DNA of 64,000 nucleotides, taken from the NCBI GenBank assembly GCA_944390225.1, contig CALXPB010000004.1, positions 2,366 to 66,365 on the forward strand, in the 5' to 3' direction. Position 1 is the stretch's first letter. Every line of letters begins with the position of its first letter. Origin of the DNA: an uncultured Alphaproteobacteria bacterium. Lineage in GTDB: Bacteria > Pseudomonadota > Alphaproteobacteria > Rs-D84. Below, in pieces: positions 1-64,000 of this stretch. The notes under the pieces were generated by a model. That model did no database searches and was not told the DNA's origin. It worked only from the letters and a program-made list of their open reading frames with translations. The translations under genes and the position numbers were made by a program.

Positions 1-520
1 AACCATCACCAAATGTGTTTCCTCGTAAATCATCAATTTCACTTGCGTTATGATTGTGTATAGCATATATAAAATCAGCCAATTGTTTACCCAAAGTTTG
101 CTTATATTTTTTTATGGTGCGTAAAGAAAATTTATTTAAATTTTTCCCATGTATAAAGTCGTATTTAAAAAACGTATATTTACCTGCTTTTATAATTTCT
201 ATTTTTGGAATACGTAAAGGGGATACATTCGTAAACGCATCAGTTATACGTTTCTCGCGGGTTATCTTTTCAATTGGTATGTTCGCGTCAAAGGCTTTTC
301 TGATTTTAAATACATATCTTTTATCAACTATGAATCCGATGTTCCAACCGCCTTTTATCATTTTTGTATGGTGAAAGTTTAAGTCTGGATATTTTTTCTT
401 TAACGCTTTATATTTCTTTCTCCAATCGTATAGTTTTTCTTTACGAATGCGGTTTCTGTTAGTGCGACTTGGAATGAAGGTGCAAAGAAAATCAAGCGTT
501 TCAAAAAATAGTTTCCACAT
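1..520 (-). CDS. APH/choline-kinase-like phosphotransferase, N-terminal part (3' end runs off the window)
   Basis: Own translation of the minus strand from ATG at 520-518: MWKLFFETLDFLCTFIPSRTNRNRIRKEKLYDWRKKYKALKKKYPDLNFHHTKMIKGGWNIGFIVDKRYVFKIRKAF... It stays open to the window edge, so it is absent from the supplied track. The glycine-rich stretch followed by a VFKIRK-type lysine resembles a kinase N-lobe. Confidence 0.5.
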   Translation of the reverse strand, partial: MWKLFFETLDFLCTFIPSRTNRNRIRKEKLYDWRKKYKALKKKYPDLNFHHTKMIKGGWNIGFIVDKRYVFKIRKAFDANIPIEKITREKRITDAFTNVSPLRIPKIEIIKAGKYTFFKYDFIHGKNLNKFSLRTIKKYKQTLGKQLADFIYAIHNHNASEIDDLRGNTFGDG

Positions 521-584
521 TAATTCAACCTTTTAAACTATATTGTAGAATGGTATTGAAAAAAACGAAAAAAACAAGTACTTT

Positions 585-2798
585 ATGGGTATGTTCAAAG
601 CGGGTGATATAGTAAAAGTTTTAATACCTAATGTTGTTAATACCGGTTATGATTATCGGTTGAGTACTGATGCAGAATTAGGCAGTTTTGTTCGTGTTAA
701 TGTTATGAATAAAGGATACATTGGCGTTATCTATGGTATCGGCGATAGCGGTTTGCCTGCGGAAAAAATAAAAAACGTTTCAGAAGTTTTTGAATACCGA
801 CTTTCAGTTCAAGATTTGCAGTGGATTAAAAGAATGTCTGAGTGGACGATGATGTCGCTTGGGGCGGTTTTGCGTTTAATAGTAAACGTGCCTGACGCGT
901 TTTCTGCGCCAAGAATAGAGCCTCTGTATTCATTCAATTTCGATGAAAAAATTCGGATGACTGACGCCAGACAGGCAGTTGTAGACGCGTTTTCTTCAAA
1001 TGATAATGAGCCAATGTCAGTATCTGATATTCAGAATATATCGTATGTTGGTTCTTCGGTTATTCATAATATGATAAAAAAGGGTGCTTTGGTTTTATGC
1101 GACGAACGTGAAATAAAGACGAATTCTTTTATTTATGAATATCAAGATACCGGTATAGTCAAATTAAATGCAGAGCAAAATACGGCGGCAGGTATCATCG
1201 GTTCTGCGATTGAACGGGGAGGTTTTTCGGTTTTCTTATTGGATGGTATAACCGGCAGCGGTAAAACGCAGGTTTATTTTGATGCTGCTTGGCGTGCATA
1301 TAAAAAGGGGAAGTCGGTTTTATTGATGATGCCAGAAATAGCACTGACTGCTCAATTTATTTCTAGGTATCAGCAACGGTTTGGGGCTCCGCCGGTTGTA
1401 TGGCACAGCAATTTAACTGCTGCGCGAAGACGTGAAATATGGCGCGGTATATTACGCGGAGAAATAAAAATGGTTGTGGGAACGCGCAGTGCTTTATTTT
1501 TACCTTGGCAGAACCTCGGTTTGATAGTGGTAGATGAGGAACACGATGCTTCGTATAAACAAGAAGATATGGGAAATTATCACGCCAGAGATATGGCTGT
1601 TCTACGTGCAAAAATTGCTGATTTTCCAGTAATTCTTGCCAGCGCAACACCGTCGGAAGAAACTTTGGAGAATGTCAATGCAGGTAAATATACCAGATTA
1701 AAATTAACTTCCCGTTTTGGTGGGGCAACTTTGCCCGTAATAGAAACCATAGATATGCGAAAAAATAAACCTGCTTCTTATAGTTTGCCAGATGAAGAAA
1801 AAGATACTCTTGCTCATACCGGTTTTTTGTCACAAGATTTATGTACCGCAATACAGAATACTCTTGATGCGAAACAGCAGGTAATGTTATTCATAAATCG
1901 TCGCGGGTTTGCACCTATCGTACAATGTAAGAAATGTGGATGGGTGGCAACTTGCCCAGATTGCAGCGTCGGTATGACGTATCATAAAAATTTAAAAAAG
2001 TTATTATGCCATATGTGCGGGAGGACAGCAACGTTACCAGAAAAATGTCCCAACTGTAATGACGACGTTTCTATGCGCGGGGCAGGGTTGGAAAAAATTC
2101 AAGAGGAAGTAAATATAAAATTTCCTAACGCTAAAACTGCTTTGGTGTCCAGCGATACAATGATGTCAAGGCAAGCACTGGAAAGATTAGTGTCTAAGAT
2201 GGAAAACGGTGAAATAGATGTTGTCATAGGTACACAAATTTTAGCCAAAGGACATCATTTTCCGAATTTGACCCTTGTGGGTGTCGTAGATGCGGATATG
2301 GGACTGTTTGGCACAGATTTTAGAGCAGCAGAGCATACTTTTCAGCAACTTTTTCAGGTTGCCGGTCGCGCCGGTCGAGGAGGGGCCCCCGGCAGAGTTT
2401 TATTACAAACTTATCAACCAGAACATCCTGTTTTGCGGGCAATATGTGCAGGAAACCGTGATGATTTCATGCTTTCTGATATGAACGCAAGACGTGCTGC
2501 AAAAATGCCTCCGTACGGGCAGTTGATTGCTATAATCGTTGAAGCAGAAAAAGAACCTGTGTTGCAAAAGTTCTGTTCCTTATTATCCGATAACGTACCT
2601 TTGGCAAACGGCGTTAAAATAATGGGACCGATTGCAGCGCAAATATATCAAATAAGAAATTGGTACAGAATGCGCTTCCTTGTCGCAGGAGACGCAAAGT
2701 CAAATTTGCAGGAAGTAGTTCGGTATTGGTTAGGTAAAGTAAAAACACCTGCAAATGTTCGATTAAAAATAGATGTAAACCCGCAAAATTTTATTTAG
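585..2798 (+). CDS. priA: primosomal protein N' (replication restart helicase PriA)
   Basis: 737 aa. Walker A GITGSGKTQVY, DEEH box (VVDEEHD), and Cys4-Cys4 zinc cluster CKKCGW..CPDC..CHMCG..CPNC. Length and order of motifs are typical of PriA. Confidence 0.93.
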   Translation: MGMFKAGDIVKVLIPNVVNTGYDYRLSTDAELGSFVRVNVMNKGYIGVIYGIGDSGLPAEKIKNVSEVFEYRLSVQDLQWIKRMSEWTMMSLGAVLRLIVNVPDAFSAPRIEPLYSFNFDEKIRMTDARQAVVDAFSSNDNEPMSVSDIQNISYVGSSVIHNMIKKGALVLCDEREIKTNSFIYEYQDTGIVKLNAEQNTAAGIIGSAIERGGFSVFLLDGITGSGKTQVYFDAAWRAYKKGKSVLLMMPEIALTAQFISRYQQRFGAPPVVWHSNLTAARRREIWRGILRGEIKMVVGTRSALFLPWQNLGLIVVDEEHDASYKQEDMGNYHARDMAVLRAKIADFPVILASATPSEETLENVNAGKYTRLKLTSRFGGATLPVIETIDMRKNKPASYSLPDEEKDTLAHTGFLSQDLCTAIQNTLDAKQQVMLFINRRGFAPIVQCKKCGWVATCPDCSVGMTYHKNLKKLLCHMCGRTATLPEKCPNCNDDVSMRGAGLEKIQEEVNIKFPNAKTALVSSDTMMSRQALERLVSKMENGEIDVVIGTQILAKGHHFPNLTLVGVVDADMGLFGTDFRAAEHTFQQLFQVAGRAGRGGAPGRVLLQTYQPEHPVLRAICAGNRDDFMLSDMNARRAAKMPPYGQLIAIIVEAEKEPVLQKFCSLLSDNVPLANGVKIMGPIAAQIYQIRNWYRMRFLVAGDAKSNLQEVVRYWLGKVKTPANVRLKIDVNPQNFI

Positions 2799-2859
2799 TA
2801 TCCCTATTGAAATTATGATGCGAGAATAATATAATATTTAATGTAATAAGGAGTAAAAT

Positions 2860-3180
2860 ATGGGAGAAGTCTTTTTATCTTTTATAATAATGTTTGCGCT
2901 GGTAATGTTGTGCATTGCGATATTATGCATACCGATTTTAATTGCAAATGCGCGTGGTATATGTGGTAGCGAAAAAACTGCAATCATAGTTTTATCGTGG
3001 TTGGGTATATTTTTCGGTATAACTTGGTTTGTAGCGTTAATTCTTTCACTGGTCTGGCAAGGTGGATGTATCGACGGTAAAGATAATCTTGATAGATTGG
3101 AAAAATTATCCAAACTATATAAAGAAAAAGTTATAACAAAAGAAGAATACGAAAAAATGAAATCAAGATTGTTATATTAA
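2860..3180 (+). CDS. small membrane protein: superinfection-immunity-like TM region fused to a SHOCT-like C-terminal helix
   Basis: 106 aa. Two or three hydrophobic helices are followed by LEKLSKLYKEKVITKEEYEKMKSRLL, a SHOCT-type short oligomerisation motif. SD aaggag lies upstream and a strong terminator lies downstream. Confidence 0.55.
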   Translation: MGEVFLSFIIMFALVMLCIAILCIPILIANARGICGSEKTAIIVLSWLGIFFGITWFVALILSLVWQGGCIDGKDNLDRLEKLSKLYKEKVITKEEYEKMKSRLLY

Positions 3181-3205
3181 AAAAGCCCTGTAAAGGGCTT
3201 TTTTT
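3181..3205. terminator. bidirectional intrinsic terminator
   Basis: aaaAGCCCTgtaaAGGGCTttttt: 6-bp GC-rich stem and 4-nt loop, flanked by an A-run and a T-run. It sits between convergent genes. Confidence 0.7.
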
Positions 3206-3413
3206 AATGAACGTTTTGCTCTGTTTTTTTTAATTTTAACTTTTGTATTTCAATAATGATTTTTTCTATTATGTTCGGTGAATCAAGTCTTTCCTGTTCT
3301 CGACGCAAAGAATGTCTTTGTTTTGCAATTTCGTTTTCATATAGTATTTTCTGAAATTCTTCTCTATTTTTTGCTGTACTTGGATCTCTAACAATCTCAT
3401 TATCATATATCAT
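3204..3413 (-). CDS. hypothetical small charged protein (69 aa)
   Basis: ORF lies 16 nt downstream of the VirB11-like gene and has its own SD (aaggag). The protein is Lys/Glu-rich and probably helical. No recognisable family. Confidence 0.5.
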   Translation of the reverse strand: MIYDNEIVRDPSTAKNREEFQKILYENEIAKQRHSLRREQERLDSPNIIEKIIIEIQKLKLKKTEQNVH

Positions 3414-3429
3414 ATGTAATCTCCTTTTG

Positions 3430-4389
3430 TTAAACGACCTCTGTTACAGCGCGTAGACTGCCGTCGCGCGAAAGTTGAACAACACGGATTTTGTTTTTCA
3501 TTTCCGCAATTAAATCGCTTCTGTCGTATGCGGGTTGAGTATGCAATATTCTATCCGCAAACGCTGCGTAAGCTGCCTCGGCGCTTTCCGCATGAATCGT
3601 AGTATAAAAGTGGTCATGCCCTGTCCCCAGCATCTCCCATAATACTGCGGCATTATCGGTTGATATTTCACCGCCTATTATTACGTCAGGTGTCATACGT
3701 ACGACTAAATCCAACAGACGTGCGTAGTTAAACTCGTTAGTTTGTTCGGTTCTGGATAGAACAAAGTGTACCCTGTTTTTCTGCGGAACTTTTATTTCCC
3801 GAGCGTCTTCTACGGTTATCACGCGACTGTTTTGATCAATCAACGTCAACATGTGATTCAAAAATGTCGTTTTCCCTGTCGCAGTTGCACCGCTGATTAA
3901 AATCGGACTGCCGTCATTTATTGCGTGCATAAGTCTGTCGTATGGGTCATCTGGACGTACCGATTCACGTAATTTTATTTTTAGCAGTTTTTCACCGCGT
4001 TTCAAGTGATAGTTTTCAAAGTTTGTATCGGGCGCACTGGTTCCACGTATGTTTAAAGCAACCCCACCAGTTATGTCCCTGTCGTCGTATTGAACATTAG
4101 GACCTGCAATTGCTGTAAACCTGTGGTTCCCAGGAAGCGTAGCATATACAACAGGCATACCATGAATCGGATCAAAGGGTCTTTCGTAAATATTTGCAAC
4201 AGTATGAATTAAATCAACCAGATATTGTTTTGTCAGAGTTTCGGCGTTATATGAAACCCAAGGTACACGAGCACCATGTAAACGCATCCATACCTCGCCC
4301 GCATGGTTTATGGCTATTTCTTCGACGAAAGACGGTTTGTAAAAATCTTCTAACGGTTTCAGTAAAGATTCAAGAACTATATTTGTCAT
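3430..4389 (-). CDS. VirB11/TrbB/CpaF-family secretion ATPase (T2SS/T4SS E-type)
   Basis: Walker A SGATATGKTTFLN. Downstream TPDVIIGGEISTDNAAVLWEMLGTGHDHFYTTIHAES matches the RPDRIivGE..E/TGH..TiHa signature of VirB11-like ATPases. Start is set at the internal ATG 4389 (MTNIVLE); the track ORF extends to 4425. Confidence 0.78.
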   Translation of the reverse strand: MTNIVLESLLKPLEDFYKPSFVEEIAINHAGEVWMRLHGARVPWVSYNAETLTKQYLVDLIHTVANIYERPFDPIHGMPVVYATLPGNHRFTAIAGPNVQYDDRDITGGVALNIRGTSAPDTNFENYHLKRGEKLLKIKLRESVRPDDPYDRLMHAINDGSPILISGATATGKTTFLNHMLTLIDQNSRVITVEDAREIKVPQKNRVHFVLSRTEQTNEFNYARLLDLVVRMTPDVIIGGEISTDNAAVLWEMLGTGHDHFYTTIHAESAEAAYAAFADRILHTQPAYDRSDLIAEMKNKIRVVQLSRDGSLRAVTEVV

Positions 4390-4465
4390 GATTTTAATTT
4401 TATCATAAATCCTGACTTGAATCAAAAGGCTTTATTTGATAAAATTGAAAAAAAGAGAGATTGAT

Positions 4466-5029
4466 ATGAAGAAAACTTTGTTCCTTATGATTTGTTCGGT
4501 GCTTATGTTGGGGGCTTGTTCGACAGGTTCGGATACCCCGTATAACGAAGTTGATTTTGCACAGGGTGGTTCAGATGCACCTTTATATAACGAACGAACA
4601 AGTGGTTTTATGCAGGCGGAAAATCAGTATTCTAATATTGATTCGTATAAACCTAAGACCGCCGCGGAAAAAGAGCAAAGTAATAACAGATGGAATACCG
4701 CCAGAATGGAAACTCGGTGGCAGGAATATCGCGGTACTATGGTTCGTGTGCAAATCTTGTTGGGAAATTCGGATTTACGAGAAATGCGCTTGCGCCTGAT
4801 ACAGAATGCTGACGGTATGGATGTTGACGGGGATTCTCGGACAATATTGGCAAAAGTTGCCGATTATGAAATGAAACGTATTTGCGGCAGAAATGCAGAT
4901 AGTATCGTGATGGTTTATGACAGACCGTCTTTTGACGTTATGCGTCCGACGCCTTATTTCGATTATAGGGTAGAGGCAGAAGGGGCAACTATGCGCGAAT
5001 ATGGTTTTAGATGCGTTTATGCAGATTAA
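4466..5029 (+). CDS. hypothetical lipoprotein
   Basis: Signal peptide with lipobox MKKTLFLMICSVLMLGAC-S. Start is set at ATG 4466 rather than the track start 4436. Confidence 0.6.
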   Translation: MKKTLFLMICSVLMLGACSTGSDTPYNEVDFAQGGSDAPLYNERTSGFMQAENQYSNIDSYKPKTAAEKEQSNNRWNTARMETRWQEYRGTMVRVQILLGNSDLREMRLRLIQNADGMDVDGDSRTILAKVADYEMKRICGRNADSIVMVYDRPSFDVMRPTPYFDYRVEAEGATMREYGFRCVYAD

Positions 5030-5050
5030 TTGAACAAAAAGAGGTAAAGT

Positions 5051-5380
5051 ATGAAAAAATATATGTCAGCATTTGTAATTTGTGGTGCTTTATTTGTAGG
5101 TGCTTGCGACGGCAGTAACAAGGCGCAAGAAGGTGATACTGTCATAATAGATTTTGCCGGTTATATGGATGGTACTCAATTTGAAGGCGGAACGGCAACT
5201 GGTTTTCCGTTAAAATTAGGTAGCGGTCAGTTCGTGCCAGGGTTTGAAGAACAGTTGATAGGGGTTAAGAAAGGTGAAAGCGTTGATGTAAATATTACTT
5301 TCCCTGAGAATTATTATCCCGAGTTAGCAGGTAAAGAAGTAGTGTTTAAGGTAACCGTTCAAGATATTATGAAAGAATAA
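5051..5380 (+). CDS. FKBP-type peptidyl-prolyl cis-trans isomerase, lipoprotein form
   Basis: 109 aa. Lipobox [52 protein letters not shown] is the classical FKBP/trigger-factor PPIase core. Confidence 0.8.
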
Positions 5381-5405
5381 AAAACCGGCGTTTCGCCGGT
5401 TTGTT
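5381..5405 (+). terminator. intrinsic terminator (copy 1 of a duplicated 31-bp terminator sequence)
   Basis: aaaACCGGCGtttCGCCGGTttgtt. The string aaaaaaccggcgtttcgccggtttgttattc recurs identically at 6503-6533. Confidence 0.7.
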
Positions 5406-5562
5406 ATTCTTGTTTATATCTTGTTTTTTATTTTATACAATATATAATCTCTTATTAATAGCACAGGTGAATTTTTTTTTATTTGTGTCATAGGAATAAA
5501 ATCCAAGTTGTTCAAAATAATATTAAAAATGAAAATATTTAATGCTTAAAAGGGGGCATAAA

Positions 5563-6504
5563 ATGGCGTTGCCAAATATTACTAAAAGAAAAATGTTTTT
5601 CGCAAAGTTTGCTACGTTTTGGATACCTGTAAAAACTTATCGCAAGATGTTGCGAGGAATTCTTCTTATGGGGGTTGATAACTATTTAAAGGTTTTAAAA
5701 GAAGAAAAAACAAAGAAATTTTCGTATGAATTATCTGTTGTTGCAATAATGAAAAATGAGGGAGCTTATTTAAAAGAGTGGTTGGATTTTCATATTTTAG
5801 TCGGAGTTGAAAAATTTTATTTGTATGACAACGAATCAAACGACGATACAAAAAAAATTTTGAAACCTTATATTAAACAAGGAATAGTAGAATATACTTA
5901 TTTTCCGGGTCAAAAGCGTCAGAATCCGGCATATATTGACGCGTTAAATAAGCATGCGAATGATTCTCGTTGGATGGCATTTATCGATTTAGACGAATTT
6001 ATAGTACCAGTAAAGCATAAAACTATTACAGATTTCTTACGTACATTGCCAAAGAATTTTGGTGCTTTGGTTTTAACTTGGGTTATGTACGGTTCTGCAG
6101 GTCATAAAAGAAAACCGAAAGGATTAGTTATAGAAAACTTTAAATATCATGCAAATGAAAAACGGCATAGTGGTTGTAAATCTATTGTGAATCCACGATT
6201 AGTAGTGTCCCAACGTAATCCACATATAAATGACGTTGCTGGTTTCTTGATTGACGAAAATGGCAGAAAATTAGGACGTATAGATCAAACAAATAATCCA
6301 CCATCTTATAACAAAATTCGTTGCAATCATTATGTTACAAAGTCTTATGATGAATATAAAGCTAGGTGTAATAAAGGTAGCGCAAGCACGGGAACAAAAT
6401 CACCAACAAAAAAATGGTCCCGTGAAAAATTTGACCGTTATGATACAAATGATATTTACGACGATATTATGGATAAATACGTTAAAATATTAAAGTCTAA
6501 TTAA
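5563..6504 (+). CDS. glycosyltransferase family 92-like (DUF23-type)
   Basis: VAIMKNEGAYLKEWLDFHILVGVEKFYLYDNESNDDT is the typical GT92 N-terminal signature. Start is set at ATG 5563, which has SD ggggg 7 nt upstream; the track start is 5542. Confidence 0.7.
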   Translation: MALPNITKRKMFFAKFATFWIPVKTYRKMLRGILLMGVDNYLKVLKEEKTKKFSYELSVVAIMKNEGAYLKEWLDFHILVGVEKFYLYDNESNDDTKKILKPYIKQGIVEYTYFPGQKRQNPAYIDALNKHANDSRWMAFIDLDEFIVPVKHKTITDFLRTLPKNFGALVLTWVMYGSAGHKRKPKGLVIENFKYHANEKRHSGCKSIVNPRLVVSQRNPHINDVAGFLIDENGRKLGRIDQTNNPPSYNKIRCNHYVTKSYDEYKARCNKGSASTGTKSPTKKWSREKFDRYDTNDIYDDIMDKYVKILKSN

Positions 6505-6530
6505 AAAAACCGGCGTTTCGCCGGTTTGTT
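6505..6530. terminator. bidirectional intrinsic terminator (copy 2 of the duplicated sequence)
   Basis: Same hairpin as 5381-5405. It sits between the convergent GT92-like gene and lpxI, and the lpxI stop codon (6529-6531) lies in its tail. Confidence 0.7.
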
Positions 6531-7353
6531 ATTCGTCTAATGCCAATATGAAAATTCCAAGTTTATTTGCTTGCTTTATTACTTCCGTTTTGTTTACAAC
6601 AAAGCAGGTCTTTGTATTTACTATTATCCCACGTAATTTTGCTGCTGCAACTGCCTTGACTGTATCAACGCCAATAGCAGGAATGTCAATTCTTAAATCT
6701 TGACCGGGTTTGGTCATCTTGGCAAAAACCCCGCTGACTTTTTTGTTTTTTTCCCTCATTTTTATTACTCGTTCTAGCATTTGTGCTGTACCTTCGGCGG
6801 CTTCAACGGCCACAACTTGTTTGTCAACGACGACGGATGCCCCTATGTCTGCTGAACCGATTGTGTGTGAAACTTCTATTGCACGTTCTATGTTCTTTTT
6901 GTCGCTGGCACTGGGTTTCTTTTTTGTCTGTACGCCTGCAGAACAGAACGTTAGTTCTGGTGCGATATCTTGAGCCGCTACAACTTTAAAACCGCGTTTT
7001 TCTATGACTTTATTAAATGCTTTTGCCATGGAATCGTATCCTCGTTGATGTTTTATTATACTAAATAACACAAACAAAGACCATAAATCAGGCCGTATGT
7101 CAGATAAATTAGGATGCCCCAGAGCACCTACGAAAGTAACTTTTTTTATTCCGCGTCGTTTTAACTCGCGTGCGGCGCGCCCCCCAGCACCGAGACGAAT
7201 TACCATATCAGGTTCAAGCCTTTTATCGTAAAAATTCTTTAAACCTATGACGTATACTTCCCAACCGCTTTTTCGTAATGCGTCGCGTGTGTAAAAAGGT
7301 AGGTCTAATGCCCCGGCAATAATTGCTATTCTTTTATCTGCGTTTGTACTCAT
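6529..7353 (-). CDS. lpxI: UDP-2,3-diacylglucosamine pyrophosphatase LpxI (DUF1009)
   Basis: 274 aa. IAIIAGALDLP N-terminus, GAGGRAARELKRRGIKKVTFVGAL, and DIGASVVVDKQVVAVEAAEGTAQMLERV match the LpxI pattern. Confidence 0.78.
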   Translation of the reverse strand: MSTNADKRIAIIAGALDLPFYTRDALRKSGWEVYVIGLKNFYDKRLEPDMVIRLGAGGRAARELKRRGIKKVTFVGALGHPNLSDIRPDLWSLFVLFSIIKHQRGYDSMAKAFNKVIEKRGFKVVAAQDIAPELTFCSAGVQTKKKPSASDKKNIERAIEVSHTIGSADIGASVVVDKQVVAVEAAEGTAQMLERVIKMREKNKKVSGVFAKMTKPGQDLRIDIPAIGVDTVKAVAAAKLRGIIVNTKTCFVVNKTEVIKQANKLGIFILALDE

Positions 7354-7440
7354 GTTTATATATGGTACGAATAAAACAGGCTGGAATCAAGTTTCATTTT
7401 ATGATAAAATTTTATAATGATATATGTTAACAGGTGAAAA

Positions 7441-8205
7441 ATGAAAAAAATATCATATATATGTTTGACTGCTTTGTTTCTATGCGTACCGGCATTCGCC
7501 GCATATGATGACGCGTCATTTCAGGCAGAAGTGCTGGAAGGATTAGATTTAATCAGTGCACGTGCAAACCTTGATGTTTCAGAGGTTGCCCCAGGGGAAC
7601 TGGGCGCCGATGTTTATCAGTTCGCAGGTGCAGTGCAAACTGATGACAGTCAATTATTTATACCAACTTCATTGTATCTTCGTATGGGAGGAGGAATAAA
7701 TCTCGGGTTCGCCACAGATAAAGCAAAGGTAAATGATAAAGAATATAAAAGTTCTGGAAGTTGGACGACTCAGATTGGTTTCGGGTTTAATTTGTCGTCT
7801 TTCGTTCGTACAGAAATCGATCTTCAAGAATCTACATTAAATTTTTCTGGGTTGGATGATGCACAGGCGTCTTACAGAACCTTGGGCGGTATGCTGTATT
7901 TTGATCTTGCACGTCGTTATATACAAAATGGTGATATTACATATCGTAGAAAATTCGTGCCTTTTATAGGCGTCGGAGCCGGGGTCGGACAATATCAATT
8001 TGACGGGGCAGGTGGTGCAGACGGTTTCTTGGTCGCAGCACCGCAGGCTGTGCTGGGATTTAATATCATGCTTAATAACGTAATCGGAATAGACGTTATG
8101 TATCAGTACCAAATGATGATAGAAAACGGTTTCGGTTGGTGGGTTAATGCGGATAGCGTGGATAATATCAGTAATGTCATTGTGTCGTTGCGCGCAAATT
8201 TCTGA
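7441..8205 (+). CDS. outer-membrane beta-barrel protein (OMP_b-brl/OmpA-like porin family)
   Basis: Signal peptide ...CVPAFA-AY, alternating beta-strand pattern, and C-terminal aromatic residue (SLRANF). Confidence 0.7.
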   Translation: MKKISYICLTALFLCVPAFAAYDDASFQAEVLEGLDLISARANLDVSEVAPGELGADVYQFAGAVQTDDSQLFIPTSLYLRMGGGINLGFATDKAKVNDKEYKSSGSWTTQIGFGFNLSSFVRTEIDLQESTLNFSGLDDAQASYRTLGGMLYFDLARRYIQNGDITYRRKFVPFIGVGAGVGQYQFDGAGGADGFLVAAPQAVLGFNIMLNNVIGIDVMYQYQMMIENGFGWWVNADSVDNISNVIVSLRANF

Positions 8206-8222
8206 GAAGATAAGGTGTAAAA

Positions 8223-8855
8223 ATGAAACGTAAAATATTATTTGCTTTGTTGTGCTTACTGCCTATGGTGGCAAAAGCTGAAATCTCTTATCGGGTAGAG
8301 CAGAACGAATTAATATCATCAGAGCAAAAACCGATGTTCGCAAGCGATTATCTTTTTTATGTCGGTGGTATGTATAATTTTTCTATGTGGGATAACGGTG
8401 CAGATGATTCGATTATGATAAAAGGTGAAGATACTTCGGGTTACGACGTAGTTGCAGGTATTAGACTTTGCGATGTTTTTAGGTTGGAGGCTGATTATTC
8501 ACATGCCTCTGCAAAGTGGAATGCTTTTGAAATGACCGGTGAAATGGCCATGATAAACGCTGTTATAGATGCCAGAATCGAAAGTTTATATCGTGTGCTT
8601 TATAAACAAAGTATTGTACCTTATATAGGTATAGGTGGTGGTGTTTCTTGGAATTCTTCGGGTGATGTGGAAATAGAAAAAGAAATTACACCCGTTGCCA
8701 CCGTTATGGCGGGTCTGGGGATAGAGTTAGGTAAGAATTTTACGCTAGATTTTGGTTATAGGTATTTGTATATGTTTTCACCAAAATTTAATGTGATATC
8801 TGATTTTGCTCCGGTGGCTCATCAATTTCGTGCGGGTGCACGCATAAACTTTTAA
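8223..8855 (+). CDS. outer-membrane beta-barrel protein, paralogous type
   Basis: Signal peptide ...PMVAKA-EI and C-terminal GARINF. It is a small 8-10-strand barrel-type sequence in tandem with the preceding OMP. Confidence 0.7.
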   Translation: MKRKILFALLCLLPMVAKAEISYRVEQNELISSEQKPMFASDYLFYVGGMYNFSMWDNGADDSIMIKGEDTSGYDVVAGIRLCDVFRLEADYSHASAKWNAFEMTGEMAMINAVIDARIESLYRVLYKQSIVPYIGIGGGVSWNSSGDVEIEKEITPVATVMAGLGIELGKNFTLDFGYRYLYMFSPKFNVISDFAPVAHQFRAGARINF

Positions 8856-8861
8856 AGCAAT

Positions 8862-9785
8862 ATGAAAAAGTGTCCGTTTTTTGGTGTTTGTGGTGGTTGT
8901 AAATTCGATTTTACCGCATCTGATTATCGCGATAAAAAGATTGCTTTACTTGATAAATTGCCCATAACCGAGGAACCTTTTTGGACAGAACCTTTTTCAA
9001 GACGTAGAGCAGACTTTGCTTTTGCCGACGGAAAGTTCGGTTTTTATCAGCATCATTCAAAAAAAGTCGTTTCAATAGATTATTGCCCTTTGTTATTACC
9101 AGAAATAAATAACATATTACCAAAAGTATCTTCTTTGCCTTGGAACAGTGCAGGTTCTTGTTTAATAACCGCTTGCGATAACGGAATAGATATAGCAATA
9201 ATGTCCCCGACACCTTATTTTACGACAGAGTTTAAAAATGCTGTTTCTTTAATAGACGCAATACGAATAACTTGGAACGGGAAGATAATAAAGCAAATAA
9301 AAACTCCGGTAATTAATTTCGGTGGGGTAAAGGTAGATTATCCGTCAGGTGCTTTTTTGCAGCCCACAGTGCAAAGCGAAAATTATCTGCGAGAAATGGT
9401 TCTTGATGCTGTAAAAGGTGCAAAAAAAGTTGCCGATTTATTTTGCGGTTTGGGGAATTTTACTTTCGCGTTAAAGGCGGACGGATTCGATATTTTCGGT
9501 ATAGGTGTGAAAAGAGACCTGTTTAAAAAGCCTTTAAGTGCTGGTATGTTGGGGAAATATGATTGTGTTGTTCTGGATCCACCACGTGCAGGAGCTTGGG
9601 CGCAGTGTAAAGAATTGGTAAAAAGTAATATTAAACGCATAGTATATGTTTCTTGTAATCCGGATACCTTTAAAAAGGACTGTGAAATTCTGACTGGTGG
9701 CGGATATAAAATGTCTCGGTTGTGCCCGATAGACCAGTTCGTAGGTAGTTCTCATTGGGAGTTGTTCGCGGTTTTCCAGAAATAA
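8862..9785 (+). CDS. class I SAM-dependent RNA (uracil-5)-methyltransferase, TrmA/RlmD family
   Basis: N-terminal Fe-S Cys cluster CPFFGVCGGCKF, SAM/catalytic motifs VLDPPRAG and VSCNP. Confidence 0.85.
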   Translation: MKKCPFFGVCGGCKFDFTASDYRDKKIALLDKLPITEEPFWTEPFSRRRADFAFADGKFGFYQHHSKKVVSIDYCPLLLPEINNILPKVSSLPWNSAGSCLITACDNGIDIAIMSPTPYFTTEFKNAVSLIDAIRITWNGKIIKQIKTPVINFGGVKVDYPSGAFLQPTVQSENYLREMVLDAVKGAKKVADLFCGLGNFTFALKADGFDIFGIGVKRDLFKKPLSAGMLGKYDCVVLDPPRAGAWAQCKELVKSNIKRIVYVSCNPDTFKKDCEILTGGGYKMSRLCPIDQFVGSSHWELFAVFQK

Positions 9786-9812
9786 AAAACGCCGCCGTTG
9801 CCGGCGGTGTTT
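9784..9812. terminator. bidirectional intrinsic terminator, stronger on the minus strand
   Basis: aaaaaaCGCCGCCGttgcCGGCGGTGttt. The T-run is long on the minus strand (tttttt) and short on the plus strand. Confidence 0.7.
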
Positions 9813-9972
9813 CCGAATGCCCCGAAAGGAAGGAAAGGAGAAAAAGAAATTGGGCATTCTAAAATAAATTTTTGGGGCCCAGAGTCCAGAGGAGAGAGAA
9901 TGTAGGAGGGAGTCTGAATCCCCGAACCCCATGGTACTTTCGTACCCATCATCAGGTTTTATCCCTTTGACG
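9786..9972 (-). ncRNA. candidate ~185-nt small RNA with CU-rich (anti-SD-like) loops
   Basis: Bounded by a near-consensus minus-strand promoter (9979-10007) and the minus-strand terminator (9784-9812). It contains GGTAC-GAAA-GTACC (GNRA hairpin), CTCCCTCC/CTCTCTCCTCT, and an 8-bp stem GAATGCCC/GGGCATTC enclosing a 29-nt CU-rich loop. No convincing ORF. No known RNA family recognised. Confidence 0.35.
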
Positions 9973-9978
9973 AATCGA

Positions 9979-10007
9979 AATATAATACACAAAATGTGGT
10001 TTGTCAA
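9979..10007 (-). promoter_or_regulatory. sigma70-like promoter TTGACA-N17-TATATT (minus strand)
   Basis: Read on the minus strand: ttgaca aaccacattttgtgtat tatatt. A second TTGACA lies 13 nt upstream. Confidence 0.5.
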
Positions 10008-10083
10008 GTATTTTGTCAAAAAATTTTTTTGATTACTTTTTAATTATATAAAACGTGGCGGATTTGTTAGGAAATGGTCCTTA

Positions 10084-10112
10084 TTGATAAGAATTTGGGC
10101 TTGGAATAAAAT
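10084..10112 (+). promoter_or_regulatory. sigma70-like promoter TTGATA-N17-TAAAAT
   Basis: ttgata agaatttgggcttggaa taaaat, about 55 nt upstream of the HTH gene start at 10169. Confidence 0.5.
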
Positions 10113-10168
10113 CACCCATAGGTAGAATGTCCAGAACTGGATATTGTTTAAAACCAGAGGAGAGAAAA

Positions 10169-10414
10169 ATGACCCATGAAGATGTATGGCGGGCAATAGA
10201 ACGCTTTGCAACAGAACACGGAATGTCTTGTTCCGGTTTGGCAAAATGTAGTGGTTTAGATCCTACTACGTTTAATAAAAGTAAACGTTGGTCTAAGGAG
10301 GGGCAGCCAAGATGGCCGTCAACGAATAGTATTTCTAAAATATTGGCTTCCACAGGCGCAAGTATACAAGACTTTACAAAATTCATTGACCCGCAAAACC
10401 AAAGTCGAGATTGA
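10169..10414 (+). CDS. XRE/Cro-CI-type helix-turn-helix regulator (stand-alone HTH, 81 aa)
   Basis: MTHEDVWRAIERFATEHGMSCSGLAKCSGLDPTTFNKSKRWSKEGQPRWPSTNSISKIL resembles the N-terminal HTH domain of alphaproteobacterial phage-repressor-like proteins. SD gaggagag is present. Start is set at 10169 (track start 10127). Confidence 0.72.
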   Translation: MTHEDVWRAIERFATEHGMSCSGLAKCSGLDPTTFNKSKRWSKEGQPRWPSTNSISKILASTGASIQDFTKFIDPQNQSRD

Positions 10415-10438
10415 ATATTTTTTGTTTTGGATACACTA

Positions 10439-10467
10439 AGCCACGATAGGAATATCGTGGCTTTTTT
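10439..10467 (+). terminator. intrinsic terminator
   Basis: AGCCACGATAggaaTATCGTGGCTttttt: 10-bp stem. Confidence 0.8.
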
Positions 10468-10505
10468 ATTGGACAAATGCTCGGACTTTTATTATTCTTA
10501 CAATC

Positions 10506-10925
10506 GTGTTGAAAGATATTCGTATTTTTTCTGCGGATAAGATATGGCGTAAAATTTTAGCCGATTTTGATGCTGTTGTTCCAGATTCTCCGGATACGGC
10601 AGATATAAATCTAGATGATTTAGAACTGGTCCTCCCTGTCAGTGCATTGAATCTGAAAACCGCAATATTAGAAGGGCTGGATAAGACCGAGGTTTTACAA
10701 AAAATTTTCGGTAAACCAGTAAATTTATCGGAACTACAAACAAAAATAGTCGTATGGCTGTACAAATCAGGAGAAATGTCAGCAGTCGATTTAAAAAATG
10801 TTTCAGGCTATTCGCCGGATATGGCGACACATGCAATTGATACCGCAATATATCAGTTAAGAAAAATCTATGGTCGTGATTTTATCCAAAATAAAGACGG
10901 GAAATATCGCCTTGGTAAATTATAA
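10506..10925 (+). CDS. putative winged-helix (OmpR/PhoB C-terminal-like) DNA-binding protein without a receiver domain
   Basis: 139 aa with GTG start. The C-terminal LSELQTKIVVWLYKSGEMSAVDL...AIDTAIYQLRKIYGRDFIQNKDGKYRL resembles a trans_reg_C wHTH. Confidence 0.5.
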   Translation: MLKDIRIFSADKIWRKILADFDAVVPDSPDTADINLDDLELVLPVSALNLKTAILEGLDKTEVLQKIFGKPVNLSELQTKIVVWLYKSGEMSAVDLKNVSGYSPDMATHAIDTAIYQLRKIYGRDFIQNKDGKYRLGKL

Positions 10926-11580
10926 GTTAATTTCTTTTGATAAAATATCCAGTACGCAAACTTATGCGATGAACCTTATTGCAGAAGGACGGGCGCAAGA
11001 CCATCTTGTAATAATGGCCGAAGCGCAAAGCGCCGGTCGCGGACGTTTTAAAAGACCTTGGGTTTCTCACCACGGTAATTTGTATGTGAGTTTTATATAT
11101 GAAATTGAAGAACGAGATAGTACTTTATCTTATGTAATTGCCGTAGCAATTGCAGAAACTTTAATTTCTTTCGGGATAAAACCGACAATCAAATGGCCTA
11201 ATGATATTTTAATAGACGGTAAAAAGGTTTCTGGAACTTTAACCGAATATTCTGGAAACTTCGTCGTCATAGGAATCGGTATTAATATAAAATCTAATCC
11301 GACCGTTCAGAATTATCAGACTACGAAGTTAGAAAATTATGCCGACGTTCCAAAGCAAGATTTGTTAAAAAGGTTAATGAAGAATCTTGATAAATGGCGT
11401 AATGCCGATTTCGTAGAAGTTAGATCTCGTTGGATGAATTTAGCGTCTGGTTTAAACGGTGTGGTAAAATATCGCGGTGAAAAAGTGGATTTTATCGGAA
11501 TAAACGAAAACGGTGCATTGGTTCTACGTCGCGGAGCAGAGTATTTTTTGGCATACGGTGATGAAATCGTGATACGATGA
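10870..11580 (+). CDS. birA: biotin--[acetyl-CoA-carboxylase] ligase
   Basis: GRGRFKRPWVS (GRGRxGRxW), WPNDILIDGKKVSGTL. The true start may be the in-frame TTG at 10912, since the 10870 start overlaps the preceding gene. Confidence 0.85.
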   Translation: MVVILSKIKTGNIALVNYKLISFDKISSTQTYAMNLIAEGRAQDHLVIMAEAQSAGRGRFKRPWVSHHGNLYVSFIYEIEERDSTLSYVIAVAIAETLISFGIKPTIKWPNDILIDGKKVSGTLTEYSGNFVVIGIGINIKSNPTVQNYQTTKLENYADVPKQDLLKRLMKNLDKWRNADFVEVRSRWMNLASGLNGVVKYRGEKVDFIGINENGALVLRRGAEYFLAYGDEIVIR

Positions 11581-11608
11581 AAAAATTTATATTAGAAAAA
11601 AATAAAAC

Positions 11609-11637
11609 TTGACTTTATATGTTATTTATGGTATTAT
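11609..11637 (+). promoter_or_regulatory. sigma70-like promoter TTGACT-N17-TATTAT at the head of the phage-like cluster
   Basis: ttgact ttatatgttatttatgg tattat, immediately after the birA stop. Confidence 0.55.
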
Positions 11638-11664
11638 ATAAAACATAAACAGTAGAGATTGTTT

Positions 11665-11717
11665 CCGTAACAGTGTTGCGGATTTTTTTGTCGCACATAT
11701 TATGTGCGACTTTTTTT
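11665..11717 (+). terminator. two tandem intrinsic terminators in the leader of the phage-like cluster
   Basis: CCGTAAcagtgTTGCGG+attttttt (11665-11689), then GTCGCACATattATGTGCGAC+ttttttt (11690-11717). Both lie between the promoter and the first ORF (ATG 11739). Confidence 0.55.
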
Positions 11718-11738
11718 ATTAAAAAAGGCGATTTGAAT

Positions 11739-12149
11739 ATGCATCTTAAATTAATAAAAAATCCGGATGAATCAAAAAAAATTATCTATGATATATCTCG
11801 GGTTATTTATGCAGAAACGCATGCAACATCTTTACTTGTTGTTGAGGCGATGGCATCCATGATAAAAAATATTTCTATTTCATCAAAAAAAGACTTTAAA
11901 GATATTATTTCTGATGAAAGTTTATTCGACTCGTTAAAGGAAAATTCTAGAAACCATCAGTATTTAAAAATTGATTCTCAGAATCGCGCGTTTCAGATGT
12001 GCATGCGTGTTGTTAAAAGAATGCTTAACGGTGATTTAGCAGATTGTTGCTTTGGGGCAACAAAGTTTCATCACTCAGATGAAATGCCGGATTGGGCAGT
12101 GGCGCGTGGTTATATTGCCGATATAGACGGTTTGTTGTTTTACTTATAA
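11739..12149 (+). CDS. cell-wall hydrolase, SleB/Hydrolase_2-like (putative endolysin)
   Basis: VIYAETHATS...AMASMIKNI and C-terminal ATKFHHSDEMPDWAVARGYIADIDGLLFY match the Hydrolase_2 pattern (..P.WA......IG.H.FY). Start is set at ATG 11739. Confidence 0.68.
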   Translation: MHLKLIKNPDESKKIIYDISRVIYAETHATSLLVVEAMASMIKNISISSKKDFKDIISDESLFDSLKENSRNHQYLKIDSQNRAFQMCMRVVKRMLNGDLADCCFGATKFHHSDEMPDWAVARGYIADIDGLLFYL

Positions 12150-12160
12150 GAGCGTACATC

Positions 12161-12382
12161 ATGAATAAAATTATTAAAGGCGGTTTTTTAGCAGGGCATA
12201 GAACTTACATAATTTCTGGTATCGGTATTTTATCCGCAATCGGTGCATATATGGTCGGTGATACAGATGTGTTCACTATGTTGCAAGCAATCTTTACATT
12301 GGGCGGAATTTATTTTCTGCGTAAATCAAGCGAAACAAAAGGAAAGAAAAATGGAAAAAATTCCAGAAAAATTTCTAAATGA
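12161..12382 (+). CDS. putative holin (2-3 TM phage membrane protein)
   Basis: 73 aa. GHRTYIISGIGILSAIGAYMVGDTDVFTMLQAIFTLGGIYFLRKS, then a Lys-rich tail. It lies directly after the hydrolase. Confidence 0.5.
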   Translation: MNKIIKGGFLAGHRTYIISGIGILSAIGAYMVGDTDVFTMLQAIFTLGGIYFLRKSSETKGKKNGKNSRKISK

Positions 12383-13007
12383 AGACGGTACATTAAATAC
12401 TGATGCTTTATTAAAGTCTTATTCTGAATTAGAAAAGAAAATGGGAACAATGATATCCGTCCCAAATGAAAGCACCGATGAAGTAACGCGCGCAAAATTT
12501 TATCGCGCAATAGGCGTTCCTGAAAATGCAGATGCGTATCCGATGAATCCTTTATTTGATGACGCGGATTTACGTGCGCAATTTTTTGAAATCGGTTTGA
12601 CATCTTCTCAGGTTGAAAAAATTTATAAGATAGCAGAAGAATATTTATCTCCTGTTTTATCAGAATTGTTTATCGCGCAGAATGAAACAAATGAAATTTC
12701 AGAATTAAAAAATTTCTTCGGTAGTGAAGAAAAAATGAAAGAGGCTTTACGCGCTATAAATTCGTTCGGTGAAAAATATTTACCGCGTGAAGCATTTGAT
12801 GTATTATGCTCGTCAGCCCAAGGAATACAAAGCGTTTATAGGATGATGCAATCTATGGAACCAAGCGTTCAAACGGATGAAAATATATCGCAAAACTTAA
12901 CAGACGATGAGTTAAGAAGAATGATGCGCGATCCAAAATATTGGCGTGATCAAGATCCTGAATATGTAAGAAAAATAGAAAACGGTTTTAAAAAATTATA
13001 TTCATAA
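12351..13007 (+). CDS. putative capsid scaffolding/assembly protein
   Basis: 218 aa, acidic and helical. The N-terminus IPEKFLNEDGTLNTDALLKSYSELEKKMG is typical of podovirus scaffold proteins. It lies upstream of the capsid gene. Start is at ATG 12351. Confidence 0.5.
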   Translation: MEKIPEKFLNEDGTLNTDALLKSYSELEKKMGTMISVPNESTDEVTRAKFYRAIGVPENADAYPMNPLFDDADLRAQFFEIGLTSSQVEKIYKIAEEYLSPVLSELFIAQNETNEISELKNFFGSEEKMKEALRAINSFGEKYLPREAFDVLCSSAQGIQSVYRMMQSMEPSVQTDENISQNLTDDELRRMMRDPKYWRDQDPEYVRKIENGFKKLYS

Positions 13008-13110
13008 GAAAAAAATGCACTTTCTTCTTTACTATTTTTTTTCTTTAATATAAAATATAAAGTAAGAACAAAAAAATTTGTTCTATCCAAAAAGTAAAAA
13101 GGAGAGAAGA

Positions 13111-13419
13111 ATGGCATTCACATTCTTGAAACCGGCTGCAAAAAAAGTTGCTGCGAAAAAACCAGCAGCTAAACCAGCTGTAAAGAAACCAGCGGCTAAG
13201 AAGCCTGCTGCAAAGAAAGCACCTGCAAAAAAAGTAGCAGTAAAAAAAGTTGCTGCGAAAAAACCAGTTGCTAAAAAAGTTGTTGCAAAGAAAGCACCTG
13301 CAAAAAAAGTAGCAGTAAAAAAAGTTGCTGCGAAAAAGCCGGTTGCAAAGAAAGCATGCGCAAAAAAAGTTGCTGTAAAAAAACCAGTCGCTAAAAAAGC
13401 ATGCGCAAAAAGAAAATAA
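13111..13419 (+). CDS. histone H1-like / AlgP-like Lys-Ala-Pro repeat protein
   Basis: 102 aa made almost entirely of AKKPAAKK/VAKK repeats. Strong SD aaaggagag. Followed by several terminators. Confidence 0.75.
   Translation: MAFTFLKPAAKKVAAKKPAAKPAVKKPAAKKPAAKKAPAKKVAVKKVAAKKPVAKKVVAKKAPAKKVAVKKVAAKKPVAKKACAKKVAVKKPVAKKACAKRK
13211..13360 (+). repeat. 2 x 75-bp tandem repeat inside the H1-like gene
   Basis: caaagaaagcacctgcaaaaaaagtagcagtaaaaaaagttgctgcgaaaaa is identical (52 nt) at 13211 and 13286. It encodes the 25-aa unit AKKAPAKKVAVKKVAAKKPVAKK... Confidence 0.9.
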
Positions 13420-13425
13420 TTAAAT

Positions 13426-13525
13426 CCCCGCTTATGCGGGGGTTTATGTTTTTACCGCGTTTCCAGCGGTATTTTTTTTACGAAATTTTCAGTCTGATGA
13501 AGATAAGTCAGACTGAAAATTTTTT
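13426..13525 (+). terminator. three consecutive terminator-like hairpins
   Basis: CCCCGCttatGCGGGG+gtttatgttttt (13426-13452). TACCGCgtttccaGCGGTA+tttttttt (13453-13479). A 15-bp perfect stem AAATTTTCAGTCTGA/TCAGACTGAAAATTT plus T-run (13483-13525). Confidence 0.6.
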
Positions 13526-13608
13526 CAAGACAATCCGATTGTTTCGGACCTTGATATTTTTTGTTTGATGGCGCATAAAGCATAACCATGAAACAGAATC
13601 TCTTAGTT

Positions 13609-13631
13609 GCGTATTCATATACGCTTTTTTT
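13609..13631 (+). terminator. terminator-like hairpin immediately upstream of the capsid gene RBS
   Basis: GCGTATtcatATACGC+ttttttt, 25 nt before ATG 13657. Confidence 0.45.
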
Positions 13632-13656
13632 ATTTCATTAATATAAAGGAAAAATA

Positions 13657-14490
13657 ATGTCTGTTTCAATAGATCAAGTCTTCGTAAAACAGTTCGAAGC
13701 AGATGTTCATTTGGCTTATCAGCAAATGGGCACAAAACTGCGTGCCACGGTACGTAGTAAATCCGGTGTAGTTGGTGCGTCAACGACTTTTCAGAAAGTA
13801 GGACGCGGTACGGCAAGTACAAAATCTCGTCATGGCATTGTACCTGTAATGAATTTAAATCATGAACCTGTTGAATGTTTATTGCAGGATTATTATGCGG
13901 GTGATTGGGTAGACGCATTGGATGAATTAAAAACTAACGTAGATGAACGTCGTGTTGTTGCATCTGCTGGTGCCTATGCGTTAGGTAGAAAAACAGATGA
14001 ATTGATTATTTCTGCAATGAGTCAGGCAACGAATTCTGTCGGTGATTATTCTACCGGTTTAACAAAAGACTTAATTTTATCTGCGGTAGAAGAATTGAAT
14101 ACCAAAGACGTACCTGATGATGGACGTAGATTCGCCGTCGTTGGTGTGCATCAATGGAATGAATTGTTGTCAATTGATGAATTTATCTCTGCAGATTATG
14201 TAGGTAATGATTTGCCATTAGTATCTGGTGGTGCTTCTAAGAAATGGTTGGGTATTACATGGGTATTACATAATGGTTTACCTGTATCAGAAGATGATGA
14301 ACGTGATTGCTTTATTTATCATGCAACAAGCATCGGACATGCGTGCGGTCAGGAAGTAAAGACAGATATTTCATGGCATGGTGAACGAGCTGCTCACTTT
14401 ATCAGCAATAGTATGTCACAGGGAGCAGTACTAATTGATAATGACGGCATTGTACGTCTTAAATGTTTGGATGCCGATGAAACTGTTTAA
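13657..14490 (+). CDS. phage major capsid protein (probable HK97-fold, podovirus-type)
   Basis: 277 aa. FVKQFEADVHLAYQQMGTKLRATVRSKSGVVGASTTFQKVGRGTASTKSRHG..PVMNLNHEPVECLLQDYYAGDWVDALDELK resembles capsid proteins annotated in alphaproteobacterial podovirus prophages. Its position after the scaffold gene fits. Confidence 0.65.
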   Translation: MSVSIDQVFVKQFEADVHLAYQQMGTKLRATVRSKSGVVGASTTFQKVGRGTASTKSRHGIVPVMNLNHEPVECLLQDYYAGDWVDALDELKTNVDERRVVASAGAYALGRKTDELIISAMSQATNSVGDYSTGLTKDLILSAVEELNTKDVPDDGRRFAVVGVHQWNELLSIDEFISADYVGNDLPLVSGGASKKWLGITWVLHNGLPVSEDDERDCFIYHATSIGHACGQEVKTDISWHGERAAHFISNSMSQGAVLIDNDGIVRLKCLDADETV

Positions 14491-14518
14491 CAATAACCAT
14501 GAATAAAAGGATATAACT

Positions 14519-14746
14519 ATGGCTTTTCAGAATAAAAACTTATCTGTTATTGCGTATGCTAATGGTTTTACTTTATGGCATTATTCTGCTGCAGAAACAT
14601 TAGCAACTATCACTGCAAGCGGTTATTTTGACAGTGTAAAAACTTTAATGAATACAGGGGACATTATAATTATAAATGGTTCCGATAATACTTCCATAAA
14701 GAAGATAGTAGCATCTACAAATATAACTGTTGCGGCTTTATCATAA
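14519..14746 (+). CDS. hypothetical phage head-associated protein (75 aa)
   Basis: Compact ORF with SD directly after the capsid gene. No family recognised. Confidence 0.45.
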   Translation: MAFQNKNLSVIAYANGFTLWHYSAAETLATITASGYFDSVKTLMNTGDIIIINGSDNTSIKKIVASTNITVAALS

Positions 14747-14756
14747 TACAAAATAG

Positions 14757-14777
14757 GGCGGCATTTATTATGCCGCC
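14757..14777 (+). terminator. weak terminator-like hairpin
   Basis: GGCGGCATttattATGCCGCC followed by an interrupted T-rich tract. It lies between the 75-aa ORF and the tubular-A-like gene. Confidence 0.3.
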
Positions 14778-14808
14778 TAAATATTTATTCGTTAATAAAG
14801 GATATAGC

Positions 14809-15327
14809 ATGCTGACAAAAATAGATTTATGTTCCATGGCGCTGTTAAAGTTAGGCGAGAAATCAATTCAGTCTTTATTAGACGATACGCCTTCCGCGCA
14901 ATTAAGCCGAACATTATTTGACCCTGTGATAGACGCGCTTTTAGCATCGCACCCATGGCGGTTTGCGTGTAAGGTTTTCGAATTAACAAAGAACGTCGAC
15001 GGAGAATTTCTTATACCTGCGGACTGTCTGCGCGTATTAAAATGTAAAGGTGAAATCATAGGTAATAAAATAGAATCGTCTGCTGATAGTACTTCAATTT
15101 TGGCGATTGTACGAGTCCCCGTAGAAAAATTTCCCAGTTATTTCGTATCACTGGCGGCAACGAAATTGGCTATGGAATTTTGCATCCCATTAATAGGCGA
15201 GCAAAACGTATTCAGAATGTTGGCGGCATTATACGAGACTGAAATGCAATCTGCGAAGTTTATAGATAGTACGACTTCTATAAACCAAGACATAGAAAAC
15301 TTTTCGTTAATTAATGCACGTTTTTAA
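14809..15327 (+). CDS. T7 gp11-like tail tubular protein A / head-tail adaptor
   Basis: 172 aa. The N-terminus DLCSMALLKLGEKSIQSLLDDTPSAQLSRTLFDPVIDALLASHPWRF follows the gp11-family pattern (..aL..iG...i.sld......a........l...g.W.F). Start is at ATG 14809. Confidence 0.55.
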   Translation: MLTKIDLCSMALLKLGEKSIQSLLDDTPSAQLSRTLFDPVIDALLASHPWRFACKVFELTKNVDGEFLIPADCLRVLKCKGEIIGNKIESSADSTSILAIVRVPVEKFPSYFVSLAATKLAMEFCIPLIGEQNVFRMLAALYETEMQSAKFIDSTTSINQDIENFSLINARF

Positions 15328-15344
15328 TCGGGGGAGAATTTAAC

Positions 15345-17060
15345 ATGGGGGACTTTATAAAAACACAAAACACGTTTGCCGACGGTGAAGTCGCACCAGA
15401 ATTTTACGCGCGCGATAATATAAACGGACTTTCAAAATTAGAAAATATGTACGTTTTGGCTGGGGGTGGGCTTTCCAGAAGACCTGGGTTAGAACACGTC
15501 GCAGATTTAACTTCTGCAGCCAGATTAATTGCTTTTTCCGTAAGCGAAAACGAAAATTATTTATTGGCACTGACGGATGAGCATATTTTAATTTTCTCTG
15601 ACGGACAGGAAATAGAGGATATAATTTCTCCGTGGGATGCCGGCGATCTTTCAAAAATTCAATACGCACAGAGATTCGGTACAATAATTTTTGTACATCC
15701 AGATTATCAACCGTATACTTTAAAGAAGTCCGATGACGAATTTATTTTATCTGCGTTTAATTTTGCGGTTAACGAATCTGATATGACAGTATATATACCG
15801 TTTATGAGATTTGATGATACGGAAAACCTTAAAATAACGGTGCTGTCAAATTCGGCAGGCAGTAATTATGCTACATTCAAGACAGATGAAGATTTTTGGA
15901 CGCCGGATGACGTAGAAGGAATATTTCTGCTGTTGGAAAAGCAATGGAAAATTACAGAATATGTAAACGCAAAGGAAGTGAAGGCTTTTGTTAACGGTAC
16001 TTATACGGTTCCGTCTGCACCGGTCTCGGATTGGCGTGAGGCCGCGTTCAGTAAAAAACGAGGTTGGCCGTGTAGCATAACTTTTCATCAAGATAGACTT
16101 GTTTTCGGAGGTTCTCGTTCTTGGCCAAGCGGTGTATGGTTATCACAAGTAGGAAGGCATAATAATTTTAATGTCGGAACGGGTTTGGATGACGAGGCCA
16201 TTTTTATAACATTATTATCGCAACAAAGACAGCAGATATGTACAGTTGTCAGCAGTGATAATCTGCAAATTCTGACTTCTACGGGTGAGTGGGCGATTTC
16301 AAGCAAACCTTTGACACCTTCGGTTGTTGATGTAAAACAACATACTTCCGTTGGCAGCGTTGCTTCAAGGTACCTGCCACCACAGAAAATTGAGGGCTCA
16401 ACGGTTTTCATTTCAAGCAGTAAAAAAGATATTCGCGAATTAAGTTTGGATCAGTTAGGTGAAAATTATAACGCAACAGATTTGTGCGCTTTGTCAAAGC
16501 ATCTTATGCAAGATCCAGTAGATTTATCTTATAACGAAGAAATGCGACAACTGTTTGTCGTTATGAATTCTGGAGATATGGCGGTGCTAAATAAAAATTC
16601 TGCGCTTGGTATCTCGGCTTGGGGAACATATAAAACGCAGGGAACTTTTAAGTCCGTTGCAACTGTTCAGGGTGAAACGTTCGTTGTTGTTATTCGCAAC
16701 GAAAACGCTTTTCTTGAAAAGTTTTCTGAAAGTGCTTTGCAAGATGTAGATGAGTATGGTTTCTCGTTTACCGCGTCTGCTCTGCCTGTGCGAGCGTCTG
16801 GGCATAATGCAAATAAACTTAGATTGCGCAAAATTTCTGCAAGAGTTTTAAATACTAAAACCTTGTTTATAAATGAAGTGCGTGCCGATTTACCCAATGA
16901 AATTTATAATGAAACTTTCGATGGTTATAGCGGTGACGTTTCAATAAATTTATTGGGTTGTCAAAGAAACTGTATAAACGCACCGTGGACCATCAAAAGC
17001 AGTGAACAATTACCGGCAACGGTCTTATCCGTTAGTATGTACGGATATTATTTAGTGTAA
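15345..17060 (+). CDS. T7 gp12-like tail tubular protein B / nozzle
   Basis: 571 aa. The N-terminus TFADGEVAPEFYARDNINGLSKLENMYVLAGGGLSRRPGLEHV matches the G.lsp.l..R.D...y..gl..leN..v...Gg..rRpG signature. It follows the gp11-like gene, as in T7-like phages. Confidence 0.55.
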   Translation: MGDFIKTQNTFADGEVAPEFYARDNINGLSKLENMYVLAGGGLSRRPGLEHVADLTSAARLIAFSVSENENYLLALTDEHILIFSDGQEIEDIISPWDAGDLSKIQYAQRFGTIIFVHPDYQPYTLKKSDDEFILSAFNFAVNESDMTVYIPFMRFDDTENLKITVLSNSAGSNYATFKTDEDFWTPDDVEGIFLLLEKQWKITEYVNAKEVKAFVNGTYTVPSAPVSDWREAAFSKKRGWPCSITFHQDRLVFGGSRSWPSGVWLSQVGRHNNFNVGTGLDDEAIFITLLSQQRQQICTVVSSDNLQILTSTGEWAISSKPLTPSVVDVKQHTSVGSVASRYLPPQKIEGSTVFISSSKKDIRELSLDQLGENYNATDLCALSKHLMQDPVDLSYNEEMRQLFVVMNSGDMAVLNKNSALGISAWGTYKTQGTFKSVATVQGETFVVVIRNENAFLEKFSESALQDVDEYGFSFTASALPVRASGHNANKLRLRKISARVLNTKTLFINEVRADLPNEIYNETFDGYSGDVSINLLGCQRNCINAPWTIKSSEQLPATVLSVSMYGYYLV

Positions 17061-17076
17061 ACAATGGGAGAAAATT

Positions 17077-17424
17077 ATGGGACAACTAGTATCAGATGTA
17101 ACAGATATTCTGGATTATAAAAATTCTAAGAAAGAGGCAGAAACGGAACGTCAAAAGATACTTGCCGAAATGGCCAAAGACGAAACCGAGAAAACTAATT
17201 TGGTAAAGAAAACTTTGGCAACTCAACGCGCAAAATACGGTGCGTCTGGGATGTCGGGTAAAAGTATGACCGAAGGAGCAGTTCTGAAACGATTGAAACA
17301 AGAAGTTGAAGAACCATATGAAACAAAACGGCGTACAAATAAGGAAAAGTTAAAAAAAATAAAGGTAACAAAGCCGAATATCTTGCAATCAATCTTAGAT
17401 AAGTTTGACGATCTGTTGGACTAG
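17077..17424 (+). CDS. hypothetical Lys/Glu-rich coiled-coil virion-module protein
   Basis: 115 aa with SD gggag. It lies between the nozzle and fibre-adaptor genes. No family recognised. Confidence 0.45.
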   Translation: MGQLVSDVTDILDYKNSKKEAETERQKILAEMAKDETEKTNLVKKTLATQRAKYGASGMSGKSMTEGAVLKRLKQEVEEPYETKRRTNKEKLKKIKVTKPNILQSILDKFDDLLD

Positions 17425-17437
17425 AATGGAGGCACAT

Positions 17438-17986
17438 ATGTATAAAATATCTTATGTCGGTGACGGCTTGACTTCGGAGTTTTTATTTGCCTTCCCATTC
17501 TTTCAGGACGCCGATATAAAAGTCGCTTTGGACGAAAAACTTTTATCCGAGAATCAATACTCTGTGTACGCTAATGAAAATTTTGACGGAGGAACAGTAA
17601 TTTTTTCAACGCCTCCGGCGGAAGATGTTAAGATAGATATATTCAGACAAATTTCTTTGTCGCGCGTAGTAGATTATCAGCCAACCGCAAAAATTGACCC
17701 AGAAAGTCTAAACTCGGACTTTAACTTTCTTTTGGAAGCCTTCAAGGATTTGCATTCAATAGAAGTTAATGTAACAGAATGGGCGAATATCCACGATAAT
17801 GTTATGAATTTCTTGAATTATAACTTGCAAGTAATTGAAGATAAATTATCTGGCGGAGCTGTTTTAGGCCTATATAATAATCTGGTGTCTGTATTGGAAA
17901 GCGCGCTACCTAAACTGATAAACGATTACGGCAGTATCACGGAAACCGCGCCTAACGAAAATAAAGATGATTACGGACTTTTATAA
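17438..17986 (+). CDS. T7 gp17 N-terminal-domain-like tail fibre adaptor (short, no distal fibre domain)
   Basis: 182 aa. YVGDGLTSEFLFAFPFFQDADIKVALDEKLL..YSV..GGTVIFSTPPAEDVKIDIFRQISLSRVVDYQPTAKIDPESLNSDFNFLLEAFKDL matches the Phage_T7_tail N-domain pattern. Start is at ATG 17438 with SD ggagg. Confidence 0.58.
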   Translation: MYKISYVGDGLTSEFLFAFPFFQDADIKVALDEKLLSENQYSVYANENFDGGTVIFSTPPAEDVKIDIFRQISLSRVVDYQPTAKIDPESLNSDFNFLLEAFKDLHSIEVNVTEWANIHDNVMNFLNYNLQVIEDKLSGGAVLGLYNNLVSVLESALPKLINDYGSITETAPNENKDDYGLL

Positions 17987-18575
17987 CTTCTTGGACGAAT
18001 GGAACGCGATTCTTAATTTTGAAACACCTCGTCACCATAAAGAAATAATGAAGTTCTTGGTTTCTGTTCTATGTGCGGAACCTCATCGAGGTTTATTGAT
18101 GTCTTTCAGACATTCTGGAAAATCAACAGTGGTAGGTATTTTCGCCGCGTGTCTATTGTGCTTGCACCCAGAAACGAGAATTCTGATATTGTCCGCAGAA
18201 AGTAGTTTATCGGCTCGAATGGTTTCCCATATAAAACATATACTGGAAAATCATCCGCGTTGTAAAGATTTAATACCAGATGTAAAAAAGGAATGGGCTC
18301 TGGGAAGGATAACGGTTAATAGACCGATAGGTATACGTGAACCGTCTGTGATTTGTCAGGGGGTATACGGTAATATAACTGGTATGCGTGCAGATTTAAT
18401 AATTTGTGATGATGTAGAGGTACCAAATACCTGTAATACCGCACAGAAAAGAGAAAATCTGAGAGAACGTTTGCGAGAACTTGACTTTATTCTGTCACCT
18501 TCTGGTACAATGATTTATATAGGTACACCGCATACGTTGGACACGATTTATAGAACAAAAGATGCCGATTGTTAA
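17967..18575 (+). CDS. terminase large subunit, N-terminal ATPase-domain fragment (split gene)
   Basis: 202 aa. TPRHHKEI, Walker A FRHSGKSTV, Walker B ADLIICDDVE, and coupling motif IGTPHT, then a stop after ..IYRTKDADC. No nuclease domain. Confidence 0.7.
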   Translation: MITDFYNFLDEWNAILNFETPRHHKEIMKFLVSVLCAEPHRGLLMSFRHSGKSTVVGIFAACLLCLHPETRILILSAESSLSARMVSHIKHILENHPRCKDLIPDVKKEWALGRITVNRPIGIREPSVICQGVYGNITGMRADLIICDDVEVPNTCNTAQKRENLRERLRELDFILSPSGTMIYIGTPHTLDTIYRTKDADC

Positions 18576-19252
18576 ATTGTTGTAGGTGCATCGGGTGCGT
18601 TATCTGTATCAATCGGTTTAATTGTTGTAATGAAAGAGCGTAGTTTTTCTAGTAGTTCTGTACCGGCGTTTCCGAACATCGGTAGGTAAGTTTCATATTC
18701 TGGCATATCTGCTTGTAATTGTGCGCGTGCTCTTTCCGAAAGCGGTTGATTTATCATATCGCTGGCAACTTTCCATAAGTAATAAGCGCGGTAAGTTTTT
18801 GCGATGACAGACCATTTTTCTAGTAAATCCGGTCTTTCGGCAAGTGCGGCGCGTATGGCAACCAACCACTCATCGCCGAATTTTTTTATTACGTCCAGAC
18901 TTTGCAGTTTTTCCAGACTTTCTTCATCTGGAATAAAACTGTTAATCCCCGCTTCCAATTCTTCCCATTCTGTCGGTGTTAAAGATATTGGTGCAACGCT
19001 TTCTGTCATAAGACCACCATAAGGTAGCAAATCACGCTCGATAGAATCCATAGGGGTTTTACCGCTACGTAAGTTTTCTATATGTCGGACAAGCATCTTA
19101 CCTGTTGGTAATTCGCGTAATTCTTTTATTACATCTGGGGTTGCTTCGTTAATAAAAACCTCATTAACAGCTGCCCACCCACCGAAAATTACGTGTTCTT
19201 GGCGATAAAGGTTTAACAATCTTTGTGCGGTTACGCTAACTTTTGCTTTCAT
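18572..19252 (-). CDS. hypothetical protein (226 aa)
   Basis: ORF downstream of the dual-HTH gene. Start is set at ATG 19252 with SD gggggag (track start 19294). The protein is helical and acidic. No family recognised. Confidence 0.5.
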   Translation of the reverse strand: MKAKVSVTAQRLLNLYRQEHVIFGGWAAVNEVFINEATPDVIKELRELPTGKMLVRHIENLRSGKTPMDSIERDLLPYGGLMTESVAPISLTPTEWEELEAGINSFIPDEESLEKLQSLDVIKKFGDEWLVAIRAALAERPDLLEKWSVIAKTYRAYYLWKVASDMINQPLSERARAQLQADMPEYETYLPMFGNAGTELLEKLRSFITTIKPIDTDNAPDAPTTI

Positions 19253-19280
19253 TGGCTCCCCCCATCTGAGCAAGAAAAAT

Positions 19281-20288
19281 TTATTCCATGACAATCATTA
19301 TTACTTTATGTAATGTTTTGCCAAAGATTTTTTCTTCTGGTGAAGATACCTGACCGTATATTTTTCCTCTGGCATCTTGACGGACAAGAACTATCTGTGC
19401 GGTTGTTGCTTCTTCTGAATTTAAAGAGTCGAAATTTTTATCAATAGAAACCGCCAAGTCGCCAACTTGTGCCGGTGTATCTGAATCAACGAACACATAC
19501 GCGCTTTCGGGCAGATAACCGTTTACACGTTTGGAGTTTGGTACTACTGCATATACACCCTTGCGACCCTCTAACATCATCGGAGCAACAATCATTTTTG
19601 TGTCGGACTTTCTGAAAGAAATACTTTTGCCTTCTGGAACGCCGAATACGGGTACTAACTTTTTACGTGCGCTGTCATAGATTTTTGCGCCGTACAGGCT
19701 GTCATGCATATCAATGTCAGTTAAAGGATTCCCCGGAACAAGAACGGATTTTACGCGTTCTTTTACTTTATTAATTTGTTTGTTTAATTCGCCGGCTTTA
19801 TAAAGTTCTGCTATTTTATCAAACAAGCCATCGGTCGTATAGTTAAAGGATTTTGCCAACGGTTCGATTTCATTTTCGTAAATTTCACGTTGCCCGACTT
19901 CTATCTTGTGATAGACAGATAGTGTCATACCGGCATTCTTAGCAGCCTGTGCAATAGTTTTACCCTGTAACTGACGGATTTTTCTTATACCACTGCCGAA
20001 AATCTTTAATCCACCGTCTTCGTTGTCGGTCATGCGACGTTTAATTTCATTTTGCCACTGATTTGCGACTTCATCTGTTTCTTTGATAAATATATCTGAT
20101 AACTTACATCCAAGTATGTTGCATATATTTAATAACTGCTTTTGGTTCAAGCGTCTTACGCCTTTTTCAATTTTTGAAACGGCAGACAACGACAAGTTTG
20201 ATTGACGTGCTAATTCGGTCATTTTCATGCCGTTAGCCAACCTGATGTTTCTTATGTTGTTAGGAAAAATGATTTCTTCTTGAGCCAT
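19281..20288 (-). CDS. dual-HTH XRE-family regulator with C-terminal S24/LexA-like beta domain lacking an obvious Ser-Lys dyad
   Basis: Two HTH_3 units (NIRNIRLANGMKMTELARQSNLSLSAVSKIEKG; GIRKIRQLQGKTIAQAAKNAGMTLSVYHKIEVG). The C-terminal ~120 aa has ..VYAVVPNSKRVNGYLPESAYVFVDSDTPAQVGDLAV. Start is at ATG 20288 with SD aaggag. Confidence 0.72.
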   Translation of the reverse strand: MAQEEIIFPNNIRNIRLANGMKMTELARQSNLSLSAVSKIEKGVRRLNQKQLLNICNILGCKLSDIFIKETDEVANQWQNEIKRRMTDNEDGGLKIFGSGIRKIRQLQGKTIAQAAKNAGMTLSVYHKIEVGQREIYENEIEPLAKSFNYTTDGLFDKIAELYKAGELNKQINKVKERVKSVLVPGNPLTDIDMHDSLYGAKIYDSARKKLVPVFGVPEGKSISFRKSDTKMIVAPMMLEGRKGVYAVVPNSKRVNGYLPESAYVFVDSDTPAQVGDLAVSIDKNFDSLNSEEATTAQIVLVRQDARGKIYGQVSSPEEKIFGKTLHKVIMIVME

Positions 20289-20356
20289 CGCAAAACTCCT
20301 TACTTTTCTTGACAAAATGATAGTCGTTTTTTCAGCACTTCGCAAGCATAAAATGA

Positions 20357-21907
20357 TTATAGCGGTATATCATCAGGAATTTCACTGGTGTCAATTTGCT
20401 CTGGCTGAGAGTCCGGTTTATCTGATGTGTTAATTTGGTCATCCAAGAAATCGTTAGATATTCTGCCTTCCATCTCGTCAAGATTATCAAACAGGCTGTA
20501 ATCACCGAAGAACGCAAGATGCACTGTTTCTGGGCGACCGTGACGGTTTTTCCCGATGATGACATCTGCTTTACCGCGCGCGCGTTCAAGACGTTTCTGG
20601 TAATTTTCAATTATTTTTTCGTTTGCATTACCGGATATGCGCTGTGATGGATCTCGGTTTTCCAGATAGTATTCTTCACGATATGTAAACATTACAATAT
20701 CAGCGTCTTGTTCAATGGAACCGGATTCGCGTAAGTCCGCCAGTTGCGGGCGCTTGTCATCACGAGATTCAACGCTTCGAGACAATTGTGATAGTGCAAT
20801 TATAGGAACATCAAATTCCTTGGCCAGCATTTTTAAACCGCGGGTAATCTCGGAAATTTCTTGAACGCGGTTATCGCTACGTTTTCCGCCCGGCAGAGTC
20901 ATAAGTTGTAAATAATCGATTACTATAAGTGCGACGCCACCATATTTGCGAGCAAGGCGTCTGGTGCGCGTTCTGATTGTAGGAACTGACATACCAGGAG
21001 TGTCATCAATTACTAACGGTACATTACCGATTGCCGCAGAATATTGAGACATTTTCAAGAAGTCTTCATCTGTCAGATTCCCTTCGCGCATTGCCGTTGC
21101 AGGTACTTTTGATTGGGAAGATAATACGCGCGTCGCTAATTGAGAAGCAGACATTTCAAGACTGAAAAATATTACGGCTCCTTTATATTGTTTATTGGCT
21201 CGACCGTAAAGAATTGCGTTTGCCGCATTAAATGCGATATTCATCGCCAAAGTCGTCTTACCCATAGCCGGACGACCCGCAATTATAAGTAAATCTGAGT
21301 GGTGTAAACCGCTGATGGATTTATCCAAAGCCGTTAAACCAGTAGTCAAACCAGATAGTTTACCGTCTGCTTTATATGCTATTTCAGCCTCTTGTAGAGC
21401 ACTTTGCAGAGCCGTTGCAATAGAACATCCTTCATGTTCCGATACACCGGCAGATGCCATTTCAAACAATTTCTGTTCGGCAGATTCAATTTGCGCAGAT
21501 ACCGGATTGTCTAAGTCCTCTATAAAAGCGGCATCGGTAATTGATTGCCCCAGATTGATTAAGTCGCGACGCAAAGCGTTTTCATAAACTATGCGACCGT
21601 ATTGTTCAACGTTTACTACGGTTGCACCTGCGCTGGATAATTGGGTTAAATAGTCAATTCCACCAACAGATTCTAAGACACCTTGTTGATCAAGATAATT
21701 TTTTGCCGTTATTATATCAAACGGTATTCCAGCAGAGAATTGTCTTTCTGCCAATTTATATATTTCTTGGTGTGCTGGATGGGAAAAATGTTCGGCGCGC
21801 AGAAATTCTGACACCTTTTCCAGTGCGCGATTATTCATCAGAACTGCCGCCAGAACAGCTTGTTCTGCTTCTAGATTCGTCGGCAAGGTTTTGGGAGTGA
21901 AGTCCAT
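20357..21907 (-). CDS. dnaB: replicative DNA helicase DnaB with ~35-aa acidic C-terminal tail
   Basis: N-terminal NLEAEQAVLAAVL, Walker A GRPAMGKTTLAMN, IVIDYLQLM, and SQLSR..E. There is no SD before the ATG, and its start codon interlocks with the plus-strand ATG at 21906. Confidence 0.9.
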   Translation of the reverse strand: MDFTPKTLPTNLEAEQAVLAAVLMNNRALEKVSEFLRAEHFSHPAHQEIYKLAERQFSAGIPFDIITAKNYLDQQGVLESVGGIDYLTQLSSAGATVVNVEQYGRIVYENALRRDLINLGQSITDAAFIEDLDNPVSAQIESAEQKLFEMASAGVSEHEGCSIATALQSALQEAEIAYKADGKLSGLTTGLTALDKSISGLHHSDLLIIAGRPAMGKTTLAMNIAFNAANAILYGRANKQYKGAVIFFSLEMSASQLATRVLSSQSKVPATAMREGNLTDEDFLKMSQYSAAIGNVPLVIDDTPGMSVPTIRTRTRRLARKYGGVALIVIDYLQLMTLPGGKRSDNRVQEISEITRGLKMLAKEFDVPIIALSQLSRSVESRDDKRPQLADLRESGSIEQDADIVMFTYREEYYLENRDPSQRISGNANEKIIENYQKRLERARGKADVIIGKNRHGRPETVHLAFFGDYSLFDNLDEMEGRISNDFLDDQINTSDKPDSQPEQIDTSEIPDDIPL

Positions 21908-22754
21908 GTCAAATATAGTATATAAAAATTTTGCTTTTTCAACGCCTTTTTTAACTGGCTATCGCGAATTAAGAATTCCCATAATAGATTCTGCCGGGAA
22001 TCCGGCTTGGCCCGAATTGTTCCCGATAGAACGTATCGAAGATTTACGACAAACTGTCGGAGATAGATATTTTTCGGCTCAGATGATGTTGCAATTTGTT
22101 CCACCGGATCGTGCGCGTCTGGATCCTGATTCGCTACATCTTTATGATGATGATTTTGACATCAGAAACGCAAAAATAGGGAACGCTTTAATTACAGGAG
22201 TAACTGCGTATTGGGACCCTTCTTCAGGCAGAAAAAAATCAGACGGCAGTGTCTGCGTGCTTATTTACAGAGACGATAAAAATAAGCATTTTTTCATTCA
22301 TGATGTTAAGTATCTTTTGGTATCAGATGAAGAAAATCACCCTTTGGCTCATCAATGTCAGATGGTATCGGATTTCTTATCAAAGCATGCTTTGCACAAA
22401 ATTTATATAGAAACAAATGGTATGGGAAATGCGTTACCAGAGATAATGAGAACGGTTACTCAGCAACGCGGAATAAAAGTTCAGGTGCAAAAGATTCTGA
22501 ACCACTCAAAAAAAGAAAGCAGAATACTTGATACCATAGAACCTATTTTAACTACGGGCAGACTACACGCGCATCGACGTGTTCAGTTCACGCCTTTGTT
22601 ATCAGAGATGTTAGGCTGGTCACCAGTAGGCAGCACCGGACATGATGACGGTCTGGACGCCGTTGCAGGTGCAATTTGTGCTGCACCGTTACCTGTACGT
22701 CCTTTGGGACAAAGATTACGTCCGTTCACAGCAAATACAGATTTCAAGTTGTAA
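21906..22754 (+). CDS. terminase large subunit, C-terminal (nuclease-domain) fragment (split gene)
   Basis: About 282 aa. WPELFPIERIEDLR..YFSAQMMLQ, RNase-H-like nuclease motifs AYWDPSSG, IETNGMGN and GHDDGLDAVAGA. Own SD gggag lies 8 nt before ATG 21906; the track gives a TTG start at 21891. Confidence 0.68.
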   Translation: MSNIVYKNFAFSTPFLTGYRELRIPIIDSAGNPAWPELFPIERIEDLRQTVGDRYFSAQMMLQFVPPDRARLDPDSLHLYDDDFDIRNAKIGNALITGVTAYWDPSSGRKKSDGSVCVLIYRDDKNKHFFIHDVKYLLVSDEENHPLAHQCQMVSDFLSKHALHKIYIETNGMGNALPEIMRTVTQQRGIKVQVQKILNHSKKESRILDTIEPILTTGRLHAHRRVQFTPLLSEMLGWSPVGSTGHDDGLDAVAGAICAAPLPVRPLGQRLRPFTANTDFKL

Positions 22755-22774
22755 CAATTATAAAAGGAGCAAAT

Positions 22775-23998
22775 ATGCAGAATAATTTACAACAAATGTA
22801 TCGTCGTGCGCTTGATTTGCGTGCGCCTTGGTTAAACAGATGGGATAATGCTTTGCGTTATACGATGCCGACAGAAGACGATGACGTTGCAACCTTGTTC
22901 GACGCAACGGCAGCCGATGCGGTAGATAACTTAGCAGCGTCAATGTATTCTTTGCTTACACCACCGGAATCTTTATGGATTTCATTGATACCAGAAAGTG
23001 AAGATTCACCAGATGCCGCAACCGCAGCGATGGCATTACGAGCAAACTTAAATGACTCTAATTTTTACACAACTATTCATCAGTGTTATTTAGATTTAGT
23101 AATTTTAGGTACAGCTTGTTTATTCATGGCGGAAAACCCTATCGGTGCGGACTCCGCTTTTTCGTTTACAGCGATACCGATGAAGGATATAGCAATATTA
23201 TCAAACGCAGTGTTTCATACAGCCAGTATGCCTGCACGCGAAGTTATGGAAAAGTATCCGTCTTGGACACCACCGGCAGAGTTGCGCGACGCAATAAAGA
23301 AAGACCCGGATATGCCATTAAAACTTGTACAGAGCCTTGTCGGTAAAGATTTTACTGCTTGGTTGGACGTCGGTGGCGATATAGAAAACAACATCGTGTC
23401 AAAAGGTACGTTTGAAACGAATCCTTACTTAATCTTTCGGTGGTCTGTTGCCAGTGGCGAGTTATATGGGCGAGGCCCTGTATTACGCGCTCTGCCGGAT
23501 ATAAAAACCGCGAATAAGGTCGTGGAATTGGTATTAAAAAACGCAACCATTGCCGTATCCGGTATTTGGCAAGCAGACGATGACGGCGTTATAAATCTTT
23601 CTAACATAAACCTTACTCCCGGGGCAATCATACCAAAAGCGGTTGGCAGTTCGGGTTTAACGCCCTTATCATCAGGAGCAGATTTTGATGTGTCTCAGAT
23701 AATATTGAAAGATTTGCGCGAACGCATTCGTCATGCGTTGCTGGCAGATAGGCTGGGATTGCTATCCGAAAAGGAAATGACCGCAACTGAAATAATGGCG
23801 CGTAATGCGGATATGATGCGAATACTCGGGGCTACATACGGTCGTCTGCTGCACGAGTTCATCCGACCGCTGTGTGAAAGAGGTCTGCAGATTTTATCTC
23901 GTCGCGGAGTGATAGATAAAATATCTTTACACAGCGACGCCGAGTTAAAATATATCGCGCCTATCGCAAAGATGGCCATAGAAGAAACATTATTATAA
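22775..23998 (+). CDS. podovirus head-to-tail connector (portal) protein, T7 gp8-like family
   Basis: 407 aa. LQQMYRRALDLRAPWLNRWDNALRYTMP....DATAADAVDNLAASMYSLLTPPESLW fits the Head-tail_con pattern. Start is at ATG 22775 with SD aaaggag. Confidence 0.65.
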   Translation: MQNNLQQMYRRALDLRAPWLNRWDNALRYTMPTEDDDVATLFDATAADAVDNLAASMYSLLTPPESLWISLIPESEDSPDAATAAMALRANLNDSNFYTTIHQCYLDLVILGTACLFMAENPIGADSAFSFTAIPMKDIAILSNAVFHTASMPAREVMEKYPSWTPPAELRDAIKKDPDMPLKLVQSLVGKDFTAWLDVGGDIENNIVSKGTFETNPYLIFRWSVASGELYGRGPVLRALPDIKTANKVVELVLKNATIAVSGIWQADDDGVINLSNINLTPGAIIPKAVGSSGLTPLSSGADFDVSQIILKDLRERIRHALLADRLGLLSEKEMTATEIMARNADMMRILGATYGRLLHEFIRPLCERGLQILSRRGVIDKISLHSDAELKYIAPIAKMAIEETLL

Positions 23999-24010
23999 AG
24001 AGTCTAAAAA

Positions 24011-24202
24011 ATGAAAGATATAGAGCAAAATTACACAAGAACGTTCTCAACCTCGGCAGGTGCGGCAGTATTGTCGCACTTACGTAGAATAACAATAGAA
24101 CGCGTGCTTGGACCGAACGCCAGTGATTCAGAATTACGCGGTCTAGAAGCGCAACGCGCACTGGTCCATCAGATTGAAAATATGATAGAACGAGGTAAAT
24201 AA
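24011..24202 (+). CDS. Bbp19-like small phage protein
   Basis: 63 aa. TFSTSAGAAVLSHLRR.......LRGLEAQRALVHQIENMI resembles the Bbp19 domain pattern (F....G..VL..L........EG.R.vv..I). Confidence 0.45.
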   Translation: MKDIEQNYTRTFSTSAGAAVLSHLRRITIERVLGPNASDSELRGLEAQRALVHQIENMIERGK

Positions 24203-24459
24203 TGACCACGCAATCAGGCATAATGGGAATTCTGGACGTTTTACGAGACAGTTGGTTTCTCATTGCTTTTATAGCGGGCATAATATATTGGGTCGCGCGT
24301 CAAGATTCTTCACTGGCAGAAATTGATAGAGCAGACCACAGAATAACAACACTTGAAAACCGAGTCACAATACTAGAAACAGGAATCGGGCAGTTGCAGA
24401 TAAAACTGGACGGCATAAAAGAAGATGTTTCTTTGATAAAAACTGCGGTTATAAAATAA
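24202..24459 (+). CDS. membrane-anchored coiled-coil protein (i-spanin-like architecture)
   Basis: 85 aa. One TM (WFLIAFIAGIIYWV) followed by a heptad-rich coil (RITTLENRVTILETGIGQLQIKLDGIKEDV). Last ORF of the phage-like cluster. Confidence 0.45.
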   Translation: MTTQSGIMGILDVLRDSWFLIAFIAGIIYWVARQDSSLAEIDRADHRITTLENRVTILETGIGQLQIKLDGIKEDVSLIKTAVIK

Positions 24460-24462
24460 AAA

Positions 24463-24484
24463 CCCGCAGAAAAGCGGGATTTTT
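24463..24484. terminator. intrinsic terminator closing the phage-like cluster
   Basis: aaaaaCCCGCagaaaaGCGGGattttt. It sits between convergent genes. Confidence 0.6.
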
Positions 24485-24632
24485 AACAACCACCGGTTGC
24501 ATTACCGATAAGTTTTGAAATAGAAATGTCTTTATGTAGCAAGAAATCATATTCGCAATTACCTTGCTTATAAGAACCTGTGCAAGCGGCTAATGTTAAA
24601 ACCGCGAATAGTGCTAATATAACTTTTTTCAT
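24483..24632 (-). CDS. small lipoprotein (49 aa)
   Basis: Own translation: MKKVILALFAVLTLAACTGSYKQGNCEYDFLLHKDISISKLIGNATGGC. Lipobox LAAC, four Cys in total, and SD aaaggag. Too short for the supplied track. Confidence 0.45.
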   Translation of the reverse strand: MKKVILALFAVLTLAACTGSYKQGNCEYDFLLHKDISISKLIGNATGGC

Positions 24633-24696
24633 AATTTACTCCTTTTCTATTAAAAGCACGATTAGATTATAAAAGAAACGAGCATCTTTTTCAAGG

Positions 24697-25038
24697 TTAT
24701 ATCGCACCTTTAATCCATTTGATTTTAAAGCGAGTAATTATGATTACATCAAATCTAGCGTTTCCACGCCAATTACGTTGTTCAATAAAGGTTTCCGCTG
24801 CGGTTCGCAATCTTTTTATTTGTGTGCGAGGGATTGCATTAAACGCATCGGTTATTGTCGGTCTTTTTTTGACTTCTACGAATAAGATGAGATTTTCTTT
24901 TTTTGCTATGATATCGATTTCTGCTCGACCGGTAAAACGTCCGGTTTTAAAGCGTTTTTTTAATATTCTGAATCCGTGCAATCTTAAATAATTGCGAGCC
25001 AAAAATTCAGAAAATAGTCCCGAAACATAAGAATTCAT
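24697..25038 (-). CDS. yraN: YraN-family (UPF0102) endonuclease-like protein
   Basis: G.FSEFLARNYLRLHGFRILKKRFKT..GEIDIIAKKENLILFVEVKKR matches the YraN signature. Start is set at ATG 25038 (track start 25056). Confidence 0.78.
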   Translation of the reverse strand: MNSYVSGLFSEFLARNYLRLHGFRILKKRFKTGRFTGRAEIDIIAKKENLILFVEVKKRPTITDAFNAIPRTQIKRLRTAAETFIEQRNWRGNARFDVIIITRFKIKWIKGAI

Positions 25039-25067
25039 AATTATAAAAATAACCAAAAAGGGAAAGA

Positions 25068-25523
25068 ATGTCTAGACAAATACAAATACGTCGTGGTAGT
25101 GCGACGGAACACGAAGATTTTACAGGTGCCATTGGCGAGATAACAATGGACACGACGAATAAAACATTGCGCGTACATGACGGTGAAACTGTTGGTGGAA
25201 CGCCACTAGCAAAACAGAGCGAGCTGGATGATATAAAAAATTATTTATTAAAAATAGATTTAGATTGGGATAATAAAGTTGATTGTACTAGTACAGTCAA
25301 TATAACTATTAATAAAAATGGTTTTATGTTATGCCGTGGTTCTACATATTCTTTAGATTGGGTGGAAGCAGATTTTAAAACAGAATTATTACGTGAATAT
25401 ATATTATCTAATAACTATACAACAGTTTGGGCGCCGGTTTATGAGGGGCAACATCTTAAACAACGTCAAAAATCTGAGTATAGTACCTCTTTTTTTATAC
25501 CGTACAAAAGTGTTTTAGAATAA
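25068..25523 (+). CDS. phage tail-fibre-like protein with Mtd_N/HylP-type N-terminal domain (paralog 1)
   Basis: IQIRRGSATEHEDFTGAIGEITMDTTNKTLRVHDGETVGGTPLA is the IQ.RRG....w......GE...dTd....kiGDG motif of fibre and tropism-determinant N-domains. It is about 60 percent identical over ~48 aa to the 48904-49473 protein. The C-terminal ~100 aa is unrelated. Confidence 0.6.
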   Translation: MSRQIQIRRGSATEHEDFTGAIGEITMDTTNKTLRVHDGETVGGTPLAKQSELDDIKNYLLKIDLDWDNKVDCTSTVNITINKNGFMLCRGSTYSLDWVEADFKTELLREYILSNNYTTVWAPVYEGQHLKQRQKSEYSTSFFIPYKSVLE

Positions 25524-26420
25524 ATACATATAAATATTAAAAATCATATAATTAGGACAGAATAAAAAAAACCTAAATCGTTTAGTTAATTTTTTTCTAT
25601 CCTGTTTTTTTAGATTTTTTCTTATGTTTTTTTTATAAAAGTCGCGAATCATTTTAAACAATTGCTTATGTTGTTTCCTATTAAAAGGCATGTCTATATA
25701 TCGTAATTCGAAAGGTTCGTGTTCTAGAAATTTTGCTAAATGTAAAGAATGAGATTTCCATAAATTATGTTTATTATAAAAAGATACTAAAATGTTAAAC
25801 CATTGTGGAATTTGGCTTAGGGTTTTATCACATGATTTTTTTATTTGTAAGTGATTTTGTGAATCGTGTTTACGATAATTATATTTTACATTTGGTTCAA
25901 ATGATATTTTTTTTGTAAGAGCCAATAATTGATGTGAAAATAAGCCATCTTCACATGGTTGTAAACCAATAGGAAAAATAATTTCTGGAAATCGCTTTAA
26001 AAACTCATTGCGTACAATGAACGCCATAACTGGTAAAGCAGTGGGCAGAGGCATACGATTTTTAAAAGAATTACCTAAAACTACAATATCAGATTTTTCT
26101 GTTAAAGCTTTATTATAGGCATGTTCTAAAAATTTCGAACTGATTGTATCATCTGAATCCATAAAAAATAAAAATTCTCCAGAAGCAAGGCTAAGCCCCT
26201 TATTCCGTGCGCTTGATACTCCGCCGTTTTTTTGATAAACATACTTGATACGAGAGTCCCGTTTAACATAGTCTAAACATATTTTGTCGCAGTTATCGGG
26301 GCTTCCATCATTTATCAAGATTAATTCCCAATCCGTTAGAGTTTGAGAAATTATACTATCTATACATTCTGACAGGTATTTTTCTACATTATAAACTGGT
26401 ACAATAATAGAAATTTTCAT
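25515..26420 (-). CDS. family 2 glycosyltransferase
   Basis: MKISIIVPVYNVEKYLSECIDSIISQTLTDWELILINDGSPDN, and DSDD (DxD). Confidence 0.85.
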   Translation of the reverse strand: MKISIIVPVYNVEKYLSECIDSIISQTLTDWELILINDGSPDNCDKICLDYVKRDSRIKYVYQKNGGVSSARNKGLSLASGEFLFFMDSDDTISSKFLEHAYNKALTEKSDIVVLGNSFKNRMPLPTALPVMAFIVRNEFLKRFPEIIFPIGLQPCEDGLFSHQLLALTKKISFEPNVKYNYRKHDSQNHLQIKKSCDKTLSQIPQWFNILVSFYNKHNLWKSHSLHLAKFLEHEPFELRYIDMPFNRKQHKQLFKMIRDFYKKNIRKNLKKQDRKKLTKRFRFFLFCPNYMIFNIYMYLF

Positions 26421-27367
26421 TGTTGATTCCTTTGTATTTTTTTTGGGAAAGCACGGATTAAATTATCACAAATATCGTTAATTTCTTTTGAAGATATTTT
26501 ATATTCTTTTTTTAGTCTTTCGACATCAGAATCAGATATTTCGGTTTTTCGTAAATCAATTGGTTCCTGATAAGGACAAGAGAAAACGGAATAATAATCT
26601 TTAAATTTATATTCTTTTCCAACGACTCTGTCTGAAAGTAAAATATGCTTGTTTGGAATTCCTAAAGAATCCGCGCAAATTAATCCGTGCATAGCAGAAG
26701 ATAATATAAATTTGCATTGACTTACTTGTTGAACGAAAGCAGAAGAGAGCTGTTGGATATCAATAAAGCAGAAAGATAGTTTTTTTAATTTTATGTTTTT
26801 TAGCCATATACTATTTTTATCTACATAATGACATATTATACCTACATCATATAATTTTTCTTTTTTTCTATTTGTAAAAATACGGTTAATTAACAGTCCT
26901 GGGTCGCCTAAAACAACATTTGATAAATCTGAATTTAAAATTTTTTTACAACGTTCTAAAGTTAATTTTCCTCGTAGAGCATGTAGTTTTACTGGTCTGC
27001 AAAATTTTTCTTTTTCTGATACGGGGGGCATAATAAATCCACTACCCCAAACATGTAATAAATTATTTGTATTATTTATCGGTTTACTGAGAAACATATC
27101 TAAAATAGAACCGATGCCTATGAAGGATGCGTTTTGATTTGCAGGTTGTAAGCAAAATCTAACGTTAAAATATTTCATTACATCGATATTTAGCATATCG
27201 CCAAAATTATTATCTAAATACCAAAAGTAGATACGATATTTATAAAAATATTTAGTGATATTAAAAAAATGCATGTTTTCTAGTTTCGTTCTGAAAGAAC
27301 GTCGCACCTTAGCAAATGGGATAAACATGCAAATAATACGGATAAATAAATTTTTTACTTTAAGCAT
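26417..27367 (-). CDS. polysaccharide pyruvyl transferase family protein
   Basis: NFGDMLN, VWGSGF, LRGKLT, and SSAMHGLICADSLGIPN follow the PS_pyruv_trans pattern. Confidence 0.62.
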   Translation of the reverse strand: MLKVKNLFIRIICMFIPFAKVRRSFRTKLENMHFFNITKYFYKYRIYFWYLDNNFGDMLNIDVMKYFNVRFCLQPANQNASFIGIGSILDMFLSKPINNTNNLLHVWGSGFIMPPVSEKEKFCRPVKLHALRGKLTLERCKKILNSDLSNVVLGDPGLLINRIFTNRKKEKLYDVGIICHYVDKNSIWLKNIKLKKLSFCFIDIQQLSSAFVQQVSQCKFILSSAMHGLICADSLGIPNKHILLSDRVVGKEYKFKDYYSVFSCPYQEPIDLRKTEISDSDVERLKKEYKISSKEINDICDNLIRAFPKKIQRNQQ

Positions 27368-28517
27368 TTAATAAATCTTTTAAATTTTTTTCAGATTCTT
27401 CCCGTATAGATTTAGAAGTTTTTAATAATTCTTGGCAATATATTGAATACGTTTCTTTTGACATATTTATTGCTTTTTCCATAGCAGATGCCAGGTCATG
27501 ATCATACACAATGGCGTTTTTATCATTAAATCTGTAAAATCCCGCAAATTTTTGATCTATTACAGGGATTTTAGTAAAACCGTAAATTAATTGTGCAGAA
27601 CCTGTTACGCCTGTCGTGATATAGCGTTCGTGTTCTTTTACATCTGGGTCAAGTAATGGCAGGAAAAAGTCGGCTGATTCAAGATTTTTATACATTTTCG
27701 GAAAATTTAATCTGCCTGTAATTTTTATGTAAGGACGCAGTCTTTTAGGGATAGTTTTTATTTTCCCCATACCTATTATAATTACATGAAAATTTTGTCT
27801 CTTATCAATTAAAGTATTTAGTGATTCAATAAGTTTATTGAAATTTTTTCTTTTGGCTTCGATTTTCCCTACTGTGACAAATGTAGTAATTTCATTTTTA
27901 CTTAAATTTTTAACTTCTCCGAAATTATGTGGATTTATGAATATGCCCTTATCAAATTTACCTAACGTAATAATACGATTTTCTTTCAACTCATTTTCTT
28001 CTGAAAATATTGCTATATCTTTTAAGTCGTGTTCTATTATATAAGGTTTTAAATTCGCCCTTTTAAAATATGGTAATAAAGTACAATAATCTTGGTGTTT
28101 GTTAGGTTTAGTTTTATAATAAGCACTGGACATTAAAAAAATGTGCTTATATTTTTTCATGTTTTGGCTGTTTATAATCGCACGTATTGTGGTTGAATGT
28201 GCTTTAAAAATTCTTATCCCGTGCATATCTTGACGGCAAAAGGGTTTTTCGTCGCTTACAGCAGAGTTAATAATTATATCGATATTATAACCCAACTTCT
28301 TAAAATACTGGACAAATCCAGCGATAACTTCACCATGACAGTTGTTAAATTCAACTAAACATATGCTTTCTTGCTTAGTTTTAGAATGAAGAAAAATGAA
28401 GAGTTGCCAATATGCAGATATATCATATTTCATAATAGCGCGTTTTACTTTACGGCGTACATTAGGAAAAGGAATTAACAAACCTATAATATTAGAAATT
28501 CTTTTTTGAATATGCAT
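27360..28517 (-). CDS. putative GT-B (GT1/GT4-like) glycosyltransferase
   Basis: The C-terminal half resembles a GT4 Rossmann domain (FVTVGKIEAKRKNFNKLIESL..HVIIIGMG...ITGRLNF..ADFFLPLLDP...GVTGSAQLIYGFTKIPVI). Weak call. Confidence 0.45.
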   Translation of the reverse strand: MHIQKRISNIIGLLIPFPNVRRKVKRAIMKYDISAYWQLFIFLHSKTKQESICLVEFNNCHGEVIAGFVQYFKKLGYNIDIIINSAVSDEKPFCRQDMHGIRIFKAHSTTIRAIINSQNMKKYKHIFLMSSAYYKTKPNKHQDYCTLLPYFKRANLKPYIIEHDLKDIAIFSEENELKENRIITLGKFDKGIFINPHNFGEVKNLSKNEITTFVTVGKIEAKRKNFNKLIESLNTLIDKRQNFHVIIIGMGKIKTIPKRLRPYIKITGRLNFPKMYKNLESADFFLPLLDPDVKEHERYITTGVTGSAQLIYGFTKIPVIDQKFAGFYRFNDKNAIVYDHDLASAMEKAINMSKETYSIYCQELLKTSKSIREESEKNLKDLLNA

Positions 28518-28518
28518 T

Positions 28519-29538
28519 TTAATCTCTTTTATAAGATAATATTTTTATTCCGCAAAAGTATATACGTCTATAACCGTCAGAAAAACGTTTTTTACTTAAT
28601 AAAAATAGGTATCTTTTGGGTTGTATGAATTTTTCATATGATTTTTGTAAAATCGCTTTGGTTTTTCTTCTTCCAAAAGTGTTAATTAAAATACGTTTTG
28701 ATATATTTGCTTTTACCAACCAATTAAACAAAAGGTGTTTATCGTTGTCGTTATTAAAACTTTTGTTAAATGTGTAGCAAAAATTATCAAGCACATGTTT
28801 TTTTATGAATAAACCCCTGTTTTTTTCGGATGAAAAGGTAGTTTCACATAGAACTTTAAGTTTATAATCAAGCATTTTTATTCGGGATAGTACTTTATTA
28901 TGTGTAAGCGTTTTAGAATCCAATGAACCGGGTCTATTAACATAATGATAGAAAACTTCATTGTTAATAAATAATGACGGTTTCAAAACAGCCAGTTTTG
29001 ATAAAAAGGCGGAATCTTGACCCGTCATGATATTTTCTGGATAAACAAGTTTAGTTCTGTTTAAAAATGTTTTTTTATATATTGCTGAGCAATGTTCCGC
29101 ACAAAAATTTAAAGGATTTTTCAGTATTTTTTTATTTAAATCGCTTTCTATTTGTTTTTCGTTTAAATAATTTTTTGTTATAAGTCCGCCCTTTACAACA
29201 TCATAATTATTTGTTTTTGCTGTATTGTATAGTTTCTCATAAAAATTTAAGTCAACATAATCATCTGGGTCAACGAAGCCTATATATTCACCTTGTGCTT
29301 GTTTTATACCTTCGTTACGAGCTCTTGCAACACCCTGATTTTCTTTTTGTTCTATCAGTTTTATTCTTTTGTCTTTTTTCGCGTATTTTCGCAGAACTTT
29401 TAAGGTATTATCCGTTGATTTATCGTCTATGCATAGTATTTCAATGTCTTTTAATGTCTGGTTTATTAAAGTGTCTAAACATTTAGATACGTATTTTTCA
29501 ACGTTATAGCAGGGAACAATAATGGATACTTTCGGCAT
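28519..29538 (-). CDS. family 2 glycosyltransferase
   Basis: MPKVSIIVPCYNVEKYVSKCLDTLINQTLKDIEILCIDDKSTDNT, and DPDD (DxD). Confidence 0.85.
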   Translation of the reverse strand: MPKVSIIVPCYNVEKYVSKCLDTLINQTLKDIEILCIDDKSTDNTLKVLRKYAKKDKRIKLIEQKENQGVARARNEGIKQAQGEYIGFVDPDDYVDLNFYEKLYNTAKTNNYDVVKGGLITKNYLNEKQIESDLNKKILKNPLNFCAEHCSAIYKKTFLNRTKLVYPENIMTGQDSAFLSKLAVLKPSLFINNEVFYHYVNRPGSLDSKTLTHNKVLSRIKMLDYKLKVLCETTFSSEKNRGLFIKKHVLDNFCYTFNKSFNNDNDKHLLFNWLVKANISKRILINTFGRRKTKAILQKSYEKFIQPKRYLFLLSKKRFSDGYRRIYFCGIKILSYKRD

Positions 29539-29561
29539 AATTTTGACCTTATACTTTTGGT

Positions 29562-29633
29562 GGGTGGACGTTCAAACAATCAGAAAAAATTCCAATCCCG
29601 CCCGCTTTCTTTATATGACGTGCGCGTCCACCC
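29562..29633 (-). promoter_or_regulatory. long-range stem in the 5' leader of the glycosyltransferase operon
   Basis: GGGTGGACG (29562-29570) pairs perfectly with CGTCCACCC (29625-29633), enclosing ~54 nt. It lies 24 nt upstream of the GT2 start codon. Function unknown. Confidence 0.25.
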
Positions 29634-29821
29634 GTCTAGGATTTTATTCGTATTCATAGGATAAAGAAAAACCGCCTAGGTTTATTTGGGCGGCGGGATT
29701 GCTGAACCTTTTTATTGATTCTTATATTCCCGTATTTCTATACCTATTGAAATCTTTCATAATTCTAGAAATATTAAATCATATTGTAAAGAAAAAAAAC
29801 ATATCACCAAGGACAATGCTT

Positions 29822-30613
29822 TTAAAAAGCATAAGGCTTTGCACGGAAATTTTCACGGGCTTGCTGTATATTCTTGGCGACGTCTGTCGTCCACCTGCCC
29901 ATATCAACTAGATCTAACGAACCGTAGTATGCTGTCATCATCGGATCATACGAGTTATTCGTTGTTACCCATTTATCTGTACCAGAATTTGGAGCACCGT
30001 ATTTATCAAGAACATTTTGCCAAAACGCTAAAATTTTCTTTTCTCGTTGGTTTTCGAATTTTTCATGACTGCCCTCGATTTCGTTTACATCGTTGTTGTA
30101 TACAATACGCCAAACCAGATTATCTGTTGCGTTGCTGGTAAAGTATACCACAAGAGTCTCGCCTGTGTTTTCTCTAACCAAGTGCAGTTCTGATGCGTAC
30201 AATAAACCGCGGTTCTTTGCCAAAGTATTTATACATTGTTCTAATTCTTGCGAAGCGATGATACCTTGCTGGCGACATTCATAATCTAAATTATATTTCC
30301 AATCCTTGTGTATTGTATATATTATGCTATCGTTTTTTCGTGGCGAATACAGTCCTTTTGTTTTAAAAAACAAAGTTTCAACATCTTCAAAGGGCATACC
30401 AAGCATAACACCGGCGATATCAAAACCGTTCACGTTTAAAGGTTCTGCGTCAATATTTATCGTAACTGAATCCGTCGTTAAATCTGCATCTTGGCTATCG
30501 GTAATGGCGAAATTGCTGAAATCGAATTCGTCATAAGTTGCAGCATGACAGTTTAGTGCAAGTAAAGCAAGAGCTAAGAAAGGGATAAGAAAAGATTTAA
30601 ATTTTACTTTCAT
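29822..30613 (-). CDS. secreted hypothetical protein (263 aa)
   Basis: Sec signal peptide ...LALNCHA-AT. Last gene of a tightly packed four-gene operon. No family recognised. Confidence 0.55.
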   Translation of the reverse strand: MKVKFKSFLIPFLALALLALNCHAATYDEFDFSNFAITDSQDADLTTDSVTINIDAEPLNVNGFDIAGVMLGMPFEDVETLFFKTKGLYSPRKNDSIIYTIHKDWKYNLDYECRQQGIIASQELEQCINTLAKNRGLLYASELHLVRENTGETLVVYFTSNATDNLVWRIVYNNDVNEIEGSHEKFENQREKKILAFWQNVLDKYGAPNSGTDKWVTTNNSYDPMMTAYYGSLDLVDMGRWTTDVAKNIQQARENFRAKPYAF

Positions 30614-30621
30614 TTTGCTTT

Positions 30622-31263
30622 TTAACCTTGAATTACTTCTTGAACTTGGAACTGAAACACTCTTGCGGGGTCGCCGCCATTTTCTAGGAAATCATGTATC
30701 GTTTCAAGAGAAACATCTGTTCGCATACCTGGTTGATAAAGTATTTTCATATACAATGTTCCTCTATTTGTTTCTGGTATTATAGAAAAATCATTCGGCT
30801 TTGGCCAAGTCTTTAATTCATAATTTAAAATCCAATAATCACTATCTTTTGGTTTATATAATTCATCTATAACGCGTACGGTACGCAATGATTTGTTTTC
30901 TGCTAAATTTTTTATTGTTTGCCCTTCGGTCGTTAACCATTCATCAAAAACTTTTGCAGAAGACGATCTTGCAAGTGTACTATCATTACGTGTTCTTTGT
31001 GCTATATTTTCTGAATCAGGAGCCGCGTAAAAATATTCGTTTACATATTTACGTACCAACATATCCATAAACTTGCTATCTCCAATTTCTTCGGCGGTTA
31101 AAGGTTTCCCAACACGTCGTTCTGATAGGTTATTAGGTTGAAAGAAATACGGCTGAATTGTTAAGTTTGTTCCTGCATCATATATTGCACCACTGACATA
31201 TAGCGCTATGAAAGATAACGCTAATAACACCAAGCCGGTAAAGAACATTATTAATTTTCTCAT
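30622..31263 (-). CDS. bitopic membrane protein, possibly VirB8/NTF2-like periplasmic domain
   Basis: 213 aa. One N-terminal TM, then FMDMLVRKYVNEYFYA...VRVIDELYKP..YWILNYELKTW...GTLYMKILYQ....FQFQVQEV, reminiscent of the VirB8/DotI layout. ATGA overlap with the upstream gene. Confidence 0.4.
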   Translation of the reverse strand: MRKLIMFFTGLVLLALSFIALYVSGAIYDAGTNLTIQPYFFQPNNLSERRVGKPLTAEEIGDSKFMDMLVRKYVNEYFYAAPDSENIAQRTRNDSTLARSSSAKVFDEWLTTEGQTIKNLAENKSLRTVRVIDELYKPKDSDYWILNYELKTWPKPNDFSIIPETNRGTLYMKILYQPGMRTDVSLETIHDFLENGGDPARVFQFQVQEVIQG

Positions 31264-31964
31264 CAGTTTATCTTGTATGCGTTAAAGTCGGCTACATAGT
31301 ACCCCAGATTCTGTGGATAATATGTTGGATTTCTTGCTATTTTTACGAATGCGACGATATTTATATCTTCTGACATATTTGATTTTATGTTCGCATGCAA
31401 TAGCCACGTCCCACCAGCAGAAGAGAAATTTCCTGCCGGCTCTATTTGCATATTGGCTTTATCAAAGGTCCAACGTTCTCCGTTTGCGAAACGATCTTGA
31501 TAATCTGGTACTATTTCATATATAAATTTAGAAAATAGTTCTTCACCTGTAATGCAGAAAATTGCACATTCATTATTTCCGTATGCCGGAGTATTTTCTC
31601 CGATACATCCTGTGTATCTATCGCATGTCTTCCAAAGGGCTTCATTACTTTCTGGATCTTCAGAAATTATGAACCAATTCGCAGCGAAATTACCTACGAC
31701 TGATTCTTGCATAGTTCTTAATGTTGAAAATTCTAACAATCCGCTTCCGTGGAAATGCCCTACGTCAACCCATTGACCCGTCACATCGTTAGTTGATATT
31801 AAGAATGGGTCAATTTTTTTTGAACGCGATACCCAAAATAAAATACCGCACATGAATATTATCAGCAAGAATAATACGAATATCCCAATAGACATAAAGC
31901 GGGAAACTGCAATTCGTTTTCCGGCAGGAAAAGAAGGTACATCAAAATTACTTGGATATTCCAA
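31263..31964 (-). CDS. bitopic membrane protein, possibly VirB8/NTF2-like periplasmic domain
   Basis: 233 aa. TTG start with strong SD ggaggg. Short cytoplasmic N-terminus, one TM, then PFLISTNDVTGQWVDVG...MQESVVGNFAANWF...NIVAFVKIARNP...QNLGYYVADFNAY. Confidence 0.4.
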   Translation of the reverse strand: MEYPSNFDVPSFPAGKRIAVSRFMSIGIFVLFLLIIFMCGILFWVSRSKKIDPFLISTNDVTGQWVDVGHFHGSGLLEFSTLRTMQESVVGNFAANWFIISEDPESNEALWKTCDRYTGCIGENTPAYGNNECAIFCITGEELFSKFIYEIVPDYQDRFANGERWTFDKANMQIEPAGNFSSAGGTWLLHANIKSNMSEDINIVAFVKIARNPTYYPQNLGYYVADFNAYKIN

Positions 31965-31994
31965 TGATTATTCCCTCCGTTATCAGAACAGGGT

Positions 31995-32141
31995 TTATGC
32001 CTGATATACCATTATGCATGCGCAGGGGCTTAATTTAAGTTCGTTTGTGTCGTATCCCACGCCGACCGGTTCGCGATCATATATTTGTCCGCAACCTGCC
32101 AATACCAAAGCCATAAAAAGTCCGATAATAAATTTCTTCAT
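31995..32141 (-). CDS. small lipoprotein (48 aa)
   Basis: Own translation: MKKFIIGLFMALVLAGCGQIYDREPVGVGYDTNELKLSPCACIMVYQA. Lipobox LAGC. It lies 76 nt downstream of the bamA stop with no terminator between. Too short for the supplied track. Confidence 0.45.
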   Translation of the reverse strand: MKKFIIGLFMALVLAGCGQIYDREPVGVGYDTNELKLSPCACIMVYQA

Positions 32142-32217
32142 ATCTTTCCCCCTTAGATTAATTAAAGTATAAGAAATTTTAACTTATTACGTCAAGCCTA
32201 AAAGAACGCAAAATCTT

Positions 32218-34491
32218 TTAGAACTGAGTCTCAAACGACAACAAGAACCGTTGTTCTCTATCATACTTATCCATTTTCAGTGGCCAGCCCCAACTGAAAT
32301 TCATTGGTCCCATCGGAGTATTCCAATAAACGCCGACACCGACAGAGGTTCTTATGTTATCGTCTATGTAATTAGGTCTTCCTGCAAAATAATATTCTTC
32401 TTTTGGTGGTTTGCCCAAGATACCATAATCAAAGAAAACAAAACCCTTTATTTGGTATTCATCGGGTATGAAAATCGGGAAGTTCAATTGCGTAGAACCG
32501 TTAATTTTCCAAAGTCCTCCCAAAGAATATGTGGTATAATACCAATTGCGTGAACCAACGCCGGCGATATCGAATCCACGAAGGGATTCACCACCCAAGA
32601 AATATCTATAAACACGAGAAATGTAGTCGTCATTAATAGGTTGCAACAAACCAAAGTCCAGCGAAGAACGTAATTGCCATCTATCATCCCAGAATTTTAC
32701 CATACCGATTATATCTGCGCTGTATCGCATATAAGTTTCTGTGCCGCCAAAACCTGTATACGCTATACCCGCATTTGCAACTATCCCTGTATGAGTATTT
32801 TGTTCAAAGTTCGTGTCAAGGTTATAGTACCGTAGGTTAGTACTTAAAGTGTATAAATTAGCATCTCGCCAACCTGTTGCAGATTGTAGGTCATAATTTT
32901 GATCGAACGATGCGGATAATCTGACGGTCTGAAACCAATGGTCTGTCAGACGCCATCCCATACGAGTCGCAACGGTTAAAGAATCACGATCATATCCGAA
33001 ACCGCCTAATGACGAATAGTCATACATCGTATAAGATACATCGAATCCACCGGATAATTGGCGCCCGAATAAGTACGGTTCGGTAAAACTGAACAGTGCT
33101 TGTTTTTGGTACTGTGCTATTGAGCCACGTAATTGTACGACTTGCCCGCGTCCCATAAAATTGCTTTCTGTGATACCGGCATCAACCATGAATCCGTTTA
33201 TATTTGACCAACCAAAACCACCAGATAATTCACCGGTTGGTTGTTCCTCGACTTTTATGTCTAAATTCATCATATTTGCATCGGCAATACGACTGGGAAC
33301 CATTTGTACATCTTTAAAATACCTTGTTCGCATCAGGTTTTGACGACCTTCTTCAATCGTCTGTAACGAGAACGGATCACCCGCCCGCATGGGTATTAAC
33401 TGTTCTATGACGCTATCAAAAGTACGAACGTTGCCGAGAATATTTATAGAATTTAAATATACTCGATTTGTCTTCTGGATTTTAAAGTTTAAGTCAATAG
33501 TTTTTTCTTCGTCATTTTTCTGTGGTATCGGTTCTACATTTATAAAGGCGTAACCATAGTCTGCAACTGCCCCGCGTAATGCAGATATTGTTTCGTCAAC
33601 TTCATCTATGTTATATACATCACCTTTTGACATAACTATAACGTCGTATAGTTCTTCATCTGGTACGTCTGGAAAAGGGTTGTCTATGGTAAGATTCCCA
33701 AATTTATATTTTTCCCCTTCGTTTATTGTAAATACAACAGAATAATACTGTCTATCTGGCGTGAAAGTACCATTCGCGTCGGTTATTTGAACATCGACAT
33801 AACCGTTGCGCATATAGAACTGGCGTAGCATTTGTTCATCATATTTGATTCTATCCTCATCAAACACATCAAACTGAGTCATAAAGCGCCACCATGCATG
33901 TTCGCGAGATAAAATTTCACCTCGCAGAGTACGGTCGCTAAATTTTTTATTTCCTTCAAAGTCAATATCAGTTATATATGTAGGATGTCCTTCTGTTATT
34001 TCGTAAACGACGTTAACGCGGTTATCTTCTAATTCAATTTTTTTCGGTTCAATTTTAGTTCCGAAAAAACCCTTTCGTTGATATAAAGTAAGCATTCTTT
34101 GAACGTCTGCGCCGATTACGGATTCGTCATAAGAAACGCGTTCTTTCATACGAAGTTCTTTTTTTAAGTCATCAGTAGATATTTCGTCGTTGCCTTCTAC
34201 TGTTACCATATTTACAGTTGGGGCTTCTTGTATATTTATTTTCAATACATTACCCGACATACGAACGTTGATTTTAGAAAAGTATCCACTTTCTTGCAAT
34301 TTCTTTGCAATTTGATTTGCGCGTTCTGTTCCTACATTTTCACCTATTTTCACATCGGATAAAATACGTATAGATTCTGCGTCCATACGTTTATTACCAC
34401 TGACATCTATTCTTGATACCGTCGCGGCGTTTGCCAGCGAGATAAATGTTCCAGAACAAATTGTTAAAACTAAACTTATTTTTCTATTCAT
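32218..34491 (-). CDS. bamA: outer-membrane protein assembly factor BamA
   Basis: About 757 aa. Signal peptide, five POTRA-like repeats, C-terminal barrel ending ...LLSFETQF. Start is set at ATG 34491 (MNRKISL...); the track start 34506 overlaps rseP. Confidence 0.9.
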   Translation of the reverse strand: MNRKISLVLTICSGTFISLANAATVSRIDVSGNKRMDAESIRILSDVKIGENVGTERANQIAKKLQESGYFSKINVRMSGNVLKINIQEAPTVNMVTVEGNDEISTDDLKKELRMKERVSYDESVIGADVQRMLTLYQRKGFFGTKIEPKKIELEDNRVNVVYEITEGHPTYITDIDFEGNKKFSDRTLRGEILSREHAWWRFMTQFDVFDEDRIKYDEQMLRQFYMRNGYVDVQITDANGTFTPDRQYYSVVFTINEGEKYKFGNLTIDNPFPDVPDEELYDVIVMSKGDVYNIDEVDETISALRGAVADYGYAFINVEPIPQKNDEEKTIDLNFKIQKTNRVYLNSINILGNVRTFDSVIEQLIPMRAGDPFSLQTIEEGRQNLMRTRYFKDVQMVPSRIADANMMNLDIKVEEQPTGELSGGFGWSNINGFMVDAGITESNFMGRGQVVQLRGSIAQYQKQALFSFTEPYLFGRQLSGGFDVSYTMYDYSSLGGFGYDRDSLTVATRMGWRLTDHWFQTVRLSASFDQNYDLQSATGWRDANLYTLSTNLRYYNLDTNFEQNTHTGIVANAGIAYTGFGGTETYMRYSADIIGMVKFWDDRWQLRSSLDFGLLQPINDDYISRVYRYFLGGESLRGFDIAGVGSRNWYYTTYSLGGLWKINGSTQLNFPIFIPDEYQIKGFVFFDYGILGKPPKEEYYFAGRPNYIDDNIRTSVGVGVYWNTPMGPMNFSWGWPLKMDKYDREQRFLLSFETQF

Positions 34492-34492
34492 A

Positions 34493-35551
34493 TTAATTAA
34501 ACCCAAATACGCGTGCTAAGTCATTCCACATTGTCAGCGCAAACAATGCAAATATGAAAATCCAACCGGCTATGATTGCATATTCCATACTTTTCCCGCC
34601 AAGTTTGCGTCTGGTAATTGCTTCTATGATAAGTATCAACAGGTACCCGCCGTCCAGAACGGGTAGTGGCAGTAAGTTTATAATACCAAGATTTACGGAC
34701 AGTAAAGCGATTATTGATAACAACGCAAAGAATCCCATTGCCATGGCCTTTCCGGACACTTCTGCAATAGTGATGAACGAACCCAATTGTTTAGAAGAAC
34801 GTTCACCAGTAACAATTTGTTTTAATACCACCAGCAAAGTTTTTGATTGGTAATAAGTTTCGCGTGCTCCGGAATATAAGGCACCGAAAAAGCCCTTCTT
34901 TCTGAATTCTGTTTTATTACCGTCTGCGACCAGCCCCCATCGTTCAGCAGGTGATAGTTGTACTTTTATCAATTTGTCGCCCCGTGCAATAAGAACATTA
35001 GCGTTTCTGTTAGCCGCCAGTTCTTTTGCTATTATTATTTCACCCCAGTTAGTAATTTTTTCATTATCAATACGAACTATGACATCGCCTGGTTTTAAGC
35101 CTGCCTTGAATGCGGTGCTTTCTTGTATGACTTGTCCGACTACGGGCAGTTGAACGTTTTTAGGTTGGAACATAAACATTGCGGAATATATGAACCACGC
35201 CAGAATAAAGTTCATAAACACACCGGCGGCAATGATTATGAATTGCTTCCATGCGGGAGCAGAAAGATAATGCCCCTTCTTTTTATCTTCTGGCAGGTCT
35301 TGGTATTTTTTACGATCAAACATATCTTCTTGACCGTAAATAGATACATAACCACCAAGTGGCAACCAAGAAACTTTCCACATAGTACCTTTTTTATCGT
35401 GCCATTTTACAATTGCGGGGCCAAAGCCTATTGAAAAAGTGTTTACGCGTACGCCAGCCCAGCGTGCCGCCAGAAAATGTCCTAATTCATGCACGAAAAC
35501 TACTACGCCCAGAACTATTAATAGTGCGACGATGGTTAAAATGATATGCAT
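34493..35551 (-). CDS. rseP: RIP zinc metalloprotease RseP
   Basis: HELGHFLAARWAGVRV (HExxH), a PDZ segment, and C-terminal NLLPLPVLDGG. Confidence 0.9.
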   Translation of the reverse strand: MHIILTIVALLIVLGVVVFVHELGHFLAARWAGVRVNTFSIGFGPAIVKWHDKKGTMWKVSWLPLGGYVSIYGQEDMFDRKKYQDLPEDKKKGHYLSAPAWKQFIIIAAGVFMNFILAWFIYSAMFMFQPKNVQLPVVGQVIQESTAFKAGLKPGDVIVRIDNEKITNWGEIIIAKELAANRNANVLIARGDKLIKVQLSPAERWGLVADGNKTEFRKKGFFGALYSGARETYYQSKTLLVVLKQIVTGERSSKQLGSFITIAEVSGKAMAMGFFALLSIIALLSVNLGIINLLPLPVLDGGYLLILIIEAITRRKLGGKSMEYAIIAGWIFIFALFALTMWNDLARVFGFN

Positions 35552-35581
35552 TACTTTATTTCCTTATTTCCTTTGAAAGAC

Positions 35582-36226
35582 TTACAGCATAATTAACCAT
35601 ACCAGTGGCAGAACGTAAATCCAACCGTCGAATCTGTCTAACATTCCACCATGTCCGGGTAAAATGCGGCCGAAATCTTTCAACCCCATTTTTCTTTTAA
35701 TCCAACTGGCAGTTAAATCACCGTATTGGCTTAATAAAGATATACTGATACCAATCCACATTAGTTGGGGCATAAAGGTATCTGCTCCCAGTAAGCCGTA
35801 CATTATAGATGCGAATGTTCCGCATAATATGCCGGCAATTTGTCCCGACCAGGTTTTTGCGGCGGACAATCTTTCCCACATTTTATCGCCACCCAACCAG
35901 CGCCCGAAGAACCATGCACCGATATCTGCAAAACTGATGATTAAAAGTAATAACAGCATAATCCAAGGTCGTGAACCGACACTGCTTACCGCAATAAGCA
36001 TAACGAATAACCAAAGTAAGAAAATGCTGAAAGTTATCTGATTACTTTTCAGTGTTTCTTTCGGTATATGAGTCATACATATAATCATTTCCAGAATCAT
36101 TGTCAGAACAATTATGATTCCAAGATATTTAACCGCATGAATTCCGAAATATTCTGCCAAGGCAGCCAATACAACTACCAAAGCCATTATTGCACCTACT
36201 ATTACACGTTTTTTTGTGTCAGACAT
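35582..36226 (-). CDS. cdsA: phosphatidate cytidylyltransferase
   Basis: Polytopic, 214 aa. Signature SWIKRKMGLKDFGRILPGHGGMLDRFDG. Confidence 0.85.
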   Translation of the reverse strand: MSDTKKRVIVGAIMALVVVLAALAEYFGIHAVKYLGIIIVLTMILEMIICMTHIPKETLKSNQITFSIFLLWLFVMLIAVSSVGSRPWIMLLLLLIISFADIGAWFFGRWLGGDKMWERLSAAKTWSGQIAGILCGTFASIMYGLLGADTFMPQLMWIGISISLLSQYGDLTASWIKRKMGLKDFGRILPGHGGMLDRFDGWIYVLPLVWLIML

Positions 36227-36238
36227 AGTTTTTACCTC

Positions 36239-37000
36239 TTATTTTTTCTTTCCTGAATAGTTCGCTTTTTTCCCGCCTCCAAAGCGTCTGTTTCTTTTTG
36301 CAAATTCATCTAACGTGTATTGCCACAGTTTTTCGCTTTTTACTAATTCAGGCCAGTGTTCCGGGATGAACAGCAGTTCAGCATAAGCCAGTTTCCATAG
36401 CAAGAAATTAGATATTCTAAATTCATTGCTGGTTCTAACCATCAAGTCAATCGGTAGTAATTCTCCTGTGTCCAAGAAAGTCTCAAAAGTTTCTTTATCA
36501 ACAGTTTTTCCTGCAATAACGGCTTCGTTAACTGCGTTGATGATTTCATCTTGTCCGCCATAGTTCAGAGCAAAGACGACCGTTCCACCGGTATTTTCTG
36601 CCGATTTTTCTTCCAGTTCATCGCATAATTTTGCTAATTTTTTAGGTAATTTATCACGTGAACCGATTACGCGATATCGCAGGTTCTTCTCGACGGCGTG
36701 TTTAAGATTTTTCTTTAATTCTGTATAGAAAAGTTCCATCAAGAAATCAATTTCTTCTTTTGATCGGTTCCAGTTTTCTGTAGAGAATATAAAGAACGTG
36801 ATAGTTGAAACACCGCGAGCAATAAACCAGTCAACTAAGTTTTCAAAATTAGCAATGCCGGCTTTATGTCCCATAAGTGGTGGCAGACCATGTGCCTCTG
36901 CCCAACGGCGATTGCCGTCGCAAATAAAGGCAATATGTTGTGGTAATTTTGCCGTTTCTTTGTATTGAGATTCTTTTTTCTTTTTAAATAATTTTAGCAT
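36239..37000 (-). CDS. uppS: isoprenyl transferase (undecaprenyl diphosphate synthase)
   Basis: HIAFICDGNRRWA, VSTITFFIFSTENW, and RTSNEFRISNFLLW. Confidence 0.9.
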   Translation of the reverse strand: MLKLFKKKKESQYKETAKLPQHIAFICDGNRRWAEAHGLPPLMGHKAGIANFENLVDWFIARGVSTITFFIFSTENWNRSKEEIDFLMELFYTELKKNLKHAVEKNLRYRVIGSRDKLPKKLAKLCDELEEKSAENTGGTVVFALNYGGQDEIINAVNEAVIAGKTVDKETFETFLDTGELLPIDLMVRTSNEFRISNFLLWKLAYAELLFIPEHWPELVKSEKLWQYTLDEFAKRNRRFGGGKKANYSGKKK

Positions 37001-37023
37001 TTTTTATATCCGATGGTTTAAAA

Positions 37024-37584
37024 TTAAACAGACATAATGTCATTTTCTTTTTGTTTAGCCAAGGCATCAACTTCTGCGGAACGAGCATCAAAGACTTTTT
37101 GTAAATCGTCTTCAAACTTATGCTGTTCATCTTCTGAAATTTCTTTATCTGTGACGGCGCGTTTAATTTTACTCATTGCGTCTTGCCTGATATTTCGCAT
37201 AGAGATTTTTGCATCTTCGGCGTATTTCCCAGAAACTTTTGTCAGTTCTTTACGACGTTCTTCTGTAAGAGGTGGCATGTTTAGCCTGATTACGCCACCG
37301 GCAGTCATCGGATTTAACCCCAAACCAGAATCACGAATTGCTTTTTCAATAGCACCGGCATTATTAATATCCCATACGGTAACAGTTAAAGTTTGGGTGT
37401 CTGGTGTAGCAATAGTTGCCAGTTGATTTAACGGCATATCAGAACCATAGACAGGAACCCGAACCCCGTCCAAAAGGTGCACGGATGCGCGACCTGTACG
37501 CAGACCGGCATATTCATTTTTCAGAACGTCAATTGTTTGCAAGGTTTTTTGTTCTACTTCATTTTTTAAAGATAGATAATCCAT
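37024..37584 (-). CDS. frr: ribosome recycling factor
   Basis: 186 aa from ATG 37584 (SD aaggag). LLDGVRVPVYGSDMPLNQLATI..P, LTEERRKELTK. The track's longer N-terminus would overlap the tRNA promoter. Confidence 0.9.
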   Translation of the reverse strand: MDYLSLKNEVEQKTLQTIDVLKNEYAGLRTGRASVHLLDGVRVPVYGSDMPLNQLATIATPDTQTLTVTVWDINNAGAIEKAIRDSGLGLNPMTAGGVIRLNMPPLTEERRKELTKVSGKYAEDAKISMRNIRQDAMSKIKRAVTDKEISEDEQHKFEDDLQKVFDARSAEVDALAKQKENDIMSV

Positions 37585-37623
37585 AATGTGTCTCCTTCTG
37601 AGTAAAAAGGTTAGCAAATTGAT

Positions 37624-37652
37624 TTGACTTTTTGCAAGAAGAAATATAGAAT
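37624..37652 (+). promoter_or_regulatory. sigma70-like promoter TTGACT-N17-TAGAAT for the tRNA pair
   Basis: ttgact ttttgcaagaagaaata tagaat, 12 nt upstream of tRNA-Ala. Confidence 0.55.
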
Positions 37653-37664
37653 GGAGCAACGCAA

Positions 37665-37740
37665 GGGGTTGTAGCTCAGTTGGTAGAGCACTTGCATGGC
37701 ATGCAAGGGGTCGTCAGTTCGAGTCTGATCAGCTCCACCA
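37665..37740 (+). tRNA. tRNA-Ala (anticodon GGC)
   Basis: 76 nt folded by hand. Acceptor GGGGTTG/CAGCTCC with G3:U70, anticodon loop aTGGCat, T-loop TTCGAGT, encoded CCA. Confidence 0.88.
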
Positions 37741-37753
37741 AGAGATAGAGAAT

Positions 37754-37831
37754 GGCGGATGTAGCTCAGCTGGTTAGAGCGTTGGTTTGTGGTACCAAAT
37801 GTCGCCGGTTCGAATCCGGTCATCCGCCCCA
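37754..37831 (+). tRNA. tRNA-His (anticodon GTG) with encoded G-1
   Basis: 78 nt. The extra 5' G pairs with C73. Anticodon loop tTGTGgt, T-loop TTCGAAT, encoded CCA. Confidence 0.88.
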
Positions 37832-38496
37832 GAATAAACAAAATCGCCGTAAGGCGATTTTGTTTATTCTGCGAAAGGATGGGATGAGAACCGGCGAAGA
37901 AGCCGTTCGAACCGCAGTAAAAAGGCGGACGGCAGTACGCCGTTCTGCGTGAGCAGATTTTACAAGGTGGCGAAGCAATCCGGTCATCCGCCCCAGAATA
38001 AACAAAATCGCCGTAAGGCGATTTTGTTTATTCTGCGAAAGGATGGGATGAGAACCGGCGAAGAAGCCGTTCGAACCGCAGTAAAAAGGCGGACGGCAGT
38101 ACGCCGTTCTGCGTGAGCAGATTTTACAAGGTGGCGAAGCAATCCGGGCAGAAGCCCCAGAATAAAAAAAATCGCCGTAAGGCGATTTTGTTTATTCTGC
38201 GAAAGGATGGGATGAGAACCGGCGAAGAAGCCGTTCGAACCGCAGTAAAAAGGCGGACGGCAGTACGCCGTTCTGCGTGAGCAGATTTTACAAGGTGGCG
38301 AAGCAATCCGGGCAGAAGCCCCAGAATAAAAAAAATCGCCGTAAGGCGATTTTGTTTATTCTGCGAAAGGATGGGATGAGAACCGGCGAAGAAGCCGTTC
38401 GAACCGCAGTAAAAAGGCGGACGGCAGTACGCCGTTCTGCGTGAGCAGATTTTACAAGGTGGCGAAGCAATCCGGGTAGAAGTTTCAAAATAAAAA
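37813..38496 (+). repeat. tandem array: 4 full copies plus a partial copy of a 164-bp unit, starting inside the tRNA-His 3' end
   Basis: Unit starts are at 37813, 37977, 38141, 38305 and 38469 (partial), an exact 164-bp period. Copies 1-2 begin with aatccggtcatccgcccca (the tRNA-His 3' end). Copies 3-4 begin with aatccgggcagaagcccca. Each carries the palindrome aataaacaaaatcgcc-gtaa-ggcgattttgtttatt plus about 110 bp that looks GC-richer by eye. Confidence 0.95.
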
Positions 38497-38567
38497 TTAA
38501 GTTAGGAAAATTTTATATCTTGACTTTTTGGGGCTTTTTTATAAATCATTATATATAAGGATTTTTT

Positions 38568-38837
38568 ATGAAAATTGGAAAAAGTACTCGTCTAAAAAAG
38601 AAAAACGATAAAATTGTAAAAGAAAACGCTAATCTTGAAAAGGAAAATGAGATTCTGTTAAAAGAGATTTCAAGTATTATGCAGCAAATAAATTTCCACA
38701 AAGAAAGAATAGAACATATAAATTTTAAAATTAATAAAGAACATTTAAAAAAAGAAAAATTAATAGAATTTTATCAAAAAAATTTTGGGGCTAAAAATTC
38801 TTTTTCTACTTCATCTTTTATTGAAAAGGAAAAATGA
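38568..38837 (+). CDS. hypothetical Lys/Glu/Asn-rich coiled-coil protein (89 aa)
   Basis: ORF only. Low-complexity helical sequence. Coding status uncertain. Confidence 0.35.
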   Translation: MKIGKSTRLKKKNDKIVKENANLEKENEILLKEISSIMQQINFHKERIEHINFKINKEHLKKEKLIEFYQKNFGAKNSFSTSSFIEKEK

Positions 38838-38850
38838 AAAAGGAAGAATT

Positions 38851-39150
38851 ATGAATACAGACAGTAAAGAAGACGCCCCCCCTGATAGTAGTTTAATTCG
38901 GGGAATAAGAGAAGAAAAAGAAACGAGTAAGCAACTAAAACTCTATAACCGGCAACTGCGTGATATAAATAAAAAATTGCGTCGCAGGTATGCCGTGTTA
39001 AAAGCAGAACTAGCAAATATTTCAAACGAAGCAGATTATTACGAACGTCAAATCAAGGAAAAAGAAAAATTGAGTTATTTATTGGCGGAACAGATATATT
39101 TGTCGTATGTCAAAGCGTTTAAAAGTAATAAGAGGGGACGCACCAAATAA
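38851..39150 (+). CDS. hypothetical coiled-coil protein (99 aa)
   Basis: ATG 38851 with SD aggaag. Charged helical sequence, followed by a strong terminator. Confidence 0.4.
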   Translation: MNTDSKEDAPPDSSLIRGIREEKETSKQLKLYNRQLRDINKKLRRRYAVLKAELANISNEADYYERQIKEKEKLSYLLAEQIYLSYVKAFKSNKRGRTK

Positions 39151-39176
39151 AAATCCCGCAATTGCGGGATTTTTAT
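39149..39176. terminator. bidirectional intrinsic terminator
   Basis: aaaaATCCCGCAattGCGGGATtttt, between convergent genes. Confidence 0.75.
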
Positions 39177-40973
39177 TTAGCCGACTAATTTATGCCATAA
39201 ACTAGATTTTTTATTAGTTATTTTTTTACGACGGCGTCTGGGCGCGTTCATAGTTGTCTTTTTTGCTTCTATGTGTTGAGCGTTCTTCTTTTTAGCGTCC
39301 GTAGACGGTTCATACGCATTTAATAATTCTTCTGTTTTGTTTTGCTCTGGTGCAACGCGCTGAATTGAATATTGGTCTATATTCATCAGGCTATCATCAC
39401 CGACAATAACGATTTCCGTTTCAAATTCAGATTCCATTGCCGCCAGTTCAGCGCGCTTATGATTCAGTAAGTAAATTGCAACGTCCGTCGGAACCGTCAT
39501 AATGATTTTCTGTGCGCTTTTTGCCAACAGTTTTTCTTGCAAATGGCGGAAAAGAATTATTGCCGCCGTCTGTATACTGGGTACAACACCAGCCCCCATA
39601 CAGTGCGGGCACTGAACATAAGAAGATTCCATAAAACTACTGCGTAAGCGCTGACGAGATAACATCAGAACTCCGAAGTTATTTATTTTTGCAACTTGTG
39701 TACGTGCACGGTCGCGTTTCATAACTTCGCGCATTTTCATTTCTAACTTGCGGTTATTTTTTTCTTCTTCCATATCAATGAAGTCAATAGCGATGATGCC
39801 CGCCAAATCGCGCAAGCGAAGTTGTAAAGCAATTTCTTCGGCCGCCTCTAAGTTAGTGTTCAGTGCGGTTAGTTCGATATCTTTTTCTTTAATTGCACGA
39901 GACGAATTAACATCAATCGTCACCATTGCTTCTGTCTGATTAATCACCAAGGACCCACCAGATGGCAGTTGAACGTACGGTCCATGTAAGCCTTCCAGTT
40001 GCTTTTCTATACCGGCCTTTACCATTAATGGAACGGCAGGGTCTTTATACTGCACAAGTTGCTTGCGCGGGACGCGTCCGTACATTTGCTGAAAGTATTG
40101 TTTTGCGGCGTCAAAGGCTTCTTCTCCTTGGATGACCAATACATCTTCTTTGTCGGAAAGAAAATCACGAACTACACGGCGCAACAAAGAGTCTTCTGTA
40201 TGTATTGTGACAGGAGCGACGGATTCTAATGTAGTCTTACGAATTTCGTTCCAAAGATTTACAAGATAGTCGTAGTCTTTTGCAATTTCAACTGCACTTG
40301 CATCGAATGCCGCGGTACGTAATACCACCGTCATTCCTTTCGGGATTTTTAGTTCGTGCAGTATTTCACGCAATCTGGCGCGTTCATTTTTGTCAGAAAT
40401 CTTTTTAGAAATCCCATAACTGTTTCTTTTCCTGGAATTAGGCATAAGAACAGCAAATCTTCCCGCCAAAGACAAGTATGTTGTCATTGACGCGCCTTTT
40501 TGCCCACGTTCTTCTTTTACACCCTGAACCAGTAAGATTTGTTTAGGCTTTATGACATCTTGAATTTTGAATTCATGAGCCCGTTTGGTGAATTCTTTAT
40601 TATCCTCGCCGGCACTTTGATCATCGTATTCTGCAACTTCGTCGTTTTCATCGTCTGGGTCTTCATCGTCGTCAACTATATTTGCATGAGCCAACTCCAA
40701 CAGTTTCTTTTTCTGTTCGGGAGTTACTTGATAGTAATCGGGATGAATTTCTGAAAACGGTAAGAAACCGTTCTTACCAGAACCATAGTCAACAAAAGCG
40801 GCTTGCAAAGAGGGTTCAACGCGGATGACCTTGGCCAGATATATGTTTCCCTTTATCTGAGGTTTTGTCGTCGTTTCAACGTCAAAATCAGAAACGCGAT
40901 TGGTAGCGGTATCCACCACCACCACTCTGGTTTCTTCTGGGTGGACTGCGTCCACATAAATTTTCTTTGACAT
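39177..40973 (-). CDS. rne: ribonuclease E/G family endoribonuclease (short RNase E type with acidic insert in the S1 domain)
   Basis: S1 domain GNIYLAKVIRVEPSLQAAFVDYG..KNGFLPFSEI is interrupted by a ~50-aa Asp/Glu-rich insert. Catalytic core IDVNS, Zn-link CPHCMGAG, and basic C-terminal tail. Confidence 0.82.
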   Translation of the reverse strand: MSKKIYVDAVHPEETRVVVVDTATNRVSDFDVETTTKPQIKGNIYLAKVIRVEPSLQAAFVDYGSGKNGFLPFSEIHPDYYQVTPEQKKKLLELAHANIVDDDEDPDDENDEVAEYDDQSAGEDNKEFTKRAHEFKIQDVIKPKQILLVQGVKEERGQKGASMTTYLSLAGRFAVLMPNSRKRNSYGISKKISDKNERARLREILHELKIPKGMTVVLRTAAFDASAVEIAKDYDYLVNLWNEIRKTTLESVAPVTIHTEDSLLRRVVRDFLSDKEDVLVIQGEEAFDAAKQYFQQMYGRVPRKQLVQYKDPAVPLMVKAGIEKQLEGLHGPYVQLPSGGSLVINQTEAMVTIDVNSSRAIKEKDIELTALNTNLEAAEEIALQLRLRDLAGIIAIDFIDMEEEKNNRKLEMKMREVMKRDRARTQVAKINNFGVLMLSRQRLRSSFMESSYVQCPHCMGAGVVPSIQTAAIILFRHLQEKLLAKSAQKIIMTVPTDVAIYLLNHKRAELAAMESEFETEIVIVGDDSLMNIDQYSIQRVAPEQNKTEELLNAYEPSTDAKKKNAQHIEAKKTTMNAPRRRRKKITNKKSSLWHKLVG

Positions 40974-41189
40974 TTAATAATCCTTTTGTTTTCTGCGCGT
41001 ATGCGATGGAAATAATCCGTCCCCGTGGGGCGTCCAAGCCCATGCCAAGAGAATGCACAACAATCACAAAAAGCGCAAATCGGATCATAGAAAATAGTGA
41101 TAATACAAACACTTATATTAACTCCATGTCATACGATAGAAAACAGCATAGCATGTGAATATACGATATGGCAAGGTATTTATTTTTTA

Positions 41190-42212
41190 TTATTTTTTCG
41201 TTTTTTTCATCTTTTTGATTTTAGCAGGAATTTGCGGAATTTTTTCTTTTGCTTCCGCCAACCAACGTTTCATTCTGGTGCGTAACCAGTTTTCATATAT
41301 AAAGAACAAGCCACCGGCTCCGATTAAAGGTAATAAATAATATATTATACGGTAAGCCAGCAAAGCCCCGAAGATATCGGCTTTATCAACGCTTTCGGGT
41401 AAAGCCAGCAGAAAGATACTTTCGAATACGCCTATACCGCCAGGAACCTGACTAAATACACCCGTTGTTTGTGCTACTACGAACAAACCTATATATGTTC
41501 CAAAGGGGATTTGTACGAAAGGTAAAAGGCAAGCATATAAAACCAGACCTGCCAACAGGCTATCCGCTGCCCCCAACAGCATTTGATAGATTGCCATTTT
41601 TGTTGATGGTATTTGGAACTTTAAGTTTCCTATTTTTATGCTTTTTCTGTTAAAAAACATAGTGATTACAAAGTATGCCAGAACGGCAGCGGCACAAAAA
41701 GCGAACAGAGTATTTATACCGACACTTGCCCCAACCGACCTGTCAAGCAGAGCAGACGGTACAAGAAAATAGCCTATAATTAATATTGCCGAACAGCCCA
41801 GAAAGAAAGTGAAACCTGAAAATGTAAGCATTTTAACAATGTCACCGCCGTTTATTCTCCATCGCGTATAAAGCCTATATCGAATTGCACCACCGCTGAC
41901 TATGGCGTGACCTGCGTTATTACTGATTGCAAATCCCAGCATTCCTGCCAGCATCCATTTCCACCAAGACACGTGTCCGCCTACATAACGTAGTGCCAAA
42001 AAGTCGTATAAAGACAGTGCCAAATAACCGGCAAAACAAGCAATACAAGCCAGAACAAGGTTTGTTTTTGGTATGCTTAGAATAGCATTTATTATGTCGT
42101 ATATGCTGTAATCGCGCAGTTGCCACCACAGCATAAATGCGGCTAAGATAAAGAATAATATACCCGAATAACTTACCAGTTTTTTGAACCGGCGTTTTGT
42201 CTGTGCCGACAT
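41190..42212 (-). CDS. flippase-like / lysylphosphatidylglycerol-synthase TM-domain (UPF0104) membrane protein
   Basis: About 340 aa with ~8 TM helices. The overall pattern (RWRINGGDI, GGIGVFES) resembles LPG_synthase_TM. Start is set at ATG 42212. Confidence 0.55.
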   Translation of the reverse strand: MSAQTKRRFKKLVSYSGILFFILAAFMLWWQLRDYSIYDIINAILSIPKTNLVLACIACFAGYLALSLYDFLALRYVGGHVSWWKWMLAGMLGFAISNNAGHAIVSGGAIRYRLYTRWRINGGDIVKMLTFSGFTFFLGCSAILIIGYFLVPSALLDRSVGASVGINTLFAFCAAAVLAYFVITMFFNRKSIKIGNLKFQIPSTKMAIYQMLLGAADSLLAGLVLYACLLPFVQIPFGTYIGLFVVAQTTGVFSQVPGGIGVFESIFLLALPESVDKADIFGALLAYRIIYYLLPLIGAGGLFFIYENWLRTRMKRWLAEAKEKIPQIPAKIKKMKKTKK

Positions 42213-42337
42213 AAAAATCCTTTTTACAAATTGGCAGGATACCAACATATGACGAAACAAGCAAGCCCAAAAAAAATTGCATTTCCAGATTCTTGTTATA
42301 TACTTACAAGACAATATTTGATGAAATAAAGGTTTTT

Positions 42338-43057
42338 ATGATGATGCGACCATCTTTAAGAAGGGCAGAACAAATAAGGCCTGTTTCCATGGAAACGGGT
42401 ATAAACAAGTGGGCAGAAGGTTCTTGCCTAATAAAAATGGGCGGGACGCAGGTTTTATGTACTGCATCTGTTGAATTAAACCAACCGTTATGGAAACGTT
42501 TGCAGAACAAGACAGGTGGTTGGGTGACAGCAGAATATTCAATGTTGCCACGTGCCGTTGGGACTCGGAAAACGCGAGAAACATTGATGAAAGATAATCG
42601 CAGTGCCGAGATATCAAGGTTGATAGGTCGCGCTATGCGCAGTGTTGTTGATATGGAAAAACTAGGCAAGCATACAATAACAATTGATTGCGATGTTATT
42701 CAGGCGGACGGTGGTACCAGATGTGCATCAATAACGGGTGGTTTTGTTGCTATGGTATTGGCAGTGCGCTGGTTATTGCGGAACGAACGTATAAAAGAAA
42801 ATCCAGTTCAAGAACATATTGCCGCAATTTCAGCAGGGCTTTTTGGGGAAGATCTGGTGCTGGATTTGGATTACGAAGAAGATTGTGTCGCGCAGTTAGA
42901 CTCTAATTTTGTGGTGTCGGAATCCGGCAGGTTCATAGAAGTTCAGGCAACTGGCGAGCAGCATCCGTTTACTCAAGAACAACTTATAAAGTTAATGAAT
43001 ATGGCGTCAGACGGTTGTGCAAAGTTGATTGATTTGCAAAAACAGGTATTGGAATAA
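42338..43057 (+). CDS. rph: ribonuclease PH
   Basis: MRPSLRRAEQIRPVSMETGINKWAEGSCLIKMGGTQVLCTASV, and DCDVIQADGGTRCASITG. Start is one of three consecutive ATGs at 42338-42346. Confidence 0.9.
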   Translation: MMMRPSLRRAEQIRPVSMETGINKWAEGSCLIKMGGTQVLCTASVELNQPLWKRLQNKTGGWVTAEYSMLPRAVGTRKTRETLMKDNRSAEISRLIGRAMRSVVDMEKLGKHTITIDCDVIQADGGTRCASITGGFVAMVLAVRWLLRNERIKENPVQEHIAAISAGLFGEDLVLDLDYEEDCVAQLDSNFVVSESGRFIEVQATGEQHPFTQEQLIKLMNMASDGCAKLIDLQKQVLE

Positions 43058-43062
43058 GGCAA

Positions 43063-43536
43063 ATGAAAAAATTTTTTAATAAGAAAACGAAGTTAACTTC
43101 AGAGCAACAGAAACGGGTTGAGATATTGAAAAAGATGACTCCTGAGGAATGGGATTCATTATGCAAGAAATGCGGGGCGTGTTGTTGTATGAAAGTTTAT
43201 ATGTGCTTATTGGATATAAAGCACAGTTTAATATTTTACACAGATTGTTGTTGCGAGCATTTAGATCTTAACACAAAGAAATGTAAAAACTATGATACAA
43301 GATTTGAAAATGGTTCCGTTGAATGTGGAAAAATCGGACTGGAACACGTTTTAAATAAAGGTTTTTTGCCTTCTTCTTGTGCATACGTAGAATATGTTTT
43401 CGGACCGTCAAAACACCCTGTCGATATAGATTTTTCAAAGATGAAACCTGTAAAAGACGGTTTTCTTGATAATCTTTACGGGATTAGGTTGCTGAAACAT
43501 ATTTTGTGGAAATCATGCAAGTGGAACAAAAGGTAA
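43063..43536 (+). CDS. YcgN/UPF0260-like cysteine-cluster protein
   Basis: WDSLCKKCGACCC...YTDCCCEHLDLNTKKCKNYDTRFE...LPSSCAY parallels the YcgN pattern (W..lC.rCG.CC...yT.vAC.lLD..tC.C..Y..R). Confidence 0.6.
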   Translation: MKKFFNKKTKLTSEQQKRVEILKKMTPEEWDSLCKKCGACCCMKVYMCLLDIKHSLIFYTDCCCEHLDLNTKKCKNYDTRFENGSVECGKIGLEHVLNKGFLPSSCAYVEYVFGPSKHPVDIDFSKMKPVKDGFLDNLYGIRLLKHILWKSCKWNKR

Positions 43537-43569
43537 AAAGTTCTATCATGATTTTAGGTGAAAGGAAGT

Positions 43570-43594
43570 ACGCCACCGGTTTCGGTGGCGTTTT
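43570..43594 (+). terminator. intrinsic terminator
   Basis: ACGCCACCGgtttCGGTGGCGTttt: 9-bp stem. Confidence 0.75.
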
Positions 43595-43598
43595 GTCA

Positions 43599-43793
43599 TT
43601 ATTTCTTTTTGCGTTTTTCGGATTTAATCATCGTTTTGATTTCTTTTTGTACTATTCGCAAATGTTGTTGTATATCTGTCAGTGTGACATCTGGTTCAAC
43701 CTTGTACGAAGCAACCAATTCTTTTAATATTTCACATCTGCGACGCGTTTGCGCGTCTTCTTGCCCGATGAATTCCAGTTTAAACAAGTTCAT
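43599..43793 (-). CDS. hypothetical small protein (64 aa)
   Basis: ORF with SD ggggga 5 nt upstream, immediately downstream of structured element copy 1. Basic C-terminal tail. No family recognised. Confidence 0.4.
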   Translation of the reverse strand: MNLFKLEFIGQEDAQTRRRCEILKELVASYKVEPDVTLTDIQQHLRIVQKEIKTMIKSEKRKKK

Positions 43794-43804
43794 ACTGTCC
43801 CCCG

Positions 43805-43905
43805 TTTTATTAAATAAAAACCACCAGAAAATCAGGTGGTTGGAGGATAAGAACTACAACACAGAGTATAGCGGGTTTATTCAATATATTCACCGCCCTC
43901 CAACC
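43805..43905 (-). ncRNA. structured RNA element copy 1 (candidate sRNA or cis-regulatory leader with terminator)
   Basis: Minus-strand read: GGTTGGAGG-[~58 nt]-CCTCCAACC, then AACCACCtgattttctGGTGGTT+tttatt. It has its own promoter at 43925-43952 and lies 11 nt upstream of the 64-aa ORF. Confidence 0.35.
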
Positions 43906-43924
43906 AAAGTCATATATCAAATGT

Positions 43925-43952
43925 ATTATAAGATATACGAATATAAATTCAA
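43925..43952 (-). promoter_or_regulatory. sigma70-like promoter TTGAAT-N16-TATAAT (minus strand)
   Basis: Minus-strand read: ttgaat ttatattcgtatatct tataat. It ends about 20 nt upstream of element copy 1. Confidence 0.45.
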
Positions 43953-43984
43953 ACTAACTTTTCAGGCAGTTTTATCCCCTTTGC

Positions 43985-44083
43985 TTTTATTAAATAAAAA
44001 CCACCAGAAAATCAGGTGGTTGGAGGATCAAAACTATAACACAGTATAGCGGGTTTATTCAATATATTCACCGCCCTCCAACC
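43985..44083 (-). ncRNA. structured RNA element copy 2
   Basis: About 95 percent identical to copy 1 (a few substitutions and a 2-nt indel), 180 bp away. It has the same outer stem and terminator hairpin. Confidence 0.3.
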
Positions 44084-44246
44084 TGTAGTTGGAGATTTTT
44101 TATCTGTAATAAGATACTGTGTTGGGGTTTTGATTCCCCGCAATAACAACACATTATTGCAGTATTAATTATATAGTATATTTATACAGATTTCCATTGT
44201 TTTTATTTTATTGCGAAATTTGCTTATTTTGACTACTTTTATATAT

Positions 44247-46301
44247 ATGAAGAAAGAACTGTTTGATTTTCTAAATACAGACTTGCAATTTATCAAGGGC
44301 GTCGGTCCCGTTCTGGCAACGCGATTCCAAGATGTTCTGGGGGGGCGCAGGGTATTAGACTTTATGTTGCATATTCCTGCATATGTGCGTGCTCGTGGCA
44401 TAACTGAAAATGTCCAATCGGCATTGCCAGGCGATATAATTACAATACCCCTGTTGGTGAAATCTCATAAAAAAGGCGGTTTCTTTCGTGGCAGACGTAC
44501 CCCAACACAGATTGCATGTGCGGATAAAATGGGGAATAATGTTTTAATACAGTTCTTTAATGTGAATTTTTTAGACTATTGGTTGAAAAAATTGCCGGTC
44601 GGTCAGTGGCGTATGGTCAGTGGTAAGTTAGAACAAACCAGTCGTGCAATAATAAATCATCCAGACTTTATTGAAGAAATGCAAAATGCGGAAAAGATAC
44701 CCGCTGTTCAGGCAATATATCCGTCTGGCGAAGGGCTGACTCAAAAGACTTTTGCAAATGTGCGTGACCAGATTTTTGCGGTATTGCCGGATAAAATTTC
44801 AAGTGAAACGAACCCACAGGTACTAGAGTTCTTTGACGCATTGCAACACGTTCATTTTCCGGAAAGTGCAGACGACTTGAACCCGAATTCCGTATATGTC
44901 GCTAAGTTAGCATATTGGGAATTATTGGCACATCAATCTGCGATTGTTATCAGTCGTCGAAATAGGAAAGACGAAAGAAATCGCCGCGTCGTGCGCGCAA
45001 AAAAGTATGACCTGTTGGATAAGTTCTATGCAACATTGCCTTTTTCTATGACTGGGGCGCAGATGCGAACGCTGGACGAGATTTTTTCAGATATGTCGCA
45101 AAATATACCTATGATGCGTCTTGTCCAAGGTGATGTCGGCAGCGGAAAAACGATAGTTGCCTTGGCTGCGGCGGTTAAAATGGCAGAAACCGGTGCTCAG
45201 ACGGCATTTTTAGCACCAACAGATACATTGGCGCAACAGCACTATGCAAAGATAAAACCTATGTGCGATAAGATAGGCATAGTCTGTGATGTCTTGACGG
45301 GGCGCGACAAGGGGGCAGGGCGTAAAGAAAAACTAATATCACTTCGTTCCGGGCGAACCAAAGTGGTTGTCGGTACGCACGCGCTATTTTCAGAAGGTGT
45401 GGAATATAAAGATTTAGGACTGGTTATTGTAGATGAACAGCATCGCTTTGGCGTTTCTCAGCGCGAGGCTTTGCGTGGTAAAGGCAATAACCCAGATTTA
45501 TTGGCGCTGTCTGCCACGCCTATACCGCGTACTTTATCTATGACGATATATGGTGATATGGATGTATCAATTATAAATGAAAAGCCTGCCGGCAGATTGC
45601 CGATAAAGACAACAAAACTATCTGTTGCTAGAATAGATGAGTTAGTTGCACGACTGCGTATGCAGATAGAATCTGGGGCAAAAGTTTTCTGGGTATGTCC
45701 TTTGGTTGAAGAGTCCGAGCAGTCTGATATGACAGCCGTTGAATCAAGATATGAAGAATTAAAGAAAGTTTTTAATGTAGTCGGGTTGGTGCACGGTCAG
45801 ATGGATAAAAAGCAACGTGATGCAGTTATGGCACAGTTCGCAGATGATAGTTCGGATATGCGGATATTGGTTGCTACAACGGTAATAGAGGTTGGAATTG
45901 ACGTCCCGTCTGCGTCTATTATCGTGATAGAAAACGCTGAAAGATTTGGCTTGGCGGCACTACACCAGTTGCGCGGGCGCGTTGGGCGCGGAAATTTGCA
46001 GTCTTATTGCATATTGGTGTACGGCAGAAATGTTAGTGAAGAGGGGTTGAAGCGCTTGGACGTTCTAACAGAAACAGATGACGGTTTTAAGATTGCCGAA
46101 CAGGATTTGATTATGCGCGGTACGGGGGAGTTGCTGGGGACGCGCCAGAGCGGTTGGGTAAATTATCATTTCGTAGATTATAGAATGCATCATGATTTGT
46201 TTAAGTTAGCGGCGCGCGCGGCCAGAGATATAGATATTCCTGATGCGTGGGCTCGAGATTTGATGTACATTTTTGATAGGAGGATAGAAATCGGTGCGTA
46301 A
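44247..46301 (+). CDS. recG: ATP-dependent DNA helicase RecG
   Basis: Wedge-domain N-terminus, GDVGSGKT, VIVDEQHRFG, and QLRGRVGRG. Start is set at ATG 44247. Confidence 0.9.
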   Translation: MKKELFDFLNTDLQFIKGVGPVLATRFQDVLGGRRVLDFMLHIPAYVRARGITENVQSALPGDIITIPLLVKSHKKGGFFRGRRTPTQIACADKMGNNVLIQFFNVNFLDYWLKKLPVGQWRMVSGKLEQTSRAIINHPDFIEEMQNAEKIPAVQAIYPSGEGLTQKTFANVRDQIFAVLPDKISSETNPQVLEFFDALQHVHFPESADDLNPNSVYVAKLAYWELLAHQSAIVISRRNRKDERNRRVVRAKKYDLLDKFYATLPFSMTGAQMRTLDEIFSDMSQNIPMMRLVQGDVGSGKTIVALAAAVKMAETGAQTAFLAPTDTLAQQHYAKIKPMCDKIGIVCDVLTGRDKGAGRKEKLISLRSGRTKVVVGTHALFSEGVEYKDLGLVIVDEQHRFGVSQREALRGKGNNPDLLALSATPIPRTLSMTIYGDMDVSIINEKPAGRLPIKTTKLSVARIDELVARLRMQIESGAKVFWVCPLVEESEQSDMTAVESRYEELKKVFNVVGLVHGQMDKKQRDAVMAQFADDSSDMRILVATTVIEVGIDVPSASIIVIENAERFGLAALHQLRGRVGRGNLQSYCILVYGRNVSEEGLKRLDVLTETDDGFKIAEQDLIMRGTGELLGTRQSGWVNYHFVDYRMHHDLFKLAARAARDIDIPDAWARDLMYIFDRRIEIGA

Positions 46302-47586
46302 AATTTTAACTTTTTTTATTACAGTTTTTTTCGTTGTGTCTGCCCAAGGTGCTTCTTTGATAAACGATACAGAAACAGAAAAATTTTTAACGGACTTGAT
46401 TGCTCCTCTGGCGCAGGCCGCAAACGTACCAGACGGAAGAATGAAAGTTCATATTATAAACAGCGATGATTTTAACGCTTTCGTCATGGGGGGCGAGGAT
46501 ATATATGTTTATACCGGTTTGCTGACGCAGATAAAGTCTCCGTCTGCTTTGCAAGCGGTTATAGCGCACGAAATGGGGCATACAATCGGTGGTCATATGG
46601 CGCAGATGTCATCGCGTATGGAGGCAGAATTAAGACGGGCTATGCTGATACAAGCACTTGGCGTGGGGTTAATGGTTGCGGGCGGAAATCCTTCACTGGG
46701 GGCTGGGGTGGTCGCAGGTTCCAGTGGCGTTGCGCAACAGTCTATGTTGGCGTTTACGCGTGACGAGGAAAGAATCGCAGATGATATGGGGTTGAAGTTA
46801 TTGGTTAGTGCCAAACTTGACCCAGACGGTTTTGTACAGGTTTTAGAACAAATGGGTGAAATGACATCGGTATTGGAATCAAAAGTTAATCCGAATAGAA
46901 TAAATCATCCGCTAACATCGGAGCGATTGAATAATGTAAAAGCGCAAATAAAAAAACTAGATTCAGAGTATGTGGCGTCAAATGCTCCGACAAAACGACA
47001 GCAAGAAGAATTTAAGTTGGTGCAGGCTAAACTTATAGGTTATTTGGATAGTCCAGATAGGGTGGCTGCGCTGTTTCCTAATTCTGATAAATCGGATGCC
47101 GCAGTTTATGCGCGGGCGATTGCCAGAATGCAGGCAGGGAAGTTAGAAGATGCACGTATAGGAGTACAATCTTTAATATCAGATAACCCCGATAACCCGT
47201 ATTTTTATGAGTTGCTGGGCGATATTGATTATCAGTTGGGACGCTATGACGACAGCATAGATGCTTATGAAAAAAGTTTGTCTTTACAAGAATCAGCGCC
47301 CCAGATAGAAACTGCGCTGGCGTTGGTTTTGACAGAAAGAAATAAACCGAATGATAAAGAACGGGCAATTGAACTTTGCAAGCGTTCTTTGTTAGTACAA
47401 CCGGCCCCGCTTACATATTGGGTTTTGGCGCGTGCTTATGATGACGGCAGAGCAGATTGGGCTCGCGCAGAATATTATCATATGATAGGCGATAAGAAAA
47501 ATGCTACTAAATACGCACGCTTGGCACGAAAAAGGCTTCCATCTGGTTCACCCGAATATACAAAATCCGGAGATTTAGTGAAATAA
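46294..47586 (+). CDS. M48-family periplasmic metalloprotease with TPR domain (BepA-like)
   Basis: Signal peptide, HEMGHTIGGH (HExxH), C-terminal TPR-like repeats. GTG start overlaps the recG end. Confidence 0.78.
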   Translation: MRKILTFFITVFFVVSAQGASLINDTETEKFLTDLIAPLAQAANVPDGRMKVHIINSDDFNAFVMGGEDIYVYTGLLTQIKSPSALQAVIAHEMGHTIGGHMAQMSSRMEAELRRAMLIQALGVGLMVAGGNPSLGAGVVAGSSGVAQQSMLAFTRDEERIADDMGLKLLVSAKLDPDGFVQVLEQMGEMTSVLESKVNPNRINHPLTSERLNNVKAQIKKLDSEYVASNAPTKRQQEEFKLVQAKLIGYLDSPDRVAALFPNSDKSDAAVYARAIARMQAGKLEDARIGVQSLISDNPDNPYFYELLGDIDYQLGRYDDSIDAYEKSLSLQESAPQIETALALVLTERNKPNDKERAIELCKRSLLVQPAPLTYWVLARAYDDGRADWARAEYYHMIGDKKNATKYARLARKRLPSGSPEYTKSGDLVK

Positions 47587-47612
47587 AAAAACGCCCCAAA
47601 GGGCGTTTTTTT
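47585..47612. terminator. bidirectional intrinsic terminator
   Basis: aaaaaaACGCCCcaaaGGGCGTtttttt, between the convergent M48 gene and ackA. Confidence 0.8.
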
Positions 47613-48852
47613 ATTTTGCGAAAGAATAGTCCATTTCCAAGTGATTTGGATTGTATGTCCCGTTCATTATCGCCAATGTATCTTCTACGATTACTAATTC
47701 TTCGTTTGTTGCAATCATAAAGATTTTTACACGACTGTCTGGTGCGCTGATTTCTGCTTCGTCTACTCCTTTGCGCGCAAGTGCGGCAGAGTTCTTTTCT
47801 TTATCTAATTTTATGCCCAATTCTTCCATACCGCTGCAGAATTTTTCGCGCAAGTAATCATCGTTTTCTCCGACACCCGCTGTAAATACCAGTGCGTCAA
47901 CGTGTCCCAGTTCCGCCATAAACGCACCGATGTAACGTTTCACGTTATGAGCCTCCATTTCCAAGGCCAGACGGCATTTGTCGTTTATTTCTTTGTTTTG
48001 TTCTACATCGCGTCTGTCTGCAAAGCATTCGGTTAACCCCAATAAACCGGAATCCTTGTTTAAATGTTTCTGCATTTGATCTGGGCTAAGCGATAATTTT
48101 TGCATCACATACAATACTATACCTGGATCCAAGTCTCCTGGGCGCGTTCCCATTGTTAGGCCTGCTAGTGGGGTCATACCCAAAGATGTATCGACAGAAA
48201 CCCCGTTTTTAATTGCGCAGGCAGATGCACCGGAACCAATGTGTAAGGTTATTAAATTACATTCTGGCGCTGGTTTGCCAAGTAGTTTTGCTGCTCGCTT
48301 TGACACATATAAATGAGATGTTCCATGAAATCCGTACTTACGAACGCCCAATTCCGTATACCAAGCATTAGGAACGGCATATCTGTACGCATAATCTGGC
48401 ATTGTCTGGTGAAAGGCTGTATCAAATACGGCAACTTGTGTTGCGTTTGGTAATAACTGCTTTGCTGTTACAATACCCAATAAAGCCGCAGGGTTGTGCA
48501 ACGGTGCAATCGCGGAAAGTTCTTCGACGGTTTTGATTACTTCGTCTGTGATTTCAACGGAAGAAGCGAACTTTTCACCCCCCATAACAACGCGATGCCC
48601 AACGCCTTTGATTTCGTTCATATCGATGGAGGCTTCGCGCAACATAAACAGAACAACATTTAACGCCTCGTTATGATTTTTCATCTCGGTTTCTTTGCGT
48701 TGTTTCGTACCGTCTGGATATTTCTGAGTAATGAAAGAATCTGGCAGACCGATTTTTTCAACGTTTCCACCGACAAGTGCTTTTTTTGTATCCGCATCAA
48801 AAACCTGATATTTTAAAGAAGAAGAACCGCAGTTCAAAGCAAGTATGTACAT
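47611..48852 (-). CDS. ackA: acetate kinase
   Basis: MYILALNCGSSSLKYQVFD, GHRVVMGG, FHGTSH, and LVFTAGVGEN. Confidence 0.92.
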   Translation of the reverse strand: MYILALNCGSSSLKYQVFDADTKKALVGGNVEKIGLPDSFITQKYPDGTKQRKETEMKNHNEALNVVLFMLREASIDMNEIKGVGHRVVMGGEKFASSVEITDEVIKTVEELSAIAPLHNPAALLGIVTAKQLLPNATQVAVFDTAFHQTMPDYAYRYAVPNAWYTELGVRKYGFHGTSHLYVSKRAAKLLGKPAPECNLITLHIGSGASACAIKNGVSVDTSLGMTPLAGLTMGTRPGDLDPGIVLYVMQKLSLSPDQMQKHLNKDSGLLGLTECFADRRDVEQNKEINDKCRLALEMEAHNVKRYIGAFMAELGHVDALVFTAGVGENDDYLREKFCSGMEELGIKLDKEKNSAALARKGVDEAEISAPDSRVKIFMIATNEELVIVEDTLAIMNGTYNPNHLEMDYSFAK

Positions 48853-48903
48853 TTTTATCCCCTTTTTCTATGGGGCATAGCATAGCAGATGATTTCACCG
48901 TTT

Positions 48904-49473
48904 TCAATAGTAAATTCTGAATTTTAACCGCCAGTTTTCGTTTGTTATGTTTGTCTTTGCTCCGGTGTTTTTATGGCTGACCCAGAACGTCTTTTCATCT
49001 ATCATCAGTCTTACGTGCAGTCCGTTGTTGTCTATAAATGTGTTTGGAGTCGGGTTGTTTCTGTCATCTATACCGAAAGCCGCGACTTCATCGTTTATAC
49101 TATAACCGGCTTCGGGGGTTTGGCATATTAAGAAAGTCTGAACGAATTTTGCCGGTATATCGCAATCGAAAATATAGTCCAATACAGTCGTATTTACTAC
49201 TGGTATAAGGTTGCTTTCCATAGCAGTTAAAGATGTCGGAGCAAAATTAGCGAAGATTTCTTGCCATGTTTCCGCCGGAACGGATGTTATATCAAAACTT
49301 CCTCCGGAAGACGAGGATTCGTCTGCTCGTGCTAGGGGGAAACCACCCAGCGTTTCACCGTCGTGTACGCGAATTGTTTTTGCGTCGGTATCAAATGTTA
49401 TTTCACCCACCAGACCTGTGAAATTATCGTTTTGTGCGGCAGAACCGCGACGAATTTGTAAAACTCGTGCCAT
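48904..49473 (-). CDS. phage tail-fibre-like protein with Mtd_N/HylP-type N-terminal domain (paralog 2)
   Basis: MARVLQIRRGSAAQNDNFTGLVGEITFDTDAKTIRVHDGETLGGFPLA, then a Ser-rich linker and a C-terminal ~130 aa unrelated to paralog 1. Start is at ATG 49473 with SD aagga. Confidence 0.6.
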   Translation of the reverse strand: MARVLQIRRGSAAQNDNFTGLVGEITFDTDAKTIRVHDGETLGGFPLARADESSSSGGSFDITSVPAETWQEIFANFAPTSLTAMESNLIPVVNTTVLDYIFDCDIPAKFVQTFLICQTPEAGYSINDEVAAFGIDDRNNPTPNTFIDNNGLHVRLMIDEKTFWVSHKNTGAKTNITNENWRLKFRIYY

Positions 49474-49506
49474 AAAAAATCCTTTTTTTAAGTTCAAAGT
49501 GGAAAT

Positions 49507-49530
49507 AAAAAATCACCCGACTGGGTGATT
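49507..49530 (-). terminator. intrinsic terminator (minus strand)
   Basis: Minus-strand read: AATCACCCagtcGGGTGATT+tttttatt, downstream of the 564-aa ORF. Confidence 0.7.
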
Positions 49531-49577
49531 AGATTGTGTTAACAATTATATCATAAATCGGCAAAAAAATCAAGCGT

Positions 49578-51272
49578 TCATTTTCCAATAGAGTTTGTGG
49601 TATAAAATTGTGTAAACATATCGTCTATCGGTCTTGTTGTTCCGCCTGTGGGTATTTCTGTCATAGATTTTTGGACTTTGGAATGCCGTCTGAATATTTT
49701 ATAGTCTTTGGATATAGAACTATTTACAAAATCCCAGAAAGCAAAAAGTTCTTCCATCTTTTCTCGTTTTGTCGAGTCTGCGTATTCAATAGATCCCATA
49801 GCGTCTTTTATTCGTTTTGTACCATTCTTAAATTTTACGCCTTTTTGTCTTATTAATTTATTTTTTATAAGGTTTGTAGTTTCAAAAGCAAGTATTCCGG
49901 CGGTCTTAATTACTTTATCAAAGCCCTTCAGAACAAATTTAAGGCCCTCATTTTTTTTGTTGAAAGACAAGTTTTCATCACCAAATAAAGTAAAGTCTTT
50001 TGTGGCTTCTTTTAATTTGTCTCGAACAGAAGAGGTCATTGCCCCATACCTTACCATTGCCAAGATTTCTAGAACGGTTTTCGCTTCTTCTACTTTATCA
50101 TTATGAACGGCATCTTTTATGATTTCTTGAACAAGATATCTCATCTGGTCGCCGTCTTTTGTTGCTTCCGCAAATGCTTTTGTTTTAGATAATTTATTTA
50201 ATACTTTTACAAAATAATCAAATTCGGTTTTTGCTTTTGGTGCCAGTTTAGATTTGATTTTGTCTGCATTTTCTAATATTTTTCCTAAACCATCAGTTGG
50301 GCGTATTTTGTTATCTATTATTTCAGATACAATATATGATGCATTCGTAGAATAAATATGTCTTTCATGTCTTGAACGCCATCTGCCAAAATAATCTTTT
50401 CCCCATTTATTTATTTTCTCTTTTGCCCTGTCAAAAAAACGTTTTCTATCTTTATATAATGGTGGCAAAAAGTTCTTATTATCTGGGTTGGTGTAATTAG
50501 ACTGATTTAATGCCTGATCAATAGAATAGCTTATTAATCTTGCGTCATCTTTAGTAGAAAAAGCATTAAAAACTTCTGATTTTGTTATAATACCCTTTAC
50601 AAGTTCGGTATAGTTTGCTTGAAAGTTAGATATTTCAACAGTTGTCGCTGGTCTTCCTTGACCGCTTTTTTCATATAATGTGGTAATGTCTGCAAGCGTA
50701 ATCGGTGGTGGAGGAAGTGCGGTACTATCATATATTATTCGTGCACAAACTGCTCTTAATATATCCAGTGCTTTTTTGTCTTTTTTAAACGAACCGTCAT
50801 TTAATTTGTTTATTAATTTATCTGTGGAAGCAGCAGGAATATCGTTTGCTTCTAGATGTGCCCGTATCGTGTTCAAATAGTTTGCAAAATCAGTAGCTTT
50901 GGCAGGTGTTAATATATTTGTTATATCTGAAGACACTTCGAAAGGTGCTATACATTTTCCAACACCGTAAAATTTATCTAAGAATTTTTCAACGTCTGCA
51001 TGATATTTTGTTGCACCTTTTCTTTCAGAGTTAAGTGAATATAAAATATTTTGAAAACTTTCATACAAAGTTTGCCAATCGGCATCGCTTCCTATACCGT
51101 ATTCTGTACTTGTTGGGTCTGGAAGAGGGGCGTCTGGATTCCAAGAGTTTTGGTCTTTTGTGGCATTATTCTTTTTTTTATAATCGGCTAACCTAGCACG
51201 TTGTGCATCATCCATCAGGGATAGATTTAATTGAACCGCCAAATCTCGTATAAATTTTTCAAATTCTGCCAT
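49578..51272 (-). CDS. large hypothetical protein (564 aa), helical, no signal peptide
   Basis: Long uninterrupted ORF in AT-rich DNA. No motif recognised. Confidence 0.55.
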   Translation of the reverse strand: MAEFEKFIRDLAVQLNLSLMDDAQRARLADYKKKNNATKDQNSWNPDAPLPDPTSTEYGIGSDADWQTLYESFQNILYSLNSERKGATKYHADVEKFLDKFYGVGKCIAPFEVSSDITNILTPAKATDFANYLNTIRAHLEANDIPAASTDKLINKLNDGSFKKDKKALDILRAVCARIIYDSTALPPPPITLADITTLYEKSGQGRPATTVEISNFQANYTELVKGIITKSEVFNAFSTKDDARLISYSIDQALNQSNYTNPDNKNFLPPLYKDRKRFFDRAKEKINKWGKDYFGRWRSRHERHIYSTNASYIVSEIIDNKIRPTDGLGKILENADKIKSKLAPKAKTEFDYFVKVLNKLSKTKAFAEATKDGDQMRYLVQEIIKDAVHNDKVEEAKTVLEILAMVRYGAMTSSVRDKLKEATKDFTLFGDENLSFNKKNEGLKFVLKGFDKVIKTAGILAFETTNLIKNKLIRQKGVKFKNGTKRIKDAMGSIEYADSTKREKMEELFAFWDFVNSSISKDYKIFRRHSKVQKSMTEIPTGGTTRPIDDMFTQFYTTNSIGK

Positions 51273-51410
51273 TATTCAACCCCGTTAAGTACTTTTCACC
51301 TGCCATATTATATATTATAATATTTTTGACAAAAAATTCAAGTGTGTTTGTGTAGAAGTAGGAAAGCCTTCTTGTGTTAATTATGTCGGTATTTCAGTTA
51401 AAATGCTGAC

Positions 51411-52076
51411 ATGAACATAATGTTAAAGAATCTTCTATTAAAAACCATACCTTATTTATTGTCTATAATAGGTGGAATTACAATATTTTTAATATCGTCG
51501 GATAAAGTTAAAAATCCAAATGTTAGCGGACTAATAGACAATATTGCTGCATCTTTACTATCTATACCGTTGGTATTTTTGTTATATGATTATACAAATT
51601 ATAGAATTTCTCGTCAGGTAAGTAGAAGCCTTGCCAGTAATATTTCGGACAAGGTAAATTCTGTGATATTAAATATAGTAGTATTTTTGCGCCATTCGTT
51701 AGGCTTGAAGGTAAACGTGCATTTAGAAACTTTTAATAAATTGCAAGATTGGTCTGTAAAAAAGATAGCAAGCCGTTTAAAGATAACTCGTTCTGAAATG
51801 AACAATTTGCGCGCATACAGGTACGAGATAGATGAAATAATATATCGAGCAAGCAGGGGAAATGTTTTAACTAGCGACCAAGAGCAAGTATTATCATCAT
51901 TAAGTCGAGAGATATTACATCTGATGACGGAACATAATTTTCACAGGGACAGGGCGATAATAGCGAAGCATGTAAAGAACATAATTTTACGGATAATAGA
52001 GTGGCAAGATAGCAGTGCGACAATGTCTACGGATTTAGAAAAGGAAATGCCGGAAGAATCTGCAGAAAGTATATAA
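51411..52076 (+). CDS. hypothetical membrane protein (2 N-terminal TM helices plus a cytoplasmic helical domain)
   Basis: 221 aa. Hydrophobic segments at about aa 10-30 and 45-65. No family recognised. Confidence 0.45.
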   Translation: MNIMLKNLLLKTIPYLLSIIGGITIFLISSDKVKNPNVSGLIDNIAASLLSIPLVFLLYDYTNYRISRQVSRSLASNISDKVNSVILNIVVFLRHSLGLKVNVHLETFNKLQDWSVKKIASRLKITRSEMNNLRAYRYEIDEIIYRASRGNVLTSDQEQVLSSLSREILHLMTEHNFHRDRAIIAKHVKNIILRIIEWQDSSATMSTDLEKEMPEESAESI

Positions 52077-52194
52077 GAGAAGGGAAAACGTAAAAAATGT
52101 TATTTTTTCTTGCAATTTATAAAATTTTATGTCAAAATTGCCCCCGAACTACGGAAAAAGATGCTGCAAAGTATCTTATTTCCGGTTCAGTTTT

Positions 52195-52270
52195 GGGGAC
52201 ATAGCTCAGTTGGTAGAGCAAATGACTTTTAATCATTGGGTCCAGGGTTCGAGTCCCTGTGTCCCCACCA
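52195..52270 (+). tRNA. tRNA-Lys (anticodon TTT)
   Basis: 76 nt. Acceptor GGGGACA/TGTCCCC, anticodon loop cTTTTaa, T-loop TTCGAGT, encoded CCA. Confidence 0.88.
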
Positions 52271-52274
52271 AGAT

Positions 52275-52302
52275 AACCTGTTGATTTCAGCAGGTTTTTT
52301 AT
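52275..52302 (+). terminator. intrinsic terminator after tRNA-Lys
   Basis: AACCTGTTGatttCAGCAGGTT+tttttt. The stop codon of the convergent PLD gene lies in the T-run. Confidence 0.7.
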
Positions 52303-53327
52303 TTTTGATATAAATCCCAAAGATATTCAAACTGTTTGGAAAAAGTTTTGTTTTCTTGTTCAAAGAACGTGCAATTTTCTGCGTTTGATTCTGTTGCACT
52401 TTCAGTCCAGTTATAACTGCCACTTTCTATTCTTTTCCCGTCAAATATAGCAAACTTATTGTGCATAATCTTATGACCGACATTTGTTATAACGGGGATA
52501 CCTGCGGATTCAAGTTCGTTAACCAACGAGAATTTACCTTTTGATTGTAATCTGTCTGTTATGACTCTTATTTTTGCACCACGTTCTTTTGCTTCTATTA
52601 TAGCATCAACTATATTTTGATTGGTTATAGAATAAACAGCGATATCAATCTTTTTAGCGTTGTTGATTTCAGCGATAATATTGTTTTCACAATCTGTACT
52701 TGGGGTAAAGTATACGCGTACCCATTTTTTATTAGAAACGGTCGGTGTCGGTCCGACGTCCTTTATTGTATTTTTATATTCTTTTTCTGATTTACCTATT
52801 AACTTTTTCCAAAAAGAAATATTTTCATCATTATCAGGTTGTTTTAAACCCAGAACATTAAAAACTTCCTGTGCCGCATCAGTACCTTCTTTGACTATTA
52901 AAAGAAGCATGTTATTTTTATCTTTCCTTGCAATTACTAATAAATCCCCAGGATAAGCAGCAAGCATAACATCGTTTTTACGATAATATAATTTATATTT
53001 ACGGTTACCATTTAACGATTTTGGAGTATAGAAATACCAGGTTGTTTCACCGAAAATTTCTAATTTTTCTTCCCCGTAATAAACAAACTGAGTATCATAA
53101 TAAACCTTATCTGGTCCTAATACATTTATTAAAGGTTTTGTTCCCTGTATTTCTATACTGGTGCTTTTATTATTTTTATATAATGAATCATTTCTTGCCA
53201 ATGTTTTAATAGCTACGCTTTGATATCGGGATAAATCAGAAATCTCAAAAGCAAAAACTTGTATAGAATTTATAAAAAAGCAAAATCCTATACAAATTTT
53301 TATAAAAAATAAAAACAGCTTTTTCAT
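52299..53327 (-). CDS. secreted phospholipase-D-superfamily (Nuc-like) nuclease with an unknown N-terminal domain
   Basis: Sec signal MKKLFLFF...VFA-FE. The C-terminal ~150 aa has a single HKD motif, HNKFAIFDGKRIESGSYNWT, preceded by IDIAVYSITNQNIVDAIIEAKERGAKIRVITD, the pattern of Nuc/PLD endonucleases. Confidence 0.72.
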   Translation of the reverse strand: MKKLFLFFIKICIGFCFFINSIQVFAFEISDLSRYQSVAIKTLARNDSLYKNNKSTSIEIQGTKPLINVLGPDKVYYDTQFVYYGEEKLEIFGETTWYFYTPKSLNGNRKYKLYYRKNDVMLAAYPGDLLVIARKDKNNMLLLIVKEGTDAAQEVFNVLGLKQPDNDENISFWKKLIGKSEKEYKNTIKDVGPTPTVSNKKWVRVYFTPSTDCENNIIAEINNAKKIDIAVYSITNQNIVDAIIEAKERGAKIRVITDRLQSKGKFSLVNELESAGIPVITNVGHKIMHNKFAIFDGKRIESGSYNWTESATESNAENCTFFEQENKTFSKQFEYLWDLYQK

Positions 53328-53345
53328 ATAAGATATAATTGCTAA

Positions 53346-54224
53346 TCACGAAAGTTTTTTCAAGTTTAAAAGAACTTGTTCTGCTACTAATCTAACGCAA
53401 TCTGGTATTATTCCGTTTCCAAGTTGCTTTCTTATACGCGACGAAGACAAATCCTTAGGAAATAAAAAAGAGTCAGGTAAGCCCATTATTTTTTGTATTT
53501 CTTTCAAAGTTATTTCATGTTCAACGCCGTTAACTAAATATGACATCCAATTATATGGTTCATTATGCTTTTTGTGGTTATGTGCAGTTAATACCGTATA
53601 ACCAATCTCTTTATTACATTTTCCACCGAACACGTCATGCATAGTAAATTTAAGAGGCACAGGTTCTGGAAAACGAAAAGTACTTGTGTCTTGATTCTCT
53701 CCACGAAATCCAACCATAAAGACTCGTTGTCGGACCTGTGGAATTCCACAATCGCAACCTTTTATTACTTTATAATGAAACGAATAACCTGCGTTCCTGA
53801 ACAGGTCGTGAATTATACGGAAACTTCTGCCGCCTTCGGCTGTAAGCAAGCCTTTTACATTTTCCAGAATAAAGGCTTTTGGACGGCAGTGTTTAATAAT
53901 GTTTAATACGTAGAAAAACATATTCCCTTTATCATCTTTTTCGTCTTTTAATCCTTTACGAAGTCCTGCCATAGAGAAGGACTGACAAGGCGGACTGCCG
54001 ACAAGAATATCAAATTCTGGTATGTCATGCGGGTTAAGTTCACGAATATCCGTTGGGTAGTTATTCTTTTTTACGCAGGGCAGGTCGGGGAAATTAGCAA
54101 GGAAAGTTTGACGGGCGTATTTATCTATTTCACAAGATAATACATTTTCCATAGGCAGTTCTTGAAGACCAAGTTCCCACCCCCCTATACCAGAGAATAG
54201 GTTTATGTATTTATATTTTTGCAT
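53346..54224 (-). CDS. dcm: DNA (cytosine-5)-methyltransferase, compact (292 aa)
   Basis: Motif I FSGIGGWELG, IV GSPPCQSFSMAG, VI ENVKGL, VIII QVRQRVFMVG, IX LTLKEIQKIMGLPDSF, X GNGIIP. The target-recognition region is short. Confidence 0.88.
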   Translation of the reverse strand: MQKYKYINLFSGIGGWELGLQELPMENVLSCEIDKYARQTFLANFPDLPCVKKNNYPTDIRELNPHDIPEFDILVGSPPCQSFSMAGLRKGLKDEKDDKGNMFFYVLNIIKHCRPKAFILENVKGLLTAEGGRSFRIIHDLFRNAGYSFHYKVIKGCDCGIPQVRQRVFMVGFRGENQDTSTFRFPEPVPLKFTMHDVFGGKCNKEIGYTVLTAHNHKKHNEPYNWMSYLVNGVEHEITLKEIQKIMGLPDSFLFPKDLSSSRIRKQLGNGIIPDCVRLVAEQVLLNLKKLS

Positions 54225-54384
54225 GAAGGCTCCTTGAAAATAAAAAAAAGCCCCTTAAACGGGGCAATAAAAAAGCGACCATTAAGGTCATCATCAATGA
54301 AGAACAGTATATCATAAAATAATAAAAAAATCAAGGCTATAAAGTTATGCTTGAAAAATTTTTTATAAATTTTACCCTGTATGT

Positions 54385-55113
54385 ATGCTGAAATATATAG
54401 ATATTCATTGCCATTTACAGAATGCATCTGATCCAGAATTTGTGTTAAATGATGTAGAAAAAGTGGGCGTGGTTTGTTGCGTATGTAATTCAACCAATGA
54501 AACAGATTGGGTAAAGTTAATCGACTTATCAAAAAATTATTCAGCAGTAAAATGTGCGTTTGGTATTCATCCTTGGGACCTTAAAGATTTAAAAGAGGGT
54601 TGGAAACAGCGTTTGACTGAGATTTTAAAGCAGAATTCAGAATTTATGGTCGGAGAAATAGGTTTGGATAAATATAAGCCTGATATAGATTTGCAGGAAA
54701 AAGTTTTTTGTGCGCAACTTGATATCGCGACTAATTTGAACAGAACTGTACATATACATTGTGTCGGGGCATGGGATAAAATGTTGCACATATTGAAAGA
54801 GTATAGAAAAAAATTACCACCGAAACTAATATTTCATTCTTATAACGGTGGTGTGGAATTTATGGAAAGATTGTTAGACTTGTGTGACGCTTATTTTTCT
54901 TATTCTCCGCTTGTTTTTGAGGAAGGTTATAAAAAAATAAAAGAATCTGCTGTTGCAACACCGTTGGATAGAATACTTATTGAAAGTGATGGTGAAAAGA
55001 TAGAAGAAGTTATAAAAGTTGCAGAAAAGCTTGCAGAAATGCGTGACGCAGAAAAATCAGACTTTATAATGCAGGTTTATGAAAACAGTAAAAGAGTTTT
55101 AGCAAATGGATAG
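54385..55113 (+). CDS. tatD: TatD-family metal-dependent hydrolase/DNase
   Basis: YIDIHCHL, GEIGLD, VHIHCV, FHSYNG, ESDG. Confidence 0.85.
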   Translation: MLKYIDIHCHLQNASDPEFVLNDVEKVGVVCCVCNSTNETDWVKLIDLSKNYSAVKCAFGIHPWDLKDLKEGWKQRLTEILKQNSEFMVGEIGLDKYKPDIDLQEKVFCAQLDIATNLNRTVHIHCVGAWDKMLHILKEYRKKLPPKLIFHSYNGGVEFMERLLDLCDAYFSYSPLVFEEGYKKIKESAVATPLDRILIESDGEKIEEVIKVAEKLAEMRDAEKSDFIMQVYENSKRVLANG

Positions 55114-55798
55114 ATTACACAGAACGCGGTTATTATTTGGTGTCGATGCTATATCGAAGTTGCAGAATGCGACGGTAATGGTTGTGGGGTGCGGTGCGGT
55201 TGGTTCTTTTGCGATAGAGGCTTTGGCACGAAGTGGTATCGGGCACCTGATATTGATAGATTTTGATAAGGTAGAAGAAACAAATATAAACCGTCAATTA
55301 TTTGCTTTGGAAAGCGCAGTGGGTAAATTAAAAGTAGATGTTGCAAAGGCAAGGATAAAAGATATATCGCCAGGCATAACTGTTGAAGCGTTAAATGTAT
55401 TTTTTGACAAGGATACCGAACTGGACGTAAAACCAGATTTTGTAATAGATGCGATAGATACGGTTGAATCAAAAATAGCCTTGTATAAATGGTGTCAGGA
55501 AAAGGGAATTCCTTTTATATCAAGTATGGGGGCGGCTCGTAAAACAGATATATCGCAGATAAAAGTCGATAAGATTTCTAAGACAAGTGTATGTCCATTG
55601 GCGGCAAAAATAAGAAAAATTGTGAAAGAAAAGGAATTGTCGGACTTTTATACTGTATTTTCAACGGAACCCGCTGACGATAATGTAAAAGGAAAAATAT
55701 TTGGCTCTGTCATAACTGTTACAGGTGTGTTTGGTTTATACCTTGCTAACTTTGCGATTAAATGTATAATTAACAACTATACAAATGCGGCAATTTAA
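55106..55798 (+). CDS. tcdA: tRNA threonylcarbamoyladenosine dehydratase (ThiF/MoeB-fold, TcdA/CsdL-like)
   Basis: R.RLLFG.DAISKLQNATVMVVGCGAVGSFAIEALARSGIGHLILIDFDKVEETNINRQ. About 230 aa, a single-domain E1-like protein. Confidence 0.78.
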   Translation: MDRLHRTRLLFGVDAISKLQNATVMVVGCGAVGSFAIEALARSGIGHLILIDFDKVEETNINRQLFALESAVGKLKVDVAKARIKDISPGITVEALNVFFDKDTELDVKPDFVIDAIDTVESKIALYKWCQEKGIPFISSMGAARKTDISQIKVDKISKTSVCPLAAKIRKIVKEKELSDFYTVFSTEPADDNVKGKIFGSVITVTGVFGLYLANFAIKCIINNYTNAAI

Positions 55799-55942
55799 TC
55801 TGGTGTTTATATTTGTAATGTGCTGATTTCTGGGGATAAGTATCTATTCCTAAATGGTTTATTCAGATTGAAAAAATAGAAAAAAGTATATATAATCATT
55901 TTGTCTTAGGACGTAAAATTTAATCTTAAAAGGAGAGAAAAG

Positions 55943-56155
55943 ATGAGAGGACTTACAGATTACGTTTTAAAACCATTGACTTTTATCGGTGCTCTGAACT
56001 GGGGGTTAATCGGTATATTTGGTTTTGATTTAGTTGCCTTTATCTTTGGGGTAGGTACACTTGCCAGCAGTATAGTATACAGTCTGGTCGGTATCGCCGC
56101 ATTGATATGGTTAATATGGATGTTCGTTGATAAATCTGATAAAAGCGAACGCTAA
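55943..56155 (+). CDS. DUF378-family small membrane protein
   Basis: LTFIGALNWGLIGIFGFDLVAFIFG is the DUF378 signature. SD aaaggagag. Confidence 0.7.
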   Translation: MRGLTDYVLKPLTFIGALNWGLIGIFGFDLVAFIFGVGTLASSIVYSLVGIAALIWLIWMFVDKSDKSER

Positions 56156-56185
56156 AAAAAAATAATTCAAAATTGTTCATGTCAT

Positions 56186-56209
56186 TCGCCCTGTTCGGGG
56201 CGATTTTTT
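56186..56209 (+). terminator. intrinsic terminator
   Basis: TCGCCCTgttcGGGGCGA+tttttt. Confidence 0.7.
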
Positions 56210-56359
56210 ATAAGTTTTTTGCGCGTAATATTATGAGTTTTCTAAAAAATCCTAAAAAATATAGGAATGTATACTTCTCGAAATATTCAGGAATTTATAG
56301 TATTAAATTTTCATTGCAAGGCGGTTGCTTACACATCGCTGTAATATGGAGAGATAATA

Positions 56360-57880
56360 ATGAAAATCATAATTCAAGCAGGTGGACTGGGGTCCAGAAT
56401 GAAGGCTTTGACTCGCGTAAAACCGAAAAGTCTGATTTCTGCAAAATATATGCCGATAATTTTTCATTTGTTCAAGAAATATCCGAAAGACGAGTTCATC
56501 ATCATAGGTGATTATAAATTTGATGTTTTGGATAGGTATTTATCAACTTTTGCAAAAGATGTTAATTATATGCTGGTTCGTGCCACTACAAAGGGGAATG
56601 CGGCCGGTATCAAAACGGCTGTATCGTATATACCAGATGATGAACCTTTTATGATTATATGGTCCGACATAATTTTGTCGGAAACTTTTTGCATAAACGA
56701 GATTGTAAAAGGCTGTCAGGTTGGTTTAGTGGACTTCCCTTGCTCTTGGAGTTTAAAAGACGGAAGGCTTGTTAACGAGCAAATAGCCGGTAAAGGTGTT
56801 GCAGGTCTATATATATTTGACAACAAAAGTTGGTTTACAGATTTTCCGAACGAGGGTTCTTTTACAAAATGGCTGGCAGAAAAAGATATACCATTAAGTC
56901 CGATTTCTTTAATGGGCAGTATTGATGTAGGGACTCTGGAAGCGTATAACGAGATTTCTACAACTGCAAATAGATGCCGTCCTTATAACAAAATAGAATT
57001 TATTGACGGAAAAGTTGTAAAAACCGGTCTAACACCCGAGGCTGTAAAACTGATAGAACGTGAAGTTGTATGGTATGAAAAAATGGAGGAGTATGGTTTT
57101 GATTATATTCCTAAAATTTATAATACCAATCCGTTAACTATGGAGCTCATACGGGGAAAAAATATATTTTTAACGGAAATGAATGATGATAATAAAAAAG
57201 AAACTATACGAAAAATGGTTCATGCATTACAGACAATGCATAGTTATGAAAAAGCCTCTTCTTCTGCGTGGGATTTGTATACAGAATACCTGAAAAAAAC
57301 TATACATAGATTACAGGGGATAATTTCAGCAATACCGTTTGCAAACGAAAGATTTATCAAAATAAACGGTAAAAATTGCCAGAACATAATGTGGAACATC
57401 GATTTATTGCGTCGTGCAGTTTTAAGTACTCTTATGAATACTTATTACGGTCCGATACACGGTGATTGTCAGTTGACCAACACCATGATAGATGACTTGG
57501 GAAAAATCTATTTCATAGATGCTCGTGGGTACTTCGGGAAAAGCCAAGTTCTTGGCGATGTTAGGTATGACTGGGCAAAAATGTATTACGCAATTTACGG
57601 AAATTTTGATCAATTTAATATAAAGAATTTTACCTTAGATATTTCCGAAGAAGATGTGTCTTTCAGTATTAATAGTGGTGGCTGGGAACATCTGACAGAT
57701 TATTTCTTGAATCTGATACCTAAAAAAGAAGCCAGTGTAAAAGAAATTAAATTGATTCACGCGATTATTTGGTTGTCGTTGGCTTCGCATGCGTGGGAGG
57801 ACTATGACTCTATGTGTATGGCGTTCTATAACGGGACTTTATTGTTTAACGATTGGTTAAGGGAGTATGAAAATGATTAA
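56360..57880 (+). CDS. bifunctional sugar-1-phosphate nucleotidyltransferase / APH-fold (anomeric sugar or choline-type) kinase
   Basis: N-terminus MKIIIQAGGLGSRMKALTRVKPKSLI (NTP_transferase G-x-G-x-R). The C-terminal half has IHGDCQLTNTMIDDLGKIYFIDARG (HGD..N / D.. catalytic and Mg loops of APH/ChoK kinases). Confidence 0.72.
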   Translation: MKIIIQAGGLGSRMKALTRVKPKSLISAKYMPIIFHLFKKYPKDEFIIIGDYKFDVLDRYLSTFAKDVNYMLVRATTKGNAAGIKTAVSYIPDDEPFMIIWSDIILSETFCINEIVKGCQVGLVDFPCSWSLKDGRLVNEQIAGKGVAGLYIFDNKSWFTDFPNEGSFTKWLAEKDIPLSPISLMGSIDVGTLEAYNEISTTANRCRPYNKIEFIDGKVVKTGLTPEAVKLIEREVVWYEKMEEYGFDYIPKIYNTNPLTMELIRGKNIFLTEMNDDNKKETIRKMVHALQTMHSYEKASSSAWDLYTEYLKKTIHRLQGIISAIPFANERFIKINGKNCQNIMWNIDLLRRAVLSTLMNTYYGPIHGDCQLTNTMIDDLGKIYFIDARGYFGKSQVLGDVRYDWAKMYYAIYGNFDQFNIKNFTLDISEEDVSFSINSGGWEHLTDYFLNLIPKKEASVKEIKLIHAIIWLSLASHAWEDYDSMCMAFYNGTLLFNDWLREYEND

Positions 57881-58265
57881 AGAATTACGTTTATCTCCTT
57901 TGCGTCATACATGGATTCTAGATTTTGACGGTACTTTGGTAAAGCACAACGGTTATAAAGACGGCATCACAAATCAAGACGAGTGGTTGCCGGGGGCTTT
58001 AGATTTTTTACAAAGCATTCCGGATGACGATTATGTACTGATTTTAACTGCTCGTGAAGACGAGCCAGAGGTTCGTGAACGCACAATTAACTTTATTTTA
58101 GATGCCGGCGTCAGATTTGATGACATAAAGTTTGCAATGCCGATGGGTGAAAGAATTTTATTTAACGATAATAAACCCAGCGGGTTATGTTGTGCTCATG
58201 TTTTTTCGCCGGAAAGGAATCAAGGCTTACAAGAAGTGTCGGTAATAATTGATAACAATCTTTAA
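57867..58265 (+). CDS. HAD-superfamily phosphatase-like protein
   Basis: 132 aa. Motif I WILDFDGTLV, motif II LILTAR. Overlaps the upstream gene by 14 nt. Confidence 0.5.
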   Translation: MKMIKELRLSPLRHTWILDFDGTLVKHNGYKDGITNQDEWLPGALDFLQSIPDDDYVLILTAREDEPEVRERTINFILDAGVRFDDIKFAMPMGERILFNDNKPSGLCCAHVFSPERNQGLQEVSVIIDNNL

Positions 58266-58281
58266 AAAATAAGGATGAAAC

Positions 58282-59178
58282 ATGCAAATATTAAAACCTA
58301 TTGTACATGAAACTATTTGGGGTGGTTCAAAATTGACTTCTTATTCGGGTTCGGACTGTCAGAAAATAGGGCATTTATATTCTGCAATAGATACCGAAGA
58401 ATTCAAGAACGAAATAATTTATGGGAAAGATAAAGGTAAAAACATTCACGAGTGGTTTATTGAAAATCGTGATAAGTATGGTCTAGGCAAATATTCCGAA
58501 TTGCCTATATTGATGGCCTTGGTCGAAGCAGATGATGACCTTTCCATACAAGTACACCCCGATGATAAAAAAGCACAAGAATTAGAAAATAAACCATTCG
58601 GAAAGAACGAGTCTTTTTACACACTAGAAGCACCGAAAAGCGGGAAAATGTATAACGGTTGCAAGGCAAAATCCGTTGAAGAAATGAAACAGAAAATAAA
58701 AGACGGTAAAATTGCCGAGACTTTGGATACTATGCCGTGCGAACAGGGTGATTATGTTTACATTGTCGGTGGTACTTTGCATGCCGCAACTGCCGGTTCT
58801 CTGCATTTTGAGATAGAAGAAAATTGTGAAAAGACTTATCGCTTTTATGACTATGACCGTGTTGATAAAGACGGTAAAAAAAGACCTTTGCAATTAGAAA
58901 AAGCACTTGCGTGCTTAGATGTAAATAAAAAGTCTAAATCCAGAAAATATAAAGACGGCGAGCCTATTGAAGAACGTATGTATTCTACTCAACTTGTTAA
59001 AGATACAGATGTTTTTGAAAACAAGGGAGATATGTTCGCTTTTGCGGTGATGTTGCAGGGTGAAAAAAATATTGACAGTATAAAGGTTTTACCAGGTACA
59101 GCAATATTGTTAGAACCAAATGAAAAACTGGATGTTTCCGGTTGTGAATTTATGATTGTTAAACCAAAAAGGGCATAA
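58282..59178 (+). CDS. type I phosphomannose-isomerase-like cupin sugar-phosphate isomerase
   Basis: ETIWGGSKL, LPILMALVEADDDLSIQVHPDD, FGKNESFYTLEA, and GGTLHA match the class I PMI zinc and catalytic motifs. Confidence 0.72.
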   Translation: MQILKPIVHETIWGGSKLTSYSGSDCQKIGHLYSAIDTEEFKNEIIYGKDKGKNIHEWFIENRDKYGLGKYSELPILMALVEADDDLSIQVHPDDKKAQELENKPFGKNESFYTLEAPKSGKMYNGCKAKSVEEMKQKIKDGKIAETLDTMPCEQGDYVYIVGGTLHAATAGSLHFEIEENCEKTYRFYDYDRVDKDGKKRPLQLEKALACLDVNKKSKSRKYKDGEPIEERMYSTQLVKDTDVFENKGDMFAFAVMLQGEKNIDSIKVLPGTAILLEPNEKLDVSGCEFMIVKPKRA

Positions 59179-59179
59179 A

Positions 59180-59833
59180 ATGGCGTATAAAATATTATGT
59201 CCTTCGATTATGTGTGCAGATTTCGGTAATTTCCGAGCGGAAATTACCGAAATGGATGCCGCAGGTATAGACCAATATCATATGGATATTATGGACGGAG
59301 AATTTGTTCCGAATTTTGCTTTGTCTTGGGCAGATTTTGCAGCGGTACGAAAGATGACTTCTAAACCGATGGATGTGCATTTAATGGTAAAATTTCCTAG
59401 TGTCCATCTGCCATACGCTTTTAAAAACGGAGCAGATATAATTTATGTGCATTATGAGTCCGGTAATGCGGCAAACTATCTGTATGAAATAAAAGCAAAT
59501 GGTAGAAAAGCGGGTCTTGCTATAAATCCAGAAACAAAAATTGAAGAGGTAAAAAATTTATTTCCATTAATAGATACACTGTTGGTTATGCGCGTAAAGC
59601 CCGGTTTCGCAGGGCAAGCGGCTGTACCAGAAGTTGAAAAAAAATTAGATTTTCTAACGAATATGCCGAATAGAAAGTTTTCTATTAGGTTAGATGGTTG
59701 TGTGTCTCCTGATGTGATTTCAAAGTGGTCTGCGCGCGGTATAGAAGAGTTTGTTTGCGGTACCGCATCAGAAATGTTCGGTAAAAAAAGAGGCTTGCGT
59801 TCTTATAAAGAAATCGTAGAAAAGTTAAGGTAA
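59180..59833 (+). CDS. ribulose-phosphate/allulose-6-phosphate 3-epimerase family protein
   Basis: CPSIMCADFGNF..EI..MDAAGIDQYHMDIMDGEFVPNF, DVHLMV, VMRVKPGFAGQ, IRLDG. Start is set at ATG 59180. Confidence 0.78.
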   Translation: MAYKILCPSIMCADFGNFRAEITEMDAAGIDQYHMDIMDGEFVPNFALSWADFAAVRKMTSKPMDVHLMVKFPSVHLPYAFKNGADIIYVHYESGNAANYLYEIKANGRKAGLAINPETKIEEVKNLFPLIDTLLVMRVKPGFAGQAAVPEVEKKLDFLTNMPNRKFSIRLDGCVSPDVISKWSARGIEEFVCGTASEMFGKKRGLRSYKEIVEKLR

Positions 59834-59838
59834 TCATA

Positions 59839-60759
59839 ATGAAAAAGTTTTGGGTAGATACACTTTGTCGTTTTATACCAAATGAAGAACGTAGAAAGTC
59901 CTTTCGTGAAAAACTAATGTATAACCCGATAGATGATTTGCGCGGGCAAATTGAAGAGTTAAGAAAAGGAGTAAACGATATTTACCCGAAACTTGAAACT
60001 TTTACAACGAAGACGGAATTATTAAAAGTAGAAAGCGATTTCAGGCGGGCAATAACACCGCCTGCACCTCCGACATATTATGACTTTCATGGTGAAAATA
60101 ATAAGTTATTTGTTTGGAACAAGGAAGTCGGTGATTATGTTGAAACAACGAAGATAATACCAGGTCTGGTTCTTACAATTGAAGGTAATAATAACACAAT
60201 AAAAATTCGCGAGCCCGAAATCATAGAAAGATTGGAACTAACTATGCTAGGCGACGGGCATAAGTTCTCGTTAGGTAATTTTACTAATAAAATTTATGAC
60301 AAGAAAATAGTATGCCTTGTAATTTTTATGACCATGGGCGATTGCGAATTAGTAATAGGAGATAACCTAGTCGTAAATCCACTTGTAATAATACATATGT
60401 GCGAATACGGGTTAAAGTGCTTTATCGGAAACAATGTAAGACTCGCTGCTGAATCAAAGATATATGTAAGTGATGCACATCCGATAATAGATATTGAAAC
60501 AAACAAGATTATAAATTATGGAAAACGCAAAAGAGTCATGCGAATAGGGAATAATTGCTGGATAGGAACGGGTAGTTTTATCGGTAAAAGCGCAGAACTA
60601 CCAGATTATACAATCGTAGCAGCACAAAGTAATGTTATAAAACCATTTGAAGAATCTTACACAGTAATTGGGGGAAACCCAGCACATGTTTTAAAAAGGG
60701 GGGTAAAAAGAATTGATACCTGGGACGAAGCGTTTGAAATGACTGGTGAAAATAATTAG
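59839..60759 (+). CDS. left-handed beta-helix (hexapeptide-repeat) acyl/acetyltransferase with a unique N-terminal extension
   Basis: IGNNCWIGTGSFIGKSAELPDYTIVAAQSNVIKPF..YTVIGGNPAHVLKRG. The N-terminus carries the FIP..RR..R motif. Confidence 0.68.
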   Translation: MKKFWVDTLCRFIPNEERRKSFREKLMYNPIDDLRGQIEELRKGVNDIYPKLETFTTKTELLKVESDFRRAITPPAPPTYYDFHGENNKLFVWNKEVGDYVETTKIIPGLVLTIEGNNNTIKIREPEIIERLELTMLGDGHKFSLGNFTNKIYDKKIVCLVIFMTMGDCELVIGDNLVVNPLVIIHMCEYGLKCFIGNNVRLAAESKIYVSDAHPIIDIETNKIINYGKRKRVMRIGNNCWIGTGSFIGKSAELPDYTIVAAQSNVIKPFEESYTVIGGNPAHVLKRGVKRIDTWDEAFEMTGENN

Positions 60760-60770
60760 GGGTAAATGTT

Positions 60771-61892
60771 ATGAAAATTGTAAAAAAAGTAAAAATAAGA
60801 TTAGTAAATGGGGAAAAAATAAGAAAATTCTATCTTTTAGGGATTCCTGTTTTTCAGTACACACACCAGAACGGTAAATTGAAAATAGAACGCTGTAAAA
60901 GACACAAGCCAAAACCAGGACAGCGAGTATTTTATTTGAAGATTCATCGTGTTCATACCACGGGTTTTGATTGTATTCAGCACTGGATAGATGTAATTGC
61001 CAGAATGGATGCGTTTATATATTTTGTTTGTGATAATAAAAAAATGAAAGAGGGAGTATTTAAAAAGCCATGCTTTTTTTATAATGAAGATTTTGATTTT
61101 ATAAAAAGTGATAGAAAAACATTAAAAAAAGAGGTTTCTTTATCTTTACATGAAGTTGAAAGACAAAAATTATGGCACAGAATTGCATATTCTATGTTAA
61201 CGCCATTTGTTCATGCGGCAAAACATTCATATGACAGGACTTATAATATTGATGCAGACGATATAATGATTCTAACCAAGCCAGAATTAATAGCAGAAGC
61301 ACTGAAAAAAGCCGAATTTTATGCGGAAGAAAACGACTTAGATTGCTTTAATTTTGATATGTTTGTTTCAAAGTCTTTCGGGGTACATTGGTCTTTCGGT
61401 ATCGTATATGTTCGCCATCCACAGAAGTGTTTAGACATTATAAAGAAAAATACAGGTTGGCGATATAACGAATACCTGATTGAAAAATATTCAACGAAGT
61501 ACGTTAATGAGTATAACTTTAATGTAGACTGGTTATTTACTTTTCTAAGGGATACTAAGCAGTTAAAACTTAAAACGTTTTATATAGAAAATTCTATGGT
61601 TATTCATATGCCGGACATCGCACTTTCAAGACATTGGGCTTTCGTATTAAAGTGGCATAGTGGGATTGTTTATTTACCGGTTTTGGATATGCTGTACGAT
61701 GAAAAAATATGGCGATATATCCCAGTTTATAAAGAGTGTGTAAAAATAGATATTGGTTTAGAAGATAAAGCCGTTTCAGATTTCTTGAACGAGTTTTATA
61801 GCACTACATACGAATTTGAGAATGATATTTTAAATATCGCCAGAACGAGAAAATTAATATCTGAAAAAATGTATCAGAAATACAAGAAATAA
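60771..61892 (+). CDS. hypothetical protein in glycan cluster (possible glycosyl/phospho-transferase)
   Basis: 373 aa with NIDADD (a DxD-like motif). The N-terminus has the KFYLLGIPVFQY motif. No family recognised with confidence. Confidence 0.45.
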   Translation: MKIVKKVKIRLVNGEKIRKFYLLGIPVFQYTHQNGKLKIERCKRHKPKPGQRVFYLKIHRVHTTGFDCIQHWIDVIARMDAFIYFVCDNKKMKEGVFKKPCFFYNEDFDFIKSDRKTLKKEVSLSLHEVERQKLWHRIAYSMLTPFVHAAKHSYDRTYNIDADDIMILTKPELIAEALKKAEFYAEENDLDCFNFDMFVSKSFGVHWSFGIVYVRHPQKCLDIIKKNTGWRYNEYLIEKYSTKYVNEYNFNVDWLFTFLRDTKQLKLKTFYIENSMVIHMPDIALSRHWAFVLKWHSGIVYLPVLDMLYDEKIWRYIPVYKECVKIDIGLEDKAVSDFLNEFYSTTYEFENDILNIARTRKLISEKMYQKYKK

Positions 61893-61902
61893 AGGTGCAA
61901 AC

Positions 61903-63054
61903 GTGAATCTGAAAGATTTCTTTTATAAGAAAGTCTCGTATCAATTTCCTTGGGCGGATGAAAATACCTATTCCTTATTCGGAGGCGCATTAAGGTTGAA
62001 GGCGTCTTCCAGAGGATGTCAAGATTTGCGTTTGCTTGGTTTAAGATTATTCAAAAAGCAGTTAAAAGGGCATAATATGATAAGTAAGGTTTTCTGCCTA
62101 CCGTTTTATAAAGAGAACCTTATGCGAAAGTTTCTTGACAGTTTACTTCCTATGATTGACGAAAAGTATGATGGAATTTATATAATAAGGCATAACATCG
62201 GTGAAAGTTATATATATTTGGCTCATTTAAAAGATTGGGTAAAAGCAAACGGTACAAAAAAACCGTTGCTAATAGTCTGGCAGGAAAAATATATACCTTT
62301 TTATAAAATGTTTTTACCAAAGAACGTGTCTATTAAATACATATCTATAAATAAAAATTGTATTCAAGACGCGTTAGATAACGAACAAATTCTATATAAC
62401 GGTCGCCGTATTTTTTGTCCTACGCCGTCAATCGCTGAGAATATTAATAGAATATACGATACCGATAAAAGCGCAAATTTTTATGATTATATCTGTAAAG
62501 ATTTCGGAAGAAATAACAAGTTATCTATGCAGTGTCCAAAAATAGATAAGATTACCAAATTAAGAATGAGTAAAAAGATTTCAGATTTTTTAAAAAGACC
62601 TTTTGTAATACTTTTACCTTTTGCTACATCTTTAAGTGATATGTCGGATGCTTTCTGGAATATATTAATAAAGGAATTTAACCGTATCGGTTACGACGTA
62701 TTTATAAATAACGGCAATGATGAGAATTCCTCGGTTTTTACAGATGTGGTATCTTTTGATACAAATGTTGCGGAAATTTTTACTTTGGCAGAAGAATCTG
62801 CCGGTATTATAGGTCTGGCGTCCGGTTTGTCGGTTTTGCTGACCGCAGCAAAGCGTCCTATGGATTTAATATATACAGATTTTAGAGTCTTTAATCCTAG
62901 AATATCTTCGGAACGCATAAAGCATTTATATTCTGTACATAATTTACCAGGTGTTAGCGCTCTTGTTAGAGAATATGCAGCAGAAGACTTTACAGAAATG
63001 CAACTGGTACAAGAGATTATAAGTAAGTATAAGAAACGGGCAAACAGAGATTAA
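61903..63054 (+). CDS. hypothetical protein in glycan cluster (possible GT-B/GT9-like fold)
   Basis: 383 aa with GTG start. The C-terminal half (PFVILLPFATS....IGYDVFINNG...LAEESAGIIGLASGLSVLL) is reminiscent of heptosyltransferase-like Rossmann domains. Weak call. Confidence 0.4.
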   Translation: MNLKDFFYKKVSYQFPWADENTYSLFGGALRLKASSRGCQDLRLLGLRLFKKQLKGHNMISKVFCLPFYKENLMRKFLDSLLPMIDEKYDGIYIIRHNIGESYIYLAHLKDWVKANGTKKPLLIVWQEKYIPFYKMFLPKNVSIKYISINKNCIQDALDNEQILYNGRRIFCPTPSIAENINRIYDTDKSANFYDYICKDFGRNNKLSMQCPKIDKITKLRMSKKISDFLKRPFVILLPFATSLSDMSDAFWNILIKEFNRIGYDVFINNGNDENSSVFTDVVSFDTNVAEIFTLAEESAGIIGLASGLSVLLTAAKRPMDLIYTDFRVFNPRISSERIKHLYSVHNLPGVSALVREYAAEDFTEMQLVQEIISKYKKRANRD

Positions 63055-63056
63055 TT

Positions 63057-64000
63057 ATGGTCATAATGGGTAAAATAAAAAAACGTTTTAGTCAAAATGC
63101 GTTTGTAAAGAATTATAAACGTATGTGGCCGTATATAAAACCTTATTGGTTCCCCGGTTTAATGTCATTACTTATAACAATTCCGATAGGGTCATTGGAT
63201 GCGGTAATCGCTTTATCTCTGAAACCTTATATGGATTTGGTTATGGTAGAAAAGTCCATTCAAACTGCGTGGTATATACCATTGGCAATAGTTGCGTTTA
63301 CCTGCATTCAAGGAGGGTTGACTTATGCGGCTAATTATTTAAATACATGGGTCGGAGCAAAAATAACCAACCTATTAAAGTTAGATTTATATAAAAAGAT
63401 GCTAGATTTTGAAACTAACTTTTTTAATACCAGAAATTCTGGTGATATAATATTCATGTTTAATAATAATGCAGATTTGGCTTGTGCGGGTCTTTTAACG
63501 AATTTAAAGACTTTTGTTCAAAAGTTATTCACGGCAATTTCTTTGATTGCTGTACTTTTTTATAATTCTTGGCAACTGGCTTTTTTGTGCGTTGCAATTT
63601 TAATAGGCGCGTTTTTACCGATGAGTTCTTTGCGAAGAAAGGTCGATTCTGTCATGAGTCAATCTATTGCTGCCGACGCAGCCTTGTTGACGGCATATAA
63701 CGAGTCTTATTCAGGTAACAAAACTGTAATTGCTTATAACTTATCTGAGCATCAAAAGGGCAAATTCAATAACGTTTTAGACGGTGTTTTTCGTTTAAAG
63801 ATAAAAATGTTGCAACGTACTCGGTGGGTTACTCCTGTCATGCATGTAATATTATCAATCGGGATAGGTTTATCTATCTGGTTTGGCTCTTTTTTAATTC
63901 TGGAAGGAAAAATTTCAGCAGGTAATTTCGTTTCGTTTTTAACTGCCTTGGTAATGTTATATACGCCCATGAAAAGTATAGGTTCTAATTATAATTCTGT
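63057..64000 (+). CDS. ABC transporter, fused permease/ATPase type (MsbA/PglK-like), N-terminal TMD only; continues past the window end
   Basis: Own translation from ATG 63057: MVIMGKIKKRFSQNAFVKNYKRMWPYIKPYWFPGLMSLLITIPIGSLDAVIALSLKPYMD... It has six TM-type segments, NTRNSGDII, and no stop before 64000. Absent from the supplied track. Confidence 0.78.
   Translation, partial: MVIMGKIKKRFSQNAFVKNYKRMWPYIKPYWFPGLMSLLITIPIGSLDAVIALSLKPYMDLVMVEKSIQTAWYIPLAIVAFTCIQGGLTYAANYLNTWVGAKITNLLKLDLYKKMLDFETNFFNTRNSGDIIFMFNNNADLACAGLLTNLKTFVQKLFTAISLIAVLFYNSWQLAFLCVAILIGAFLPMSSLRRKVDSVMSQSIAADAALLTAYNESYSGNKTVIAYNLSEHQKGKFNNVLDGVFRLKIKMLQRTRWVTPVMHVILSIGIGLSIWFGSFLILEGKISAGNFVSFLTALVMLYTPMKSIGSNYNS

Follow-up and report, generated by a model that had tools for sequence, protein, structure and literature searches.

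Gene content and conservation of the cluster

The window (the whole stretch of DNA analysed, 64,000 nucleotides) codes between positions 11609 and 24478 for lysis proteins, a scaffold, capsid, adaptor, nozzle, fibre anchor, large terminase, portal and a Bbp19-like protein. The features of the locus, and two genes outside it, are listed below with corrected starts for the adaptor (14809), the 226-aa ORF (19252), the HTH protein (20288), TerC (21906) and the portal (22775).

11609..11637, +: late-operon promoter (TTGACT, 17-nt spacer, extended -10 TGgTATTAT)
11664..11717, +: leader with two tandem intrinsic terminators, between promoter and first gene
11736..12149, +: endolysin-like protein, SleB/Hydrolase_2 type, 137 aa (phrog_938 endolysin, 4e-8; dN/dS 0.29)
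12161..12382, +: holin-like small membrane protein, 73 aa, by position and hydrophobic sequence (dN/dS 0.125)
12351..13007, +: T7-type scaffolding (capsid-assembly) protein, 218 aa (PF05396, 2.5e-9; phrog_3742; dN/dS 0.19)
13111..13419, +: histone H1/Hc2-like Lys-rich protein (PF07382, 3.5e-15; AKKP repeats, ~37% Lys)
13421..13656, +: terminator hairpins downstream of the Lys-rich gene; conserved, structured leader of the capsid gene
13657..14490, +: major capsid protein, HK97 fold, Phage_capsid_2, 277 aa (PF19821, 3.7e-71)
14519..14746, +: 75-aa head-associated protein (phrog_18004, 1.8e-13, a phage family of unknown function)
14809..15327, +: tail adaptor, T7 gp11-like, 172 aa (phrog_394, 6e-32)
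15345..17060, +: tail nozzle, T7 gp12-like, 571 aa (phrog_376, 6e-83)
17077..17424, +: 115-aa charged coiled-coil protein (dN/dS 0.19)
17438..17986, +: fibre anchor of 182 aa, limited to a T7 gp17 N-terminal-like domain (phrog_1640, 1.2e-15, residues 4-95)
17967..18575, +: TerN, N-terminal large-terminase piece, 202 aa (phrog_38 positions 271-459)
18572..19252, -: 226-aa all-helical conserved protein, last gene of the dnaB operon (dN/dS 0.18)
19281..20288, -: double-HTH (XRE-type) DNA-binding protein, 335 aa (two PF01381 stretches and HTH_19; dN/dS 0.082)
20357..21907, -: chromosomal replicative helicase DnaB, 516 aa (NCBIfam equivalog NF006606)
21906..22754, +: TerC, C-terminal large-terminase piece, 282 aa (PF22530, PF17289; phrog_38 positions 470-703)
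21915..21942, -: dnaB promoter (TTGAAA, 16-nt spacer, TACTAT), lying within codons 4-13 of TerC
22775..23998, +: portal, T7 gp8-type head-to-tail connector, 407 aa (PF12236, 2.2e-81)
24011..24202, +: Bbp19-like small protein, 63 aa (PF25181, 2.6e-10)
24202..24478, +: 85-aa TM and coiled-coil protein (p85), spanin- or holin-like (weak phrog_736 and DUF7365 matches), and terminal terminator
25068..25523, +: Mtd_N protein, 151 aa, candidate receptor-binding protein (PF18454, 7.6e-15)
48904..49573, -: second Mtd_N protein, 197 aa (PF18454, 5.8e-13), with its own promoter, then a hairpin and T-run leader

Profile and structure searches reproduced the gene assignments of the preliminary description, except that the holin-like ORF had no family match in profile searches and p85 gave weak matches. 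The capsid matches PDB 9eg4 (1.2e-24), the adaptor 9efk_T and 8ck1_E ('Connector Protein'), and the nozzle 8ck1_A ('Tail Nozzle', 6.5e-34). Pfam domains are borne by orthologues of the endolysin (PF07486 Hydrolase_2; L167, L168, L169, L170, L172), the nozzle (PF25675 Phage_nozzle; L170) and the fibre anchor (PF03906 Phage_T7_tail; L169, L170, L172). The 75-aa gene also follows the capsid gene in phage Hodr, L082 and L155, the Bbp19-like gene comes after the portal gene in phage relatives too, and TM/coiled-coil ORFs comparable to p85 open the cluster in L140, L167, L170 and L172. The 115-aa ORF had no family match in profile searches; the L155 gene at its position weakly matches phrog_418 'internal virion protein', and the 115-aa product is possibly a small internal virion protein. 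The Lys-rich gene, between the scaffold and capsid genes, is found in 67/67 loci with a conserved N-terminus (MAFTFLKPAAKK), and also in L167, L169, L170 and L171.

A one-genome-per-species collection gave ~509 matches, and the best 80 (capsid identity 86-97%) were examined. All are uncultured MAGs of Ca. Enterousia / order Rs-D84, ~1 Mb each, and the cluster takes up ~1% of the host's small genome. Gene order is identical in 80/80 of these best-matching species-level genomes, and birA adjoins the cluster in all 67 loci whose sequence extends to the left flank. Core host genes (priA, birA, bamA, rseP, recG, rne) make up the flanks. The ORFs are intact across the 80 species, save three local exceptions; the fibre anchor was found in 55 of them, and median capsid identity is 88.6%. 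In the same comparison dN/dS ranges from 0.06 to 0.29 over all cluster genes, which are thus under purifying selection, and the capsid (0.064) and portal (0.072) are constrained as strongly as DnaB (0.070; terN 0.106, terC 0.196, birA 0.161). In Ca. Enterousia / Rs-D84 the genes for structure, packaging and lysis are fixed and intact next to birA; at least 80 related species retain them at this single chromosomal position and under strong selection, and ~500 probably carry the cluster. Such same-locus conservation with purifying selection had been proposed as a sign of domestication, and it favours that reading. IMG/VR holds 10-13-kb pieces of the locus as viral contigs; they come from this very chromosomal locus and contain the dnaB operon.

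The absence of mobility functions noted from the sequence was borne out. In profile searches neither the cluster nor its flanks gave an integrase, polymerase or primase, and the cluster gave no excisionase, replicase or replication module. No att repeat was found: the longest word common to both borders is 11 nt, no longer than in shuffled sequence. Large ejection (core) proteins, also reported as missing, were not found in the cluster, nor was a small terminase recognised there; none is recognisable in the phage relatives either.

A divided terminase around the dnaB operon

TerN holds Walker A, Walker B and motif III, all invariant in 81 sequences, and aligns with T7 gp19 residues 30-213. TerC comprises the rest of the ATPase domain and an RNase-H-like nuclease, whose acidic motifs (WDP, ETNG, HDDGLDA) are invariant in 76 sequences. 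When joined, the two give a single-piece alignment to T7-type TerL over 97% of their length. The break lies directly after motif III, in a surface loop, with no conserved residue lost, and at one identical site in every Enterousia / Rs-D84 species examined. By its genes, the large terminase consists of two separate polypeptides. We know of no experiment that shows a working TerL in two pieces.

The 3.3-kb segment between the halves is, by its gene content, the host's own dnaB operon. DnaB scores 600 bits on NF006606 (cut-off 540) and falls under the phage_DnaB cut-off; it occupies this position in every locus extending there, and 77 of 78 cover at least 90% of its length. Its promoter is at least 90% conserved in 77 loci, with a synonymous-site entropy of 0.21-0.41 vs ~0.75 over the remaining terC. 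The double-HTH protein, a candidate regulator, matches ClgR-like and C-protein-like HTHs in the PDB. The 226-aa protein had no Pfam, PHROG or NCBIfam match, none of its 1250 homologues carries a domain, and its AF2 model (pLDDT 78) had no PDB fold match. The preliminary description had seen a single-orientation block with a 3.3-kb insert. A host segment does split the terminase, but its genes lie on the minus strand, and it is an essential operon in an ancient split rather than a recent insertion.

The split is ancient, since it is common to other alphaproteobacterial lineages (host GC 29-55%), including the same site in L140, L167 and L169. There the halves are separated by ftsZ and the portal gene, or by a short spacer alone; this ftsZ, an equivalog by profile, lies between TerN and the portal. 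The gap has been filled by differing essential host genes, dnaB here and ftsZ elsewhere. Capsids of the split elements are 64-87% identical to one another across these hosts. Relatives with capsid identity of 78-92% have the split terminase and the dnaB operon, while those at 60-65% have phage gene order and an intact TerL (510 aa in the phage-like L155), except L140 (65%), which is also split. No 40-kb prophage setting was found among the closest relatives (capsid identity at least 78%). The closest real phages, pelagiphage Hodr and HTVC010P-like phages, differ from the cluster in having an intact terminase, with capsid identity of at most 65%, and Hodr carries an unrelated gene in place of the Lys-rich gene. 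Three further traits define the family: the Lys-rich protein, the promoter with leader terminators, and the off-cluster Mtd_N genes.

Transcriptional control and off-cluster genes

The promoter and tandem terminators noted ahead of the first gene are present. The promoter is kept as CTTGACTTT...TGnTA in 68 Enterousia-type loci, and also in the distant lineages L167, L169, L170, L171 and L172. The two hairpins themselves span 11664-11710, and compensatory GC<->AU changes preserve both in 68 species; each of the other lineages checked has at least one leader terminator downstream of the promoter. Internal terminators are confined to two fixed junctions: terminator-like hairpins occur between the Lys-rich and capsid genes in 67/67 loci and 3' of the 75-aa gene in 66/80. 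The capsid-gene leader includes a palindrome (TCAGTCTGA..TCAGACTGA, 13489-13516), which is conserved in 78 loci together with GGCGC / GCATAACC blocks, and the cluster ends in a bidirectional terminator (24463-24478). Conservation analysis found no conserved promoter for terC-portal inside dnaB.

A strong promoter followed by leader terminators suggests control by antitermination, which has a precedent for a GTA cluster in Caulobacter (PMC11150451). An antiterminator was not recognised, the HTH protein and the 139-aa ORF upstream being candidates at most.

The fibre-like genes noted at 25068 and 48904 both bear the Mtd_N domain. The 25068 protein has 560 homologues, 70-98% identical over the N-terminal ~55 aa and with unrelated C-termini; the N-terminal 52 aa of the 48904 protein share 63% identity with it. 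This modular pattern is typical of receptor-binding proteins. The 48904 gene is preceded by TTGATT, a 17-nt spacer and TGATATAAT, then CACCCAGTCGGGTG and a T-run.

A candidate GTA-like particle and its alternatives

The cluster is probably what remains of an HTVC010P/Hodr-like short-tailed phage, domesticated and passed on vertically. From it the host would build DNA-filled tailed particles, which would make it a GTA-like 'viriform' rather than a virus. A new family of gene-transfer-agent-like particles is the most likely identity suggested by the gene set. The domestication proposed earlier is supported by the profile assignments, the fixed locus and purifying selection.

In the mechanism we propose, a strong, probably constitutive promoter would fire into the two leader terminators, and particle production would start when some factor lets RNA polymerase read through them, a switch resembling lambda Q, and GafYZ in Caulobacter. 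Read-through would first yield endolysin, holin, scaffold and Lys-rich protein, and the polymerase would then pass the further terminators to express capsid, tail and TerN. TerC, portal, Bbp19 and p85 may be expressed by antisense read-through across the dnaB operon, which is speculative, or from an unrecognised promoter. At the portal, TerN and TerC would come together again and load DNA into capsids by the headful. Since solved relatives are T=7, the load would be ~30-40 kb unless the capsid has shrunk; it is probably non-specific host DNA, given that no small terminase is recognisable, and the histone-like Lys-rich protein may help to condense or recruit it. Cells would lyse, and the released particles would attach via interchangeable Mtd_N proteins, whose genes lie away from the cluster. 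With the large ejection proteins missing, the recipient probably has to supply the uptake machinery for entry.

The same missing ejection proteins, which productive DNA delivery would need, also fit a PBSX-type killer particle: a domesticated defective phage whose particles, set free as a few cells lyse, kill or inhibit competing strains on adsorption, the packaged DNA being incidental. The evidence for domestication fits equally, and highly diversified Mtd_N receptor-binding-type genes are expected for strain-level targeting. However, the terminase ATPase and nuclease motifs, portal and capsid are constrained like DnaB, more than killing alone seems to need, and no mechanism is known by which a short podovirus tail could kill without ejecting DNA or protein. 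We regard this alternative as unlikely.

Some other host function, such as programmed lysis feeding kin with DNA or nutrients, or delivery of DNA or Lys-rich protein to a needed partner cell, is more doubtful still. With genomes smaller than 1 Mb and neither TCA cycle nor respiration, the hosts may rely on partners (PMC12306168); they spend ~1% of a small genome on the cluster, and a Lys-rich nucleoprotein gene has been recruited into its head module. Yet the complete DNA-packaging motor is conserved, and positive evidence for a specific alternative cargo or target is absent.

It is very improbable that the cluster is a mobile element still active between genomes, whether as a minimal temperate phage or as a cf-PICI-like capsid-forming satellite: IMG/VR classes pieces of it as viral, but those pieces are the chromosomal locus itself, its place next to birA does not vary, essential host genes lie in among its own, and integrase, excisionase, primase/replicase and att repeat were not found in the cluster. 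A decaying cryptic prophage heading for loss, kept by chance or by linkage to dnaB, had been offered as the sober alternative and is rejected, since, although most phage functions are absent and the related locus L168 does look degraded (TerL in 313-aa and 155-aa fragments, part missing), the assignments hold, the same locus recurs in 80 genomes with essentially all ORFs intact, every gene is under purifying selection, the terminase catalytic motifs are invariant, the family persists over hosts of 29-55% GC, the closest relatives never lie in a 40-kb prophage, and linkage to dnaB cannot shield the 6.8 kb upstream of TerN from point mutations.

The GTA-like reading leaves the earlier expectation that a podovirus-derived GTA would be new standing in part. 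An earlier account of this particle system was not found in the searchable literature, but a podovirus-like GTA-like element, FpGTA, has been claimed in Faecalibacterium (PMC12946183), so the newness is limited to Alphaproteobacteria and to this ancestry. One point against the GTA-like reading is that the putative particle, if its capsid is still T=7, would have room for all of the 13-kb cluster, which RcGTA does not.

Gene content and conservation of the cluster

The window is a stretch of low-GC (37%) core chromosome with priA, a VirB11-like ATPase gene, birA, bamA, rseP, the RNase E gene, recG and ackA. A block of phage-derived genes, here called the cluster (11609-24478), lies between two of the chromosomal genes:

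10870-11580, birA, left neighbour of the cluster
24697-25056, minus strand, yraN, right neighbour of the cluster

Profile searches reproduced every gene assignment that the preliminary description had made for this block. They identified an endolysin-like protein, a T7-type scaffold, an HC2/H1-like lysine-rich protein, a PF19821 capsid, a 75-aa protein of a phage family (p75), an adaptor, a nozzle, a T7-type fibre N-terminal anchor, a large terminase (TerL) in two ORFs, a T7-type portal (PF12236) and Bbp19. Solved structures back the assignments, namely the 'Tail Nozzle' 8ck1_A, the adaptors 9efk_T and 8ck1_E, the capsid 9eg4 and T7 gp19 (4bij).

Only ~9.5 kb of phage-derived genes are left in the cluster. 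The fibre is cut down to its N-terminal anchor, and the window cluster holds no large internal core proteins; neither a tape measure nor a tail tube is found among its genes. Profile searches of the cluster and its flanks detected no integrase, excisionase, primase or polymerase, and a comparison of the cluster borders gave no att-like repeat, the longest shared word being no longer than chance gives. This confirms the preliminary description for integrase, polymerase, primase and att-like repeat. The sole replication gene within the cluster is the equivalog of host dnaB. No small terminase (TerS) is recognisable in the cluster; the small ORFs upstream of TerL in the HTVC010P-type Pelagibacter phage Hodr and in the phage-like locus L155 are likewise without TerS annotation.

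A scan with one genome per species yielded ~509 capsid relatives, and our comparisons cover the best 80 of these, with capsids 86–97% identical to that of the window. The host genomes are all MAGs from the gut and bear the names uncultured Alphaproteobacteria, 'Rickettsiales' or Candidatus Enterousia; one of them is closed (OZ007020.1, 958,618 bp). Enterousia is a member of the uncultured order Rs-D84, in which genomes are mostly <1 Mb (PMC12306168). All 80 loci share one gene order: a 139-aa ORF, birA, endolysin, holin-like protein, scaffold, lysine-rich protein, capsid, p75, adaptor, nozzle, a 115-aa ORF (p115), fibre anchor (55 of the 80), the N-terminal terminase piece (TerN), then on the opposite strand a 226-aa ORF (p240), an HTH gene and dnaB, followed by the C-terminal terminase piece (TerC), portal, Bbp19 and an 85-aa ORF (p85). 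The ORFs are full length nearly throughout, with exceptions in L074 (scaffold), L053 (HTH) and L022, where a deletion runs from the adaptor to TerN. With this deletion (L022 11100-11990), part of the adaptor is lost together with the nozzle, p115, the fibre anchor and the TerN start; this is either a rare loss of tail genes or an assembly artefact, in a genome binned as 'Bacteroides fragilis' and probably mis-binned.

Values of dN/dS, calculated by the Nei–Gojobori method from pairs with dS <1.5, ranged from 0.06 to 0.29 over all 19 genes tested.

dN/dS of individual genes
capsid, 0.064
dnaB, 0.070
portal, 0.072
terN, 0.106
nozzle, 0.137
birA, 0.161
terC, 0.196
endolysin, 0.292

The median identity of the capsid (88.6% over the 80 loci) exceeds that of the essential helicase DnaB (82.8%) and of birA (68.7%). 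Conservation at the same birA–yraN locus under purifying selection had been proposed as a test of domestication, and the shared order and low dN/dS support it. The alternative offered at the time, a decaying prophage, is excluded by the intact ORFs, the low dN/dS and a capsid conserved more than DnaB and birA. The cluster is almost certainly domesticated.

Several features were observed in the flanks. Between the terminal terminator and yraN lies a 50-aa lipoprotein-like ORF (24484-24633, minus strand), which synteny with L085 and L171 assigns to DUF4223. Immediately right of the cluster, four consecutive minus-strand ORFs (25515-29538) have a GC content of 28–30% against 37%, and the first at least is glycosyltransferase-like by sequence motifs. 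The right flank differs among species (L083 has a GH108 lysin there, L171 has surA/tpiA/grpE and L084 has nothing), so 25515-29538 looks like a variable surface-polysaccharide island. Type IV secretion-like genes occur on both sides, a VirB11-type ATPase on the left (3430-4425) and a VirB8-family gene on the right (29822-31964; synteny with L085). Further right, a 164-nt unit is repeated in 4.1 tandem copies with 98% matches (37826-38496), beginning at the 3' end of tRNA-His (37755-37831) beside tRNA-Ala; each unit holds a hairpin and then a T-run.

The split terminase and the genes within it

A 3.3-kb minus-strand segment separates TerN from TerC and encodes three proteins: DnaB, a double-HTH protein and the helical protein p240. 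DnaB passes the alphaproteobacterial chromosomal equivalog NF006606 (600 bits vs 540) and fails the phage_DnaB cut-off. For p240 there was no match in Pfam, PHROG or NCBIfam, no relative of known function and, with an AF2 model (pLDDT 78), no PDB fold at E <2. The segment is gene-tight, the stop codons of terN and p240 overlapping at one end and the start codons of dnaB and terC at the other. When concatenated, TerN and TerC give a single uninterrupted alignment to T7-type terminases over 97% of the length, with TerN ending ~10 residues past motif III, at T7 gp19 residue 213. Across 76–81 species there is no variation in the ATPase motifs (Walker A, Walker B and motif III) or in the three acidic motifs of the nuclease.

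A split intein or intron was rejected, as TerN and TerC have no space for intein halves and the 335-nt spacer that parts them in the related contig L140 matches no Rfam family. Programmed excision of the segment to rejoin the terminase was also rejected: there are no direct repeats at its edges and no recombinase, and the host dnaB operon has its own conserved promoter. Because both flanking repeats and intein space are missing, the terminase must be made as two chains. A non-exhaustive literature search returned no account of any conserved split large terminase.

The dnaB promoter (TTGAAA, 16-nt spacer, TACTAT) lies inside terC codons 4–13 and is at least 90% conserved; synonymous variation there is 0.21–0.41, compared with ~0.75 elsewhere in terC. 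The conserved N-terminal extension of TerC (IVYKNFAFSTPFL, 21906-21945) is encoded by the same bases that form, on the opposite strand, this promoter and an A-rich upstream element, so its conservation may reflect the dnaB promoter and not the protein. No conserved terC promoter was found inside dnaB, where the alignment shows coding periodicity only and the measure of synonymous-site constraint in the 5' region is barely lower than the mean (0.67–0.68 vs ~0.73).

The split recurs in other lineages. L140, an AT-rich contig, has the gene order of the window with only the spacer between TerN and TerC, and its TerN as a query retrieved many stand-alone ~200-aa ORFs in MAGs labelled Rhodospirillaceae, Rickettsiales, Micavibrio and Acetobacteraceae. 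In L167, L169 and L170 the order is Hydrolase_2, scaffold, lysine-rich protein, membrane protein, capsid, p75, adaptor, nozzle, a gene x, fibre anchor, TerN, ftsZ, portal and TerC, flanked by accBC, ddl, topA, mipZ and obg; the ftsZ of such loci passes the TIGR00065 equivalog. L172 has TerN, a ~270-nt gap, TerC and then host genes. The TerN stop (GTPHTxxTIY) and the TerC start (FLxGYxxLKIP) fall at an identical place across all of these lineages, where the intact 510-aa TerL of L155 is continuous. This common break point identifies the split as a shared derived character, and different essential host genes later came between the halves. The capsids of split-terminase elements are 64–87% mutually identical and form a tight group apart from the phage relatives, in hosts of 29% to 55% GC. 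Among the 1.8 billion proteins of a sequence library, the closest intact terminases reach 45–51% identity.

One locus looks like a degrading relative and shows what real decay is. L168 (JGI 3300050571, 803-kb host contig, 800-17000) has a capsid ~60% identical and a TerL broken into fragments of 313 and 155 aa. It also carries a Hydrolase_2 lysin and GTA_holin_3TM (PF11351), the holin family of the Rhodobacter gene transfer agent (RcGTA). Beside TerC in L140 (10341-11267) and L172 (13385-13849) are ORFs whose N-termini appear type IV pilin-like by eye and which may be linked to attachment or DNA uptake.

Transcription signals and other derived traits

In the window and related loci, a consensus-like promoter (CTTGACTTT ... 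extended -10) and then one or two intrinsic terminators precede the first gene. Both leader hairpins show compensatory GC<->AU changes among 68 related species, and the promoter–terminator layout is also present in distant lineages. Internal terminators occur at two junctions, after the lysine-rich gene (67/67 loci) and after p75 (66/80), and in 0–2 loci at the other four junctions examined. The p75 terminator resembles the one that follows the capsid gene in T7. No known RNA family scored at the gathering threshold in the leaders, and no further copy of the late promoter was found in the window.

The capsid gene has a conserved, structured leader (13472-13656). It contains the perfect palindrome TCAGTCTGA-N10-TCAGACTGA (13489-13516), which occurs only once in the window, as well as a second hairpin. 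Blocks of GGCGC and of GCATAACC are also conserved there across 78 species, at variable spacing. This leader may serve in RNA processing, in translation control or as an operator. A sigma-54 reading of the two blocks was rejected, as their spacing differs between species.

The lysine-rich protein, encoded between scaffold and capsid, consists of 35–39% Lys with AKKP-type repeats. Its gene, with a conserved N-terminus, is present in 67 of 67 Enterousia-type loci and also in L167, L169, L170 and L171. At the corresponding position phage Hodr carries an unrelated gene, and the space in L155 is too small for any.

Two genes with an Mtd_N domain lie outside the cluster, at 25068 and 48904. Their N-terminal domains are 63% identical and their C-termini unrelated, a modular pattern repeated among 560 homologues. 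The 48904 gene is preceded by a leader of its own, a promoter and then a hairpin.

The 139-aa ORF (10506-10925) overlaps the start of birA and is found upstream of it in all Enterousia-type loci at a median identity of 49%. Its C-terminus resembles an OmpR/PhoB-type winged helix, while Pfam gives only a weak MarR match; it is a candidate regulator of the cluster. Directly upstream is an ORF of 81–95 aa.

Comparison with known elements and proposed mechanism

The viriform definition asks for structural caudovirus genes in a chromosome with vertical inheritance, for purifying selection, and for a lack of autonomous replication, integration and excision (PMC9662315). The cluster has the same locus and order in 80 genomes, low dN/dS with intact ORFs and invariant terminase motifs, and none of these autonomous functions. 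By the genomic criteria for recognising gene transfer agents (GTAs) in the same source, it appears GTA-like, which upholds, as far as sequence goes, the GTA-like reading of the preliminary description. A functional T7-like or HTVC010P-like prophage would have ~31–40 kb with early genes, replication genes, core proteins, a full fibre and an intact TerL, and the phage-derived genes of the cluster supply none of these. Phage satellites (PICI, cf-PICI) carry an integrase, att sites, a replication initiator and mobility; these are missing here and the chromosomal position is fixed.

The types of portal, capsid and tail place the cluster outside the RcGTA family: in place of the homologous siphovirus-type head–tail cluster of RcGTA-like elements (Rhodogtaviriformidae) it has a PF12236 portal, a PF19821 capsid and a T7-type adaptor and nozzle. 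It resembles RcGTA and CcGTA (Rhodobacter, Caulobacter) in being alphaproteobacterial, with chromosomally fixed, vertically inherited head–tail–lysis genes under purifying selection, attachment accessory genes off-cluster, no integrase or replication genes of its own, and release by lysis, which is predicted here. It differs in its independent ancestry, RcGTA and CcGTA being of the siphovirus-like kind, long-tailed and equipped with a tape measure. Only the cluster has a split terminase, a lysine-rich gene in the head module and essential host genes inside. The function of RcGTA and CcGTA has been demonstrated, whereas that of the cluster is predicted.

BaGTA (Bartogtaviriformidae, Bartonella) is likewise a GTA of host-associated alphaproteobacteria with a tie to DNA replication. 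There the link is an adjoining phage-derived run-off replication origin (PMC9662315, PMC2697382), whereas here it is the replicative helicase gene dnaB inside the cluster. By its description, BaGTA is set apart by its gene content, needing 29 genes over ~79 kb (PMC9662315).

[quoted passage not shown] It too comes from a gut bacterium and has a compact ~10 kb operon with TerL, portal, scaffold, capsid and short-tail genes, and a second locus with receptor-binding and lysis genes. FpGTA differs in its Firmicutes host, in a possible TerS, in a TerL that is not described as split, and in that particle production and packaging of ~8.5–9 kb were shown experimentally (PMC12946183). Our literature search, which was not exhaustive, found no description of the element reported here.

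Homologous genes are found in podophages. Cultured relatives comprise Hodr (capsid 46%) and HTVC010P-like and Vibrio podophages of 31–39 kb. One class of IMG/VR relatives, with capsids 60–65% identical, also has the phage order (portal-Bbp19-scaffold-capsid-p75-adaptor-nozzle ... TerL) and an intact TerL. In HTVC010P-type phages, Hodr and the phage-like loci L081, L082, L155 and L162 (capsid 45–65%), the homologous run from portal to nozzle is followed by fibre and a TerL of ~500 aa, intact where that of the cluster is split. Compared with them, the cluster is circularly permuted and has gained the lysine-rich gene. It lacks the early genes of Hodr and the 784- and 1247-aa proteins that follow the nozzle there, in the position of the T7 internal core proteins. 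A further likely parallel is PBSX of Bacillus subtilis, another domesticated particle that does not infect: it takes up host DNA and leaves the cell by lysis. PBSX is a myovirus-like element of Firmicutes and kills through its tail. The lambda late operon (PR'-tR'-lysis-head/tail) is similar in architecture only, with a strong promoter, immediate terminator(s), lysis and then morphogenesis genes; no Q-like protein was recognised.

Selection has maintained, as an immobile set, the genes for capsid and portal, for a packaging ATPase/nuclease in two pieces, for a short tail and for lysis. It seems rather probable that the cluster makes particles which package DNA and carry it from cell to cell. 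Its promoter would probably be constitutive, with most transcripts ending at the leader terminators. Some factor would let polymerase read through them, on the model of lambda Q and with a GTA precedent in GafYZ: CcGTA is controlled by activation and GafYZ-type processive antitermination through internal terminators (PMC11150451). The polymerase would then cross the internal terminators of the cluster. We give control by antitermination an even chance. More speculatively, transcription may run antisense across the dnaB operon into terC-portal-Bbp19-p85, which would also disturb dnaB expression in a committed cell; regulatory coupling to dnaB or ftsZ is, on balance, doubtful.

TerN and TerC would assemble and package DNA by headful. 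In a solved structure related to the capsid, the asymmetric unit holds seven chains, implying T=7, so the capacity may be 30–40 kb unless the capsid has shrunk; the phage relatives carry 31–39 kb, and the cluster with the two Mtd_N genes spans ~38 kb (11.6–49.6 kb). The packaged DNA may be more or less random host DNA, for which the missing TerS is only suggestive. The lysine-rich protein may condense or recruit DNA. Lysis would proceed by the endolysin, the holin and a TM/coiled-coil protein, and attachment via the Mtd_N proteins. With the large core proteins of Hodr missing here, entry of the DNA would probably depend on the recipient, as in RcGTA.

Taken jointly, these points permit a wider reading that we hold only tentatively. 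The cluster would represent a third independently domesticated alphaproteobacterial GTA family, predating the split of the 29% and 55% GC lineages, with an obligate two-subunit large terminase. The gap in the terminase would repeatedly have taken in master genes of the cell cycle, with dnaB in antisense orientation in Rs-D84 and ftsZ in sense orientation elsewhere, and the recruited histone-like protein would stand in for the small terminase or for functions in DNA condensation. If so, antiterminated late transcription would directly rewire replication or division in a cell committed to lysis, and the cluster would be impossible to delete.

To our knowledge only a handful of GTA families exist, each of which has changed views on virus domestication and gene flow. 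The cluster would add a podovirus-derived family in Alphaproteobacteria, and its interest is high on three counts. It is widespread, in at least 80 and roughly 500 species-level genomes of abundant uncultured gut bacteria of ~1 Mb, in which recombination could offset genome decay. It provides a first candidate case of a large terminase that is split in nature and has stayed so over long evolutionary spans, in a packaging motor studied for decades as a single chain. Finally, the essential genes dnaB and ftsZ among viral genes amount to an unusual 'lock-in' of a domesticated element, and this interleaving may link particle production to the cell cycle by regulation.

Recognising the element also matters for virome studies, since the locus is mislabelled as viral contigs in IMG/VR. 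The other class of relatives there, 'viral contigs' of 10–13 kb with capsids 78–92% identical, is the same chromosomal locus, dnaB included. Some 55 IMG/VR 'viral genomes' (L087-L139) of 4–21 kb are pieces of this locus, many with the host dnaB operon.

Follow-up and report, generated by a model that had tools for sequence, protein, structure and literature searches.

In the 64,000-nucleotide stretch of DNA analysed here (the window), the gene for a phage-type large terminase appears as two open reading frames, terL-N and terL-C, which are separated by three minus-strand genes encoding a clade-specific protein, a regulator with two HTH domains and the helicase DnaB. The host belongs to the order Rs-D84, uncultured gut Alphaproteobacteria with reduced genomes. 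How is this arrangement to be understood? An initial annotation had left four readings open: an insertion-inactivated gene in a dead prophage, a terminase made as two polypeptides, a rearrangeable segment or an assembly artefact.

Relationship of terL-N and terL-C to T7-type large terminases

ORF calls and motifs agreed with a split terminase at 17967-18575 and 21906-22754. terL-N carries the motif strings FRHSGKST, LIICDDVE and IGTPHT and stops 12 residues past motif III, and terL-C carries AYWDPSSG, IETNGMGN and GHDDGLDAV. On the PHROG 38 (large terminase) profile, terL-N covers positions 271-459 and terL-C positions 470-703. When joined, N and C gave one unbroken alignment to T7-like TerL proteins over 95-97% of the length. 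The summed halves (202 + 282 = 484 aa) compare with 480-510 aa for intact relatives and with 586 aa for the T7 enzyme. Relative to the intact relatives (~50% identity), the sole loss was a linker of ~12 residues; extra residues numbered ~6 in TerL-N and ~12 in TerL-C. The proteins share family and motif order with T7 gp19 (PDB 4BIJ) and PhiV-1 TerL (PDB 8DGC), namely Walker A, Walker B with the catalytic Glu, motif III and the acidic triad of the RNase H-like nuclease. Residues 30-213 of T7 gp19 align to TerL-N, and an AlphaFold model of TerL-C matched TerL and nuclease structures in Foldseek, with PhiV-1 TerL as top fold match. The best 120 homologues of each half were all half-length (N ~200 aa, C 279-282 aa), and the nearest full-length TerL proteins (450-510 aa) were at most 53% identical. 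Judged from these sequence comparisons, the two ORFs together make up a single T7-type large terminase, of which they are the collinear halves; a split large terminase had been proposed in the initial annotation.

Its division into an ATPase ORF and a nuclease ORF was not upheld. The break corresponds to residue ~213 of T7 gp19 and to position ~153 of 215 in the Terminase_6N profile, and the nuclease fold of TerL-C sets in at ~residue 102 according to Pfam (Terminase_6C, plus a T7 RNaseH-like match) or at ~residue 75 in the AlphaFold model. The cut lies inside the ATPase domain, between the ASCE core and the probable lid, and not at the ATPase/nuclease boundary. Since the break directly follows motif III, terL-C most likely carries the lid subdomain plus the nuclease. 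The head of TerL-C (~residues 13-75/100) would most likely be this lid with a linker, according to its position and to a model that is confident for the nuclease, moderate for residues 23-70 and below pLDDT 50 for the first 22 residues.

A terminase cut at the same point was found in the phylogenetically separate lineage L172/L173 (N 210 aa, C 271-284 aa; 1.47-Mb contig), with few non-synonymous changes. In contrast to Rs-D84, nothing lies between these ORFs, which overlap by 8 nt, have a Shine-Dalgarno (SD) sequence ahead of the second ORF and look translationally coupled, and no capsid genes are nearby. This split arose independently of that in Rs-D84.

Table 1. Features of the particle-gene cluster and the split terminase, in window coordinates.
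Feature	Position	Strand	Evidence and remarks
Cell-wall hydrolase/endolysin-like, first cluster gene	11742..12149	+	PHROG 938 endolysin; ORF opens 11673
73-aa hydrophobic protein, possible holin	12161..12382	+	position and sequence only
Scaffolding protein, T7 gp9-like	12351..13007	+	Pfam Phage_T7_Capsid PF05396; dN/dS 0.17
Lys/Ala/Pro-rich basic protein, histone-H1-like	13078..13419	+	Pfam HC2, 54.6 bits, low-complexity sequence
Major capsid protein	13657..14490	+	Pfam Phage_capsid_2 3.7e-71; PHROG 3437
Conserved 75-aa virion-module protein	14519..14746	+	PHROG 18004
Tail tubular protein A, gp11-like	14809..15327	+	PHROG 394 tail protein; ORF opens 14770
Tail tubular protein B, gp12-like	15345..17060	+	PHROG 376 tail protein, 6e-83
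Conserved 115-aa charged protein	17077..17424	+	position conserved; dN/dS 0.10
Tail-fibre N-terminal (gp17 N-like) adaptor	17438..17986	+	PHROG 1640; weak Pfam Phage_T7_tail
terL-N, ASCE ATPase core	17967..18575	+	202 aa; Walker A, Walker B with catalytic Glu, motif III GTPH
226-aa all-alpha protein, clade-only	18572..19252	-	ORF 18572-19294; conserved ATG at 19252
Regulator with two Cro/C1-type HTH domains	19281..20288	-	335 aa from 20288; ORF 19281-20345
dnaB, cellular-type replicative DNA helicase	20357..21907	-	516 aa
terL-C, putative ATPase lid and linker, then RNase H-like nuclease	21906..22754	+	282 aa; catalytic D, E, D motifs
Candidate sigma-70-type dnaB promoter, TTGAAA-N16-TACTAT	21915..21942	-	within terL-C codons 4-13
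Portal protein, T7 gp8-like	22775..23998	+	Pfam Head-tail_con 2e-81; ORF opens 22676
Bbp19-like small virion protein	24011..24202	+	Pfam Phage_Bbp19
Conserved 85-aa protein, final cluster gene	24202..24459	+	weak PHROG 736; position conserved
Terminator-like hairpin, cluster end	24463..24478	.	scored on both strands
Mtd_N-type tail-fibre/receptor-binding-like gene	25068..25523	+	Pfam Mtd_N 7.6e-15; PHROG 9648 tail protein

Junctions and intervening genes

Both junctions are compact. The start codons of dnaB and terL-C interlock in CATG at 21905-21908, and the terL-C SD, GGGAG, falls among dnaB codons, both as first described; the SD precedes the terL-C ATG by 8 nt. At the other end, the stop of terL-N overlaps that of the convergent 226-aa gene in TTAA. 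The initial annotation also held that dnaB lacks an SD and is transcribed from within terL-C. This is supported by the candidate promoter listed in Table 1, a motif that 54% of the 123 unique loci share at this exact offset, compared with a per-offset background of 0.9% (percentages uncorrected for shared ancestry and terL-C coding constraint). Its -10 box ends 7 nt ahead of the dnaB ATG, implying that the dnaB mRNA started at this predicted promoter is probably leaderless.

The 226-aa protein has 1250 homologues, all ~221-226 aa long and confined to this clade, and no Pfam domain was detected in any of them. Its AlphaFold model is entirely helical (pLDDT 80) and had no fold match in the PDB. 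The regulator matched HTH_3 twice and HTH_19, leaving its C-terminal half without a family assignment; no S24 peptidase similarity was detected, and we dropped the earlier label 'S24-like'. It still adjoins terL-N in lineages where dnaB has moved. DnaB scored 600 bits against the alphaproteobacterial equivalog NF006606 of NCBIfam (cut-off 540) and stayed under the cut-off of the phage_DnaB model, and phage DnaB proteins were no nearer to it in sequence than cellular ones. We infer that this dnaB is the sole replicative helicase copy of the cell.

Could a single-chain terminase nevertheless be restored in producing cells, by programmed DNA rearrangement or by RNA or protein splicing? The skin element, intron-split terL genes and split inteins are models for restoring one chain, and in an intein-interrupted terL a self-splicing protein segment does so. 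In gut jumbo 'Jug' phages, group I introns likewise interrupt the terL reading frame, so that gene callers report two pieces, and self-splicing RNA restores one chain (bioRxiv 10.1101/2025.08.10.669567). Loss of dnaB would be tolerable, since particle-producing cells may lyse anyway. In Rs-D84, in contrast, the intervening sequence encodes three conserved opposite-strand proteins, with cellular genes among them. No direct or inverted repeats were found at the block junctions, an Rfam scan of the window returned no intron, and the few extra residues of TerL-N and TerL-C are too short for split-intein halves. A recombinase was seen neither in the block, in line with the initial annotation, nor near it. 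Block content, orientation and size vary among lineages, and the halves can be unlinked. Such restoration is thus very improbable, and a rearrangeable cassette was rejected.

Conservation of the split across Rs-D84

Comparison of the locus in related genomes, as the initial annotation had suggested, revealed the same split clade-wide; over 200 independent assemblies of Candidatus Enterousia/order Rs-D84 have it, including a closed 958-kb chromosome. GC content of the loci ranges from 32 to 57%. The canonical order (terL-N; 226-aa protein, HTH regulator and DnaB on the minus strand; terL-C and portal) was present in loci L001-L007, in nearly every IMG/VR locus (~79 of 80) and in most species-representative genomes (~65 of 80), among the latter the closed chromosome OZ007020.1. 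In deep lineages the block content differs, dnaB is flipped or moved, or extra genes are inserted; in some, the terL halves are more than 10 kb apart, with no terL-C or portal within 10 kb. Each half behaves as a gene in its own right. In nearly all loci, both are accompanied by capsid, scaffold and portal genes. This apparent clade-wide domestication of the cluster had gone unnoticed in the initial annotation.

Intact orthologous ORFs without internal stops numbered 166 for terL-N and 133 for terL-C. All 166 terL-N orthologues end 0 to ~10 residues past DTIY(R/K)T, and the catalytic motifs of ATPase and nuclease are invariant. NG86 estimates of dN/dS, which are approximate because dS is saturated, were 0.056 for terL-N, 0.094 for terL-C, 0.039 for capsid, 0.043 for portal, 0.025 for DnaB, 0.058 for the 226-aa protein and 0.037 for the HTH regulator. 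Strong purifying selection acts on both halves and on all the capsid, portal and tail genes around them. GC content of the structural genes follows that of the flanks (r = 0.84, mean difference 0.001), divergence of the element genes follows that of DnaB (r = 0.69-0.84), and the upstream chromosomal setting with a lipoate-ligase-like gene is conserved in genomes of 34 to 54% GC.

These data bear on the suspicion that the locus is the remnant of a decaying prophage whose terminase was inactivated by insertion, or else an assembly chimera. Host genes interrupting a phage gene are the usual signature of decay. However, both halves are under purifying selection at saturated synonymous divergence, hundreds of orthologues are intact, the structural genes are conserved and the locus matches its host in GC. 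Rs-D84 genomes measure ~1 Mb or less, with a coding density of 81-94% and no pseudogene build-up (PMC12306168), so that dead DNA is unlikely to persist. A chimera is contradicted by the number of independent assemblies with the same split, closed long-read genomes included. We therefore rejected both the dead prophage and the assembly artefact, the chance of either being close to nil.

A T7-like particle-gene cluster in the chromosome

The split terminase is part of a cluster of phage-type particle genes (Table 1). Orthologues of the endolysin-like gene match Pfam Hydrolase_2, and its place is kept in L001-L007 and others; a 72-74-aa gene occupies the possible-holin slot in all relatives examined. 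The 75-aa virion-module gene adjoins the capsid gene in relatives with split and with unsplit terL. Tail tubular protein A showed a weak Pfam Tube match in one orthologue, and the 115-aa charged protein matched no PHROG or Pfam family. The adaptor gene, which is missing from some lineages, overlaps the start of terL-N by 20 nt. A UPF0102 gene stands between the cluster and the Mtd_N-type gene, whose placement is identical in L001, L002 and L006. In the cluster, we recognised neither a small terminase nor internal core proteins of the T7 type (gp14-16), and particle function may therefore differ from that of T7.

An active prophage or capsid-forming satellite, with the split terminase belonging to a horizontally spreading element, would fit the listing of ~80 such regions as viral by IMG/VR, the intactness of every virion-type gene and the occurrence of the closest intact-TerL relatives on IMG/VR contigs with similar structural modules. 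It is at odds with the shared chromosomal neighbourhood, a composition fully adapted to each host, divergence in step with DnaB and an essential-type host gene within the cluster. We also saw no integrase, no excisionase and no replication module, nor a tRNA attachment site next to the cluster. We consider a mobile element improbable.

The cluster instead resembles the RcGTA-type, BaGTA and Caulobacter gene transfer agents (GTAs), which are likewise phage-derived head, tail and packaging clusters without replication or integration genes, fixed in the chromosome, vertically inherited across a large clade under purifying selection and in some lineages supplemented by genes at separate loci. It differs from these alphaproteobacterial GTAs in its ancestry (T7-like podovirus versus HK97-like siphovirus), in the split terminase, inside which a regulator and an essential-type host gene are nested, and in hosts with genomes of ~1 Mb or less. 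A GTA-like element of a gut bacterium from another phylum, FpGTA of Faecalibacterium prausnitzii, is most likely podovirus-like, occupies more than one locus and has been found in experiments to package host DNA; the parts of that paper considered here mention no split terminase (PMC12946183). We regard the Rs-D84 cluster as a candidate GTA that has been conserved throughout the order.

A probable terminase of two polypeptides

Taken together, we favour the reading of a vertically inherited, domesticated T7-like, GTA-like cluster in which two polypeptides together do the work of the terminase, and regard it as likely. terL-N would make the ASCE ATPase core, and terL-C would supply a segment that is most likely the lid subdomain of the ATPase with its linker, and then the RNase H-like nuclease. 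In the most likely mechanism, the lid docks non-covalently on the ASCE core and thereby rebuilds the packaging motor with its nuclease; particle production and DNA packaging are likewise presumed. The intervening DNA would be ordinary chromosomal and regulatory cargo, expressed as a minus-strand unit that starts at the promoter inside terL-C and ends inside terL-N. Compared with the T7 enzyme, the Rs-D84 terminase is encoded by two genes 3.3 kb apart, further apart or unlinked, with the break between the ASCE core and most likely the lid. The domains of T4 gp17 are not known to package DNA when expressed separately, which counts against a two-polypeptide terminase.

Alternatively, the halves may have been kept without forming one terminase, each having been recruited to a task of its own. 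For instance, terL-N could act as a stand-alone packaging ATPase of the phi29 kind and terL-C as a separate nuclease, or both could have a non-packaging role. The unlinked halves are consistent with this, as is L093, where the portal gene directly follows terL-N and no terL-C occurs in the 6 kb available. TerL-C also evolves more rapidly, with a median identity to the window copy of 59%, against 76% for TerL-N and 85% for the capsid protein. However, TerL-C keeps the conserved ~75-100 residues that lie between motif III and the nuclease of intact relatives, which a free-standing nuclease is not expected to need. The invariant motifs of both activities and the near-constant company of capsid, scaffold and portal genes likewise make separate co-option unlikely.

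We found no prior description of the Rs-D84 split-terminase cluster in the literature searched. An enzyme that is normally one protein in phages is here represented by two well-preserved genes flanking the gene for a replication helicase, within a phage-derived particle cluster that a whole order of gut bacteria with tiny genomes has retained for a very long time.

Two genes encode the halves of one large terminase

The ORF map of the window reproduced the split described in the initial annotation: terL-N and terL-C, both on the plus strand, flank a block of three minus-strand genes (Table). TerL-N matched the large terminase profile PHROG 38 at profile positions 271–459 and TerL-C at positions 470–703. 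In Pfam, TerL-N corresponded to Terminase_6N and TerL-C to Terminase_6C and Terminase-T7_RNaseH-like. When concatenated, the two proteins aligned in one piece with T7-like terminases over 95–97% of the length, and relative to intact homologs (about 50% identity, 480–510 aa) just a linker of about 12 residues was replaced by the tail of TerL-N and the head of TerL-C. The divided profile match and the one-piece alignment bear out the earlier proposal that the two ORFs are complementary halves of one terminase.

Table. Coordinates of the split terminase genes, the nested block and neighboring features
Sequence	Feature	Position	Strand	Size or remark
Window	Small Cro/C1-type HTH gene	10127-10414	+	
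Window	Gene with weak winged-helix matches	10506-10925	+	139 aa
Window	Promoter-like site and two terminator-like hairpins	11609-11710	+	TTGACT-17-TATTAT, extended -10 TG
Window	Basic protein gene	13078-13419	+	
Window	Terminator-like hairpins within the cluster	13421, 13453, 13609, 14756		
Window	terL-N	17967-18575	+	202 aa
Window	Orphan ORF	18572-19294	-	226 aa from conserved start 19252
Window	Dual-HTH protein	19281-20345	-	335 aa from 20288
Window	DnaB	20357-21907	-	516 aa
Window	terL-C	21906-22754	+	282 aa
Window	UPF0102/NERD-like nuclease gene	24697-25056	-	
Window	Mtd_N-type gene	25068-25523	+	
Window	Glycosyltransferase-type genes	25500-29500		GC 28-30%
L005	IS1595-family transposase	1476-2384		
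L010	Opposite-strand ORF	3627-5567	-	646 aa
L172/L173	Two-ORF terminase	8001-9480		

TerL-N carries Walker A, Walker B with the catalytic Glu, and motif III, as expected of an ASCE ATPase; the motifs FRHSGKST, LIICDDVE and GTPH were invariant in split and unsplit relatives, and a phmmer search with TerL-N retrieved T7 gp19 (1.6e-20). The acidic residues of the nuclease (D of YWDP, E of ETNG and DD of DDGLD) were invariant among 59 sequences and, together with Pfam, AlphaFold and Foldseek, identify TerL-C as containing the C-terminal RNase H-like nuclease. ATPase and nuclease were encoded by two ORFs rather than a single chain at every Rs-D84 locus examined. On every catalytic and fold criterion tested, the Rs-D84 terminase belongs to the T7-type TerL family, the single-chain architecture being the sole exception.

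In TerL proteins, the ATPase domain has two subdomains, ASCE and lid, after which come a short linker and the nuclease (PMC5727402). The TerL-N alignment covers residues 30–213 of T7 gp19, and the cut projected onto an intact relative falls at about position 153 of the 215 positions of the Pfam ATPase-domain model. From these positions, we infer that the cut parts the ASCE core from the putative lid, the linker and the nuclease, not the ATPase from the nuclease. The initial annotation had described the two ORFs as ATPase and nuclease, a division to be revised since the break falls within the ATPase model and the Pfam nuclease model begins only at about residue 102 of TerL-C. When TerL-C was modeled alone by AlphaFold, residues 1–22 had a pLDDT <50 and residues 23–70 reached 57–73, while the nuclease was predicted confidently; the top fold matches in Foldseek were PhiV-1 TerL and terminase nuclease domains. 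The head of TerL-C is strongly conserved (PFL, IP, WPE.F, F.AQMML), which fits a segment that requires TerL-N as a partner; TerL-C would dock onto TerL-N. One TerL-C homolog, P0272, is 402 aa long; the extra length comes from about 120 residues repeated in tandem within the protein, a duplication that is either real or an assembly artifact, and not from a fusion of the two halves.

The nested block contains a cellular-type dnaB

The nested genes overlap terL on both sides. TerL-N and the convergent orphan gene both terminate within a shared TTAA, and in about 94% of 146 unique loci their stop codons overlap or are separated by no more than 7 nt, leaving no room for a terminator between the convergent units. 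At the other junction, the start codons of dnaB and terL-C interlock in CATG, as in 126 of 127 loci with the canonical gene order, and the terL-C Shine-Dalgarno sequence GGGAG lies 8 nt upstream of the ATG within dnaB codons; both features had been noted before and were seen again here.

The curated equivalog model NF006606 for alphaproteobacterial replicative helicases classifies the window DnaB as cellular-type (600.4 bits versus a cut-off of 540). TIGR00665 also scored above its cut-off (495 versus 385), and the phage_DnaB model remained below its own. Identity to phage helicases was 41–48%, with cellular DnaB proteins equally distant or nearer. A single dnaB copy was seen per locus of about 20 kb, and because the genomes are about 1 Mb or smaller, the nested gene is probably the sole copy.

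The earlier expectation that dnaB, lacking a Shine-Dalgarno sequence, has its promoter inside terL-C gained support from a minus-strand motif, TTGAAA-N16-TACTAT, within terL-C codons 4–13. Exactly 7 nt separate the end of its -10 box from the dnaB ATG in 54% of the 123 unique loci, a figure uncorrected for shared ancestry and coding constraint, and a related motif at offset 4 occurs in a further 16%, against a background of 0.9% per offset. This pattern supports a leaderless dnaB mRNA transcribed from a candidate promoter within terL-C, which would account for the missing Shine-Dalgarno sequence. On the plus strand upstream of terL-C, promoter-like motifs were located at -190 and -206 in 42–47% of loci, inside conserved dnaB coding sequence.

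The orphan protein is confined to the clade and has a confident all-helical predicted structure, for which a PDB fold search returned no match. The regulator has two Cro/C1 HTH domains. It had been labeled S24-like, a label we drop: Pfam and PDB sequence searches matched the HTH domains alone, with no S24 peptidase domain (Ser-Lys dyad). PADLOC defense models gave only generic HTH matches for the block and the small genes. Since the orphan/HTH pair stays next to terL-N where dnaB has relocated, it may regulate the cluster.

It appears rather unlikely to us that the nesting itself is functional and that the overlaps act, by transcription interference, as a switch that chooses between replication and the production of particles. 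Under such a switch, the particle genes on the plus strand and the dnaB-regulator unit on the minus strand, overlapping head-to-head with interlocked ATGs and putative promoters in each other's coding sequence, and tail-to-tail with overlapping stop codons and no terminator, would interfere with each other's transcription. Production of the portal and the C-terminal terminase half would be coupled to shut-off of helicase and regulator, and the cell would thereby commit itself to one of two fates, replication or terminal production of particles.

The split terminase is part of a podovirus-type gene cluster

By its gene content, the region around the split terL is a compact podovirus-type module. 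It begins with an endolysin-like hydrolase, a small membrane protein, a T7 gp9-like scaffold, a basic histone-H1-like protein and the major capsid protein, followed by a 75-aa protein, gp11-like and gp12-like tail tube proteins, a 115-aa protein and a tail-fiber N-terminal adaptor. Then come terL-N, the minus-strand block, terL-C, a T7 gp8-like portal, a Bbp19-like protein and an 85-aa protein. Neither the cluster of the window nor the related loci L001–L007 contained an integrase, a replication module or an adjacent tRNA; such a chromosomal cluster of structural and packaging genes, devoid of replication, integration and lysogeny modules, is what characterizes a gene transfer agent (GTA). No small terminase or ejection proteins were recognizable in the cluster. 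The remainder of the window is chromosomal (priA, bamA, rne, recG, ackA), and similarity to known phages at the DNA level was limited to short DnaB and portal fragments.

Several neighboring features were observed. The basic protein is rich in Lys, Ala and Pro, with AAKKPAAKK-type repeats; it matches Pfam HC2 (histone H1-like) over low-complexity sequence and could be a DNA-condensing component of the particle. Upstream of a lipoate-ligase-like gene and the cluster, the small HTH gene and the 139-aa gene are kept in L001 and L003–L007, and their products are possible further regulators of the cluster. The promoter-like site is strong and is followed by two terminator-like hairpins just ahead of the first cluster gene, with further hairpins inside the cluster, which hints at control by antitermination. 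Just beyond the cluster lies a tail-fiber/receptor-binding-like gene of the Mtd_N type, parted from it by the UPF0102/NERD-like gene, a layout repeated in L001, L002 and L006. Farther downstream are low-GC glycosyltransferase-type genes; among related loci the downstream flank varies and the upstream flank is conserved. L005 carries a transposase that separates the first gene of the cluster from the lipoate-ligase-like gene, with the cluster itself intact. In L010, a relative with intact TerL, an opposite-strand ORF lies between scaffold and capsid genes; such insertions may therefore be common in these modules.

The split is conserved, ancient and under purifying selection

The 120 best terL-N homologs were all about 200 aa long (77–100% identity), and nearly all of the 120 best terL-C homologs had 279–282 aa. 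Named sources were Candidatus Enterousia and unclassified Alphaproteobacteria or 'Rickettsiales' MAGs. The canonical gene order (terL-N; orphan, HTH regulator and dnaB on the minus strand; terL-C; portal) was identical in seven loci on contigs of 32–458 kb and recurred in about 79 of the 80 IMG/VR loci and in about 65 of the 80 species representatives; the scan of the latter yielded at least 559 relatives. Apparent sources included cattle, sheep, yak, deer, horse, chicken and mouse, and seemingly human-gut and termite-gut MAGs. Long reads had been suggested as a check of the junctions, and the split is indeed present on a closed circular chromosome of 958,618 bp from a long-read assembly (L149, OZ007020.1). 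Rs-D84 genomes are mostly <1 Mb and have lost most biosynthetic pathways (PMC12306168); phage genes go unmentioned in that study, and no description of the split-terL element was found in the literature searched.

In six diverged loci with saturated synonymous sites (dS >1), dN/dS was 0.056 for terL-N, 0.094 for terL-C, 0.039 for the capsid, 0.043 for the portal, 0.025 for DnaB, 0.037 for the HTH regulator and 0.058 for the orphan, within a range of 0.03–0.17 over the tested genes. Internal stops were absent from all 166 terL-N and 133 terL-C orthologs, and terL-N always ended 0 to about 10 residues past DTIY(R/K)T. The GC content of the structural genes matched that of the flanks across 32–57% (r = 0.84, mean difference 0.001), the divergence of every element gene followed that of DnaB, and synteny was kept across genomes of 34–54% GC. 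Vertical inheritance under purifying selection, as in GTAs, is evident from these data. They exclude the reading of the locus as an inactivated terminase in a dead prophage, which the initial annotation had entertained, and indicate long vertical residence. Clade-wide, the median identity to the window copy was 85% for the capsid and 79% for DnaB; constraint on the capsid above that on the replicative helicase is unusually strong for a phage-derived gene.

No splicing or recombination signature joins the halves

A segment excised in the manner of skin-like or phage regulatory-switch elements would restore an intact terL, and this candidate was rejected: no direct or inverted repeats beyond chance were found at the two junctions, and neither the block nor the flanking genes gave a match to a recombinase domain. 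An interrupting intron or intein was likewise rejected. The Rfam scan of the window at gathering thresholds gave three tRNAs only, and the ORF ends have just 6 and 12 extra residues, far below the size of a split intein.

Deep lineages show that the terL halves are independent genes. L092 and L106 also have dnaB between terL-N and terL-C, here in the orientation of the two halves, and L115 contains about 6 kb of additional DNA. In L094, L098, L100 and L112, neither terL-C nor the portal occurs within the 4–10 kb of contig downstream of terL-N. In L090, the halves are separated by dnaB and an 834-aa gene, and genes of pilin-like and ParA-like type precede the portal; in L093, the portal gene directly follows terL-N, with no terL-C in the available sequence. 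L090, L092 and L093 are MAGs with isolate names suggestive of termite gut, a locus GC of 48–54%, variant arrangements and dnaB on either strand.

A second split occurred at the same point

P0151, a protein with 45% identity to TerL-N, led to the long-read contigs L172 and L173 (1.47 Mb, GC 49%). Here the cut in TerL falls at the same point and gives ORFs of 210 aa and 271–284 aa that overlap by 8 nt (ATGGGTGA), with a GGAGGAG Shine-Dalgarno sequence ahead. Between the two contigs, the terminase genes show 13 synonymous and 2 non-synonymous differences. In a neighbor-joining tree, the Rs-D84 proteins were monophyletic in 200 of 200 bootstraps; they grouped with L173 in 13 of 200, and the nearest relatives of L173 were intact terminases. 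By this comparison of sequences, the L172/L173 split is independent of that in Rs-D84, and its occurrence at the same point shows that a break after motif III has been tolerated repeatedly. The Rs-D84 arrangement could plausibly have started from adjacent, coupled ORFs. The L172/L173 genes lie amid the housekeeping genes tsaD, hemC, hemD, ftsY, miaB and dapF, and the surrounding 8 kb contain no capsid genes; their upstream regions differ and contain OLD-like TOPRIM, Beta_protein and Peptidase_M78 domains. Two further short TerL-N-like proteins (L174, L175) are on contigs of about 1 kb, where a split is indistinguishable from an error or a pseudogene.

Discussion

The evidence is best accounted for by a domesticated T7-like, GTA-like cluster in which two polypeptides make up the terminase. 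Our data demonstrate that the terminase is split, that the split is conserved, that both halves are under selection and behave as independent genes, and that a splicing or recombination signature is lacking; the cluster would form particles and package DNA. Judged from its genes, it would resemble the alphaproteobacterial GTA in its workings but differs from it in its T7-like podovirus ancestry. The sole podovirus-like GTA-like element found in the literature searched is FpGTA of Faecalibacterium, for which virus-like-particle DNA has been sequenced (PMC12946183). The split terL cases recovered from the literature are group I intron insertions that are spliced, unlike the split in Rs-D84.

With the Rs-D84 cluster, the short list of known GTA kinds would gain a T7-like lineage. 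The hosts are uncultured gut bacteria that have lost most of their biosynthesis (PMC12306168), and that such reduced genomes maintain about 13 kb of strongly constrained particle genes implies an important benefit. The helicase gene nested in the terminase suggests a link between replication and particle production. Large terminases have been described as single chains in which the ATPase, composed of ASCE core and lid, packs the capsid and the nuclease cuts (PMC5727402). A terminase naturally made in two pieces would demonstrate that a viral packaging motor can function with its ASCE core and its lid/nuclease part as separate subunits, and the probable core/lid split, kept across hundreds of species and of at least two origins, offers a natural system for studying force transmission between these parts.

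Follow-up and report, generated by a model that had tools for sequence, protein, structure and literature searches.

What does it mean when a tRNA gene in a small bacterial genome is followed by a run of near-identical units, each tied to the 3' end of that same tRNA? The locus that raises this question belongs to Candidatus Enterousia, a gut alphaproteobacterium of the order Rs-D84 with a reduced genome, an assignment given by the frr gene next to the array; Candidatus Enterousia genomes are under about 1 Mb (PMC12306168). The window, as the whole stretch of 64 kb that was analyzed is called here, had been given a preliminary description from its letters alone, in which the units were read as an amplified att-like junction, a family of tRNA-primed small RNAs or a satellite. 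Our analysis favors, with a probability of roughly 0.6, four tRNA-linked modules that are built like the RtT repeats of Escherichia coli, lie in the sense of the tRNA, are probably released as small RNA, and were amplified by unequal recombination.

The repeat array and its neighborhood

The array lies directly 3' of a tRNA-Ala/tRNA-His pair. The features of the region are given below with their positions in the window, where R1 is a covariance model built from the core type of the window.

37624..37652, plus strand: sigma-70-like promoter TTGACT-17-TAGAAT upstream of tRNA-Ala (consensus scan, 10/12 matches; a pattern match only)
37665..37740, plus strand: tRNA-Ala (GGC) (ARAGORN; Rfam tRNA model, 63.5 bits)
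37754..37831, plus strand: tRNA-His (GTG) with encoded G-1 (37754) and CCA, body 37755-37831 (ARAGORN; Rfam tRNA model, 68.9 bits)
37833..37868, no strand assigned: palindromic hairpin with A-tract and T-tract, directly after the CCA (sequence; terminator scan)
37997-38032, 38161-38196 and 38325-38360: the same hairpin again, the last two with one mismatch
37813..38496, plus strand: whole array, four full 164-bp units and a decayed fifth 19-mer (Tandem Repeats Finder; unit comparison)
37866..37995, plus strand: module copy 1, conserved structured core and ends (R1, 135.4 bits, E 3.8e-46)
38030..38159, plus strand: module copy 2, ending in the variant 19-mer AATCCGGGCAGAAGCCCCA (R1, 123.9 bits)
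38194..38323, plus strand: module copy 3, with the variant 19-mer at its end (R1, 123.9 bits)
38358..38487, plus strand: module copy 4, ending in the decayed 19-mer AATCCGGGTAGAAGTTTCA at 38469-38487 (R1, 124.1 bits)

Tandem Repeats Finder placed the array at 37826-38496, with a period of 164, 4.1 copies, 98% matches and 0% indels, and the exact unit starts are 37813, 37977, 38141 and 38305, followed by a fifth, decayed start at 38469. The four 164-bp tandem repeats that had been claimed are thus confirmed in the sequence as assembled. The repeated "seed" is 37813-37831 of tRNA-His, namely its last 19 nt (A58 to A76, AATCCGGTCATCCGCCCCA), which recur exactly at 37977; the variant 19-mer is found at 38141 and 38305, and the decayed one at 38469. 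Over 164 bp, unit 1 is identical to unit 2 and unit 3 to unit 4, and the two pairs differ from each other at five positions, all inside the first 27 nt of the unit. This comparison bears out the view that units 1 and 2 open with the 3'-terminal 19 nt of tRNA-His, whereas a diverged form opens units 3 and 4. Judged by its letters, the 19-mer of units 3 and 4 looks chimeric between the decayed distal copy and the canonical one, exactly what unequal crossing-over between 19-mers would yield. The decayed 19-mer (38469-38487) forms the distal boundary of the array, and the same boundary sequence is found in the related locus L002. The core has a G+C content of 56% (array, 51%; whole window, 37.4%), so that the stretch of about 110 bp per unit described by eye as GC-rich is indeed so. 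Within the 64-kb window, no further copies of the core were found, the other places holding AT-rich terminator palindromes only, and no duplicated 3' ends of tRNA-Ala or tRNA-Lys were detected.

The hairpin that follows each CCA is a 36-nt palindrome whose G+C-containing stem-loop, with a T-run after it and an A-run before it, would fit the shape of a bidirectional Rho-independent terminator. The 16-bp palindrome attributed to every unit is perfect in units 1 and 2, but in units 3 and 4 it carries one C>A change in its left arm. A terminator scan called the palindrome on both strands in units 3 and 4; in units 1 and 2 the T-run is absorbed into a longer perfect stem. In the alignment with other species, a terminator-type hairpin is kept while the stem sequence differs. 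Neither a scan nor inspection by eye found a convincing internal promoter in the T-rich arm of the hairpin, which holds weak -10-like strings and no -35. The promoter at 37624..37652 is, as a pattern match, where a tRNA-Ala/tRNA-His transcript reading on into the array would likely start.

The genes around the array (frr, uppS, cdsA, rseP, bamA, rne, rph and similar) included no recombinase by Pfam domain within 10 kb, in agreement with the earlier remark that neither integrase nor cargo is present at the array. The comparison with relatives, proposed at that time, gave the same picture: no integrase, transposase or reverse transcriptase was found within 10 kb of the array or in the flanks of related loci. 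Two small ORFs downstream of the array encode coiled-coil proteins without a family. ARAGORN and Rfam called tRNA-Ala, tRNA-His and tRNA-Lys as the only tRNA or tmRNA genes in the window, with none in the units. The ORFs predicted across the array, already regarded as repeat artefacts, are almost certainly that, because unit lengths differ between species by numbers that are not multiples of three and because each ORF crosses the terminator hairpin.

Anatomy of the module and covariation of its core

Each module has the orientation of tRNA-His and is composed of five parts. The palindromic terminator-type hairpin immediately 3' of the CCA is followed by a diverged antisense copy of the 3' part of the module's own tRNA (acceptor strand and T-arm) and by the 5' half of the T-arm in sense (5' strand of the T-stem and T-loop to about A58). 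Then comes the conserved core, a junction with two hairpins, and the module closes with the 3'-terminal 19 nt of the tRNA, again in sense (A58-A76, CCA included). The antisense segment is able to pair with the sense copy at the 3' end, giving a terminal helix. That each unit carries, at its start, the tRNA's 3' part in inverted form had escaped the preliminary description. In copy 1, the helices and the closing 19-mer are as follows.

P0: GGAUG 37877-37881 with CAUCC 37985-37989
P1 hairpin: 37885-37895 with 37902-37911, holding the GAUGAGAAC motif (diverged antisense T-arm) paired to GUUCGAA
P2: 37917-37922 with 37958-37963
P2a: 37924-37941
P2b: 37944-37957
19-mer closing the module: 37977-37995

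Across 46 distinct sequences, pairing holds in 81% of cells, and 17 of the 31 pairs changed on both sides. The covariation score was 0.168, compared with 0.082 for shuffles (0 of 500 reached 0.168) and at most 0.056 for slid controls, and covariation was also found on an independent MAFFT alignment. P2 is the best-supported helix: most species have GCAAAA/UUUUGC, the window has GUAAAA/UUUUAC, and L039 has GCACAA/UUGUGC. Inside it lie P2a (GGCG/CGCC, also GGCA/UGCC and GGUG/CACC) and P2b, for which at least eight different stem sequences were seen. P2 is 95% paired with a GU:AC ratio of 6:0 on the plus strand, while a census across all helices leaves the strand unsettled. Two smaller hairpins of the preliminary description have to be reassigned on this basis. 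A hairpin does exist at the place given as ACGGC/GCCGT, but the conserved pairing is GGCG/CGCC and not ACGGC/GCCGT alone; the T-run behind the CTGC/GCAG hairpin is no terminator tail and turns out to be the 3' strand of the covarying P2 helix.

Folding of single sequences gave a different result from covariation when the structure of the 110-bp core was checked as the preliminary description had suggested. Core energies were no better than those of shuffles (z = -1.1 on the plus strand and -0.5 on the minus strand), and a fold signal of z = -7.9 was driven by the tRNA and the palindrome. The case for structure rests on covariation. Covariation in P0 is no proof of a role at the RNA level, because sense and antisense copies of one piece of tRNA are automatically complementary.

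Distribution and copy number in Enterousia

A search of other genomes and metagenomes for the unit, also proposed earlier, found it behind tRNA-His in more than 30 species as well as behind other tRNAs. Chains of the 19-mer follow tRNA-His in 36 of the 66 loci of related species that contain this tRNA, and more than 30 Enterousia species carry related units there. In these loci the units measure 158-217 bp and number one to four; the 19-mer of the species' own tRNA-His closes every unit, and at least three core types occur, with mosaics between them. As an example, L014 has 208- and 165-bp units in alternation (4 units). R1 matched the four copies of the window (124-135 bits) and about 30 species loci, always 3' of tRNA-His and on the same strand; in about 650 kb of related loci it found no copies away from tRNA genes. 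In the same species pairs, the module core is 65-89% identical, as against 32-44% for the four-fold sites of frr, which are saturated. The core of about 110 bp is under strong constraint.

Copy number differs among contigs that encode an identical Frr protein, with one unit in L002, two in L001 and four in the window, and many other contigs of the same species end inside the first or second unit. This pattern fits true copy-number variation and short-read collapse alike.

Other tRNA hosts

A metagenome scan with a core pattern yielded 16 loci, all 16 of which were confirmed by R1. The same core was found behind tRNA-His, tRNA-Glu, tRNA-Arg(CCU), tRNA-Ser(GGA) and one tRNA without assigned identity ("X"). 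At all hosts the plan of the unit is constant: antisense 3' part, short loop, sense 5' half of the T-arm, shared core and sense last 19 nt. In a cross-comparison of ends, cognate pairs of tRNA and unit score highest, and the edge of the shared core lies exactly at A58 of the T-loop in every host, with T-arm sequence on either side. Given the same core behind other tRNAs with cognate ends, the module family would have spread or been homogenized between tRNA loci. Within one assembly the His-, Arg- and X-linked cores are 84-92% identical, and in another the His- and Ser-linked ones are 90% identical, whereas His-linked cores of those two lineages share only 76-81%. The cores thus cluster by genome and not by tRNA host, a sign of spread within the genome or of gene conversion. 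The Arg-linked copy directly adjoins the CCA, neither hairpin nor terminator intervening, which argues for co-transcription with the tRNA.

Mosaic units were found in L053 and L020, and there are three independent cargo insertions in or beside units (L012, L020 and L142). In L012 cargo lies inside a unit, and in both L020 and L012 accessory genes are located between tRNA-His and a distal unit. L020 is a long-read circular MAG and carries several units. The unit was not encountered in viral contigs, which speaks against its being part of a mobile-element end, the outcome that the preliminary description had set against its own reading. In IMG/VR, core pattern 1 had 0 exact matches, and a shorter core pattern had 46, none of them confirmed by R1 (best E 0.025).

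Comparison with the RtT repeats of E. coli

The repeats behind tyrT in E. coli and the rtT RNA have been known for decades and looked like an enterobacterial oddity. In E. coli, rtT RNA is released by an endonuclease cut after the CCA and subsequent 3' trimming to the terminal helix. In the tyrT-tyrV locus of E. coli K-12 a 178-bp unit is present 3.1 times, and every unit closes with the 3'-terminal 19 nt of tRNA-Tyr. The repeats are annotated rttR, with a "protamine-like" tpr ORF inside, and match Rfam RF00391. The 5' part of RtT, GGGGAAGGATgaGAAgCTTCGA, is a diverged antisense of the 3' half of tRNA-Tyr and is followed by AAGGTTCGA, the sense T-arm half. The Rfam consensus consists of a terminal stem and a junction with two hairpins, and RtT occurs at 1 to 10 places per E. 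coli genome. Works citing Bosl & Kersten 1991 (PMC3318445 and a bioRxiv preprint) report that processing of the tyrT transcript sets rtT RNA free. The preliminary description did not name these 178-bp repeats as a known analogue.

The two systems agree in plan. In both, tandem units stand directly 3' of a tRNA gene and in its orientation, the end of every unit is exactly the last 19 nt (A58-CCA) of the host tRNA, and the 5' part corresponds to the tRNA's 3' half, copied in antisense and diverged, and pairs with the 3' copy; the interior of the unit forms a junction with two hairpins. The motifs GGAUGAGAA and AAGG(U)GGCGAAGCG...AAUCC are common to both, copy number is polymorphic in both, and both repeats contain a basic "protamine-like" ORF artefact. 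On the level of the window, the layout of RtT is found in tandem same-strand units behind the tRNA, each ending in its last 19 nt, and its structure in the GGAUG/CAUCC and GGAU/AUCC pairings, the GGAUGAGAAC motif (AUGAGAA in RtT) and P2 enclosing P2a and P2b. The differences are these: the host is tRNA-Tyr in E. coli but tRNA-His here (Glu, Arg and Ser in relatives), the organism is an enterobacterium there and an alphaproteobacterium with a reduced genome here, the unit measures 178 bp as opposed to 164 bp, each CCA is followed here by a strong palindromic hairpin of terminator type, and homology of the core sequences is not statistically supported.

The last point was examined in both directions. 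RF00391, which as a positive control recovered the four E. coli copies at 133-137 bits (gathering threshold 45 bits), gave no match at E<=10 in window positions 37500-38700, L077 or L014. Rfam scans of the window, L077 and L014 returned tRNAs and sub-threshold matches caused by the long hairpin, and no more. With nhmmer, a profile of the unit had no match to the repeats of the E. coli tyrT locus, its sole weak match being to the antisense of tyrT itself. In the reciprocal search of R1 against the 2-kb E. coli locus, the top match is an RtT copy on the right strand and in the right register, but a weak one (8.2 bits, E 0.07), and two further RtT copies follow at E 1.2 and 5.2. Because RF00391, nhmmer and the reciprocal model give no significant homology, we name the array RtT-like by architecture and not a member of the Rfam family. 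It has the look of a far-removed counterpart to the E. coli RtT repeats that had not been described before.

Alternative explanations

Integrases that target tRNA genes classically leave direct repeats of the tRNA 3' end beginning in the T-loop, and the array could accordingly be read, as the preliminary description did with its att-like junction, as a decayed attL/attR scar of an integrative element directed at tRNA-His, its remnant amplified by unequal crossing-over and without function. As with attL/attR repeats and integrase-less CIMEs, the duplicated 3' end of tRNA-His, from the T-loop on, flanks the element in tandem layout, the distal copy is decayed, and accessory genes occasionally sit between tRNA-His and a distal unit in relatives (L020 and L012). 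But the "element" measures only 145 bp, the genes within 10 kb include no integrase, the cargo of L012 lies inside a unit and not between att-like repeats, and an antisense tRNA copy in each unit is not a product of integration. Moreover, the att-junction reading finds no support because the core is conserved far above neutral expectation with compensatory base changes in its helices, stands behind five tRNAs with matching ends and is absent from viral contigs; we regard such a scar as very unlikely. Selfish DNA is unlikely too, if less so: the module would then be a non-autonomous element aimed at tRNA genes or at the T-loop of tRNA-derived sequence, spreading as DNA or via an RNA intermediate, with its hairpins as recognition sites of a trans-acting enzyme rather than parts of a functional RNA. 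This reading would accommodate the grouping of cores by genome (84-92% and 90%, against 76-81% between lineages for His-linked ones), the core boundary at exactly A58 with T-arm sequence on both sides in every host, the mosaic units of L053 and L020 and the three independent cargo insertions (L012, L020 and L142). On the other hand, clustering by genome is also explicable by gene conversion between loci, and a unit of 130-165 bp is too small for an ordinary integrative circle. Neither the 10 kb around the array nor the flanks of related loci contain an integrase, transposase or reverse transcriptase, no copies off tRNA genes were found in the 64-kb window or about 650 kb of related loci, and none were found in viral contigs. 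REP/BIME/REPIN sequences and the Rickettsia palindromic elements are likewise short, hairpin-rich, non-coding and multi-copy; the modules differ from them in standing only behind tRNA genes, in one orientation and with the ends of the host tRNA, with no dispersed copies in the window or related loci.

A rather more probable objection, though still one that we hold doubtful, concerns the number of units: the array may be real while its four copies are a product of assembly and the true locus has fewer or more. The identity of units 1 and 2 and of units 3 and 4 over 164 bp exceeds what short reads typically bridge, most contigs of the same species end in the first or second unit, and the complete ones have one or two. 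However, multi-unit arrays occur in many independent assemblies (L014 with 4 units, L018, L027, L040, L041 and L086) and, with several units, in the long-read circular MAG L020, the number of RtT places in E. coli varies from 1 to 10 per genome, and the two sequence variants in the window require at least two distinct units. Far less credible is that the functional strand is the opposite one, yielding a tRNA-like RNA convergent with tRNA-His, or that the plus-strand ORF of 55 aa, Arg/Lys-rich like tpr of E. coli, is a real gene. The minus-strand unit does open with a tRNA-His-like 5' acceptor strand and end in a T-arm-like hairpin and bidirectional terminator, and ARAGORN reports a weak "tRNA-Lys" opposite the Ser-linked unit of L149, but that cloverleaf is poor, its acceptor and D arms being mismatched, and none is called in the window. 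The plus strand folds more stably in sum (-1533 versus -1443 kcal/mol over 22 units) and in alifold (-19.9 versus -16.2), the wobble pairs of P2 are all of the plus-strand kind, and the encoded CCA end is meaningful on the plus strand only. As for a gene, callers do predict ORFs in the array, and tpr is annotated inside RtT; yet species indels are not multiples of three (130, 131, 133, 141 and 143 nt), and the ORF runs across the terminator hairpin. A tmRNA-like reading, suggested by a 5' GGAUUCGA motif and a "resume-codon-like" GCGAACAAU in type-2 units, was dropped, as no stop codon, tag frame or ARAGORN tmRNA call was found.

A model for the RtT-like modules

Under the RtT-like reading, transcription would begin at the tRNA-Ala/tRNA-His promoter and read through the hairpin. 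The tRNA-maturation machinery could then release the modules, as for rtT RNA in E. coli, by an endonuclease cut after the CCA and 3' trimming that halts at the terminal helix. The predicted product is a CCA-terminated RNA of about 130-160 nt whose end would mimic the acceptor end of tRNA-His. Of the three earlier options, the small-RNA family comes closest to the evidence, but nothing here supports that part of it which calls the RNAs "tRNA-primed". Transcription is the step that meets the main difficulty: the strong hairpin of bidirectional terminator type that comes after each CCA separates every module of the window from the tRNA, so that read-through may be rare. Copy number would change by unequal homologous recombination between the repeats of 19-mer and hairpin, and transfer or homogenization of the module between tRNA loci would account for its spread.

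A wider proposal, which we consider a long shot, is that these modules and by extension RtT may represent a widespread class of tRNA-templated mobile RNA modules, in which a shared structured core moves between the tRNA loci of a genome and, at every new site, gains the antisense 3' part of the host tRNA and its sense sequence from exactly A58 through a copying mechanism that reads the tRNA or its gene. The general logic of the primer-binding site in LTR retroelements offers a comparison. There, 18 nt complementary to the tRNA 3' end are copied to position 58, and the unit similarly holds the tRNA 3' end in antisense, together with a sense copy whose first position is exactly A58. This is a resemblance only, as the units have no reverse transcriptase, LTRs or coding capacity and nothing here shows reverse transcription. 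If the proposal were true, the product RNA would have the acceptor/T-stem minihelix of its host tRNA and a CCA end, which could make it a substrate of RNase P and the CCA-adding enzyme and perhaps of the cognate synthetase. In tRNA-His, the G-1:C73 identity pair lies in the acceptor/T-stem helix.

Significance

On the practical side, arrays of this kind break short-read assemblies beside tRNA genes, give rise to spurious basic ORFs and, in relatives, are insertion sites of accessory genes. The interest of the locus is that it carries the RtT plan over to several tRNAs and to a lineage far from E. coli. Found again in a bacterium that is very distant and has a streamlined genome, the RtT building plan turns from a single-locus curiosity into a comparative system. 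The invariant rules of the unit (antisense 3' half, sense T-arm half, core and 19 nt from A58) point to a specific mechanism of copying or processing tied to tRNA 3' ends, and these rules are now testable in E. coli, which is genetically tractable.

Terminal helix pairing in the array
Each module copy in the window's array ends in a 19-mer corresponding to the last 19 nt of the host tRNA. By eye, the variant 19-mers of this array have lost the pairing with GGAUG; their GCAGAA (38148-38153 and 38312-38317) is, likewise by eye, complementary to UUCUGC at 37868-37873, located at the 5' edge of the module, and the last copy (38476-38481) reads GUAGAA, complementary to the same motif with one G-U pair. 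Thus, a terminal helix is retained via a different partner, with UUCUGC replacing GGAUG. The four clustered substitutions in the variant 19-mers could represent a quasi-palindrome template-switch event.

Unit types and predicted reading frames
Beside the window's type, two further unit types, with identical ends and different cores, were found in related loci (L-numbers):

Type 2: L011, L014, L018, L027, L028, L033, L038, L040, L041, L043
Type 3: L032, L057, L060, L069, L080, L083

Type 2 units are 193-208 nt long and contain ACGAGUGGUGAGC...GCGAACAAUACGAAG together with a covarying hairpin, and type 3 units contain GGAAAGGGGCCC...UGGGAAUAUACAAUC.

Within the arrays of other assemblies, gene callers have called ORFs of 57-69 aa, and the following were listed:

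L004, 3-173
L007, 2-172
L009, 2-211

The same is seen in E. coli (L091, 1488-1577), where the "protamine-like protein" tpr is still annotated inside RtT, the analogous tyrT repeat. Repeats rich in purines and in G+C probably produce both the array ORFs and tpr as by-products.

Surroundings of the array in the window
Three features of the window lie outside the array:

38568-38837, + strand, small coiled-coil-like ORF
38851-39150, + strand, small coiled-coil-like ORF
47580-47627, AT-rich palindromic terminator

The two ORFs, located in a stretch of 20-25% G+C adjoining the distal side of the array, are kept in same-species contigs, and neither had a Pfam match above threshold. The terminator closely resembles the hairpins of the array and has no module core with it; this genome appears to use bidirectional hairpins of this kind as its standard terminators.

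Inserted and accessory genes in relatives
The tRNA-Ala/tRNA-His pair is not always contiguous, as some species carry inserted genes between the two (L022, L028, L029, about 640 bp; L051, about 2.4 kb). One of these genes encodes a 186-217-aa protein that by eye is DNA-3-methyladenine glycosylase I-like, and the L051 insert carries one ORF with a likeness to cysteinyl-tRNA synthetase and one with a likeness to radical-SAM proteins.

Other genes lie inside or beside the units themselves:

L142, about 5560-5800, + strand, 79-aa GIY-YIG nuclease ORF (Pfam PF01541, E 1.4e-15)
L020, reverse-complement coordinates 5025-6369, inserted genes within a 19-mer copy
L012, reverse-complement coordinates 4905-7060, 2.2 kb of inserted DNA splitting a type 2 unit

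The GIY-YIG ORF is flanked by tRNA-Glu on one side and a truncated module on the other, and takes the place of the module's missing antisense T-arm part. The L012 insert contains two ORFs, both without a Pfam family match. That of L020 holds a 151-aa ORF and a gene for a lysozyme-like protein (GH108/PG_binding_3) whose N-terminus is Mu-F-like. Array units in these two relatives, L020 and L012, seem to be hot spots for insertion.
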